Of a DNA stretch of 64,000 nucleotides, positions 1-64,000 are shown piece by piece. Every line of letters begins with the position of its first letter. The stretch's first letter is position 1. Position numbers and translations under genes: made by a program. The DNA is from Pristiophorus japonicus (taxonomy: Eukaryota). Below the pieces are notes generated by a model. The model saw only the letters and a list, made by a program, of their open reading frames with translations. It was not told where the DNA came from and searched no databases. The stretch spans positions 134,416,001 to 134,480,000 of the forward strand of contig NC_091989.1 in assembly GCF_044704955.1 (NCBI RefSeq), in the 5' to 3' direction.

Positions 1-320
1 ACTATTTCCACTGGTTGGGGATTCCAGGACTAGACACGTAGTCTAAAATTTAGAGCCAGATCTTTCAGGAGTGAAATTAGGAAACACCTCTACACATAAA
101 GGGTGGCAGAAGTTTGGAACCCTCTTCTGCAAATGGCAATTGATGCTAGATCAATTGTTAATTTTAAATCGGAGATTGATAGCTTTTTGTAAACCAAAAG
201 TATTAAGGGATATGGGGCAAAGGCGGGTATATGGAGTTAGGTCACAGATCAGCCATGATCTAATTGAATGGTATAACAGGGTCAAGGGGCTGAATGACCT
301 ACTCCTGTTCCTATGTTCAT
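1..320 (+). mobile_element. CR1 LINE 3' end (degenerate ORF2 C-terminus and 3' UTR)
   Basis: Closely resembles the CR1 3' end at 53520-53857: 'cagatcagccatgatctaattgaatgg...cctactcctgttcctatgttc'. Confidence 0.85.
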
Positions 321-339
321 ATGGGTGGACTGCTGCAAG

Positions 340-1931
340 TTAACTAAGTCGGGCCATTATAAAGCCATCCCAGGCCTCCCGGGCAGCAATGTGCGTCGCT
401 GCTGATGCCTTCTCTACCTCAGGTCCCTCCTCCTCCTCCTCGCGTTCCACATGCTCCTCCTCCTCCTCCTCCAAAGAGGGTATGCGCTCTACTCCTTGCT
501 CCTCATGCATCTCCAATCCTCACTGCTGTACTATGTTATACAGCACACAACATAAGACGATGATTCTGGAGACCCTGGCAAGTGAAGGGCTCCTCCAGAT
601 CTGTCAAGGCATCTGAAGCGCATTTTCATCATGCTGATTGCTTGCTCGATGACACATCTGATGGGCATGTGGCTGTCATTAAAATGCTCTTTGGCCTCAT
701 TGCTTGGCCTTCTCAACGGTGTGATCAGACAAGTCTTCAGTGGATAGCCCTTGTCTCCAAGCAGCCAGCCAATATGTCTGTTTGGAGCTGCGAAGAGCTG
801 AGGGAGGGTGGACTGGTGCAGCATGAAAGAGTCATGTCAGCTCACCAGGAATTTAGCACCCACATGCATGATGATTCTTTTATGGTTGCAGACGAGCAGC
901 ACATTGAGGGAGTGGAATTCCTTGCGGTTCACAAACACTGGGTGATGTGGGGGTGCCTTAATGGCCACATCTGTGCAGTCGATGATGCCCTGCACCTGCG
1001 GGAAGTCAACCAGAGCCGCAAAGCCGAGCACCTGCTCAGTCGCACTGGTTTCATCAGAGGCAAAGTGTACATAATTGGCTGACTTGTGAAAAATGTCATC
1101 GGTCACCTGGGTGATGCATCTGTGGGTGGCCAATTGCGAGATCCTGCAAATGTCTGCTGCAGATCCCTGGAAGGAGCCTGAGATGAAGAAGTTGAGGCTG
1201 GTGGTGACTTTGACAGTTACTGGTGAAGCATGTCCACCAGGTCCTCTGGGTAGCAGGTCTTGTCCAGCAAGCTACAAATGTCTGCGACAACCTGGCGCGA
1301 TAGCCTGAGCCTCCTGAAGCACTGCTGCTCAGTCATGGTGAGGAAGCTCATCCTCTGCCTGTATACCCTGTGTTGGGAGTATCGCCTCTGGCATGGTGCA
1401 CCCCTATGCTGATCCATTCTCTCCTGTGGTGCATCAGATCGGTGAGGAGAAGGCTACATTTGTGGTTGCTGCTGCTGTTGGTGTTGTGGCTCCTGCTGCT
1501 GGTGTGGTTGTTGGTGTTGGGGCTCATCTTGGTCCAATTCTGAGATACAAAGTGAGACCCATGCTAATTGAATAGATGGCAGGTAAAGTGGAGATCATAG
1601 GCTTTCTCTTAATGAACTAGCACAATGGCCACTGAACTTCGGCCTCCCTTTCACAGGCAAGGTTCCCGAGGTGCATGAATCCTGCGCGCAACAAGTTAAA
1701 CCCAAACCTGGGATTAAAAAGGTAGTTAAGAGTCTGTAAATGAGCAGTTAAGTACCTCAATGAGGTCACCCGCCTCTCAAGAGCGGGTTGATGGTACGCC
1801 TCGAAACGCACCTGAGTTAAACGCAGAAGTCGGCGGAATGACGGCTAGTTCCCATATGTTGTCAATTTCTGTGCTTTTAACCATTGCTCCGCTCCCAAAC
1901 CCACATGCTCTCCAATGGGAATATTCCGGCC
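340..1931 (-). mobile_element. PIF/Harbinger remnant with frameshifted HARBI1-like transposase (~530-1560)
   Basis: Minus-strand ORF pieces carry [39 protein letters not shown] and [21 protein letters not shown]. Terminus-like 'gggaatattccggcc' ends at 1931. The left end is not visible. Confidence 0.85.
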
Positions 1932-2034
1932 ATTGTGTATGGACAATTTATGTAAATTACAATAGAAATCTACAACATATGATTAATATGATACTGTTGG
2001 TCTACCCTGATGCCAACCTCCTGATGCCCAGGGT

Positions 2035-2400
2035 TTCTGAGATGCTGTCTTTTGGACAAGATATTAAACCAAAGTCCCAGCTACCTGCTCAGGAAGACAT
2101 AAAGGCTCCCATGGTACTGTTCAAATAAGAGCAGGCTGCTTCTCCTGGTGTTCTGGCTATACCCCCCCACCGCCCCCCCCCCCCCACCCCCCTCCACCCC
2201 CCCACTCACCCCTTAACCAACATCATTAAAAACAGATTAATCCAATTCATCTCAGTGGCTGTCTGTGGGACTTTGCTGTGCACAAATTGTCTGTTATATT
2301 AGTTAAATAACAAAAGTGACAACACGTCAAGAGTAATTTGTTGGCTGTGAAGTGCCTTGACATATTCTGAATATGTGATATTGTACTATATAAATGCAAA
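2035..2400 (+). mobile_element. DeuSINE-like SINE (AmnSINE1/SacSINE1 type), degenerate, with a poly-C interruption
   Basis: Deu-like core 'ctcaggaagacataaaggctcccatggtactgttcaaataagagcagg...tgtgggactttgctgtgcacaaatt' and an L2-type tail ending 'ctatataaatgcaaa'. Recognised from memory of the family. Confidence 0.65.
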
Positions 2401-3299
2401 TATGAGGTAAATATTATTTAATGACACAAAAGTTAAATACAAATTGTGCCTGATGTGACTGACTCTGCTCCAAATCCTCAAATAGTGAACATCCAGAGTA
2501 TGAAATGAAAAGATTCCGAAGAAGAATGGGAAGTTGAGAAGACAATGGGTGAACTGGAGAGATGTGGAACAGAGGGAGTTAGAAACCTAACAGATTTGGG
2601 AAACATAGAGAGGAGGAGGAGACAAGAAGGAATTTGGCAGGAGTTATAGAGAAAGGGTGGTTCCTTTAAATGTAGAGTGAAAAGGATACAGCAGTGCTCT
2701 ATAACACTCTTAAATGTAGGTTTTTTTCTGTCTGCAGCTCCAAGATGGAAACATTGTTCATTTTCCCTTGATGTCTTTCATCCAACCAGTGGCCACCAGA
2801 TAAATATTACAGGACGTCACTGTAATTTAAAGTTAACATCCAATCTTTTTATTTTAAAATAAAATACTCACATTGAAGATTCCAAATGAAATGGAACAGT
2901 TTTACAAGTTAGATTTTTTTGAACAGAATGTGCAATACCTTCATTCTGCAAAGAAAACATCTGTCAGTGATTGTAGTAATGTGCTGATTGAAGTCGACAG
3001 GACTGCGCTCGCAGGACTGACAGCGCAATCCCAAAAATGCCGAAGAAGTCTAAAGCCAAGTTTCCTATTAGTCTGTTGACAGCCATCTTCCCCATCCCTT
3101 ACTGCATTACTGTGTCTGCTCTCATCCCTCCAAAATGAAACCCTTCTTTAGGAAAATAGTAAGAAATCTAAACCTAAACAATATCTACTAATCCATCCAT
3201 CTAACAGATCTATTATTTCCATGGTGGATGCCATGGCTGTAGTGCCTATTGTGAATGTCTATCAATCATCTTCGTTCTCATTGATTATATCTCAAAAAT

Positions 3300-3995
3300 A
3301 ACAACATTTATATAGTGCGATTAACACAGAATATAAGATCTCAAGGCACTTCACAGAGGTGTAAGCAGAAAAATCTATGCAAAACTAAAGAAGAAGATAT
3401 TAGTCAAAGAGGTGAGTTTCAAGGACAGTCTTAAAGGAGGAGATGGAGGTGGAGAAGCAGAGGAATCTAAGGAGGAAATTTCCAAGTGTGAGTCCTAGGC
3501 AGCTGACAGCACAGCCACCAATGGCGAGGCGAAGGGTCAGGTGGATGCATAAAAAGCTAGAGGCAGAGGAATGGAGAAGTTGGGGGTGGGGGTTTGATTT
3601 TGGGGGGGGGAAAGGAATGGCTGTAGCACTGGTGGAGGTTACAGAGCAAGACCATTGAGTAATTTAAACATGAAAATTAGAATTTCAAACTTGAGGCATT
3701 GAGGGACCAGGAGCCAATGTAGGTCAGCAAGGACAGCAGTGATGGGTGAGGAGCCCCAAGTGCAGGATAGGATACAGTCAGCGGAGTTTTGGATGTGCTG
3801 ATATTTACTGAGGATGAGAATGGAATGCTAACCATGGGAGATAAGAATTAACTGAGTCTGAAGATGTCAAAGGTATGGATGAGAATTTCAGTGGAAGATG
3901 AGTTGATTTAGTTGCAGAGGTGAGCAATGTTACAGAGGTGAATGGAGGTAGCTTTTGTGAAAGAGAGGATATGGGGTCGGAAGCTCAGCTCAGGA
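3300..3995 (-). mobile_element. L2-like LINE 3' fragment, degenerate
   Basis: Reverse complement resembles the plus-strand L2-like tails at 4005-4190 and 23830-24060 ('acaacatttatatagtgc...tcaaagaggtgagtttcaaggacagtcttaaaggaggagatggaggtggag'). Confidence 0.6.
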
Positions 3996-4004
3996 CACCG
4001 TGGT

Positions 4005-4190
4005 TGTCCACTTCTCTCTCCATCTTTAATATGCTCCTTAAAACCTACTTCTTCGACCAAACTTTTGGTCATCTGCTCTAACATTTCCTTATATGGCTCA
4101 GTGTCAATTTCTTTTGATAACTCCCCTGTGAAATGCCTCGGGACGTTTTATTACGTTAAAAGTGCTATATATATATACTGTTGTTGCTAA
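4005..4190 (+). mobile_element. L2-like LINE/SINE 3' tail
   Basis: 'ctccttaaaacctacttcttcgaccaaacttttggtca...ctgtgaaatgcctcgggacgttttattacgttaaaagtgctatata...tgttgttg'. Confidence 0.7.
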
Positions 4191-5749
4191 TAATCTGGTT
4201 CAGCCTGAGATTTAATTCCTCATTGGTTAAGTTAGTGTTTTTCTGTACACCAATCATAATGTACAAAACGTTTCTCACCCCCTAAGATCCTCCCTAATCA
4301 CATTAGAGCAAAATACATTTTTCCACCATGCAGCTTCCCATGGAGGTCCCCACCCACCCCACTGTATGCTAAACATAACATTCATCACAAAAACATAAAA
4401 TTCAACAAGTCATAAAACTGACCCATCCTACTTTCCATTCAGTCTAATATTTCCCCTACCCATTCCATGGAAGACCCAAGGCAAGACGTTAGGGCCCCAA
4501 TAGTGCCATCTCTACTGCCATGTTTTACATGCCCACTAATATTTTCAAGCGGGCCTCAATACAGGTGGCCAGCATTCCCGCAGTAGCCTCATTATGCCTG
4601 CAACTCTGCATTCTATGACGTAAATAGGACCCCAATGCCATTTTAGTCTGGGATTGCAGGACTCGCCCATTGCCCTCAAGCAGAAAGTGGCTGCAACCAG
4701 TATCCCTTAAAGGGATCACTGGAGGACACACGAAGAGATGTAAAACAATAGGTTGATGGACTTGCATCTTATTTCCAGCACTTTCTGCTCCTATTTCCAA
4801 TGCAATTAATATTCGGATATCTTACAAACTCAGGTATATATCCATGACATTTGTAAGCTTATCAGTATTTTGTACTGTAAAGTGTTGATTGCGAGTACAC
4901 AATCATCCACACTGCAAATTTCCTGTTTTAACAGAATTTTATGTGAGAGCTTTTTAGCTCTGCCTTCCCAATTCTCAGATGCCACAGGCTAGATTTCTGA
5001 CCACAAATAAACCTGACTGGAAGTTGGGTAGTCAACAAGTCACACCCAGCCAACAAGCAGAGCTCCAACAACAGCCCAATTTCCATGGCCTGCTTAATTA
5101 TAATAAAGTCGGGGAGCTCCAGGTATGGAAAACGCCTCTCACTGAGGGCTCGCCACTGGACAAAATGGGAAATCTTGTGCAGATATAGGATTTAAGGTTC
5201 AAAAGGGCAGGCATCCATTTTGTTGAAAAGTTGAAAATAGCACGTTTAATAGCTAAGGATGTCTACAAGGTAAGGCACAGAGCAGCCCGGTTCTGTGATG
5301 GGGACATTGAGGTTCTTCTGGAGGAATAACCTTTGCAGCAATGCTTGCCACAGTCCCCCAATGAAGATCGGTCTAGAGGGAATAGTAAGAGGTTACTCCA
5401 ATCTGAGGGCCAGCTGAACCATATTATCATTTGGACATAATGCAGTAAAAAGTTCAACAACCTTTACCAGGTCAGCCAAGGCAAAAAACTCAGCATCACC
5501 TTAACTTGGTACAACATGCAAGCATTTACAATTACCTGCCCCTCACACAGTTTTGAAGTACAGGGTACTTCACAAATTCTATGATTTTATGATCCAATTC
5601 ACCCACCTTCTCCGTTCTCCCACTGTTTAATTCCCAATCCTTTTATCTCATTGGTTAAGGGGATGTCCTGCACACTCATGTCCCAGTTACATGTTTCTCT
5701 CGCGGCTGCGTTAGCAGCTCACTCTTTCAGCAACTTTCTGAGGCACGCA

Positions 5750-5885
5750 CGGAGGCTATTCCCTACATTACAACAGTGACTGCACTTCAAAAAGTAGTTC
5801 ATTGGCTGTGGAGTGCTTTGGGACATCCGGTGGTCGTGAAGGGCATTGTATAAATCTAAGTCATTCATTCATTCATTCATTCATT
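5750..5885 (+). mobile_element. DeuSINE/L2-type 3' tail ending in (TCAT)n
   Basis: 'ccctacattacaacagtgactgcacttcaaaaagtagttcattggctgtggagtgctttgggacatcc...tataaatctaagtcattcattc'. Confidence 0.7.
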
Positions 5886-6085
5886 TCAGCCCATTGTGTC
5901 TGTGCCGGCCGACAAAGAGCTATCCAGCCGAATCCCACTTTCCAGCTCTTGGACCATAGCCTTGTAGGTTACGGCATTTCAAATGCATACCCAAGTACTT
6001 TTTAAGTGTGGTGAGGGTTTGTTTCTCTACCACTCTTTCAGGCAGTTAAAAAAATTCCTCTCATCTCCCCTCTAAGCCTCCCATA
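5886..6085 (-). mobile_element. CR1-type LINE 3' fragment
   Basis: 'cagcccattgtgtctgtgccggcc...tctaccactctttcaggcag...ttcctctcatctcccctcta' is arranged like the minus-strand CR1 3' ends at 58595 and 59723. Confidence 0.55.
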
Positions 6086-6087
6086 AA

Positions 6088-6660
6088 AGAGCATACCACT
6101 ACAACTTCCAGCGCGAGCCGTTCCAAGTTTGCGATGATTTCGAGGTGGCGAATGGGTGACATCATCAAAACCCAAGTCGCTGTTTGGAGCATGGGCAGGA
6201 ACATCGGTGGGGCCCAGGTACAGCGAAGGAGTGGGAAGGTCAGGGCAGATGAGCGGCAAGAGCTCGTGGCGGAGATGCGGCGAATGTTTGTGGCGGAGGA
6301 GTGGCGAGAGATCATGGCGGAGGTGCGGCAAATGAGTGTAAGGGGGCCAGAAGAGCCGAGGGCCCAGGGGCAGCACGGGCCAGCCCACACTGTGATATGT
6401 GTGCGCATTAGGTCCGTGCAGCAGAGTAGGTCTCCAGTTGTCCTGGTTAACCCTTGGATAAAGGCCTAGCTCTGTCAAGCCTGTGTGGTGACTGATGTGC
6501 AACGGCCACCACACGCTAAAATTCCACGCACAGGCATCTTCCACCCCTTCAATTGGAGTTCAGGACTGGAATATCGATCCTTCATTGAAACATCTGTGAA
6601 CTCATCTCTTTTGGTGTGGAAGCAAGTCATCCTTGTTCGAGGGACTGCCTATGATGATGA
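6088..6660 (+). mobile_element. GC-rich non-autonomous repeat with internal ~24-bp tandem repeats and an (ATG)n tail
   Basis: Four units like 'gagcggcaagagctcgtggcgga' at ~6251-6335. Ends 'gagggactgcctatgatgatga'. Abrupt GC shift relative to the flanks. Confidence 0.55.
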
Positions 6661-7604
6661 CTTTACAAATCTTACTATCAATGCCCATGAGGCAGAGGGT
6701 GATTTTTACACTCCCAGCCTTCACCTGGAAGTGTTCCTTCAGTTGCATCTTTTAATATATTCAGCCCAAGCAAATTCTCCCATCTATGGTAGCTCAATAT
6801 TGCCTGAACATGTCATCACACTGCATACTGCCACTTGAGTGTCACTTCTTTTACTCTGCTTCCTCCTTCGTGGCCTCCATGGCATTGTCTCTTTTCAGGA
6901 TAAAATAGCAAACAGCAACAATCCAAGAAACTCTCACCAGGTTGAGCTGCAGGACACCCCAGATCGATCGAGGCACCTGAAGCAAAATGGTCATGGTGTG
7001 GTCAATGATAACTTGATGTGCTTCATTGTATCTGTGCTCCACTGGTGCCCTAGAATTACACAGAGGTGTCATGAGCCATGACTGTAGAGGACTGCCTTGA
7101 TCCCCAGGAGTCACCCTGCAATTTGCTTTTCAGGTTAAATATTGATGGCACCGAGGATTGTTTAAAATAAAGGCATTGTGACAGCTACCAGAAAAACAAA
7201 AATTTACTGCCATGATGTGATGTTGATGGTTCAAGACGGGCTGAACATTGAGAGAGTGGAATCTTGCATGATTCATATACAATGTGCAATGGAGCACATA
7301 TGGCCATGTGAGTTCAATCCCTGGCACCGTCAGAAATCCTGCCACTCAGTAAAATGACATGCTCTCTCATGCTGCTGTGGGCGATCCAAGGGGAAGAATA
7401 TGAGCTCGGATGGTTGAGCTAGCAATGCATCTGTGACTTGCTTCACATATCTATGCATAGCTAATTGGCAGATATTCACAATGTCCCCAGTGGCAGCTTG
7501 AAATGACCCCATTGTATAAAAATTGGGAGAGGTTGTCCTTTTAAAAACTTCTGGTAGTGCCATGTATGTATTGGATTTAAACTGCAAACCTGCTTACATT
7601 ATGT

Positions 7605-7748
7605 GGCACATCTCTGTCCTACATTACAATAGAGACTACACTTCAAAAGCGCTTTATTGGTTGTAAAGCGCTTTGGGATATCCTGCGGTTGTGAAAGAAG
7701 CTATATAAATGCAAGTCTTTACTTCTTTCTTTCCTTCTTTCTTTCTTT
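7605..7748 (+). mobile_element. DeuSINE/L2-type 3' tail ending in (TTTC)n
   Basis: 'cctacattacaatagagactacacttcaaaagcgctttattggttgtaaagcgctttgggatatcc...gctatataaatgcaagtcttt'. Same family as 5750-5885. Confidence 0.75.
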
Positions 7749-8630
7749 GTGGTGGCTTCCCTGAAAAAGTGAAGTCTCTGCTTCTCAGACAAGTGAAGAT
7801 ATTTATGCCTCTAGCTGGTAAAGGGGTACTCGTAGACCCTTTCAGGTATAATCAAACTTTTCTGGAATCCCTCTGTTGGGATGTAGGGCAATTCCCAATG
7901 GAAAACCCAATGTGACAATATGGCTAAAGGAGTGGAAATTAAGCCAGTGCAACAGCAATTGCCACAGAGGCTGTGTAAAGACCTCGGAGGCAACAGGAGA
8001 TAAAATCACAAGAGAAAAGCTTCAGGAATGGCCTGCAAAAATTCAATGTCATCACTGGCCTCTTTAGACTGATTTCCATTTGTAGCTCAGCAGCTCTGAA
8101 CATCCAGTTGATATGGGCTGGTAAATGAAGCAGTATTAAATGGGTGGATATGACAGAAAATTTGACAGAGGGTGTATTCATGCCTCTGTGCATTCATTAT
8201 TATGCCCACAAACTGGTGGGTGCTATCTACTGACTTTACAAATGTGATGAGAAAACCAGAATGAGGGCAAAATGGGCTGAGGTCCGATGTTATGCATCTC
8301 ATTGAAGAGACGAGATCTGTCCAATTTACTCCCATAAATCAGATGGATCCAATTAGAAAATCAAAGCTGCTGTATGATAGTAACATAACTATTAATGGTG
8401 ACATAAGCTCCAGACACCCACAGACCAGTGATTACAGCATTGACAGCCTGAGGGTTTCTGGAGTCTGATTGCCATTTTATGTATTCACCTTAGCTTGCCC
8501 ACTGCTACATGTGCTGATTTGGTCTGTTTAGGGTCACCTTCCTATTCTTTCTGATAGCGTAATTAACAGTTCTTGAACCGGTCCTAAGTGTCCTAATGTT
8601 ATTATCCCACAACGTAATTTCAGAGGCAAT

Positions 8631-9343
8631 GGGGGAGACATTTGGTCACGCCCCTATTGTGGCGTTAATCCAGACGGAGCGGTACTTTTAGCGCCTTGAA
8701 AAAGTTTGCGCCTCCCACCCAGAAATTCATCAGAATCGGTCGAAGAGCTGAATCAGCCGTGGCACACCAGAGCTGGGGGGATGCTAACAAAAATGCTGGT
8801 ACTAAATTTAACCGAGTCATTGCATATGTGCCAAACTTCAATTCAGATCCCAGGAAAAGCCAAATCTTAAAGACATGGCATAGTAATGCACCCATTAAAT
8901 TTTTCAAATTCACTATTTCTCAAGCTGAACTGTTACTTCTGTCTGCCACTGCAAACTCTGAGGCTCACAACCGTGCTGTAAATGTTGCACTGACTGTGAC
9001 CTCTGATGGAAGCGCTTCCTCATCCCTTTAAGTAGCCACCAGTTAACGACTCTGCAAGCCTGTACCGACTGTTTTTCTAGACATTGTTCTTGACGGCTGC
9101 TAAATGAGGCGGCCGCACCTAATTTTCCAACCGGGGCACAAGTGTGGGCGTTGCAGCAGGAATACGTCATGATCGGAGTGATCGTCAGCAGCCAGACGCT
9201 ACTGGTTTCCGCCCCCGGTGAGCCCCTAATGAATTTTTGGTCGGGGCGCTAAACACTGCGCTCCCAGTCGGTAACCTCTTACGCTCCCATTAATGTCCCC
9301 TCTGGTCGCTAACTGAGACGTTAGACAACCGAAAATCCAGCCC
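8631..9343. mobile_element. Harbinger-type MITE
   Basis: Imperfect TIRs 'gggggagacatttggt' and 'accgaaaatccagccc'. AAT on both sides (8628-8630, 9344-9346). CpG-rich against AT-rich flanks. Confidence 0.65.
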
Positions 9344-9415
9344 AATTTTTTTTTTAAGTCAAAAATGCCTTTACATTTATACCAACTTCTTAATGCAGAA
9401 ACATGTAACAAAATA

Positions 9416-9512
9416 TTCTGATGAATGGTCATTGAGCTGATACATTAATTCTGTTTCTCTCTCCACAGATGCTGCCTGACCTGCTGAATATTTCTAGCAT
9501 TTTATGCTTTTA
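9416..9512 (+). mobile_element. Penelope-like element terminal fragment
   Basis: 'ctgatgaatggtcattgagctgatacattaattctgtttctctctccacagatgctgcctgacctgctgaatatttctagcatttt', recognised from memory as a common fish/shark repeat end. Confidence 0.5.
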
Positions 9513-10809
9513 TAACAAAATATTACCTCATTCTAAATATTTTCCTTAGTAATATAGCATAGCACAAATATTGCAAATTTAGAATTGACCTTTCCTCTGT
9601 AAAACTATAGCAAACGTTACATAAGAAATTATAATACCAATTCAATTTTACCCCACTGCTGTAATGTAAAAACAAGCACAACTGAACTTTGCAAAATAGA
9701 TGTTCTATAATTAATGTGTACAAAAGAGCCATTGTATAAATGATTAATGAAAAAGGAATTTTAATAACCTGTCAGATTAAATCATATAACATGTGCTATC
9801 TACATTTTTATAAAAGTTGAGATCAGTCAGTTAGTTTGAGCCTGGTATGGCTTATTTATATTGGTTAAATATAGTTTTTCCAAACACAATTCATGCATAA
9901 GTACGTTAATGCTACAAAACTAACAGATACTGACATAAGGAATTCAAGCACACTAACACAGAAATCATGCACACTTTCTGTCAGTACAGATGTTTACATT
10001 TGCAACAAAACAATTTGCAAATAGCTATTATAAATGTTGTTTAAAATGTTTTTCTGTATAAGTCAATTACATAAAGATCCTGGGGTAGAGTTTCCGTTGG
10101 ATTGCACTGTCGAAATTCGGCCAAAGCAGTACAATAGATCACGGAATTTCAAACGCAAGTTACATTGAACGCAAATTGAGTTTCCACGATCTTGTGCTTC
10201 AAGCCAGCCCCACCCACAAAACTGTCCATTTCCCCCAAATCGAATTATATAATTTGAGCTGAAAGAAAGGATGAATGTTGAACAAAATAAGAAACCTAAA
10301 CTGGACTGACTGTAATAAATACAGAATGTAAGTGGCTCAATACCTTTAAGAAGAATGGCCCACCGTTCAGTTGCAGCATCATGTTGCCCAGTTTGTGCAT
10401 ACGCAATACTGCTTTCAAATTCACACAGTGCCATTTTCTCTTTCAATGTGTACATAATCATACATAGGTTACAAACATGCAGAACGAGCCAGTGCGTGGC
10501 CTTGTCTTGTTGCGGGTTTCCCATGTCAAAAGTTGGGGTACAGTGAAAGGATTTTGCATGTGTACTTGTTTATCATTAGTTTATCTGAATGGAAAAAGAT
10601 CATTTCATACCATAATCCTGCTTCTTCCACACACCATGTACAAACAACCCTATCATGGACTCTACCCCATCCATTTAATCTTACATAAGAAAGTTCCGTG
10701 TAAGTGCTCCCTGATCCCTAAGCGTAATTAAATAAACTCCACATCTCTACTATTCAACCTTTGCTTGCTGTTCTTTGCATTCATTCCATAATTTGGAATG
10801 GAATTTGAA

Positions 10810-11000
10810 ATGAGGGGCTGAGTGGCACATCATGTTGTAACAATAAGAACTGGGTTTGAATTCAGTGCTGACTAATTGGATAAAATTCTCCTCTCTTTGT
10901 TTGGTATCAAGGTCCTGTGAGAAAATAGATTGGGCAGACCTTTTCTAAATTGCTCTAATATGAAACTACCCATAATTAAGCAAATATTACCATTACCTTG
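10810..11000 (+). mobile_element. Possible ancient LF-SINE-like remnant
   Basis: tRNA B-box-like 'ctgggtttgaattcag', then 'ggtcctgtgagaaaatagattgg' and 'cataattaagcaaatattacc', loosely similar to the LF-SINE core as I recall it. Confidence 0.3.
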
Positions 11001-12777
11001 ATAGATTTATTTATATTCTTTGCTTGTGCTCAAATGAGACTCCTAACAAAACCTCTTTATATCTCACTTGGGATTTTGGGCATGAGAAATACTTGATTCT
11101 ATTCTTTGCCTTCAGCGTTGTACCAGGAGGTTTGTTTGGTATAATTTCCTACAGGAAGTGGAAAATGTTGCGACAATCTATCTTTCTAATTCCCCCCTGT
11201 GATTAATTGTATTTAAGCAAACATCAGCCAAATAATGATTTTAAATTTCAGTCTTTTGGTTGGAGCATTCTGAAAATTGGTTTAAAAATAGTTGCTAAAC
11301 ACAAAGCTGACAAAATACAGTAAAATAGCTTCCTCTGGTGTTTAATAAGGATGTGTCTGTTCTGTCTGCTTACAGCTCCCTGATCTGATACAATATTCAG
11401 CCCAATACACTGAAAGTATATCTTGCTCCAGCTCAATGCACAATATGCCTTGCACAACAAGAAACAGCCTGTGATTACAGCCAACACTACTTTGCTTCAC
11501 TGTTATCTCTTTGGCATTGGTAGCATTTAACCCCCTTAAATTTACCATCTCACCATTCTAAATTGGTGTTGTGTACCAGTCTCATTATGCATGCTGGGTT
11601 CCATTGGAGCCTGATTTTATTTATGATGGAGACTCAAATGCTTTTTCCTTTTCCTCACTCACTTAAAAAACTAACTTCCCACCAACAAGTCTCTAATAAG
11701 ATCATTCCCAGTTGATCTGCAACCAGCACCTATCACTTTACTCAGCTCCAAGTTCAGGACACAGCAGATGCAAACCACAAGATGTTAAGTGCAAACATGG
11801 ATGACCACCTCTCCACATTTACTTTGCTGGGCAGTCATAGGCCCACATTTTTATGGATGCTCAATGCCATCAATTTCCTGAACCTCAGGTTGTTTTCACT
11901 AAGGGATGCAAACAATTGAGGGGTCCACACAGTTGCAGTCAACTGCATTGCTCTAGTGTAACAATGGTGCCAAATCTTGCAATGTGCGACATTAGTTAGA
12001 CCTTTTCCTGCAATTGTCTAAATTTTTAAAATCTCTAATAGCAATTTACTACCTATAGGAATGAGGCACCACTGTTTAAATTGTCCCCTTTCTGGGCTGG
12101 AGAAGTTGACTGGCATTGTCGGAATAATCATCCCATTGTTAAAAGGGTACTTACACTGTTAAGTGCAAGTCCTAACTTTCTAGGATGAGTTTAATGTGAA
12201 AATCCAGCATGTTCTTAATAATTGAGGGCAAACTGCTGTTTGTATGAGGCAAATGCCGATGCGGCATCAATCGACCATAGGTTATGATGACTCGCAACAC
12301 ACAGAGGATCCCCTAAACTTGGTAGCTGATTTATCCACATGGCATGAGTCGTGAACTCACTGTTATTTTTCCAGGCAGATTTGGGTCATGTATCCTATAC
12401 CAAGCTTAAATACTAATTAAACAGGAAAGGAGAGTACGGTACAGACTAAATTAAGGGGGGACATTGTAATATAGTTCCACCTAGTAGATCACTGCTCCAC
12501 CAAGTGGACTACTGTGGTAATGCAGCCATTGCTGTTTACAAAGAATACAAAAGGAATGGAGCTATTTTGGAGTCTGTGTGTGTTGTGATGTCATAAAGAA
12601 CATACCACATTGGCGATGAAGGATGGGATAATTGGATTCCCTAGCTGAAATTTTTGTTGGTGGATGATTTCAGCTAGAGAGGTCTAGAGAGGTCTAAAAA
12701 ATCCAAGGTAAATTAGCAGAACGGCTAAAAAATCCAAGGTAAATTACAAGCACACTTCGCTGAACTGAAGAGTCCAG

Positions 12778-15700
12778 ATGGCCGCGCCTATGGGAATAAT
12801 AGGGCACTTGAGTGAGTTTCAACATGACTGAGAGACTTTCAGAGTGTATGTAGAGCAGTTAGAAATGTTTTTCCCTGCAAATTGTATCATTGAAGTCCCC
12901 GATGATGAAAACCGTAACCGGGTAGTGTTAAAAAGAAAACGGGCTATTTTCTTGACTGAAGCAGGCCCAGAGGTGTATGAAACCCTGAAAAATGTCCTTG
13001 TTCCTGTCACGCCAAAGGACTCATCACTTACGGAGATTCTAAACAAGTTAGAACAGCACTACAGTCCTGAGCCCCTGGAAATTGCTGAAAGTTATCGTTT
13101 CGGACTACAAGGTTAGTTAATTGATGAATGTATCAGTGAGTACATTGTAGCATTAAAGAAGCTATCCAATCACTATCACTTCGGAAACTTTCAGGACTGA
13201 GCATTGCATGGCCGCTTTGTTTGTGGAATGAAGAATGAAGCAATAAGAAGAAAGTTGTTGACAAGCCCTAACTTGACTTTTGATTTAGCGTGTCAGACAG
13301 CTATGTCAATGGATATGGCCGACCAATATTCTTGAGAATTTAGAGCCATTTCCAGTCATCAGACAATTGAGATGAATTGCCTGCAGGTTAAAAGTAAAAG
13401 GCAGTGGGGCCCCAAGGTCTCAGCAACTTGCCAAGATAACAGAGCATTGAAGTCGTGCTATCAGTGTCTGGGACAACACATTGCTCAAAGTTGTCCATAT
13501 GTGAAGGCAGAATGTTTCTTCTGTAGGAAAACTGGGCATCTTGCAAAGGCATGCCGACTGAAGAGTAAACCAACTTTCAAGGCTATAAGTAGAAATCCCC
13601 ATAGCATGGAAGAAAAGCAACAGGATGAGGAGGTTTTGGAGATACACATCATCAGAAGCACAAAAGTATCTCACAGCGATTCAAAAAGTAGATTTTGCAG
13701 AAACCAGGATAACCATGGAACTCGACACTGGCGCATCAGTGAGTGTAGTACTGGAATTGCTATACCTCGACAAATTGCGGGATTTCCCATTGGAGAAATC
13801 CAAGGTAGAGCTGCAAGGCTACTCAGGAGAGCAAATTCCTGTGGTAGGTCATATCACCGTACCGGTGAAATACAAGGATCAATTTCAGAGCTTGCATCTC
13901 TTAGTAGTGGCAGGAGACAAGCCTGCCTTACTAGGTAGAAATTGGTTGAGATCACTGAAGCTGGATTGGAATTAGATTTTTCATGTTGAAACGAGATTTG
14001 CATCGAAGGATGATGTCATTAAGAAGTATCCGAAGGTGTTCTGCGAAACAGGCAGTCCGATTCAAGGCTTCAAGGCATGTGTCAGGGTACAGAAGGACAC
14101 TAGACTAGTTTACTGCAAGCCACGTCCTTTACCATACGCACTCAAGGATAGAGTTGAGCAAGAACTCAAAAGACTAGAGAATGAGAACATTATCTCTAAG
14201 ATAGATCTATGTAATTGGGCTACACTCTTGTTGTTATACCTAAATCAGATGGTAAGGTAAGGTTGTGTGGTGATTATAAAGTAATCGTAAGCCAAGTTCT
14301 AGAGGGTAATCTTCCCAATACATTGCCAAATGTAGAAGATTTGTTCACAATGCTGACAGGTGGTCAGATCTTCTCAAAGTTAGATCTCACAAATGCCTAC
14401 TTACAACTTGAACTAGATGAGGACTATAAATATTCATCTAGGCCTATATCAATTTAATAGGCTACCATTTGGAATGTCTTCCGCCCCATCATATTCCAAG
14501 GGATGCTGAACCAGATTATGTAAGGCATTGAAGGAGTAGTATGTTATTTAGATGACATACTCATGTCAGCACCAAACAGGCTAATCCATAATAACTTATT
14601 GAATGAAGTGCTCAAACGGTTAGAGAAGCACAGAGTACAAGTGACTGCTCGCAAGTGTGAGTTATTTCAAAACGCAGTGGAGTACTTAGGGCACAGAGTA
14701 GACAAATATGGTTTACATCCAACCAAGGGAAAGCTGGATGCAATTAGAAATGCACCCACTCCCAAGAATGTCATTAAACTTTGATCAATTTTGGGTCTTT
14801 TGAACTATTATGGGAAGTTCCTACCAAATATGGCTAGAGTGTTACATCAACTGAATGAGCTGTTGAAAAAACAGCTCATTGGAAATTGTCAGAAGAATGC
14901 GACGCAGCATTCAAGGAGTGTAAAAGCCAGTTGGTAGAGAGTACCATGTTAGTTCACCATGACGTATCTAAGGAGATCAAGCTAGCATGTGACGCCTCTC
15001 CGTATGGAGTTGGGGTAATGATCTCTCATGTACTACATAGTGGGGAGGAGAGACCAATTGCTTTCGCTTCACGCATTCTCAGTGCCAGTGAGCGTAATTA
15101 TGTGCAAATCGAAAGGGAAGCTTTGCCATTAATTTTTGGGGTCAAGAAGTTCCACAAATACTTATATGGTCATAAGTTTATCATCGTTATGAACCATAAG
15201 CCCCTGACAGCAATCCTCCATCCAAAGTCCCCAGTTCCAAGATTAGCTGCAGCCCGAATGCAGAGTTAGACTTTGATTTTGTCAGCATATACGTATGACA
15301 TTGAGTGCAGACAATCAGCGGATTACAGGGATGCTGATGCTATGTCCAGGTTGCCTTACCCAATCACAAGTTACACCCGATATGTAAGAGGTGTTCGATT
15401 TTTCATTCATTGATGAACTGCCAGTCACAGCTGAAGAGATTGACAGAGCAACCAAACGTGACCCAGTTATGTCAAAGGTGTATGATTAAATAGCAAATGG
15501 CTGGCCAAACCAGATATCAGAGAAAGAAATTCATCCATACTTAGTTCATAGGAATGAATTGTCCATCAATAAAGATTGTATCATGTGGGGTGCAAGAGTA
15601 GTTAGACCAAATAAATTCCAGTCCAAACTATTAGGAGATCTTCATGACCAGCACCTGGGAATGTGCTTGACCAAGAATTTTCCACGCAGTTACTTATGGT

Positions 15701-16860
15701 GCCCAGGTCTAGATAAAGATATAGAATACATCGCTAGTCAGTGTACAACATGTCAATCAATAAGCAAGAAACCAACACTAGTACCATTACAGCCATGGAA
15801 ATGGCCTCCTAGGGTGTGGCAAAGGTTACATATCAATTTTGCTGAGCTAGAAGAACAACAATTGTTCATTGTGATTGATAGCCATTCGAAATGGGGAGAT
15901 GTTTCTAATGCGGAAAATAACAACAAGTAAAACACTAGACAATTTGTGAAGATTATTTTCTCCATATGGCCTCCCAGAAAAGATTGTGTCTGATAATGGA
16001 CCACAATTGTGTTCAGAAGAATTTGCAGTTCACAAGCAGAAATAATGTGAAACATACCAAGATTCTACCATACCACCCTGCTTCAAATGGTGCAGCAGAG
16101 CGCACAGTACAAATTATAAAACGTGCTCTCATCAAGCAAATGCTTGATCCAAATCCAAGGAAATGGCAGTTGTCATTGGACCACAAATAGGCTAATTTTC
16201 TAATTACTTATAATACTCCTCATTGAACTATTGGTCAAACGACAGCCACAAACCAGGTTCTCGTTGTTAAAGCCAAACTTGGCACTGTCAGTAGAAGAGA
16301 AACAATTAAGACAGAAAGAGAATCATGATAGAGGTAGAGTAAGAGAGAGAAGTATGAAATTAAATCAGAAGGTAAGAGTGAAGAACCATCACCATAAATG
16401 GTTAAAGTGGTTACCAGGAAGAGTAATGAAGATATGTGGTCCTCGCACATATTTGGGCAAGATGTTTGATCATGGAAAGGTTTGGTTTGTTCATATTGAT
16501 CATATTTTACCTACAGATGTGGAAGGAGTTGAAAGTTGGAATGATTCGATTATTTCTGATACATCAGATAGTCTTATTACAAGTACAGTACCAGTAGCAT
16601 ATGCTACATCAGATGTACTAAAAACAAGTCTAAGAGAAAGTCAGAATTTAAGTCTGAGTCCGAGTCAGGCAGACAAACAGTCTGATGTTGTAGAGAGTTC
16701 AAATGTAGATCAAGGACATCCCTTGGTGAAAAACTCTCCTCAGGCTCAGCCTAGAATGAGTCTAAGTTCGACACCATGTTTGAAAAATTCTGTTCAAGAG
16801 CGAAGGTATCTTCTTCGAAACAGAAAACAAGTGTTGAGTTTAATTTGTAAATATGGCAAA
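12778..16860 (+). pseudogene. Disrupted gag-pol of element A
   Basis: Gag start MAAPMGIIG. Zn knuckles CYQCLGQHIAQSC and CFFCRKTGHLAKAC. Protease LDTGASVS. RT (RLCGDYK, FSKLDLTNAYLQ, CYLDD). RNase H (LACDASPYG). Integrase (PYHPASNGAAER). Many stops and frameshifts. Confidence 0.92.
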
Positions 16861-17259
16861 ATAAGTCCATGGGCTAGATTTTGTGCTTATTGCCCAAAAA
16901 AGGGCGTTATTTCCAGCGTGGGAGGTAAAAATGGGTTTTCAGATCGTCGGCTTCTCGGCCATTCTCAAAGTACCTAGTCTCCATTTTTGAAATTGGGCAT
17001 AGCGATATGAAATGGGCGGTAGCGTTAAATCTTGCTGACCTTCTGCCGTAAAGTGTCGCCGTCCTTAGCAACGGCATGGCAACGCTCGATTCCTGTGATT
17101 CAGAAGGTCAAGGGTCATCATGACATGCGCAGAAGAGGAGACAGAGAGAGAGGGAGCTGAGAAGGACTGAAGGCATGTGTGGGTGTGGTGGAGGAAGGAG
17201 GGAGAGTTTAGAGCTTTACAGCAAATAGGGAAACAAAATTTAGCTGTTACCAGCCTATA

Positions 17260-19075
17260 ATGGAGGGAGAGGAGTAGGCATCACAGCACGCTATGGAAAC
17301 TGACACTGGCGAGAGCAGTGAAGTGGGAGAGGAGCACATTGGAGGTTGCAAAAGAGTGAGGAGGTTCTCGGACGAGGCAAATGCCTCCCTCCTGCAGGAG
17401 GTCGAATTACGCTGGGGTGATTTGACACAGAGGGCGTGGAAAGCCCATCCCAAAGGCCTACCAGAAGATATGGACCGAGACAGCAGAGGTGGTCTCGTCG
17501 GCGACCAACGAGGTGCATGGGAGCAACCAATGCCGCAAACGATGGAACGACCTTGTGGGATCCGCAAGAGTAGATATTACATTTATTTACATGTACTTAT
17601 GTATTTATATAATTTGATTTGTAACAGTCACGAGTGACTATCAGCAGATGTGAGGTCTTGCACTTTTACCGGGAATGTTTTACTCAAAGCCTGCGGTCAT
17701 GGTGCACAGCTTTAGGTAAAGAATGATAATTATCATAATAATCATGATTACGTCTGTCGGTTATGTGTTGTATCAATGTCTGTGACAGTACCTAGCAATG
17801 ATATCACGTAATGATTTCATGCCATGTTGTCCTGTCACCTTTTACAGAAGAAGCTATCAATGATGAGGTCTGTGCAGAGGCGAACGGGTGGGGTGCCACC
17901 AGTCCCCAGCGACATCACAGAGATGGAGGAGCATGTGCTCGCACTCGAGGGGAGGCACACCCAGATAGCCACGGAAGCATCTGCAGACCCTGAAGTGATG
18001 CTACATAAGTAAAGTTTACACCATTGCATGATGTAAAGTCAATAGATGCCACACCCACTCATATCCGAACAATCATATATGATAGATGATTTCTAAAATT
18101 GTCATAGAAATAATGATGGCCTATTGGAAATCATTGCAATGCAAATGTGTTGATGGTCATTAAATGTGATGTCTGTGATGGTTTTGATAGTGGTGGTGCT
18201 TTTGTCGTGCATATGCTGTGTGTAGCGCTGGACTCGCCTTGTGACCCTAGCATCTCCTTCTCCTCTAATAACCTCATTTGTGTTTTGCAGCTCATCCAGC
18301 AGCGCCCCAGGCAAGACCACAGAGGCCAGAAGGTGGGGGTGTGGGGCCCGACTCTCCAGTCGATCCTACATCTGGTGCTGAGGAGCTCAGATTCTCGCCC
18401 GTCAATCCGCTGAGTCTGTTCTCTATGGATAAGAGCGCAGACTTCGAGGAACCTGCATCGCCACGCTCCAGAAGCCAAGGTCATCCAGTGGTCCTCCAGT
18501 CATTCCCACCTCCACTCTGGAGGTACCGGTCCCAAGCACCTCACCACAGAGCACCTCATTTGTCTCCAGGATGGCGCCAACCCTGCGGAGGCCTCGTGGA
18601 CGCGGCAGGTCTGGTCCACAAGCGCCACATGAAAGCGGAGAGATGGTATAGTTGTCCAGGAGGACTATAGACATTGGTGACCAGCTCATCGAAGCACTGG
18701 GGGGCATATCTTGACAGCTGGCCACCATGACTGAGAACATTCCTTGGTTGGCAGAGGCCCTGGATGCGATAGCCAGGAACACTGCTGGCAGAGGCCTCCC
18801 AGTGGTCCCAGAGCGCGGCACTCCACCCCTAGGTTCTGCACCACCACTGTGAACGACAGATGCCAGCAAGGACCAAGATCCTGCTTCTGCATCAGAGAAT
18901 GTGGCCCCCTCGGCACCCCCCCCCCCCACCGCTCCCGTACCCATGCAACCACCACCTCTGCCTTCATCCCCCCCCAATGAGGCACCGCCTGAGGAGCTCC
19001 TCAGCCAAGTGCCATGGAACGAGGAGGGGAAGGGGTAGAGGTGGGGAGAAGAAGGGGAGGGGGGAAGGAAAGTGA
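17260..19075 (+). pseudogene. Harbinger Myb/SANT-like (NAIF1/MSANTD-type) partner gene, 3 exons (~17260-17569, 17848-~18008, 18291-19075)
   Basis: Exon 1 reads KRVRRFSDEANASLLQEVELRWG...(frameshift)...KIWTETAEVVS...QCRKRWNDLVGSAR. Acceptors 'ttttacag' and 'ttttgcag'. Exon 2 reads KKLSMMRSVQRRTGGVP. Confidence 0.82.
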
Positions 19076-19509
19076 GGTGCATGTCTGCAGGTGATGGCTG
19101 TGTTATATCTCCATCTGGGTGTATGCAATTTGTTGTAATGTATGGGGGAGGGGACCACCCTCCTGCTTTGCATTTGTATTCTGTGTTGCTGGACATGTTG
19201 AACACTTGATTGATGTCAATGGTGGAAAAAGTGGGGTGTGGGCAGGGGTTGGGTGTTTTTGTCTGTGATACTTATGATTTCAGACCAATGTTGGTATGAA
19301 AATGTTTTTATTGAACATAACCTTGTTGCACATTGTCTCAGATAGCTGCACCGTTACACACTGAACATGAAAGGATTAAATAAAACTTAACTTCAATCAA
19401 TGTAAACTTTAGCTGGCACCAAGGTGATGGGCATCATTGATGTCTGAGCTGCACACACACGGCAGTGTGTCAGCGTTGTCACTCACAGCAACGTTCTTTC
19501 AGGCAAATC

Positions 19510-20692
19510 ATTCAGATATCAGCTCCTCACGTAAGAATCTTGCAGCTATTTAGCCACCACGGGCCCTTTCCTGCGGTCTGGAGGGAGTCGTGGGCATAGC
19601 CAGCCTGATTGTCTGGCCCTAGGTCAGCGTCCAGCCCCTTGTCATCTTCTTCCTCTCTCTCCTGAGGTGGAGCATCAGTCCCTTCTGGGCAATTCTTGGC
19701 CCCTCCTGATAGCCAGGTTGTGCAACATGGAGCACACGACCACGAATATACCTACTTGCTCAGGGTTGTATTGTAGCACCCCTCCTGAATGGTTCAGACA
19801 TCTGAAGCACTGCTTAAGCACAGTTATTCTTTTGTGGACCACATTGCGTGTGTCTCTGTGGCTACGGTTGTATCGCTTTTCGGCCTTGGTGTGGGTGTCT
19901 AGCAGGGGGGTCATCAGCCAGGTGGCTAGGCCATATCAGTTATCACCAAGCATCCAGCATTGTCCTTGTGGCTGACTCTTAAACATGTCAGAGACAACGC
20001 TCTTACGCAGGATGTGAGCCTCATCGAAGGTGCCTGAACATTTGGCATTCACTGCCATGATAATCTGGTTGTGGTCGACAACTAGTTGGACCTTCAGGGA
20101 GTGAAATCCTTTTCTGTTATGAAAACGCTACGGGTCCTGAGAAGGTGGCGTTGCATGGCGATGTGAGTGCACTGTATAGCTACCTGCACCCTGGGGAACT
20201 TAGCAATGCGGTAGAATGCTCTAGCCCTGTCAGTCTGAGCCTCCGTTGTCATGGGGAAGCTGACATGATAAGGTTCATCCTTCTCACGTACAGGGTCTCC
20301 ATGACCTGTCTAATGCAGCGATGGGTTGCATAGTGAGACAGAGGGAAAATCGCGCCCGCGGAGGCCCGAAAGGAACCTGACGTGGAGAAAGACAGTGCCG
20401 CGGTGACCTTGACCTCGACCGACACTGATGTCCTGATGACAGGCTGCATATGTGGCATGATGAGCTCACATATTTCATTGATCACCACCTTGTGGCAGCG
20501 CAGTCTCCGAAGGCAGATGTGGTCGGACACGTCGAGATAGGACTTCTTTCCCCTGTACGTGCGGGGTGTGTATGGTCTGGCCCTCCTCATTCTTAAATTG
20601 GACACATAATGATGTGCATCACACATTGAGCCATCTGCACTCTGCAACATCTGTGTATTAATCGATGCAGGCTGAGAAATGGCTGGCCCCAT
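19510..20692 (-). pseudogene. HARBI1-like DDE transposase, frameshifted
   Basis: MGPAISQP...CLRRLR...SVEVKVTAALSFSTSGSFRASAG, then MTPLL...VLKQCFRCLNHSGG...VVVCSMLHNLAI. Confidence 0.9.
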
Positions 20693-21639
20693 TGCAATGA
20701 AAGCATAATAGCGATTGATCAGAGCAATAATTTCCTCACTAAAATACACCTAGAGTAAACCCCCAATAGTCCAGAGTCTGAAAATATGTCTGTTGAGATA
20801 GTCACTTCACTTGAGGAAAACTCCAGAGTTAATGCAAACTCCCCTGAAGTTGAAGCAGCCTTTTGAATGAAGCAAACTGCAATTTTAAAAATGGCAGCCA
20901 TACCACTGGCTTTAGTTCAGAACGGTTCCAGTTTTTCTGGTCGATTTTTTGGGCGAGCGATATTGTGGCCGATATGTGTGCGAGGTGGTGAAAGTGATGA
21001 TGGGTGATCTCCTGGGCATTAGTTTCGCCAAATGTGCTCTTTTTGACAAAAACAAATTGGCGGGTGGTATTATTAAATCTTGGCGTTAATTCCATGCAGA
21101 AAGTAATGCTGGGCAATATTATGGGTATTGATTTCACCCATTCTGATGATTCCACCCAAAAAAAGTGGGCGGGCGGTATTATTTTTTCCCAACGTTACGC
21201 ACACAGGGAAAGTAACGCTCGCCAATAAGTTTCCGAAAAATGTCCATCAGTTTCCATTTTGTGGCTAAATGAGCGATATATGGGCGTTATATGTAATTTC
21301 AGCAGTAAAATAGATGTTAAGTGGGCATTAAGCTTGCAAAAAACGAAGAAACGCTGGCTCCATATCTTTTGTTATGTATAAACATGCAAGTTATGTATGC
21401 TGATTATGCTGTTATAGTTACTTCTTCATTAAGGAGAGAGAACTGTAATATAGTTCCACCTAGTGGACTACTGCTCCACCTAGTGGACTACTGTGCTAAT
21501 GCAGCATTGCTGTTTACAAAGAATAAAAAAGGAATGGAGCCATCTTGGAGTCTGTGTGTGTTGTGATGTCGTAAAGAATATACCACAGACATAAATGGAC
21601 AGGGAATAAATAGAGTCATAGAACAGGAGTGTAAAACTA

Positions 21640-22695
21640 GTTAAAAATAAAGTGAGGAACTGTTATTACAAATTAATTAAACTGTACAGCAATGTACACA
21701 GTGTCCATAATAAAACAGGGGAACTGGAGGCAATAATACATTGTGAGGAACCAAATGTAGTTGGGATTACTGAGACATGGCTACAGAAAAATCAGGACGT
21801 GGAATTAAACATTGCAGGGTATAACATATTTAGAAAAGATAGAATGGGAAAAGGGGGAGGTGGAGGAATTGTAACTATTAGAGATAACACAATGGCAATA
21901 GAAAAATTTGATGAAGGCATCAGAAAGACAAAATTAGAATCCCTGTGGATTGAGATAAGAGATAATAAAAGGGATCAATCACACTAATAGAGATAGTCTA
22001 ATAGAGGAGGTGAAAGAAGAAATATGCAAACAAATTAAGGAAATGAGTAACAAACATAGAATAATATCATGGGGGATTTTAACTATCCCAAAATTAATTG
22101 TCCAGAAGAGGTAGGTAAAAGGGATAAAGGAATGTGTACAGAACTCCTTTCTAACTCAGTATGCAAGAAGCCCAACAAGGGAGGATTTACGACTGGATAT
22201 GGGGATTGAACCAGAGCAGATAAGAGAAATAAAAGTAGGGGAATATCTAGGCAATAGTGACTATAATATATTGGGTTTAGGATAATAATTGAGAAGGACA
22301 TAAGCATGACAAGATCAGGGTAATAGATTGGAGAAAAGCTGATTTTGAGGGGCTGAGAATAGAACTTGGGAGAATAAAATGGACAAGATTATTGGCAAAC
22401 AATGATGCAAAACAGCAATGGGAAACATTTGAAAAGGTGTTCAACAGTGTCCAGGAAAAATATATTCAGCTAAACAACAAGAATGAACTAAACACTAATG
22501 AGACACCAAGGATGAATAAAGATATAAGAGAAAAATTGCAGGTAAGGAAAGGGACATACACTAAACATATGAACAACAGAAGGGTGAATACGAAGAGATT
22601 AGAAGAGAAGTCAAAGAAACAATTAGGAAGGCCAAGAAGAACTATGAAATTAAATTAGCAAGATACATAAAACAAAACAGTAAAATATTCTACAG
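21640..22695 (+). mobile_element. CR1 LINE ORF2 5' part (AP endonuclease), degenerate
   Basis: LYSNVHSVHNKTGELEAII...VVGITETWL...GYNIFRKDR...GGG, then 'atcatgggggattttaactatccc' (MGDFNYP). Confidence 0.85.
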
Positions 22696-23150
22696 AGGGG
22701 TTGCCAGGCTGCCCGTTGGCGGCCCGGCCGAACCCGGGGGCAGTATTTTGCTGGCCGATCAGGAAGTCGGCCGGCAAAAATGTTTACATTGCGGCCGCGG
22801 CAGTGGGCCCTTCCCTTTAAGGGCAGTCGCGCTGCTGGGCCGCACTCACTCTGCAGAGGGTGCACCAGCAGAAAAACCTGTCAGGGGCACCGCGCGATGG
22901 CGGATCAACGGATGGAGCTGAATATCGGAAGGTAAGTATGTTTGTTTAATAAAATTGGCAGTGCAACCCCAGATGACTTGCTTTCGGCGGTCATCAGAAT
23001 CGGGCGCGATCAGATCTAGGACAAAAAATCCCCGACCTGAATTTAGGCCAGGTCGGCCAGTTGACCCCAAAGCGGCGGCCATTCAATTTTTAAGAATGGC
23101 CACTGCAAATGGGCATTAACAGGTCTCTTTGAGATCCTGAATTTCACCCC
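22696..23150. mobile_element. Truncated GC-rich Harbinger-type MITE fragment
   Basis: CpG-rich block ending in terminus-like 'ctgaatttcacccc'. No left TIR found. Confidence 0.45.
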
Positions 23151-24060
23151 TTGGTGTGTAAAGGTTTATGTTGACCTGTGTGGGTCCCAATAATCTGCTG
23201 TTGTTGCTATCTAGGCTCACATGAGAAGAATGGGCATTTGGATTAGATACTGCCACCTTTAGAATTATATCCCAACATGAGTTAACACCTAGAAGATATG
23301 AGCAGTAAGGGGAGAAAATCTGGATAATTGGATAAGGAAATGAATAAAGGCTACGCCACAGGAAGGGATTTACGCAAGTCTGCAAAAGAGAGTCTTCAAA
23401 TAAGGCATAAATAATAATGCTGGCTGTGATATATTTAATTTATGATAATTATAAGTTTTATGTGAACAAGTGATTTTTGCAGCTTGGTTAAACCTGCTTT
23501 GTGGTGTCACTTTTATTTATAATGGTACATCTCGGCCAAAGTGTGATAAATATGACTCAATGTAACCCCTGTAGCCTACAGAATACAAACAGTACTTTAC
23601 GTAAGCTCAGTACAGCTTCATTTCACTTACAATATCTATAGGTGAAAAGGCTTCCGCGACTCTGCAGGCACTGCTGTTGGCCAGCTGGCAGAAAACACGT
23701 GAGACTGGTCTGATAGAGATACCCCATTTGTTTTTTGCTCCTTTTGCAGGCAAGCAACCAGCCTCTGCCTAGTTCCTCACTGCACGGCACAGTTGAGATG
23801 ATGAAAGCAGCAGCTAGAGAATTTAACCCTGCATAACTCCTCCAGCCCTACAACCCTCCAAGATCTCTGTGCTCCTCCAATTCTGGCCTCTTGCGCATCC
23901 CCAATTTTCATCGCTCCACCATTAGTGGCCATGCCTTCAGCAGCCTAGGCCCTAAACATTGCAATTCCCTCCCTAAACCTCTCCGCCGCTCTATCTCTCT
24001 TTCTTCCTTTAAGATACTCCTTAAAATCTACCTCTTTGACCATCTATCCTAATACCTCCT

Positions 24061-27000
24061 TGTTATATATGTAAACTTGTATTTACTCTGTACAGCCACC
24101 AGAGGGTTCATCCCCTGGAGTCCCAAGGGATCCCATAATCCCTTGGGAGCACAGGTATTTAAGGAGGCCTCACAGGTGGGAGAGGCACTCTGGAGACCTG
24201 CAATAAAAGACTACGGTCACACTTTATTTTGAGCTCACAGTGTTCAGTCTGACTCTTTCTCCATACACTACAACTGGCGACGAGATACAGATGGCGAACC
24301 CAAAGATGCAGAGAACAGTGGGCATCCTGGAGAAATTCTCGGAGGGAGATGATTGGGAAACTTTTGTGGAGCCAATACTTTGTGGCCAACGAGCTAGATG
24401 GGGAAGAGTGCGCTGCCAAACAAAGGGCGATCCTCCTCACCGTCCGTGGGGCACTAACGTATTGCCTCATGAAGAATCTGCTCACTCCAGCGAAGCCCAC
24501 GGAGAGATCATACAATGATTTGTGCACACTGGTCCAAGAGCATTTTAACCCGAAGGAAAGCATTCTGATGGCGAGGTACCGGTTCTACACCTACAAAAGG
24601 TCTGAAGGCCAGGCGAGTTATGTCGCTGAGCTAAGACGCCTCGCAGGACATTGCGAATTTGAAGGACATTTGGAGCATATGCTCAGAGACTTTTTCGAAC
24701 TTGGCATTGGCCACGAAACCATACTTTGCAAACTTTTGACTGTAGAGACCCACAACCTTGAGTAAGGCCATAGCGATAGCCCAGGCGTTGATTGCCACCA
24801 ATGATAATACGAAGCAAATCTCTCAGCACACAAGTGCTGCTACAAGTACTGTGAACAAAGTGATGTTGTTTTCGAATCGTAATGTACAGGGGAGGTCACA
24901 CATACCTGCAGCCACACGTCCGCAGATGTCTCAGAACCACCATCAAGGGTGATGAATGCAAGGCCATTAACACATTGTTGGCGCTGCAGGGGTGATCATC
25001 GTTTCCATTCATACCGATTCAAAGAGTACATTTGCAAGGGCTGTGGAACAATGGGACACCTCCAACGAGTGTGCAGGTGAGCTGCAAAGCCTGTTTAACT
25101 TGCAAATCACCATGTTGCAGAGGAGGACAGATCCATGGAGGATCACGACAAATCAGAGCCTCAGATCGAGGAAGCAGCGGTACATGGGGTGCACACATTC
25201 ACCAAAAATTGTCCCCCGATAATGCTGAATGCTGAACTAAATGGACTCCCGGTGTCAATGGAGCTGGACATGGGCGCGAGCCAGTCCATCATGGGCAAAA
25301 AGACTTTCGAAAGATTGTAGTGCAACAAGGCCTCAAGGCCAGTCTTAACTCCAGTTCGCACAAAACTAAGAACTTACACGAAAGAACTGATTCCTGTAAT
25401 CGGCAGTGCTACCATAAAGGTCTCCTACGATGGAGCGGTGCACAAACTACCACTCTGAGTGTTACAGGGCAATGGTCCCACGCTGCTCGGCAGGAGCTAG
25501 TTGGGAAAGATACGCTGGAACTGGGATGATGTCTGAGTGCTATCGTCCACTGACGACACTTCGTGTGCCCAGGTCTCAAACAAATTTCCTTCTCTGTTCG
25601 AACCAGGTATCGGAAAATTCCAAGGAGCAAAAGTGCAGATCCACCTAATTCCGGGGGCGCGACCCATCCATCACAAGGCGAGAGCAGTACCGTACATGAT
25701 GAGAGAATGGGTCGAGATTGAGCTAGACCGGCTGCATCATTTCCCCGATCGAGTTCAACGAGTGGGCCAGTCCTATTGTCCCAGTCCTCAAAGGAGACGG
25801 CACCATCAGAATCTGTGGCTATTACAAAGTAACTATCAATCTTTTCTCCCTGCAGGACCAATACCCACTACCAAAGGCCGACGTCCTCTTTGCAACATTG
25901 GTGAGAGAAAAGACGTTCACGAAGCTGGATCTGACTTCAGCCTACATGACGCAGGAACTGGAGGAATCATAAAAAGCCCTCACCTGCATCAACACCCACA
26001 AAGGTCTTTTTGTTTATAACAGATGCCCATTTGGAATCCGATCGGCAGCGGCGATATTCCAGAGAAATGTGGAAAGCTTACTGAAGTCGGTCCTGCACAC
26101 CGTGGTCTTCCAGGACGACATCATGGTTACAGGTCGGAACACAGTCGAGCATCTGCAGAACCTGGAGGAGGTTCTTCGTCGACTCAACAGCGTGGGGCTC
26201 AGGTTAAAAAGTTCGAAATGCGTTTTCCTGGCGCCTGAAGTGGAGTTCCTGGGAAGGAGGATTGCGGCAGATGGCATCAGGCCCACCAACGCGAAGACGG
26301 AGGCAATCGCGAACGCACCGAGGCCACAGAACGTGACGGAGCTGCGGTCGTTTCTGGGACTCCTGAACTACTTTGGTAACTTCTTACCGGGTCTCAGCAC
26401 ACTGTTAGAACCACTGCATGTCTTACTATGAAAAGGGGGCAAATGGGTTTGGGGCAAAAGCCAAGAAAATGCCTTTGTAAAAGTGAGAAAATTGTTATGC
26501 TCAAACAAATTGCTTGTGTTATATGATCCATGTAAGCGTTTGGTCCTAGCATGTGATGCATCGTCATATGGCATCGGGTGTGTATTGCAACAAGCTAATG
26601 ATTTGGGGAAACTGCAACCGGTTGTTTATGCATCCAGGAGTCAGTCTAAGGCCGAGAGAGCCTACAGCATGATTGAGAAAGAAGCATTAGCGTGTGTCTA
26701 TGGGGTAAAGAAAATGCATCAATACCTGTTTGGGCTAAAATTCGAATTGGAAATTGATCATAAGCCACTTATATCCCTGTTCTCCGAGAGTAAAGGGATA
26801 AATACCAACGCATCGGCCCGCATCCAGAGACGGGCGCTCATGTTGTCCTCATACAACTACGCCATCCGCCACAGGCCAGGCACAGAAAACTGCATCGATG
26901 CTTTCAGTAGGCTGCCATTGCCCACCACGGGGGGTGGTAATGGCGCAGCCCACAGATCTAGCCATGGTTATGGAAGCATTTGAGAGTGAGCAATCACCCG

Positions 27001-28614
27001 TCACTGCCCGGCAGATCAAAACCTGGATAAGCCAGGACCCCTTATTATCTCTAGTCAAAAGCTGTGTGCTTCACGGGAGCTGGTCCAGTGTCCCAGTGGA
27101 AATGCAGGAAGAGATAAAGCTGTTCCAGCGGCGCAAAGGTGAAATGTCTATACAGGCAGACTGCCTTCTGTGGGGCAATCGAGTAGTGGTCCCCAAGAAG
27201 GGCAGAGAAACCTTCTTCAATGACCTCCACAATACCCACCCAGGCATCGTAATGATAAAAGCGATAGCCAGATCCCACGTGTGGTGGCCCGGTATCGATG
27301 CGGACTTAGAGTCCTGCGTTCACAGATGTAATACATGCTCGCAGTTAAGCAATGCACCCAGGGAGGCGTCACTAAGTTTATGGTCTTGGCCCTCCAAATC
27401 GTGGTCTAGGGTACACGTCGACTATGCAGGCCCATTCTTGGGTAAAATGTTCCTTGTGATTGTAGACGCGTACTCCAAGTGGATTGAATGTGAGATAATG
27501 TCGGCTAGCACGTCCACTGCCATTACTGAAAGCCTGCGGGCCATGTTTCTCACACACAGCCTACCCGATGACCTGGTGAGTGAAAACGGGCCATGTTTTA
27601 CCAGTGCTGAGTTCAAAGAATTCATAACCCATAATAGGATCAAACATGTCACATCTGCCCCGTTTAAACCAGCGTCCAATGGTCAGGCAGAGAGAGCAGT
27701 GCAAACCATCAAGCAAGGCTTGAAGAGGGTAACTGAAGGCTCACTGCAGACTCGCCTATCCCGATTCCTGCTTAGCTACCGCACGAGACTCCACTCACTC
27801 ACTGGGATCCCACCTGCTGAACTGCTCATGAAAAGAGCACTTAAGACAAGGTTCTCGTTAGTTCACCCAGATCTACATGAACAGATAGAGAGCAGGCGGC
27901 TTCAACAAAGTGCATACCATGATAGCGCAAATGTGTCACGCGAGATTGAAATCAATGATCCTGTATTTGTATTAAATTATGGACAAGGTCCCAAGTGGCT
28001 TCCCGGCACTGTCATGGCCAAAGAGGGGAACAGGGTGTTTCAGGTCAAACTTTCAAATGGACTCATTCACAGGAAATACTTGGACCAAATCAAACTCAGA
28101 TTTACAGACTATCCTGAACAACCCACCTTGGACCCCAACTTTTTTGATCCTCCAACATACACACCAGTGGCAACCGGCACCACGGTTGACCACGAAGCAG
28201 AACCCATTATCCACAGCAGCCCTGCAGGGCCTAACACACCAGGCAGCTCAGCAAGGCCAGCTGCACAACAGCCCAGCGAGGGCCCAACAAATGATTCAAC
28301 AACATCAGCTTTCACACCGAGACGATCAACCAGTGCAAGAATGGCCCCAGATTGACTCACATTGTAAATAGTTACACTTGTGACTTTGCGGGGGGGAAGT
28401 GTTGTTATATATGTGGACTTGTATTTACTCTGTACAGCCACCAGAGGGCTCATCCCCTGGAGTCCCAAGGGATCCCATAATCCCTTGGGAGCACAGGTAT
28501 TTAAGGAGGCTTCACAGGTTGGAGAGGCACTCTGGAGACCTGCAATAAAAGACTACGGTCACACTTTATTTTGAGCTCACAGTGTTCAGTCTTACTCTTT
28601 CTCCATACACTACA
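24061..28614 (+). mobile_element. Ty3/Gypsy (Mag-like) LTR retrotransposon E, full-length
   Basis: 212-bp LTRs 24061-24272 and 28403-28614 (6 differences counted). TSD CTCCT at 24056-24060 and 28615-28619. PBS 'tggcgacgag' at 24275. G-rich PPT before 28403. Confidence 0.97.
24291..28355 (+). pseudogene. Disrupted gag-pol of element E
   Basis: Gag (GILEKFSEGDDWETFVE, MARYRF). Protease ELDMGASQS. RT VVFQDD. RNase H LACDASSYG. Integrase with HHCC, VHVDYAGP and PASNGQAER (open 26898-28355). Confidence 0.93.
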
Positions 28615-28620
28615 CTCCTT

Positions 28621-29792
28621 GGCCCCAAGTTTCCACACGCTGCAAAACAGGCGCCCCTCCGAGATGGGCGCCCGTTTTTCGCGCCGAAAACGGCGGCTGA
28701 AAAAAAAAACTATTCTCGAGCGCTTTGCAGCTCGATGTCAGCTTGGCGCGGCGCCCAGGGGGCGGAGCCAACCACTCACGCCGATTTTGTAAGTAGGAGG
28801 GGGCGGGTACCATTTAAATGAATTTTTTTCGTGCCGGCAACCCTGCGCGTGCACGTTGGAGCGTTCGCGCACGCGCAGTGTGAAGGAAACATTGGCACTC
28901 GGCCATTTTTGTAGTTCTTTGTAGCTGTTCAATTTTTAACATTTTTTAATAAAACCACATTGCCCTTCCATGATCAGCACTGAGGCTTCTTGCAGCAGTG
29001 AGAAGGCTGCAGGAAGCCTCAGAAGTTGAGGCAGCCGTTTCCCAACGGGCCCGACCGACGGCAGGGGGCCTTCCCCCCCTGCCATCGGGAATGGCTGCCT
29101 CAACTTCTGAGGCTTCCTGCAGCCTTCTCCCTGCCTCCCCCCCGCTGCCGTTGGTCGGGCCCTCACTGCCCCCCCCCCCCGCTGCCGTCGGGAACGGCTG
29201 CTGCCGTTGGTCGGGCCCTCACTGCCTCCCCCCCCCCTGCCGTCGGGAACGGCTGCCTCAACTTGTGAGGCTTCCTGCAGCCTTCTCCCTGCCTGAAAGG
29301 CCTGCCTGAAGCACTTTCACACAGGTAGGAACATGGTTTATTTAATCTTTTCTTTGCTTATAAATTTTTATTCAGGTTGGAATTATTTGTATAATATTTG
29401 TATAAGTATAACTAAGGATTGATTGTAGAATTTAATGACTTCCCTTCCCCCCCCCCCCCCCACCCCACTCCCACCTCGTTCCAGACGCCTAATTTGTAAC
29501 CTGCGCCTGATTTTTTAATGTGTAGACAAGGTTTTTTCAGGCCTACAAAAATCTTCACTTGCTCCATTCTAAGTTAGTTTGGAGTACGTTTTCACTGTGG
29601 AAACTTTCAAATCAGGCGTCAGTGGCCGGACACGCCTCCTTTTGAAAAAAAAATTCTGTTCAAAAGTGAAACTGTTCTACATGACTAGAACTGCAGAAAA
29701 CTTAAATGTGGAGAATTGCGATTTCTAAGATACTCCGTTCTCCACCAGTTGCTCCTAAAAATCAGGAGCAAATCATGTGGAAACTTGGGGCC
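28621..29792. mobile_element. Harbinger-type MITE with 17-bp TIRs and internal inverted repeats
   Basis: 'ggccccaagtttccaca' at 28621 and 'tgtggaaacttggggcc' ending 29792. TSD is not clean. Confidence 0.85.
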
Positions 29793-30539
29793 CAAATGTG
29801 GCTCGGTATCAAATTTTGTTTCATAACTCTCCTATGAAGCACCTTGGGACATTTTGCTATGTTAAAGATGCTATACAAATGCAAATTCTTGTTGTTGCAA
29901 CTCTCCATTATTGTGACACTGCACTGGTGTCCAACAACCAATGCCAAAGTGCTCCACTTTTAATCCTGAACAGCTTTCCCTCCTCATGCATCCATATCAT
30001 TATCTTAAATGTATTGTTACCTTCAGAAAATCATTTTGTGTCCTTTATTATTTCCCAATGGATATGTTATACCTGACTTGTCAAGATGTAGTAAGCAAAC
30101 CTTCCTCAAGCTTGAGGATTGGGTTAGGTTTGGCTTTCAAGTTGAATTCAAGTTCTGGAGGAACCATACGGTGCTCCTTTTGTTTCGAGTGCCGTCTGTA
30201 ACTCCCAGTATTTTCACACATGTACTATGCTGTAATCATGTCTCCCATTTCCAACTCCTATTTGCAGCTCTTATGAAGGTTGTGTTAACTTGCGCTTCTT
30301 CCACTAAAACTGACATGTATTTCATGACACTCTGCTGTGCAATAATGATGGCAGCCATAAGTCCTTTTGAACAACCTGACAAGTCTTTTCAAATAAAAAT
30401 TGAAACATGACTGTGACAGTTGTAAATACGACAGATGTCAATGTGAGTTGCAAGATTTGCAAGGAATACAAAGCATAAAAATATTGCTGTTAAATATTAA
30501 TAAAATTCAACTATGAAATATTTCTATTTTTCCTCCCCT

Positions 30540-30880
30540 CCTCTCCTCTCCTGAAGCCAGTGATCCAGGGGTACAGTTCCACAGGTCTCGACAACCCACC
30601 TCTATCTAAGTCAATGGCCATTTTTCAAGTGTGAACCTAGACAGTGAGCATTGGCAAATCAAGGCATAGAGTCACAGTTGAGCCTTGTCCCCACCTGTTG
30701 TCTACAAACATACTTCTAGCAAGAAACATTTGAAAGCAATTATGTCCAACAGCCCTGGCTGATATTTCCCCTCATTATTCCGATATACAGAATCCAAATA
30801 TAGCACTTTCACCACTGCCTCTGTACAGAGTGGGAATTGAACATAAGATGTTCCTTGTTCAGTTTCTACCACACTGAGAC
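30540..30880 (-). mobile_element. Ancient SINE-like repeat; related copies at ~32250-32575 (+) and ~39020-39120
   Basis: The reverse complement of 'ccctggctgatatttcccctc' resembles 'gggaaaggagaaatcagcaagggtt' (~32405). 'ctcctgaag...gggtacagttcca' resembles 39038-39074. Confidence 0.4.
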
Positions 30881-31679
30881 ATCAGCGAAACCCCTCCATC
30901 CTTGTTTCCATTTTCTGATATCCAACCTGCACATGTTCCTATTCACAGTACAAGATTAAAGAATATGAATAATAATTAGTGTGAGCTATTGCAAATAATA
31001 TCATCGTTAAATCTTTAAGGATGCATTTAAACTATGTAATGTCAGTGTGAATCCACTCTCAGGGCATGACGACAAAGGCACAAGTGGAGAGAGACTTTTT
31101 AGATCCAGTGTCAGGACTCGACCTGACACTGGGATGAAGTAAAGTGATACTTACTCCCTGGAGGAGGGGCCTTAACACCTGATTTATTTTAAACAGATTT
31201 AGTGTTAGTGCAAAGCCAAAACCACTTCAATACTAAACTTGTAATGTAAATGCACCCTTAATTACTTTGAGCTTATACATTTTGCCACATCAACTTCTTA
31301 ATGTAAATAGCAGTTGTAAGATTAAATCTGCGCACAAAACTTGAAACCTTAACAACCAGCATGTTACAAAAAGATGTTACTTCGGGAGCGGCTAAAGCAA
31401 TGTAACTGCAAAGAGTCTAACAATTAAAATATCTTTCAATTTCTTAAAAGTGCAATTCTTGGCCTGTTCAATACATGATTGTGAAGAAAGTCTTGGTGCT
31501 ACACATTTATAACTGAAATAACAATCATGGGAGACAATGGATTGATTTAATTTCTCAGTTTCCATTCTACAGTTTGGTTGATTGTACTTCCTATTGCACT
31601 CATTTGCTTCACACTGAACTTCTAGTGGTAAAACAACGGCTTTGGGTGCCACATTCTAAAGAACAACATTTAAGGAAAA

Positions 31680-32145
31680 ATAAAAGTTGCAGTGTTACCA
31701 GGAATGATGGGGTTATAGATATAAAAAGAGACTTAAAACATTCAGAAGAGCTGAGAAAGCTAAAGGGTGACCTGATAACATTTATGAGAAGATTGTTTCT
31801 ATTGCTCGGAGGGACCATAATGAAAGGGCACAAATTTAAAACAATAAAAAAATTTAAAGAGGAGATTAGAAAAATGTCTTCAACCAAAATATGGTTGCAA
31901 TCTGGAATTATAAATTCCATAAATTATTTTCAAAGGGAATTTGATAGTTGTTTGAAACATAATAACTTGCATTTATATAGTATCTTTAATGTTTAAAAAA
32001 AACATAAAAAGAGTAATATCAAAGGGCATGGAGAGCGCGCAAGAGATTCCGATTAGACTAGATGGCTCATGTGGAGAAAACATCAGTATACACTTGATGA
32101 GCCCGATGGCCTATTTCTATGTTGTATTATGCTTTGATTCTTTTA
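31680..32145 (+). mobile_element. Highly degenerate CR1 3' fragment
   Basis: LRKLKGDLITF...GGTIMKGHKFK, followed by a tail 'gcccgatggcctatttctatgttgta'. Confidence 0.55.
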
Positions 32146-32673
32146 TGTTTGATCTCTTTGAAAAGTTACAAGTAATAACACAAAACTATATTGGTCTTAT
32201 TTATATTGTTTAATATATTTTTTTTAATATTGATAATGGTGATGGTGGATAGATTTGGGGATCCCCAAGGGGTCAATGAATAGATGAGCTGCATTGTATG
32301 GTGCCAGCTTGTGCAGATGAGAAAGACTTTGCTTTTAGTTCAATTAGCTGATTTCAGCTATATAAATAGAGAAAGCATTACAATTCTTCAGCTTTACTGT
32401 GCTAGGGAAAGGAGAAATCAGCAAGGGTTTTTACTCTCGACTGCTGTCCAGTTACCACTACTGAGAAATACATGCTTACAAACATCAAGTGAGGAGGGTA
32501 TCAGGATCAACTGTAATGTCCCTCATAGTCAAATAGCATTTCCAAAATCACTTTCTGGGGTCACACATCTATTTATTAACACATTATAAGCACAATAAAC
32601 AACAATTAAAGCTTAAATATTAATTTATTAATTTACAACACAAATAGCTGAAACATTAAAAGCTTCAGATTTA

Positions 32674-33301
32674 GGGGCCCGAAATTCATCAACTCACCGC
32701 CTGCTGCCGCCCACTGCCACCGACATTCCTCGTGAAGATCCGCCCAGTGCTACTTTGGAGGCGGCCTGGTGCGGGCTGGAGCAGGCGGGAGGAGGGAGCC
32801 GCCGGGTACTGCCCGCTGACGTCAGCGGACAGCCGAGTGGCGCAACTGACCTCCCGCCCGCTGAGCTCCCGGATTCTTGCGGGCAGTAGTCGGCGAGACC
32901 TGCCATCAGAACAAGGGTGGGCCGCTGCGAGGAGGCTGGTCTGTCCCCGATGATAAGTCTGAAGAACCTGAAAAAAAGGTGAGTGAACATTTTTTTTTTA
33001 TTCCACAGCGACTTACCTGGATGGGGGTCCCCTGAAGGTCTTCCGATAGTTTTTTTATTTTTTACTGTTGATTTTTTTTTTCAGGTCTTCGACCTTCCGT
33101 GGGCCCGACTCCATCCTCGGCGGCACTTGGGCGTCAAGCACCTCTGGGAATGAGACCTGATTGCCGGCATACGTCGTCCCTTTGCCGCCCGCCGACCTTT
33201 GAGGGATCTCGGCGATGAATATCCCGCCCAAAGTACTGCCAGTACCTCGGCGGCCATCGGCGACACTTGTGCAGGCGGAGGCCTTGATGAAAATCGGCCC
33301 C
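32674..33301. mobile_element. Harbinger MITE (628 bp)
   Basis: TIRs 'ggggcccgaaattcatcaa' and 'ttgatgaaaatcggcccc'. Canonical TTA TSD at 32671-32673 and 33302-33304. Confidence 0.9.
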
Positions 33302-34916
33302 TTACTTTTCCAATGCAGGATTGTGCGTGGGATGCAAAGTGTTGAAGGGCTGCTGGTGCTCTTGGACCACAAGTCAGCAGCTGAAGACGGGAAACGAGAA
33401 AAGGAAAATAAATAGAAAAATGTTGCTGGTGTTGATGATTAGACCACAGGTATTTCTTTTTGCATTCGTTTTAAAATGAAACCACATTTCACGCCTGTTT
33501 CCAGGAAATCACCAAGCTTTTTTTTTTCTTTTTTGGAGTGAAAAAGGCTCTATCAGCACAGATTATATAAAAAAATCATTTAATTTGACTCCTGTGATCT
33601 TTCCTTCTTTGATTTTAGTACATTCTCATTTATCATTCCAGTAGTAATCCAGAACTGGCTACATTTATTTCAAAACAGGTCTGTGTACGATTGTCTCACA
33701 GCGCCACCATGAGGGGAAGAAACACACATGCAAGAGAAGCTTACTTTTAATCATCAATTAAAACAGATTGGAGTGAACAAAGAACCAGTCAATGACTGCT
33801 GACAGTCTCTCCCACAGTACATGTCTCTGAGGATCCAGTAAGGACAATAAAAACTGTAACACACCGATGAATAATCCCATAATTGTCTATACTGTCTATT
33901 AAGTTTTCAATCATTTGAAACACTATCTGTACAATACTGAAAGATTAAATATTACAGTTCAGAATGAAGCCATCATTTAACTGAATTAACTCCAGACATT
34001 CCAACTGAATAGTGGTTTGTTGCCTAGAAATCTTCACCAATTTCCCTCATCTCTATGCAACTCACAGAAAAGCTTGACAGTGACCTGGAAACTCCAATGC
34101 AAATACCCTCTCCTAGAAATGTCCTTCTATGGGCTCAATTTTCCCGGGTCATTTGTGCCATTTTTTCAGGCGTATCTGGAATCTGCGGCGGCGTAACTGC
34201 TTTAGTTACGGTTTTTCTAGGTTAGGTTTTTTTGACGTCATGGAATTCCCTCATGTCTGCGCCAGTTTTCATAATTTTTCACAGATTTTTAATCTTAGGT
34301 CAGCGTATCTGGCCACTCCCGAAAAACCTTCTGGTGAGTTAACAAAAAGCAGCGCACATTGAGATTTCGGCGCTGAAAGACGCCATTGTTTTTCATTGAA
34401 ATGTTTGGAGGGAGTCAAAAACACTTGAAATATCCATAATAAAGTTCAACTTTTTTTACCTTTCAACGGGGTACATGGAAGTTTCTTGGATTTCTGAAGT
34501 TTTAATTTTTTTTTACCCACACATCTTCAAGCAGGGCTGGAGGGTCGTAGCACCGGCCGTCAAAATCGGACCCGCCCCCGGACACAGAGGCTCGGGGCTC
34601 GACTGGAAAACAATCCGGGGGGGGGAGGATGGGGGGGGAAGGTGGTGATCGGAAGGCTGCCACACTGAGCCCCGGGAGGGAGGTGCCGATCGGAAGGCTG
34701 CTGCACTAGGCACAAGATTGCAATGAGTTTGGGGGAGAAAGGGAGAAGTCACAAGACTGCATTGAGTTGTAGTGGGGGGGAGGAGGGGGGTGGGGGAGGA
34801 GAAGTCACAAGACCTGGGTGTGGTCCATCCATACAGACCTTGGGGAGAGAGAACAAAGAACCTGTCCTGCCTGCCTTCCTGCCGTTTTGAGCTTCTTGCA
34901 AAGGTAAAATTCAACT

Positions 34917-36120
34917 ATGGGGGCATTACTGACAATGCCATACCCTGTTCGAGCCTTCTGCATGATGGTGCTACGTAGGAGACAATTGATTCGACTTCAT
35001 AGCATCAGGAACATCAGAGCCCATAGGGTGATGAGCAGGTGGCCTTACCCACGTCGGGTATATCGAGACAGGCGTTCGTACCTGCAGCTGAGTGATGCAG
35101 ACTGTGTCAGAAGGCTGCATTTCCGCAAAGAAGTTGTAACTGAGATCTGTGAGTTGGTGAAAGCAGACCTGCAACCTAGAAGCGTCAGGAGGACTGCTTT
35201 GTCAGTTGAAGTGAAGGTTACAGCTGCACTTTCATTCTATGCCTCCGGATCGTTTCAAGCTACAACTGGAGATTTGTGCGCCATCTCTCAACATGCAACA
35301 CATGGCAGGTGATGGCTGCACCATTTCCCCGGAGGAATGATTACATAAAGTTCCTCATGACCGCCCAGGCAATGCGTGACTGGGCTGTGGGCTTCTCCAG
35401 GATTGCTGGTATTCCAAAGGTACAGGGCTGCATTGATTGTACCCACATCGTCTTGCGAGCACCTTTAGAGGATTCCGAGATGTACAGGAACAGAAAAGGC
35501 TTCCACTCCATTAATGTACAGCTCGTGTGTGACGACATGCATCACATCATGTCAGTCGATACAAGATACCCTGAGAGCACCCATGATGCGCTCATCCTAC
35601 GCGTGAAGTTATATCTGCCATGTTTCAGCAGCAGCCAGAAGGGCAGAGATGGCTACTGGGAGACAAAGGGTACGGCCTCGCCACCTGGCTCATGACGCCC
35701 CTACGCGTAACCCGGACAGAAGCTGACCGGGAATACAACATGTCGCACATTGCGGCACGCAGCTTCATAGAGAGGACCATTGGAATCTTGAAACAGCGTT
35801 TCCGATGCCTGGACAATTCCGGAGGCTACTTGCTATACTCCCCTGAGATTGTCGGTCAGTTCACTGTTGTGTGCTGCTTGCTGCATAACTTAGTCATCAT
35901 GAGGCAGCAGTAGCTGGTAGGAGAAGGCCCACCTGCGGTGAGAGTGGCTGATGATAATGATGAGGAAGATGCAGATGATGAGCAGGAAGACGAGGACGAG
36001 GAAGCCATGGAAGTACCTGAACCTGAAGCACGATGGCGGAGGAGGGCGGGCCATCGTGCCCCTTTAACAATTGCTCAAGCCTTGCGCCAGCAGTTCATCC
36101 GTGAACGCTTTGCGGCCTGA
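34917..36120 (+). pseudogene. HARBI1-like DDE transposase, frameshifted
   Basis: [73 protein letters not shown], and an acidic C-terminus. Confidence 0.93.
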
Positions 36121-36422
36121 AGGCTCAGCGGCAACTATTCCACATGAACCATGTTTGCTGTTTAGACCTGTTCCGTAATGTGTTGTGTTAATGGAACAAA
36201 TGATGAAAATTATTCTTGTTTACTTCAAAAGTTGTGTTAATAATCGAACAAATGATGGAAATGATTCTTCTTGAGTTCCAAAAGTTGTGTTAATAATGAA
36301 ACAAATATTGTAAATTATTCAGTTTTAATGTAAAATATATTTTATTGAAAAGTTTAACAAACAGTTCTTTGTACTTAACTTTAATAAAATTATTCTTGTA
36401 TCAATCTTTAAAGTTTTCAGTT

Positions 36423-36500
36423 ACAATCACTTACAAACTTTAAGATCACTTACAAACTCTAAGATCACTTAAAAACTTTAAGATCACTTACTAACTTTTA
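36423..36500. repeat. 19-bp tandem repeat x4 between the convergent Harbinger genes
   Basis: Unit 'atcacttacaaactttaag'. Confidence 0.85.
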
Positions 36501-36626
36501 AACTTGTAAATTTACATAAATTACAAAAATCTTTTAATTTGAGAACAACAGTTACAACAGTGACAATAATAACAACAACAGTAGCAGCAGCAAAGAAAGG
36601 CTGCATCCATCTCTCCTCAACCTTAT

Positions 36627-38386
36627 TCTAAGACCGCCCGTCACGTTTGTTCTTGGTGACTCCACCCCTGCCCGCAGGCGGTGGCGCAGTGTTTCTAGGG
36701 TTGGTACCAAGCTTATTCTTTCTAACATCTCGGGTAGTGCGCACCTGTTGAGGGAGGGGTGGGGGGTGGGGGGCAGCAGGCGGCAATGTGGATGGTCCAG
36801 GTGGCAACGTGGAGGGCCCGGCTTAGGGTTCTTCAGAGGCTGGTGTTGGGATTGGAGTGGGAGTGGCAGTTGATTCTGTCAATGGGCGCGGGGTCTGGGC
36901 CTGTTCGCTTATGGCAGCAGCTAACTCCAACATGCCGTCCCTCATGCGCCCTGACAGTGTCTCAACGACCTGCAACATTCCCTCCCTCATGTTGAGCAAA
37001 ACTGTCTCAACTACCTGTGACATTCCCTTTCTCATGTTCAGTGATAGTGTTTGCACCATCTCTGACATTCCCTCCCTGATGTTCACTGACAGCGCATCAG
37101 CTACCTGTGACATTCCCTCCCTCATGGTCACTGACATGGTTTCAGCTGACTGAGATATTCCCTCACTCATGGTCCCAGACATCATTCCCATTTCTCGTGA
37201 GAATGTTGTTACTTCTCCCGACAGTCCCGCTACCTCATCACCCACCCCACTGATGGTGTCCAGGAGTGATCGCGTAAGGTCAATGCTCTCCCCACTCATT
37301 GCCGTCATCTGAACCACATCTGTTAGATCCTGCACCTCAGGAGAGCGCGGTCGAGCTCTCCTTCCCCTCCTCCCCACGGGTGTGGCTCGCACCCCACCAC
37401 TGGGACCCACAACCTCGGATGGTGGGAAACCATGGAATATCCCACCAACACTCAAACAACTAATCAGGGAAGGGGCTAGCACCTCAATGAGCGGCACCTG
37501 CACCTCCTCCAAAGTGAGTACAAGAGATGTGGCTTCATCCATCCCCTCCACCTCCCCCTTGATCTCGAAGGTGAGATTGGAAGATGTTCTCCTCTTCAGG
37601 TTCGTTCTCGTCTGAATATTCTTCTGCATCGTCAGGGTTGGCCTCAAGTTCTGCAAAATATAACAGAAGTCAAATGGTTAGCAGCAGGCGAGGGGCGGGG
37701 TGGGTGGCATGAGTAGGCCCACACAGAGCAGGCAGCAGGCTCATTTGAAGGACCACGATGAATGATAGCACATTGCATCAACCGAAGAGTAGCTGATGGA
37801 GACATCCCCATGAAGCGAAGCATGGCTAGCCCATGCAGTACTTAACATTTAGCAAAGCCAGCAGGACTTACCCTCTCCCTCGAGTGTGGGCTCAGCTTGT
37901 GCAGTGGCGGTTCCTTTTCTCCAGGCAGGATCCATCAAAGCAGCGATCCTCTCTTCCAAGGGTGTCAGTGGCTGCAAATTTGCCAGGCCTCCTCCTGTTC
38001 GAGTTCTTTCCCTTTTATTATGTGCCACCTTCCTCTGTAAAGATGAAAATGCAACTTTTTAGAGAGGGTTTCTTTCTGCTGGGTGGGACATATACAGCTG
38101 GGCTCATTTACAATTGCAATTCCATTGAATAAATGAAAATATTACTTACACTAACTACTTGACCAAGGTCCTGCCACTTCTTTTTGCACTGACCTCCACA
38201 TCTCGTGGTGGCTACCATTGCGCAGTAATCTTCTGCAACTTGGTTCCAGCGTTTCTTCATTTCATTGGGTGGAACTTTTATGTGACCTCTGCTGGTGTCC
38301 AGCTCCTGCCATCTGATCTCAATCACTGTAACTAGTGCCTCCACTGCATTCTGTAAGAAATTCTTGGTCCTTGCACCGTGTTGCAT
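36627..38386 (-). pseudogene. Harbinger Myb/SANT-like partner gene, 3 exons (38386-38150, 38034-37872, 37650-~36627)
   Basis: Exon 1 reads MQHGARTKNFLQNAVEALV...KKRWNQVAE...QCKKKWQDLGQVVS with a gtaagt donor. Exon 2 reads RKVAHNKRERTRTGGG with a gtaagt donor. Acceptors tttacag and tttgcag. Exon 3 has a frameshift and a stop at 36823. Confidence 0.88.
36915..37170 (-). repeat. 45-bp coding tandem repeat, about 6 copies (15 aa each)
   Basis: 'acattccctccctcatg'-like words recur every 45 bp. Protein units resemble MREGMSQVADALSVN. Confidence 0.9.
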
Positions 38387-40269
38387 CTTGTATTGCTGCA
38401 GATCCGATTTTTCCAATGCTCTCATACAGCACTCCTTCTCACACACAACTGTCTCTTTAAAAATGGTCGATTGCCAACCCGGAGCTGTACTGCGTATGCG
38501 CGTCCATTGAAATAACGTCAAAAAGGTCACTTTTTTTCCCGTGCATGCACAGAAGGTGCAGCATCGTTTTTTCAATGCAGACAGCAGGCCCCACCCCCCG
38601 AGGTGACTGGACAAGCTGCACGGCGCCAAATTTGAATTATACATCGGGGAAACTTTAGCAAAATATTTCTGCCGCATTTCTGGAAAAACGGGCGTAACTC
38701 TGGCAATGCACCAGAAAATGGGCTTGGGCAAAATTGTTTCCTCAATGATCAGTGAGTTTATTCAGTGTGTAATTTTAACTACATATCAGGCTCAATCTCG
38801 ATTGTGTGCTGAAAGATTGCAATTTTACTTTTTATCAATATTGCTATCTGTAACATTAATTTTCCTTGTGATCACATTCACTTTGTTTCCAGATGCAATA
38901 CTCAGGCAGACTGTATTCACTTCATTCTTGCAGGGATGAAAAATTATGAGGTGCTTTATATTTCTGTTTGATTTAAGAAGACTTACAGAGGTGCTGCATC
39001 ATTTTTCTTCTCCACTTTATTTCCCTTATTCTACCCCTCCTGAGGTCAACGACTCGTGCTGGGATACAATTCCATGAGCAGCGGTGGTCCAATGTGTTCA
39101 CTTGCATACTTCCAATGTGGCTTACTTTAAAGCAATCAAGACTGATTTAGCCCATTCTTTCCTTCTTGACAAAATGGGAACATTTCTGTATTTTATTTTA
39201 TGCAATGCCCGATAATTAGAGTAAATTTGATTTAAAAATTAGCTTCAACGGGACCCTGTTTTTCTGCATCATTGATCAATACATGTAACCGGCTACATAA
39301 TCATATTTTATCCATGTGTATTTAATAGGAAATGTTGTAAACGGGTTTTCCATCTTTTATTGCCTTTATTGAGAAACTAATTATGTCATAAAATGTTTGA
39401 TGGTTAGAACAGCCTGGTTGAAACGTTAACTTATGTAGATTGGCAGACAGTGGAATAGATGATGATAATAGCGGGAGTTTTAACTTGGAGGAGCACATGG
39501 GTTTAGGTGTGAACAGGAAGGGTTTAAGTCAGCAAGAATGCGACGCCTCCGGAAGTCTTCTCCAACCCGCCGACTACTGCGTTTAACTCGTGCGCGTTAG
39601 GCTGGTTGTAAGCAACCCCCTTGGGAGAGGCGTGTTTCCTATTATCATATGCTAATCGCTCAATTGGAGCGATATTTCAGCACAGTTTCAAATTTAACAG
39701 CGCATCCACAGGTGTCCCAGACTTCCTGAAACCAAGGCAAGAACACCACGGCAATTGACAGGATTCATTAAAGTCACACAAATACTCCAATAAATACTCA
39801 GGCCCCAAAATTCATCGACATACCACCCATTTCCGCCCGCTTAGCGCCGAAAAATACAAGTTTCGTCAAAAAACAGGTACATACCGCCGACATACCGTTC
39901 GGCGGTATATTCATCATTGACATACCGCCGAGCGGTCTGCACACCGTCCGCCATGTAGAACCGCCTGCATACCGCCCAAAAAGTGCAAGTTTCATGACAT
40001 ACCGCCGACATACCGTCCTGGAGAAGGTGGTTTTACTCGATCTTAAGTGGGTGGGAATAGGTGATAGTGTTCGGTGCCACCATTTTGAAATCGGGAACAG
40101 TCAGCAAAAGCAGCACCTCTGTATTTCTGAGGTGAACAGTGACTTTACAGTGCGAGTTACAGTGGGAAAGGTAATTATACTGGTACTGATTACATTATTA
40201 AGATAGAAGGCATTTGAGTTAATATTTTTTTCATTGTAAAATCATTTGCGTTTATCTCAGGATATGTGA

Positions 40270-41510
40270 GGAGATTCTGAAGATTTACTATCTCAGCCTG
40301 TATTGTTCAGTACTTGTCCAATTCAGGATCCAGAAGGGAGAAGGTTTATTGAGCAGAATTATCAGGGTAATGGAGGAGGTCGCAGACTGATGAGGAGGAG
40401 GAGGCCTTACCCCCAAAAGGATTTTCAGGGAGAAACGCTCATACATGGACCTGACCGATCGACAGTGCGTTCGAAGGCTGCGCTTCCAAAAAGAGGTGAT
40501 CAATGAGATTTGTCAGCTCATTAAGGCAGACCTGCAGCCCAGGACCACCAACATTACTGCACTCTCTGTTGAAATGAAGGTGACTGCAGCACTTTCCTTT
40601 TATGCATGTGGCTCTTTTCAGGCATCAGCTGGGGATATATGCTGCATTTCTCAGCACACGACTCATCGCTGCATTCGACAGGTAATTGACACACTGTATG
40701 CACACTGGATGAAATTTATAAACTTCCTAATGACCAGGGGGGCACAAAGTGAGAGGGCTTTGGGTTTTGCACGCATTGCCAACTTCCCCAAGGTGCAGGG
40801 TGCTGTTGACTGTACCTATATTGCCCTGCGAGCACCATTACAGGAGACGGAGGTCTACCGAAACCATAAGGGATTCCACTCCCTCAATGTGCAGCTTGTC
40901 TGCGACCATACACAGCGCATAATGGTAGTGAATGCCAACTTTCCAGGGAGCGTCCATGACATGCACATCGTGCGTGAGAGCACTGTGTCTGACCTGTTGA
41001 AGTCTGAGCCACAAGGTAAATGCTGGATGCTGGGGGACAAAGGGTATGGCCTTGCCACCTGGCTCTTGACCCCCCCACGGAACCCTCAGAGAGAAGCTGA
41101 GCAATGATATAATAAGAGCCATATAGACACACGTAATATTATTGATAAGACAATTGGGGTGCAGAAGCAGCACTTTCGACGTTTGGACCACTCGGGAGGT
41201 AGGCTGCAACACCACCCTGAGCAGGTTGCTCAGTTCACAGTGGGGTGCTGCATGTTGCATAATTTAGCAATCATGCAGAAACAGGAATTGCCACAGGGGA
41301 CTGCGGGACCACCTGAGGAGAGAGTGCAGGAGACGGAGGAGGAAGAAGGGGAAAATGAGGAGGAGGAGGATGTGGAGGAGCTTCCAGATGAACCCATGGC
41401 ACCATCCCCACCCCCCCCCAACACCACAGTGGAGGGCACGTGGAGCGTATGCCACTGAAAAATTGTTACGTCAGCAGCTCATAAATAGACGCTTTGCTTG
41501 CATGTGGAGA
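40270..41510 (+). pseudogene. HARBI1-like DDE transposase, disrupted
   Basis: ORF 40445-41107 has ALSVEMKVTAALSFYACGSFQ, FPKVQGAVDCTYIAL, FHSLNVQLVCD and WMLGDKGY. It continues as LDHSGG...CCMLHNLA. Confidence 0.93.
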
Positions 41511-41705
41511 GATATGTTTTGGGACCCTGATGACTGTTACCCCAAAAGCTTGACACTGTACAAGAGTGCTTAAATTCAATTCAAACATTGTAAAACTTAT
41601 AACTATTACTTTGAAAAACTGTAACAACTTTAACAACTTTAACAACTTAATATAAACTTTTAAAAATCAAACGTCAACTATTTTAAATTAACAATGAACA
41701 ATTGA

Positions 41706-43326
41706 CTACAACAAAGCATCCTTTACTGTCCTCGACCTCGACCTCGACCATGTGCTACACCACCCTTCGGACTCACTCCCGCCCTTCCCTTTCCCACTGC
41801 CCCTGAGCCCGGACCTCCCCGTGCTGGTACCAAGCCGGCATGCAGCAGTGCACCCTGAGTGCTGTTGCTGTCGTTGGGGGTCAGACTTTGCAGACGCAAT
41901 AAATGAGGCCTCAGGAGAAGCTCGTGATCCAGAAGGTACGGTTTCAGGGCTGGAAGCTGTTGGCAGCTCCCCACCCTCAGGTGCTGTCGACCCAACTACT
42001 ATGGCGTGCAGGTATTGCGCGCCATATCCCAATCCTGTCGATTGCCGCACAGCATCGACGGAGTCGATGGTTCGCTCTATCGCAGTGATCAGACGCGACA
42101 TATCCTCCGACTGTCATTCTGATAGTGCCGCGATGTTTCCAGCTATTGTAGTATGGCCTTGAGCAGCTCTCAACCTATGTCGACGCTGGCCTGTGACAGC
42201 TGCATCATGTCCTGGTACACGCCTATCTGTCTTGCAGCAATGGACCTTTTCTGCACCAACCTCCGTCGCTGTGGCAAAGGCGCCGCAACACTTGGGGGGT
42301 GGGGGGGCTGCACACCACTTGGTCCCGTAGAATCAGAGGAGGCATGGGGGAATCCCCTGAATATAGACTCGGTGGTGGAGGATGTTCCAGCTGGCCCAGA
42401 TGGAACTGTTACCTCCTCCTCTGTCTCCACCCCCACCTCCACTGGCTCCAGGATGAGCTGCTCTTCCTCTTCCTCTTCCTCATCTCTGGCAGGGGAGAAA
42501 TCGGGAGAGGGCTGGGTGACGCCAGAGGTGGAGGCAGTGGGTCTGTCATCGGGTCTCTCTGCGGAGGTCTAGTCTGAATCCTCCGAGTCTAGAAGTACAA
42601 AACAACATTTAAAAGTGCTTGGCACGGGGAGGGGTCAGGGGTACATGAGTACACCACAGTGACTTAAATGTCCACCACTGCTGCATTACTACATTACATA
42701 TTGCAGACAGACAATACATATATACATATACATATGCATTGTGTTACATGCCCCCACCATTGTAGTACATCATATGAGCCCAACATTACAGTGCAACAAA
42801 CTTACATAACATTACATGAAGCCAACATTACAGTTACAGTTACATTACATGACATTCCATGACATTACGCAACCGCAACACAGACCGGGGATTGTATTGA
42901 ACTGACCATCCTGTGTGAGTGGGTCAGCTCCAACGGCGGTGGTGGCATGGTTGCTATTCCGACCAGCGACAGGGCACGGATCTCAATCTTCATCAAGAGT
43001 TCTTGCGTTGGGGGTCCTCCTCCTTGTGCTGCTGATCCGCTGCTATTGCAGATGTCTTCTTCTGCAGAAAGTAAAGTAAATGAAAGCAAAAATCTCAAAT
43101 CAATTTAACATCGCAAACACACAAGTTCACACACACACACACACATACATCAAAACACTGCGTTGATCCTCTTGTCATTGCCTGAAAGCACAAATACATC
43201 ACCGTAACCTTAGGATAAATAACATCATCCATTTGACACAAAACCTACATTTACATGGTACATGTCACATGGCGGGTGCATAAATAAAATCATTACTTAT
43301 TCTTGCTGCCCTCCCCAGGTCGTTCC
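41706..43326 (-). pseudogene. Harbinger Myb/SANT-like partner gene (end of exon 1, exon 2 ~43062-42866, exon 3 ~42589-41706)
   Basis: Acceptors 'ttctgcag' and 'cttctag'. Acidic low-complexity region, then MMQLSQASVDIG, resembling the other partner genes. RG-rich end. Confidence 0.7.
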
Positions 43327-43470
43327 TGTCATGTATCCAAAAATGTTTACTGCTTGTACTATTACATATGATGTGCCACCAGAGGGCACTACTATGGGAA
43401 ACTTGTACACCAGCTGTATGGTCACTAAGGTGTGCCACCAGAGGGCACTGCAGTGGAGACTTGTAGGAGC
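43327..43470 (+). mobile_element. 5' fragment of an LTR from a fourth family
   Basis: Starts 'tgtcatgtat' like the LTRs at 48163 and 52118. Contains 'tgtgccaccagagggcact' twice. Begins exactly where the Harbinger is cut. Confidence 0.55.
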
Positions 43471-45193
43471 ATTTTGGTGAAGATCAGTGACACACTGCAA
43501 GGCCAAGTCTAAGGTATCTGTCATCCTATTTAAGGCGCCAGACATGTTGGCATTCAGAATGTGCATGGCCATGTCAAGGTGTGCATGGATCTATTTGATT
43601 GCTGCAATTGGTGTTCCAAAGAGTTGACCACTCTATCCATCCAAGAAGACATCATTGCGATGCCCTACGATATCAACCCACTCATGCTTGAGCTGGACTC
43701 CTCCATTCTCTCTGGAATCATGGTCAGTGTGCTTGGAAGGCCTATCTGTACATCACAAATTTTCTGGTGCTCCTCAATGATTCTTCTTTTTATCGATGGC
43801 CCCTGGGGGTACAGCATCTGTTCCAGCTGAGCAGAGCTTGGAGAGGGTTATGCCCTCCGACATGGACTCTCCACTGCTGACCCTGCCGCCACTGTCTGCT
43901 CTTGCTCACTTGTGAAGTGCAAGTCACCAGGTGAAATCCCAACTATCTGTGTGACTGAAGTGTGAGTATCTAAGTTGGTGCATGGTAAACATAAGCCCTG
44001 TGATGGTGTATCCTCAGAAGGAATCAGCTCCTCTGAGGACTTGTAATCCACAAGACTCTTGCTGCATTTGTGAGGGTCCTGTCAGAGAAGAAATATGAAT
44101 TAGTACTGGCAAGATAAGAATATTGCAACATCATTAGGAAGATGATCATATTACTCGTTGCTGAAATCAAATCAAACGACTCACTGATATGCGGCAAACT
44201 ACCCTCCAGAAGAGTGGTAGCAGTGAAATGCAGCTAGCCCATGAGAGGGATGATGGCGAAAGGGGATATAGATGTGGGCATTCCACTCAAAGCGCTTCCA
44301 CTTTTCACGGTGACCCCCTCCTCTGCAATTGTCAGTTGTGAGATCTGTGGAGACCCACCTTCGGTTCTCTCCCTCTCCCTTGTGTTTTGCGCTCCTTTCT
44401 CCTGCAACGGGCGAAAGAGCAGACCTATGAGTGACTGTAATGGCATGTGTTCACCCAATGGATGGCGTGCATTTGGTGAGAATGACTATCAGGGAGAGGC
44501 TTCAAATTGCATGAGAATGAGGGCGAGTGTCAGTGGTGGATGGATAGATGGGGATGTGAGGAAGTGCATAGAAAGAGAACGATGGGTGCGCTTGCGAGGT
44601 TAAGTAGGTGTGAGGAGTGATGTGATGGAGTAGCCTTGAGAAGGAAGAGTGAGGGGGTGGGGGGTGATGCGCACAGTGGGATGTAGATGATTATGCAACT
44701 GTACTCACCTTTCCTGACCTGGTTAAGTCATTAAAGCACTTTCTGCACTGAATCCAGGAGCAAGGCACAATGCTCCTGTTGCTGACCTCCTGGGCCACCA
44801 CCCTCTTTGTGGCAGCAGCAGGTTTTTTCCTCCCGTTGCTGAGGAAGAGACTCTCTCTGCGGCTCCTCATCGTCCCCGCAGTATATCAAGGGAAGCGTTA
44901 TTGAAGCGGGGGTGCAGCCTTTGAGCATCTTGAATCCATTGTCACACATGTCTTCTCTTGCTTCCAATTCCCAACTCCTCTAAATTCCATCTTTGGATTG
45001 GCCCTTTAAATGTGGGTCATTATCACGCCGGCTGCCGCGCAATCAATGCCAAACCCGGAAGCAAAATTATACTGAGGTGCCTGCATTAAAATGCCACAGA
45101 CAGACATGCTGAACTTACTTTTGGATTTTCCACACAATATCGGATCCCTCCCATTCCCTGCTCCCAATGCACCGCGGAGTTAATATCAAGGCC
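43470..45193 (-). mobile_element. Right part of an older Harbinger carrying a Myb/SANT-like gene remnant
   Basis: Minus strand reads SWIQCRKCFNDLTRSGK with a gtgagt donor at 44708. Exon 2 reads EKGAQNTRERERTEGG after 'ttgcag'. Terminus-like 'gttaatatcaaggcc' ends at 45193. Confidence 0.7.
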
Positions 45194-45862
45194 AATCTAT
45201 CTTCTCATGTATTCAACCAGCAATGTAACCCATGTATAATCTGACCTAAGTTGTACATTGTGAGAACAATGACCACTAGGTGGTGAACTTGTGGGAGACA
45301 CTCCTAACCTGGACCTTCAGATATAAAAGGGGAAGCTCCACCCACTTCCTGCACTTGAGTGCTTAGGAATAAAGAACAGGTCACTGACTGACCTTCTCTC
45401 AAGCATGGGCTTCGTAGTAAGGACGTATCAATGGCGACAAGAAACTGGGATTTAAACCACGCGAGCGTGGCCACTAGCAGAACAGTCGAGAGGTACTATG
45501 TTTAGGAATGGTTGGGACAGAGATTCAACATTGTTAAAGCAGCACACAGTTCTCCAGGCAGACAAGGGCAATCGGGCATACCCCAACATGTAGTCGAACC
45601 CAGAGGGTTCACGCCATTGCAAGAGACAATGCGGCCAGTAATGGGGCCATCAACACCTGTTAATGGCGCACTCAAGGACAATAACAGGTGCAGTCAGGAA
45701 CGATCGACTGGCAAGAGACCTTTTGTTTCCAACAGCAGCTCATGTTGGAGGCGTTGAGGCACACACTCAGCCGGAGTTTGCAGAGATGAGCAAAATACCT
45801 GCAGAAATTGCAGAAATGAACGCTAGAGGAAATGGCTGGAAGCTGAAGTTCAGCGAGTTCAT

Positions 45863-48162
45863 GTGGAGCACGTATACAGTTCATACACCAGGACGCCACC
45901 GATAATGATGAAAGTGCTCGTCAATGGCATCCCAGTATCAATGGAGCTAGACACGGGGGCCAGCCAGTCCCTGATGGGTATCAAACAGTTCGAAAAGTTG
46001 TGGGCGTCCAAGGCCAGGAGGCCAAAATTATCACCAATTGACGCACAGCTACGGACATACACAAAGGAGATCATTCCGGTGCTAGGCAGCGCCACGGTAG
46101 TCATGACCCACAAAGATTCGGAGAGCAGGTTGCCACTCTGGGTTGTCCCGGGGGATGGTCCCGCACTACTGTGGAGGAGTTGGCTTGCTGTCATGAACTG
46201 GAAATGGGGCGATGTCAATGCAATTTCCTCTGTGGAGCGAGTATCATGCTCACAGATCCTGGACAAATTTGACTCATTATTTCAACCCGGCATTGGCACT
46301 TTCATGGGAGCCAAGGTAGTGATTCACATAAACCCAGACGCCAGGCCAGTACACCACAAGGCCAGAGCGGTGCCGTACATGATGCGGGAAAAGATAGAAG
46401 GCGAATTGGACCGCCTGCTGAGGGAAGGCATCATCTCGCCAGTCGAATTCAGTGACTGGGCGAGCCTGATTGTGCCGGTGCTCAAGGCGGATGGGTCGGT
46501 CAGGATATGTGGTGATTACAAGGCCACCATCAATCAGGTGTCACTCCAAGACCAGTACCCGCTACCGGGAGCGGAGGACCTCTTTGCGACGCTATCCGGT
46601 AGCAAACCTTTTTCAAAATTGGACCTGACCTCAGCTTACATGACCCAGGAGCTGGCGAGTGAGTCGAAGAAGCTGACCACCATCATCACACACAAGGGGT
46701 TGTTTGAGTACAACAGATGTCCGTTCGGGATTCGCTCGGCCGCCGCGATCTTCCAACGAAATATGGAAAGCCTCCTCGAGTCGATTCCAGGGACGGTGGT
46801 TTTTCAGGACGACATCCTCATAGCGGGTTACGATACTGAAGAACACCTCCACAACCTGGAGGAGGTGCCAAGCAGACTGGACCGGGTAGGACTGCGCCTG
46901 AAAAAGGCGAAGTGCGTCTTCCTAGCTCCAGAGGTAGAATTCCTGGGGATGAGGGTAGCAGCAGACGGAATCAGCCCTACTGCGTCCAAGATGGAAGCGA
47001 TCCAGAGAGCACCCAGACCCCGTAACACGACGGAGCTGGGTTCGTTCCTGGGGCTCCTGAACTATTTTGGTAACTTTCTTCCCAAATTGAGTACGCTGCT
47101 AGAGCCGCTACACGTGCTCCTATGCAAAGGTCGCGAATGGGTCTGGGGGGACAGCCAGGAAAGGGCTTTTAATAGAGCACGCAATTTGTTATCTTCCAAC
47201 AATCTGTTAACGCTATATGACCCATGTAAGAAACTTGTGTTAACGTGCGATGCGTCGTCCTATGGTGTCGGGTGTGTGTTGCAGCATGTCAATGCCAAGG
47301 GTCAGTTACAGCTGGTAGCTTATGCCTCCAGAAGTCTGTCCCAGGCAGAAAGGAGCTACAGGATGGTAGAAAAGGAGGCGCTCGTATGTGTTTATGCGGT
47401 AAAGAAAATGCACCAGTACCTGTTTGGCAGGAAATTTGAGCTGGAGACAGATCACAAATCCCTAACGTCCCTTTTGGCCGACAACAAGGCCATAAATGCA
47501 AACGCATCGGCCTGCATACAGAGGTGGGCACTCACGTTAGCCGCCTATGACTACACAATTTGGCACAGACCGGGCACCGAAAACTGCGCCGATGCACTCA
47601 GCAGGCTCCCACTAGCCACCACTGAGGGGGCTACTGAGCATGCTGCTGAGATGGTCATGGCTGTTGAAGCTTTCGGAAGCGAAGGCTCACCCGTGACAGC
47701 CCGTCAGATTAAAGTCTAGACAAATAGAGACTCGCTATTGTCTCTAGTCAAGAAATGTGTCCTGAATGGGGACTGGGCAGTCATGTACAGGGCATGCCCT
47801 GAGGAATTTAAACCATTTCACAGGCGCAGGGATGAACTCTCGATTCAGGCCAATTGCCTACTGTGGGGAAACCGCGTAGTCATGCCCCAGATGGGCAGAG
47901 AGGTGTTCATCAGAGAACTCCACACTGAGCACCTGGGCATTGTCATAATGAAGGCAATTGCCAGGTCACACGTTTGGTGGCCAGGGATAGACGCAGATCT
48001 GGAATTTTGTGTTCACAGGTGCCCAGCGTGTGCCCAGCTGGGCAATGCGCCCAGGGAAGCCCCCCTTAGCCCCTGGCCATGGCCCGCCAAGCCTTGGTCA
48101 CGCATCCATGTGGACTATGCAGGTCCTTTCATGGGAAAAATGTTTTTGGTTGTAGTAGACGC
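45863..48162 (+). pseudogene. pol of element F (protease-RT-RNase H open for 618 aa, then stop; integrase resumes at ~51233-52070 after the nested copy)
   Basis: LDTGASQS, RICGDYK, VVFQDD, LTCDASSYG, and IHVDYAGP...FLVVVDA, interrupted just before YSKW. Confidence 0.93.
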
Positions 48163-51100
48163 TGTCATGTATTCAACCAGCAATGTAACCCATGTATAAT
48201 CTGACCTAAGTTGTACACTGTGAGAACAATGACCACTAGTTGGGAGACACTCATAACCTGGGCCTTCAGGTACAAAAGGGGAAGCTCCACCCACCTTCAT
48301 CACTTGGAGTGCTAAGAGATAAAGGACAGGTCACAGACTGACCTTCTCTCAAGCATGGGCCTCGTGTGTATTTATACTGTATAGTAAGAACCTATCAATG
48401 GTGACGAGGATGGGATTTAAACCACGCGAGCATGGCCATTAGCAGATCAGACGAGAGGTACTGTGTTAAGGAATGGTTGGGACAGAGATTCAACATTGTT
48501 AAAGCAGCACACAGTTCTCCAGGCAAACAGGGGCAATCGGGCATGCCCCAACATGTAGTCGAACCCAGAGGGGGAGTTCGACAGAGACAATGGCAAGCTG
48601 AACAGCGATTCACACCATTGCAAGGGACAATGCGGCCAGTAATGGGGCCATCAACACCTGGTAATGGCGCACTCAAGGATCTTCCAACGAAATATGGAAA
48701 GCCTCCTCAAGTCGATTCTAGGGACGGTGGTTTTTCAGGACGAAATCCTCATCACGGGTTACAATACTGAAGAACACCGCCACAACCTGGAGGAGATGCT
48801 ACGCAGACTGGACCGGGTAGGGCTGCGCCTGAAAAAGGCGAAGTGCATCTTCCTAGCTCCAGAGGTAGAATTCCTGGGGATGAGGGTAGCAGCAGACGGG
48901 ATCAGCCCTACTGCGTCCAAGACGGAAGCGGTCCAGAGAGCACCCAGACTCCGTAACACGACGGAGCTGCATTCGTTCCTGGGGCTCCTGAACTATTTTG
49001 GTAACTTTCTTCCCAAATTGAGCATGCTGCTAGAGCAGCTACATGTGCTCCTACGCAAAGGTCGCGAATGGGTCTTAGGGGACAGCCAGGAAAGGGCTTT
49101 TAATAAAGCACGCAATTTGTTATGTTCCACCACTCTGTTAACACTATACGACCCATGTAAGAAACTTGTGTTAACGTGCGATGCGTCATCCAATGGTGTC
49201 AGGTGTTTGTTGCAGCATGTCAATGTCAAGGGTCAGTTACAGCTGGTAGCTTATGCCTCCAGGAGTCTGTCCCAGGCAGAAAGGGGCTACGGGATGGTAG
49301 AAGAAGAGGCGCTCGCATGTGCATATGCTGTAAAGAAAATGCGCCAGTACCTGTTTGGCAGGAAATTTGAGCTGGAGACAGATCACAAACCCCTAACGCC
49401 CCTTTTGGCCGACAACAAGGCCATAAATGCAAACGCATCGGCCCGCAAACACAGGTGGGCACTCACGTTAGCCACCTATGACTATACAATTTGGCACAGA
49501 CCGGGCACCGAAAACTGCGCCGATGCACTCAGCAGGCTCCCACTAGCCACCACTGAAGGGGCTACCGAGCATGCTGCTGAGAAGGTCATGGCTGTTGAAG
49601 CTTTCGGAAGTGAAGGCTCACCCGTGACAGCCCGTCAGATTAAAGTCTGGACAAATAGAGACCTGCTATTGTCTCTCGTCAAGAAATGTGTCCTGAATGG
49701 GGACTGGGCAGCCACGTACAGGGCATGCCCTGAGGAATTTAAACCATTTCACAGGCGCAGGGATGAACTCTCGATTCAGGCCAATTGCCTACTGTGGGGT
49801 AACCGCGTAGTCATGCCCCAGATGGGCAGAGAGGTGTTCATCAGAGAACTCCACAATGAGCACCCGGACATTGTCATGATGAAGGCAATTGCCAGGTCAC
49901 ACGTTTGGTGGCCAGGGATAGACGCAGATCTGGAACTTTCTGTTCGCAGGTGCAACACGTGTGCCCAGCTGGGCAATGCGCCCAGGGAAGCCCTCCTTAG
50001 CCCCAGGCCATGGCCCACCAAGCCTTGGTCACGCATCCATGTGGACTACGCAGGTCCTTTCATGGGAAAAATGTTTTTGGTTGTAGCAGACGCCTACTCC
50101 AAATGGATCGAGTGTGACATTTTAAATTCAAGCACATCCTCTGCCACGGTTGAAAGTCTACGGGCAATGTTCGCCGCCCACGGCCTACCGGACGTCTTGG
50201 TCAGCGACAATGACCCGTGCTTCACAAGCACTGAATTCCAGGACTTCATGGAAGGCAATGGATTTAACCATGTCAGAACGGCACCGTTCTAGCCGGTCTC
50301 AAACGGCCAGGCAGAACGAGCAGTGCAGATAATCAAACAGGGGATGCTCAGCATCCAAAGGGGTTCCCTACAAAGTCGCTTATCACGCCTCCTTTTGGCC
50401 TATGGATCCCGACCACATTCGCTCACAGGGGTTCCACCCGCAGAGCTGCTAATGAAAAGGATGCTCAAAACCCGGTTATTCCTTATACACCCCACCATGA
50501 AAGAAATTGTCGAGAGCAGGCGCCAGCCACAATATGACTACCATGACAGGAATGCGAGGGTGCGATGTATTGATGTAAATAATCCTGTTTTTGTCCTCAA
50601 CTATGCTGCTGGGCCCAAATGGCTCGCAGGCACTGTGATTGCCAAAGAGGGAAATAGGATTCTGGTAGTTAAACTTACCAATGGACAAATCTACCGCAAA
50701 CACGTGGATCAAACAAAAAGGAGGTTCAGCAACCCCATAGCAACCCCATAGAAGAAGCAGAGGAAGAACACGATGTAGAGTTCATTCCACCACAGGTGAC
50801 CGAACACCGGAACCGTGTGGAGGAGAGCCCAGTCACTGTGGGCAGTCCGGACAGGCCTGAGGCACCGCAAACAGCAGACACTCAGGCCAGCGCCCAACAA
50901 CCAGAGCCCCAACTCAGGCGCTCTACAAGGGAGCGTAAACCACCAGAGAGACTCAACCTGTGATCACAATAAGACTTTGGGGGGGGAGGTGATGTCATGT
51001 ATTCAACCAGCAATGTAACCCATGTATAATCTGACCTAAGTTGTACACTGTGAGAACAATGACCACTAGGTGGGAGACACTCCTCACCTGGGCCTTTAGG

Positions 51101-51227
51101 TACAAAAGGAGAAGCTCCACCCACCTTCATCACTTGGAGTGCTAAGAAATAAAGGACAGGTCACAGACTGACCTTCTCTCAAGCATGGGCCTCGTGTGCA
51201 TTTATACTGTATAGTAAGGACCTATCA
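48163..51227 (+). mobile_element. LTR retrotransposon G, same family as F, internally deleted, nested in the integrase of F
   Basis: 235-bp LTRs 48163-48397 and 50993-51227 (8 differences counted). Degenerate TSD GACGC/GGCGT. PBS 'tggtgacgaggatgggatt'. ORF 48664-50292 covers RT C-half, RNase H and integrase. Confidence 0.95.
48399..48416 (+). other. Primer binding site complementary to the tRNA-Ser(GCU) 3' end
   Basis: TGGtGACGAGGATGGGAT differs at one base from TGGCGACGAGGATGGGAT, the reverse complement of vertebrate tRNA-Ser(GCU) ...ATCCCATCCTCGTCG-CCA as I recall it. Related PBSs at 12611, 24275 and 45432. Confidence 0.75.
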
Positions 51228-53172
51228 GGCGTCTACTCCAAATGGATCGAGTGTGACATTTTAAATTCAAGCACATCCTCTGTCACGGTAGAAAGTCTAC
51301 GGGCAATGTTCGCCACCCATGGTCTACCGGGCATCTTGGTCAGCGAGCACTGAATTCCAGGACTTCATGGCAGGCAATGGAATTAACCATGTTAGAATGG
51401 CACCATTCAAGCCGGCCTCAAACGGCCAGGCAGAACGAGCAGTGCAGATAATCAAACATGGGATGCTCAGAATCCAAGGGGGTTCCCTACAAAGCCGCTT
51501 ATCACGCTTCCTGTTGGCCTACAGATCCCGACTACACTCGCTCACAGGGGTTCCACCCGCAGAGCTGCTAATGAAAAGGACGCTCAAAACCCGGTTATCC
51601 CTTATACACCCCACCATGAAAGAAATTGTCGAGAGCAGGCGCCAGTCACAAAATGACTACAATGACAGGAATGCGAGGGCGCGATGTATTTATGTCAATG
51701 ACCCTGTTTTTGTCCTCAACTACGCTGCAGGGCCCAAATGGCTCACAAGCACTGTGATTGCCAAAGAGGGAAATAGGATTCTGGTAGTTAAACTTACCAA
51801 TGGACAAATCTGCTGCAAACATTGGGTCAAACAAAAAGGAGGTTCAGCAACCCCATAGAAGAAGCAGAGGAAGAACACAATGTAGAGTTCACTCCTCCAT
51901 AGGTGACCGAACACAGGGACCAAAGGGAAGAGAGCCCAGTCACTGTGGGCAATCCGGATAGGCCTGAGGCACTGCAAACAGCAGACACTCAGGCCAACGC
52001 CCAACAACCGGAGCCCCAACTCAGGCGCTCTACAAGAGAGCGTAAACCACCAGAGAGACTCAACCTGTGATCTCAATAAGACTTTGGGGGGGGGGGGGGG
52101 GGGGGCGGGGGGAGTGATGTCATGTATTCAACCAGCAATGTAACCCATGTATAATCTGACTCATGTTGTACACTGTGAGAACAATGACCACTAGGTGGTG
52201 AACTTGTGGGAGACACTCCTAACCTGGACCTTCAGATATAAAAGAGGAAGCTCCACCCACTTCCTGCACTTGAGTGCTAAGGAATAAAGGACAGGTCACA
52301 GACTGACCTTCTCTCAAGCATGGGCCTCGTGTACAATAATACTATATAGTAAGGACGTATCATATCTGACTGCTGAGTCATTAAGGGAAATGGAAAGACG
52401 AAGGAGTGGGCATCCTTACCTCACAAGATATGAACTCTTAATCTTTTATTTCAAGGAAATGGTTGTAACATGAAAGACATCCGATGGTATAAAGCACAAC
52501 TCTGATTGCGCAGTTTTGTTTTATAAGGAGACCCAAACGTCATGGATGAACTGAGATTTGCATCATCCAAGTACATCACTGCATCTGGAAGGTCTACGGA
52601 CAGACAAACCTGCTTCATCCAGAAGCCCCTTTGCTTATCAGTATCTAAAGAGGGCATATTAACACCTGGAAAAATGATGCTAATGTTATTATTTTTAAAT
52701 ATTGTGCTGATTCAGTATCTTACTTAACATTTAACTTGTAAATAAATCAGACCGATACACATCAATCTGTTGGTTTGGTATTTTACTCTTTTCAGAAGAG
52801 ATGGGAGAATATGTTAGGTATTCCATGTGATCTCTGCTAAACAATATTCTGCAACTTGGGTGTTAAACCTAGGTGCACTAACCAATACGCAGCATGTATA
52901 AAGATGTGGGTTTTAGTTCAAAGGAAATTCAGTCTACTTATAGAAATCACCTTTTTGTTGTGAACACAAGACAAAAGTGTTGTAAATAAAAAGGGCCAAA
53001 GTATAAGACCCGCCCTAGCCTGGTGATACTGAGGCAAATTGTCCATCTTCACTGCCAGCCTTGGTATTGGGTATGTACAATAATAGCATGCACCTTTAAA
53101 ATACATGATACATTAGAGCAGAGGTTTTACATAGAGATGAAATTACTGTTTTATAAAGTATTAATTAATTAA

Positions 53173-53858
53173 GATGCAGCAGGTAATCAGGAAGGCGAAT
53201 GGAATGTTGGCCTTCATTGCGAGACTGATGGAGTACAAAAGCAGGGAGGTCCTGCTGCAACTGTGCAGGATATTGGTGAGGCCACACCTGGAGTACTGCG
53301 TGCAGTTTTGGTCACCTTACTTAAGGAAGGATATACTAGCTTTGGAGGGGGTACAGAGACGATTCACTAGGCTGATACCAGAGATGAGGGGGTTACCTTA
53401 TGATGATAGATTGAGTAGACTGGGTCTTTACTCGTTGGAGTTCAGAAGGATGAGGGGTGATCTTATAGAAACATTTAAAATCATGAAAGGGATAGACAAG
53501 ATAGAGGCAGAGAGGTTGTTTCCACTGGTCGGGGAGACTAGAACTAGGGGGCACAGCCTCAAAATACGGGGGAGCCAATTTAAAACCGAGTTGAGAAGGA
53601 ATTTCTTCTCCCAGAGGGTTGTGAATCTGTGGAATTCTCTGCCCAAGGAAGCAGTTGAGGTTAGCTCATTGAATGTATTCAAATCACAGATAGATAGATT
53701 TTTAACCAATAAGGGAATTAAGGGTTATGGGGAGCGGGCGGGTAAGTGGAGCTGAGTCCACGGCCAGATCAGCCATGATCTTGTTGAATGGCGGAGCAGG
53801 CTCGAGGGGCTAGATGGCCTACTCCTGTTCCTAATTCTCATGTTCTTATGTTCTTATG
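53173..53858 (+). mobile_element. 5'-truncated young CR1 LINE (open ORF2 C-terminus 53174-53755 plus 3' UTR)
   Basis: LVRPHLEYCVQFWSP, LEFRRMRGDLIETFK, FFSQRVVNLWNSLP. Tail 'tgttcttatgttcttatg'. Confidence 0.95.
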
Positions 53859-54149
53859 ACCTTGAATACAACAGAAGATTGACATATCTCTATGGCCTCC
53901 ATGTGAATGAGACCATCTCTCTTCATGAAGATCCATCATGTTCTGCAATGAATGGCATATTTGACATAGGTTTGGAATAGTATATTAAAGTCCAATAGCA
54001 TGCCAGATAATATATACAGGGTGTTTTTTCAACATCCTAGTGATTAATAATATTGTGCATTCAATACATTGGATTGTGCTGTAATTCTGTAATGTTGAAA
54101 GGATTTTGTAGTTGACCATCTTTTCTTGCTGCACCCAACAAAAGCTCCC

Positions 54150-54950
54150 AAAACAACAACTTTCATTAATATCACATAGTTAAAGTAGTGAAACTTCCCA
54201 AGGTGTTTCACAAGGGGGTTGAGATGATTGTAAGTGTGGTCAAAGAAATAGGTTTTGAGGTTGCTTTTGAAGAGAGAGATATGGATAGATTTAGCAGGGC
54301 AGATAAAATTAAGAAAGGAATTTGGAATCCAGGGGCATAATAGCTTAAGACTGTTTGAGCGGGGTGGGGGTGGGGGAGGAAATATACACAGTTTGCAGAT
54401 TTGGAAGAGCTGAGGATGTGAGTAAGTTGTGACACAAGACTAAATCTGATGGAATAGTCAGGGTGAGGGAGGCATAAGGCCATGTAAAATTTGTAACGAG
54501 GACCGGAAATTTCAAATCAGCATGTTGGAAGATGGGAGCTAGTGGGGATTGTTGCAGATAGGGAATATCGGTGAGGGGTAGTTAGTATTGGATAGGATTG
54601 AGAAGTTGAACTTGGAGGTGACAAAGACATGGGTGAGAGTTTTAGCAGCAGTGGGGTGAAAGTAAATAGTCATGATGATGGATCAAATGTGTAATTTGAA
54701 GTTCAGTGCAAGGTCAGATAGGGCATCAAAGTGTCAAACTATCAGGTTCATCCTAAGAGAACACCCAGGAAGGGGAATGGAATGAGAGGCGAGGATGTGT
54801 ATTTTTTAACAGGAATTGGGCAGATGTTGAGCTGGAGAATGATCTGATTCATTCATAACTTAATGTTGCACAGACAGTCAGATAACACAATAACTGTCCC
54901 AAAGAAGCAACGCTTAGTGCCAACAGAGTCTACATGGAAGTTAGCCTGAT
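54150..54950 (-). mobile_element. Degenerate L2-like LINE fragment
   Basis: 'aacaacaactttcatt...cccaaggtgtttcaca...ggtcaaagaaataggttttgagg' is the reverse complement of the L2-type tail seen at 4005-4190. Confidence 0.55.
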
Positions 54951-55188
54951 CCTTATGATTTTATGTAACAGTTTCTGACCAGAGAGTGAACCATGAATTA
55001 TTTCAGAAGTGATCATATTGTTAGCAGCATCTGTTGAGTTGTAGGGAGGCATTATATTTAATATGCCTTATTTATCAATCCAGCCTTGGCCTGTTACATG
55101 AATTTGGGATGTGACTGATTGACCAATGTTTCTGTATTCACTATCAGGTCACTGAAAGGAGTCAGTGGCAACACAGTCAACAGCTATA

Positions 55189-55966
55189 GGGCTCAATTTT
55201 CCCGGATCATTTGCGTCATTTTTTCCAGCATTTTTATTTAATTCAAAGTTTCCGCCTGGAATCTGTGCCGGCATAACTGGTTTAGTTACAGTTTTTCTAG
55301 GTTAGGTTTTTTTGAGGGGCATTCCCTCATGACTGCGCCAGTTTTCGCAGTTTTCCCCCCAAATTTTTATACTAGGTCGGCGTATTTGGCAACTCCCGAA
55401 AAACCTTCTGATGAGTTGACAGAAAGCAGCGCACATTGAAAAATCGGTGCTGAAAGACACCATTGTTTATCATCAAAGTTTTTGGAAGGAGTCTCTAACA
55501 TTTGAAATATCCCTAATAAAGTTCAACTTTTTTTACCTTTCAACGGAGTACATGGAAGTTTCTTGGATTTGTGAAGTTTCCATTTTTTTTGTACTTACAC
55601 GCCACCACTGAACGTCTTCAAGTAGGGCTGGAGGAGGGTCGTAGCGTTGGCCGTCAGAATCGGCCCCGTGCCCAGACACAGGGGTTCGGGCTCGACTGGT
55701 AAGCAAGCCCGGTGGGAGGTGGTTCTTTAAAAATGGCCGATTGCCAACCTGGAGTGTCCATTGAAATAATGTCAAAAAGGTCACCTTTTTTGTCGCGCAG
55801 ACAGCAGGCTCCACCCCCCAAGGTGACTGGACATGCTGCGCAGCGCCAAATTCGAATTATACATCGGGGTAACTTTGGCAAAATATTTCTGCCACATTTA
55901 TGGCATAGAAAAATGGATGTAACTCTGGCAATATGCCAGAAAACAGGCTTGGGCAAAACTGAGCCC
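55189..55966. mobile_element. MITE derived from Harbinger family B (778 bp)
   Basis: TIRs 'gggctcaatttt' and 'aaaactgagccc'. TSD ATA. Left part matches 34131-~34606 and right part matches ~38454-38736. Confidence 0.93.
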
Positions 55967-56737
55967 ATAGTCACTACAACTACTACTCACAATGCTGTGG
56001 AAATAGAAAAACAGGGTAGCTTTCATGTTGGATGCATCCTGCTAATGGGAGTAATTGGTGCATGATCAACTGGAATTATAGGCGAGATCACTTATCCTGG
56101 ATCTCTGCCCACAATGCTCTTGAGGCCCCTCCAATTGTAGGAAGCTCCGACCATAAATAGATGGGAGTTTTACTTCAAAATGTTAATGTAGCAGAAGTGA
56201 CCTCTTTAAGTAGTTGAAACTATTATTCAGCCTATATACCAGAAGTACTCTAATATTTAACTTTGCTTGCATAATTTTGTTCTTTTCTCTAGGCCAATTT
56301 TGTGGATGAAGTGGGTTTGTGGCGTAGGTTTTGGTTACAAAAGTTTTCGCTACCAAGCTACTTATTTGGATAATGGGCCTTCTGTAGCAATCCCTCTTTA
56401 TTAAGTACAATTTCAATTTCAACCTCCCGAATGAATGCATTTGGCTTTCTATTCACCACAATACAACCGTAGCTGTCGATTTGCTCAACCACTCCCTCAC
56501 CTCCACCTCTGATGCAAACTCTGACCTATTGATAATGCATATTGCCTACAGGCTCAGCATTATAATTTTAGAAGTGTTTTTGTACAACCTTCTGCAATCC
56601 ATTTGCTTTAGTTGTTCACTCATTTCATTTAATTTAGCCCATTTAATGTTATATACCTCTTTCCTGCTCGGAAGTGTTTCTGACTGCTAGATCACTTTCT
56701 GGTCACTGTTCCCTGGGGGATGCTATGATTTATAATG

Positions 56738-57167
56738 GGGCTGAATTCCCGGCCACTACATGTGCGTACGAGGTGCACTTGCGCAGGGTAGGGGCCCCTC
56801 AAATTCTGGGTTTAGGTATGCATCAAAAAATTAAATTTTTGTTTTAAATAGTTAATTAAATTCCATTAATTTTAAATATGTGATGTTTTTAAAAATGTAT
56901 TTTAAGTGTTTGTGTATTTTTGGGGGTATTCCCATTCATACTTATACTGATTCCGTATATGCGGAACTCACCACAAGTATGAATGGGGATACCCCTACTT
57001 TGATTAGTTGGGCCGGCCCATGTGATCCCAGGGACACTTGGGATAAGTGGGCTTCTAAGCAAACCTCCGCGCAGAGGCCCAGGACCGCAAGTCTCCGAAC
57101 CTTACCACCAGGTAAGTTCGTAGCTTTGTTTCAGTTCGGTGACATCTTGGACTGCAATTTCTGCGCC
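56738..57167. mobile_element. Harbinger-type MITE 1 of a tandem pair
   Basis: Ends 'gggctgaattcccggcc' and 'gactgcaatttctgcgcc'. ATG on both sides. Internal hairpin at 56923-56995. Confidence 0.65.
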
Positions 57168-57170
57168 ATG

Positions 57171-57910
57171 TGGTTGGAAATCCCGGCCTCCTCAGGTCCG
57201 TACTGAGTGTGTATGGACCTGGGAAGACATCGGAAAAGACAGTTTTCAGCGCACAATGCGCATGCGCTGAAAACCGGCGTTTTCAATCTGTCAAGCTGGA
57301 GCGAAGTCATTTACAAGGGCAAGATTGCAGGATTTACCCATATCTTGCCCAGCAAATGTCCTCAAAACTCTTGCGCCTGATAAAAGCAGGCATATAGTTT
57401 ACTTTTACAGTCTTAAGAGTTTGAAAACATACAAAAATATAATTAAATTAAATTAAAACAACACGTATTATTTTTTAAAACCCTGCCCACTACGTTATTT
57501 ATTTTTAACTATAATTTTAAAAACTTTGTAAAAACTTGGAATTTTTTTCTCTCTAAGATATTTATTAACTTTAATTTTAATTATGTGAGGTGTGTGTTTT
57601 ATGTTTTATTATATGTGTTTAGTGTTTGTTTTATTTTCTCATTAATAGCAATGAGAACTCGTAGATATGGAGTTCTCATTGCTATTAATGAGAAAGCTGT
57701 GGAAAACTGTACCTGATTGCCTGAGCAGTTACACGTGACTGCACCTTCTGCACAGGAACCAGGAGGACGGGAGCGCGCTTCGCAGCGCGGGAAGAGAAGT
57801 CCTCCCCAACGGAATCCTACACTCCTCCCAGACCACCAGGTAAATTCGAAGAAATGTTTCAGGTCGGAGGCAATTGCCCGTGGGAAGCCTTCGGCTGCAA
57901 TTTCAGCCGC
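57171..57910. mobile_element. Harbinger-type MITE 2 of a tandem pair
   Basis: Ends 'tggttggaaatcccggcc' and 'ggctgcaatttcagccgc'. Internal perfect hairpin at 57635-57695. Confidence 0.65.
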
Positions 57911-58594
57911 ATTGTGTTTATATTTTCGGGCCATTTATACTATCATTATCATAGATTAACCTCTTATTTTTGTTCCCAATGTCTGTATATTCCCAGTCTT
58001 TGATTCATAGCAACTTAGGAACAGGAATAGGCCATTCAGCCCTTCATCTACAAACTTGGATGGATAACTCTATTCCTTCATCAAAGTAATTAATATATAT
58101 GGTGAAAAGCTGAGGTACACTCCACTAATCAGAGAATAAACTCTTTATCCCTCTACTCTGTCTCCTACCTTCATGTGTCCCTCTCTGGGTATATTTATCC
58201 ATACTCAATTAGTAACTGCCTTTTACGCAACAATTGTCTATGATCATGTTCCTCTCTGACCTCCCAGGCCCTCCACCCCATCCTATTTCGTATAAATGAT
58301 TTTCTATTGCTACCTCAATGTTGCAATCTCACATTTGGCAGTAATTTTTTTTCATCGGAAAACAAAAGAGAATGCTGTGGAAGCAGGTTATCTCAATGCC
58401 CATAGCTACTTTGAAGGTTCCATTTATTTAAATGGAAGGTTTTCATTATTGCAATGGTGCTGGAATGTTATGAAATTAAAATACTTATATAAAATCTAGA
58501 ACCAGGCAAGCTAATGCAGAAGTAAGAGAAATACAGTACAGGGGACAGAAAAGAGGGAAAGGACCACAATAAGCAAAACATATCAAATCTATTC

Positions 58595-59722
58595 ATAGAA
58601 CATAAGATAAGAAATAGGAGCAGGAGTAGGCCACCTGGCCGCTCGAGCCTGCTCCACCATTCAATAAGATCATGGCTGATCTGATCATGGACTCTGCTCC
58701 ACTTCCCTGCACACTCCCCATAACCCTTTACTCCCTTATCACTCAAAAATGTGTCTATCTCCACCAAATATATTTAATGTCCCAGCCTCCACAGCTCTCT
58801 GGGGCAGAGAATTCCATAGAGTTACAAACCTCTGAGAGAAGAAATTTCTCCTCATCTCGGTTTTAAATGGATGGCCTCTTAGTCGAAGACTATGTCCCCT
58901 AGTTTTAGTTTCCCCTATGAGTGGAAATATCCTCTCTGCATCCACCTTGTCGAGCCCCCTCATAATCTTATAAGTTTCAATAAGTTCAACTCTCATTCTT
59001 CTGAACTCCAATGAGTATAGGCCCAACATACTCAACCTATCTTCCCTTCATCTCCAGAATCAATCTAGTGAACCTTCTCTGAACAGCCTCCAATGCAAGT
59101 ATATCCTTCCTTAAATACAGAGACCAAAACTTTATGCAGTACTCCAGTTGTGGCCTCACCAATACCCTGTACAACTGTAGAAGGACTTCTCTGCTTTTAT
59201 ACTCGATCCCCTTGCAGTAAAGGCCAACATTCCATTTGCCTCCCTGATTACTTACTGTACGTGCACACTAACTTTTTGTGTTTCATGCACAAGGTCCCCC
59301 AGATCCCCCTGTATGGCAGCACTTTGCAATTTTTCTCCATTTAAATTATAATTTTGCTTTTCTATCATTTCTGCCAAAGTCGATAACCTCACATTTTCCC
59401 ACATTATACTCCATCTGCCAAATTTTTGCCCACTCACTTAGCCTGTCTATCTCCCTTTGCAAATTTTTTGTGTCCTCCTCACAAGTTGCTTTCCCACCCA
59501 TCTTTGTGTCATCAGCAAACTTGGCTACATTACACTCGGTCCCTTCATCCAAGTCATTAATATAGATTGTAAATAGTTGAGGATCCAGCACTGACCCTGC
59601 GGCACCCCACTAGTCGCTGTTTGCCAACTGAAAAATGACTCATTTATCCTGACTCTCTGTTTTCTGTTAGTTAACCAATCCTCTATCCATGCTAATATAT
59701 TACCCCCAACCCCGTGAGCTTT
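58595..59722 (-). mobile_element. 5'-truncated CR1 LINE
   Basis: [24 protein letters not shown]. Tail reads 'catagaacataagataagaaataggagcagg' on the plus strand. Confidence 0.93.
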
Positions 59723-61020
59723 TAGAAACATAGAAACATAGAAAATAGGAGCCGTAGTAGACCATTCGGCCCTTCGAGTCTGCACCGCCATTCAGTATGA
59801 TCATGGCTGATCCTCTATCTCAACACCATATTCCCGCTTTTTCCCCATACCCCTTAATGTCTTTTGTTTCTAGAAATCTATCTATCTCCCTCTTAAATAT
59901 ATTCACTGACTTGGCCTCCACAGCCTTCCGTGGTAGAGGATTCCACAGGTTCACCATCCTCTGAGTGAAAACCTTTCTCCTCATCTCGGTCCTAAATTTC
60001 CTAGCCTGTATCCTGAGAATGTGACCCATTGTTCTAGACTTCCCAGCCAGGGGAAATATCCTCCCCACATCCAGTCTATCCAACCCAGTCAGAATTTTAT
60101 ATGTTTCAATGAGATCCCCTCTCATTCTTCTAAACTCCAGTGAATATAGGCCTAGTCGACACAATCTCTCCTTATACGACAGTCCTGTCATCCCAGGAAT
60201 CAGTCTGGTGAACCTTTGCTGCACTCCCTCTATGGCAAGTATATCCTTTCTTAGGTAAGGAGACCAAAACTGCACACAATACTCCAGGTGAGGTCTCACC
60301 AAGGCCTTATATAACTGTAGTAAGACATCCTTGCTCCTGTACTCAAATCCTCTTGCAATGAAGACCAACATACCATTTGTCTTCCTAACTGCTTGCTGCA
60401 CCTGCACGTTTGCTTTCAATGATCGGCATACAAGGACACCCAGTCCCTCTGTACATCGACACGTCCCAAGCCATCACCATTTAAATAATACTTTGTCCTT
60501 ATGTTTTTCCTACCAAAGTGGATAACTTCACATTTACCCATGTTCTACTGCATCTGCCATGTGTTTGCCCACTCACTCAACCGATCTAAATCGCCTTGCA
60601 GTGTTTTTGCATCATCCTCACAACTCACAATCCCATCTAATTTTGTGTCGTCAGCAAACTTGGAAATATTATATTTGGTTCCCTCATCCAAATCATTTAT
60701 ATATGTTGTGAATAACTGGGGCCCAAGCACTGATCACTGTGGTACCCCAATAGTCACTGCCTGCCACCCCGAAAAAGACCTGTTTATTCCTACTCTCTGT
60801 TTCCTGTCAGTTAACCAATTTTCAATGCATGCCAATACATTAACTCCAATCCTATGTGCTTTAATTTTGCACACTAACCTCTTATGTGGGACTTTATCAA
60901 AGGCCTTCTGAAAATCCAAATACACCACATCCACTGGTTCTCCCTTCTCTATTCTATCAGTTACATCTTCAAAAAACTCCAGTAGGTTTGTCAAACATGA
61001 TTTCCGTTTCTTAAATCCAT
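59723..61020 (-). mobile_element. Second 5'-truncated CR1 LINE (different subfamily), head-to-tail with the previous one
   Basis: [47 protein letters not shown]. Tail 'tagaaacatagaaacatagaaa'. Confidence 0.93.
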
Positions 61021-61084
61021 TTATTCCTGAGCTAGCACAGCTTGTTGTTTTTAAACCAGGTTTATATTTTTATTTAACGGAAAG

Positions 61085-61640
61085 TAGACGCTTGGCGTCC
61101 GGGCTGGTCGGAGAAACTGGCAGGCCTGCCATTGGCTCCGTGTTTTGACAGCTCTGGGGCCGAGCCGCGGATCGATGTCTCTGCGCTGGGTCGCTCCGGC
61201 CGATCGACGTGCCTGAGCTCGTTGGCTCCCCCTGCCGGAGCGGGAGCGCGGATTCCATGATGCGCGTGGCCGCGCGCCGGCTCGGTTGTGCGGACGCGCG
61301 CGCGCCGACTCCATTGTGCGGGTCAGAGGCGCGGAAAATGGGCCGGAAACACAAAAAACACAAGTCGGACAAGCACGCACCCGAAGGTAAGAGGCGCCGC
61401 ACCGAGGTCCGAGCAGCTCCCGCACTGACTGCGGGCCGGAGGAGAGGGGCAAAGGAGAGAATAAGATGGAGACTGAATTCCCTCCAGCACCGGCTTCTGA
61501 GCCTCTCGCCTCAGTTAAGTGGCGGCACGGCGGCCGCAAACCATTCCCGCAGCGCGTTAGCGGCTGTACGCCTTGGCCCAGGCGGCATTGAGTCATTTGA
61601 AAGGGTTACTGCGGCTGCGGGCAGTTGTCCTGGTCGCTTA
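61085..61640 (+). promoter_or_regulatory. CpG island / promoter of BRD7
   Basis: Dense CpG, no TIRs, inverted CCAAT (ATTGG 61131-61135), and it surrounds the first coding exon. Confidence 0.8.
61338..61386 (+). CDS. BRD7: Bromodomain-containing protein 7, first coding exon (49 nt, phase-1 donor); the gene continues beyond the window
   Basis: MGRKHKKHKSDKHAPE versus human BRD7 MGKKHKKHKSDKHLYE (BRD9 has ...KHKAEW). Strong Kozak 'gaaaATGg'. Donor AG|GTAAG at 61387. Confidence 0.88.
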
Positions 61641-62699
61641 CTATGAGAGCAGCGATTTTATTTGGCTTTCTCTGGCAGCCCTGGGGTTGTTTTCCAGCAA
61701 TCGGTGGGATGCTGATTGGTGGAGACGCAGCAATGTTGCTGATGTGAGGTGGCAGCTTCCCCCAACTTGGGGAGCGGAGGAGAGGTCGATCAAAAGCAGG
61801 ATTTATGCTGCAAGGGGAGCAAAATCCCATATTTGGTTTCAAAAGGTGGCACTAATTTCCTCCCCCCCCCCCCCTCAAAAAAAAAGTAATTATCCTTCGC
61901 TATTGGGATAATTCTTCAGCTTGGGGAGAATTTTGGTATTTTTGGTCCGAATTTTACAACAGTATAAAATGACACAATATTCTGAGAATGCCGTGTAATG
62001 TCTGAAGTTTTCATGTTCGCTTTACACAATGGAGTCACTCCCAGTGCTGAGACACACTTGGCAGAAAGACAACTGCTTACACCAGTATAATTCAACTTAA
62101 TTTGTTTTTTAATTCAAGAATGTTAAGTAATAACACACAAAATAAACTAAAGTGGGGGAATTTGGGGAAGATATTAAACACCTACAAAATGGTTCTAGAA
62201 TGACTGCGTGTTTGCTCACCTAACATCTCCAAATCAAGTTACTGAGAAATGCACACTATTAATTTCCGTTCACTTAACCTGGAATGCACACTTTCTGTAG
62301 GAACATACTCCACTTGCTTAAAGCAGGAGTGTTTTGGCATGGGTGGGCATTAGGCAAGGTTTAGGGATCACCAAATGTGCGCAGGGATACTGCTGCATAA
62401 AACCAGCTAAAACTGCCCATCTGACAGCATAGAGCATTGGTAAGCTTTCTGTTGCTTCTCTGACTCTGTTCACCCTAACCATTATGGTATTGGCATGCAG
62501 GGTTATCTAGAACCAAGTGAATAATCCCTGGCTTGTTACAGGTCTTCACCTCCCATTAATGAGGCAGATTGACTGGACAATCAACCACTCCAACAAATAT
62601 TCAATTACTAAGAGTTGACTAAGTTCCAATCTTTGATCCTCTGGGCTCAACTTCATCTAATGTTATTGTGGGCCTCAAGCTTCACCCTTTATAAAGTTG

Positions 62700-63080
62700 T
62701 ACAATACTCCACTGTCCACAAGTCCCACTCTGCTATCACCTACACACTTGTGGCCCTCTTGGCTCCCCAGCATCCAAGCATTGAATTCAAAATCTTTGTC
62801 CTAATTTATAAATCTCTCCTTGCCTTCACTTAACCTTTGCAGCCCCCTCTAGCCCTGCTTACTAGTGCACACCTACTGATTTTCCAAATCTGGCATTGCT
62901 CCATCTCCACCTCACTCTGCTCCATCTTCAGTTGTTTTGGCTCTGCACCCTTGAGCACTCTCCCTAAACTCTTTCCTCATCTTCAAAAGCTTCCTCCACA
63001 CCTCTTTCATCATGGTGTCAGTTAACTACAATTCTATTACTGCTCACTGGCAGTTTTTAACCTCTGAAGTGTTTTTTTAA
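62700..63080 (+). mobile_element. Degenerate L2-like LINE 3' fragment (intronic)
   Basis: 'attgaattcaaaatctttgtcctaatttataaatctctc' (IEFKIFVLIYKSL) and similarity to 23830-24050. Confidence 0.55.
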
Positions 63081-63124
63081 TTTGTTACTGGGATGTTGGT
63101 ACACAGTCAGCCTTGCCCTTTTTT

Positions 63125-64000
63125 TCATTTGTTCCTGGGATGTGGATGTCGCTGGCAAGGCCAGCATTTACTGCCCATCCCTAATTGCCCTTCAGAAGGT
63201 GATGGTGAGCCGCCTACTTGAAAAGCTGCGGTCCGTGCAGTGAAGGTACTCCCACAGTGCTGTTAGGGAGGGAGTGCTAGGATTTTGACCCAGTGACGAC
63301 GAAGGAACGGCGATATATTTCCAAGTCCGGCTGGAGGGGAACTTGGAGGTGATGGTGTTCCCATGCGCCTGCTGCCCTTGTCCTTCTAGGTGGTAGAGGT
63401 CGCAGGTTTGGGATATGCTGCTGAAGAAACCTTGGCGAGTTGCTGCAGTGCAACATGTCGATGGTACGCACTGCAGCCACGATGCACCAGTGGTGGACGG
63501 AGTGACGTTTAAAGTGGTGGATGGCCAATCAAGTGCGCTGCTTTGACCTGTCGAGATTCTTAAGTGTTATTGGAGCTCTAAGTGGAGAGTATTCCATCAC
63601 ACTCCTGACTTGTGCCTTGTAGCTGGTGGAAAGACTTTGGGGAGTCAGGAGGAGACATCTGCCGCAGAAGACCCAGCCTCTGACCCGCTCTTGTAGCCGC
63701 AGTATTTATGTGGCTGGTCCAGTTAGGTTTCTGGTCAATGGTGACCCCCCAGGCTCTTGATGGTGGGGGATTTGGTGATGGTAATGCAGTTGAATGTCCA
63801 AGGGTGGTGGTTAGATTCTCGCTTGTTGGAACTAGTCATTCCCTAGCACTTGTGTGGCGAGAATGTTACATGCCACTTATCAGCCCAAGCCTGAATATCA
63901 TCCAGGTCTTACTGCATGTGGGCATGGCTGCTTCGTTATCTGAGGAGTTGCAAATGGAACTGAACACTGCAATCATCAGCGAACATCGCCATTTCTGACC
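63125..64000 (-). mobile_element. Non-LTR retrotransposon 3' portion (CR1-like, clade uncertain), intronic
   Basis: Minus strand reads SVHHWCIVAAVRTIDMLHCSNSPRFLQQHIPNLRPLPPRRTRAA and VVTGSKS*HSLP, typical of a LINE ORF2 C-terminus. Tail near 63125. Confidence 0.75.

Follow-up and report, generated by a model that had tools for sequence, protein, structure and literature searches.

The window analysed here, i.e. the whole 64,000-nucleotide stretch of DNA, holds long terminal repeats (LTRs) of several retrotransposon families as well as the start of a BRD7-like gene, whose first coding exon begins at 61339. The LTRs and their CTCF-type motifs are listed below. Scores, here and throughout, are bits of a CTCF matrix that approximates JASPAR MA0139.1, and motif positions are the starts of 19-mers.

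12465..12607, plus strand: family A 5' LTR, with TG..CA ends, target-site duplication (TSD) GACAT and then the primer site
12492, minus strand: motif of the family A 5' LTR, decayed, at best 11.0 bits, within two tandem 20-bp units
21444..21587, plus strand: family A 3' LTR, with 132 identities, 10 mismatches and 3 gaps against the 5' LTR
21451 and 21471, minus strand: motifs of the family A 3' LTR, 17.7 and 16.5 bits
24061..24272, plus strand: family E 5' LTR, with TATA-like box, AATAAA and primer site; TSD CTCCT
24093, plus strand: motif of the family E 5' LTR, 11.3 bits
24273..28402, plus strand: family E internal region, in RT-RNase H-integrase order (Ty3/gypsy), its frame broken by stops and frameshifts
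28403..28614, plus strand: family E 3' LTR, the same as the 5' LTR at 206 of 212 positions
28435, plus strand: motif of the family E 3' LTR, 15.1 bits
43327..43467, plus strand: family H LTR piece, the 5' 141 bp (U3) of a copy without TATA and the remaining LTR
43373 and 43432, plus strand: pair of exact cores of family H, 59 bp apart, 22.2 and 21.9 bits
45203..45430, plus strand: family F 5' LTR, motif at 45270 (plus strand), 15.9 bits
48163..48397, plus strand: family G 5' LTR, nested in the F element, decayed motif of 8.0 bits that the earlier note did not list
50993..51227, plus strand: family G 3' LTR, motif at 51060 (plus strand), 14.2 bits
52118..52362, plus strand: family F 3' LTR, motif at 52185 (plus strand), 15.9 bits
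61223..61241, minus strand: CTCF-like match outside the LTRs, 15.1 bits, in the CpG-rich promoter region of the BRD7-like gene

The earlier note on this stretch had listed CTCF-like motifs in the LTRs of four families, and every sequence that it named was present where it had been reported. An IUPAC core with up to two mismatches was matched 25 times in the window, compared with 12.6 +/- 3.9 times in 100 shuffles, none of which reached 25.

Element A (12465-21587) and element E (24061-28614) are each flanked by a 5-bp TSD, as are most of the paired elements fetched from elsewhere. Within the pol region of F (45203-52362) sits G (48163-51227), a relative that has undergone internal deletion. 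This nesting, together with the reading of the fragment at 43327, corrects the earlier annotation; other copies of that fragment have an LTR of about 300 bp with a TATA box and a primer site. The Pfam domains RVT_1, RT_RNaseH, Integrase_H2C2 and rve were found in that order, the one of Ty3/gypsy, in E, F and G. The LTR pair with TG..CA ends, primer site, purine tract and TSD that mark this superfamily were observed as well. Elements of the family H type (L219, L200 and L231-L260) are about 3.1-3.5 kb long; no reverse transcriptase (RT) match was found in them, and they are likely to be non-autonomous. Harbinger-type pieces (DDE_Tnp_4, Myb/SANT) were seen at 35210-41107 and at about 19650-20520 of the window, one of them inside element A.

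For a wider survey, 80 LTRs were taken by their primer site, blind to the motif, and clustered with one copy of family H into 27 groups. One primer-site pattern alone has 30,943 matches in the genome, compared with 240 for the reversed control. The primer site and the roughly 40 bases behind it (48399-48450 in the window; also L051-L080) resemble what we take to be the reverse complement of the 3' half of a serine tRNA; an Rfam search at the primer site gave no tRNA match. The LTR ends follow the Mag C pattern, with 17 of the 27 representatives beginning with TGTNATRT and most finishing in a close variant of AYANAACA, and the named relatives of the RT are K02A2.6-like proteins of oyster, sea urchin and bony fish (53-54%). 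Both observations fit the Mag-like identity that had been proposed for these elements, and families E, F/G and H are likely members of a Mag C-like clade of Ty3/gypsy, the RT tree of 21 rows being one from which elements short of RT were left out and which has no named Mag or SURL reference among its rows. The three families have one LTR layout in common, namely motif, GGAG block, TATA and AATAAA, and are therefore not independent of each other. Consequently, the presence of motifs in four families stands while their independence does not: the window holds two lineages, and four independent origins of the motif are ruled out, three of the families being one clade.

Motif scores exceeded those of shuffled LTRs, as the earlier note had expected, with 17 of the 27 representatives at 12-23.6 bits (shuffle p<=0.02), which rules out a chance origin of the motif. 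The family E representative is a mutated copy (10.8 bits), and three of the seven members of this family reach 15.1 bits. The representatives are 51% identical to each other, compared with 47% for shuffles, so that the idea of a motif kept in otherwise dissimilar LTRs was borne out. Leaving aside three A-type rows and two that are not clean LTRs (clusters L057 and L198), the main-clade set comprised 22 representatives. The motif is in register in 16 of these, and the other six deviate by loss of a single base or by an altered G run. Choosing the register by best score is mildly circular, yet GGAG stands at the same offset in most rows. Conservation per position tracks the information content of the CTCF matrix (rho 0.80, with five low-information edge positions included), whereas homozygosity in the upstream flank is about 0.3; the upstream 15 bp, where a motif for zinc fingers 9-11 would lie, are not conserved between families.

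Departures from the consensus are mostly to bases that CTCF tolerates, i.e. A/G in 10:6 families at position 11, G/T in 11:5 at position 12, A/G in 6:8 at position 16 and C/T in 14:2 at position 8. The mean cost of all 36 departures is -2.21 bits against a null of -4.42 (0 of 20,000 draws), and that of the 16 distinct departures -3.58 against -4.50 bits (p=0.023); the latter test is the fairer one, since changes shared by related families inflate the former. Position 15 holds T in four of the 16 families and A in every family A unit, both of which are disfavoured by CTCF. The motif mostly lies 50-60 bp upstream of the TATA box, with a motif-to-TATA distance of 58-63 bp in 11 of the 16 in-register families, and doublets 58-60 bp apart occur in family H and in the L111 family. 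Located 8 bp beyond the core, a GGAG block shows the same degree of conservation as the core itself, which the core matrix does not account for. Apart from the motif, a word C/CT AAGGTCA, which we take to be of the NR5A-type consensus, directly follows AATAAA in eight of the 27 representatives (L113, L182, L184, L074, L133, L138, L187 and L219); it is possibly a site for a gonadal factor or a poly(A) downstream element.

Families that have lost the register are not rare. Out-of-register types make up about 30 of 81 sampled copies and mostly score below 7 bits, and they are abundant and young, with LTR pairs 91-99% identical. The motif is for this reason dispensable for spread. The F, J and L129 types form one weakly supported group in the RT tree (88/71), and the register was lost in the J and L129 types through different deletions. 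At least three lineages (L129, L195, L191, L074 and L060) have lost one base at an identical position of the motif, and within the main clade this loss results in a clean hairpin.

To follow the motif after insertion, copies were chosen by a 3' anchor away from it and rare non-CpG differences were counted. In H-like copies, 9 of 294 motif cells differed, compared with 113 of 2921 flank cells (21 of 30 copies aligned), and in E copies 15 of 420, compared with 112 of 4767 (30 of 30 aligned, some of them in segmental duplicates). Pooled, this amounts to 24/714 (3.4%) in the motif and 225/7688 (2.9%) in the flanks (p=0.49), a test with power enough for a rough halving only and one that a small exapted minority would escape. 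Better preservation of the motif than of its flanks in inserted copies, which the earlier note had proposed to check, was thus not found, and for such copies the outcome is the one that the note itself had named as refuting its reading. In the typical inserted copy the motif evolves neutrally, and since it decays like its flanks no selection at the level of the host is seen.

The second lineage is more distant. The RT of element A is 37-39% identical to that of F and forms a long outgroup row in the tree. Family A LTRs open with one to three tandem 20-bp units, in which the CTCF-type motif is on the minus strand, i.e. opposite to that of the main clade. At least 12 bits were reached by 25 of 28 family A copies, in a sample from which two of 30 loci had been removed as not A-type and which was drawn with a pattern that prescribed four bases in the first unit. 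Here too, variation falls at positions where CTCF tolerates it (A/G 12:15 at position 11; C/T 4:12 at position 8 of the second unit). Two further words were observed in these LTRs: GCCATCTT, presumably of YY1 type, recurs in the 3' half of most of them (L291-L320; 21541-21549 in the window), and TGTGGTAA, presumably of core-enhancer type, comes after the tandem units.

The abundance of the motif was estimated for the genome as a whole, which measures 5.9 Gb. In a random sample of 50 10-kb tiles, 18 LTR pieces made up 0.8% of the sequence, with one entry of the LTR library derived from a tile and 10 further C2 tiles dropped as satellite. These pieces accounted for 10 of the 49 motif matches in the tiles at 12 bits, 6 of 15 at 15 bits and 2 of 3 at 20 bits, and 10 of the 18 had a motif of at least 13 bits. 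Extrapolated to the genome, ten good LTR sites in 500 kb would amount to about 100,000. The exact CCAC-type core occurs 36,377 times, compared with 73 for its reversed control, and the exact CCAG-type core 3,266 times, compared with 158; the CCAC:CCAG ratio is thus 11, whereas the matrix used here predicts about 1.6. Fifty CCAC-type matches, all from the first 15 Mb of C1, were inspected, of which 38 fit the LTR library and another seven had the same layout, giving 45 of 50 in LTRs, or 34 of 39 with segmental duplicates collapsed; because this pattern was designed around the motif of the LTRs, the share holds for that word and not for all CTCF sites. Out of 30 CCAG-type matches, four were in LTRs of this clade. 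We estimate that about 30,000 exact cores derive from the Mag C-like clade.

Other repeats were met along the way. An unclassified family with an exact CCAG-type core took up seven of the 30 sampled matches (L380, L385, L387, L388, L391, L393 and L397), two more small repeat families also have such a core, and a long AT-rich satellite array was seen in L041-L050 (G000:C2:200.0-200.1 Mb). A search for BEL/Pao, used as control superfamily, gave 22 matches, old and broken, and one for the chromovirus-type Gag family gave no match. The single case of another RT lineage (tile L161) has a 198-bp repeat pair without a motif of at least 11 bits.

Taken together, the reading that we favour, with moderate confidence and on the grounds of sequence comparison, is that the U3 of the Mag C-like clade holds a conserved motif of CTCF type, a likely target of CTCF or of its paralog CTCFL, which probably helps to keep the LTR promoter open and transcribed, with selection acting on the source elements. 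A promoter role is suggested by the constant position ahead of the TATA box, and conservation between families combined with neutrality within copies points to selection on source elements. CTCF, or the testis paralog CTCFL, would bind the U3 motif, and bound CTCF would likely hold the LTR promoter accessible and transcribed; via CTCFL, clustered CTCF-type sites might be used as start sites, with a role in the germline. In the catshark, CTCFL is testis-biased (PMC7471279), and in mammals BORIS turns clustered CTCF sites into start sites, dormant transposons included (PMC10832218). The doublets in family H, L111 and family A fit such an activation of clustered sites by CTCFL. A search for ChIP runs that contain 43250-45700 of the window listed none, which speaks neither for nor against binding. 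Active source elements that keep the site would be read and spread, while in inserted copies the site would decay neutrally, free of selection. As a by-product, most exact CCAC-type cores in the genome would stem from these LTRs, of which, by analogy with mouse IAP LTRs, a minority only is predicted to be occupied.

Among the alternatives, the one that survives best, although we regard it as unlikely, is that a longer block made up of the core and GGAG is read by another factor, or folds into an imperfect hairpin in genomic RNA or DNA, with the match to CTCF being incidental. The fixed offset of GGAG in most families speaks for a longer block, and the deletion types expose a word, ACCACA, that we take to be RUNX-like and count in favour of another factor; family A, however, has its motif on the other strand and without a downstream GGAG block. 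As to folding, one register forms Watson-Crick pairs in 62% of cells across the 16 in-register families, compared with 13-48% for other registers, and clean hairpins (z -2.6 to -4.3) occur in four of the six out-of-register families. Yet none of the seven pairs shows a compensatory change, 15 of 16 families have a mismatch at the middle pair, z<=-2 is reached in only two of the 16 in-register families, and positions 11-17, which would form the loop part, are conserved in the CTCF pattern. With no covariation, a conserved hairpin as the only explanation is ruled out.

We give little probability to the motif being a functionless relic of one ancestral LTR that resembled a CTCF site by chance. 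Descent of E, F/G and H from one clade, repeated loss of the motif at no visible cost and neutral decay in copies would all be expected of a relic. Against this, the core was kept while divergence of the flanks came close to that of shuffles, changes are biased to bases that CTCF tolerates, and the same motif recurs in a distant lineage, where it is inverted and amplified in tandem.

Equally improbable, in our judgement, is that the sites are retained by the host to anchor loops or to insulate, also around BRD7, and that the elements loop or insulate themselves. TAD borders in skate follow a convergent CTCF code (PMC10115646) and anchors derived from transposable elements are common in mammals (PMC7786948). 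In the window, the seven plus-strand LTR matches (11.3-22.2 bits) face the minus-strand match at 61223. Against retention by the host stands the fact that the motif is no better kept than its flanks after insertion, and several copies in the window are already decayed (8.0-11.3 bits). The local density reflects one nested F/G pair plus three insertions, and the neighbouring 180 kb are ordinary, with two LTR matches of at least 15 bits. Nothing links the sites to a role at BRD7, contrary to what the earlier note had considered. Self-looping, likewise raised there, is unlikely, since the two LTR sites of an element lie 3-9 kb apart in the same orientation and can form no convergent loop. The first two coding exons of the gene itself (61339-61387 in the window; L323:7476) presumably resemble BRD7, and a search for DUF3512 gave matches on C5 and C1 only and none on the contig of the window; the gene at 61339 may be BRD7 or a further paralog.

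A more far-reaching version of the favoured reading, based on the same sequence data, is put forward tentatively and may well be wrong. Two distant Ty3/gypsy lineages would each have made a CTCF/CTCFL site a core part of the LTR promoter, with testis CTCFL giving transcription in the germline and CTCF protection in the soma. They would thereby supply most strong CTCF motifs of the giant shark genome (about 30,000 exact cores and on the order of 100,000 good matches), and the host would need to mask or absorb these motifs for its loop-extrusion domains to persist.

Transposons may profit themselves from the CTCF sites that they carry, or the host may merely co-opt sites that arose by chance; this clade separates the two, with conservation between families and neutrality in inserted copies. 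Sister families with and without an in-register site are natural controls. The clade could also be used to learn how a genome of 5.9 Gb copes with tens of thousands of additional candidate anchors, and to find out which sites are bound by shark CTCFL. Motif scans are predicted to overcall CTCF sites in this genome; shark CTCF ChIP-seq was reportedly part of a 2018 shark-genome study.

Insulator-protein sites in an LTR retrotransposon are known from Drosophila gypsy, an errantivirus with twelve Su(Hw) sites in its 5' UTR. The elements described here are similar in carrying sites for such a protein, of CTCF type and as candidates, and differ in that one to three sites lie in U3, are copied into both LTRs and are left in solo LTRs. 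In mammals, waves of retrotransposons have reportedly spread CTCF sites (Schmidt 2012). B2 SINEs, HERV LTRs and MER20 are examples of such waves (PMC7786948), and here too a repeat supplies a large share of the CTCF motifs of the genome. In that account single families carry the site, whereas here it is retained at a constant place in the promoter by many families whose LTRs are saturated, and this points to selection on the element. About 10% of mouse IAP LTRs carry a CTCF motif, and binding has been measured, with most copies unbound (PMC7898769). That motif likewise lies near the 5' end of U3 in many copies; the present one is a clade-wide trait of Ty3/gypsy families, known from sequence. 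In lamprey, LTR/Gypsy repeats 743 and 697 are enriched under CTCF ChIP peaks (PMC5504073, Table 3), a further case in which Gypsy-type repeats of a vertebrate outside the mammals are linked to CTCF; Table 3 and the passages that go with it give no LTR position, clade or conservation across families. LTRs of the Mag C clade have been described as short, with ends TGTNATRT..AYANAACA and AATAAA (PMC3601003), which matches the LTRs found here, while in the main text of that paper conserved motifs in U3 are few and CTCF does not come up. A literature search, supplements aside, gave no report of Mag or shark LTRs in which a CTCF motif is conserved clade-wide. With CTCF in the U3 of IAP and on lamprey Gypsy repeats already known, what appears to be new is a CTCF-type motif conserved in U3 throughout a clade of Mag-like LTRs.
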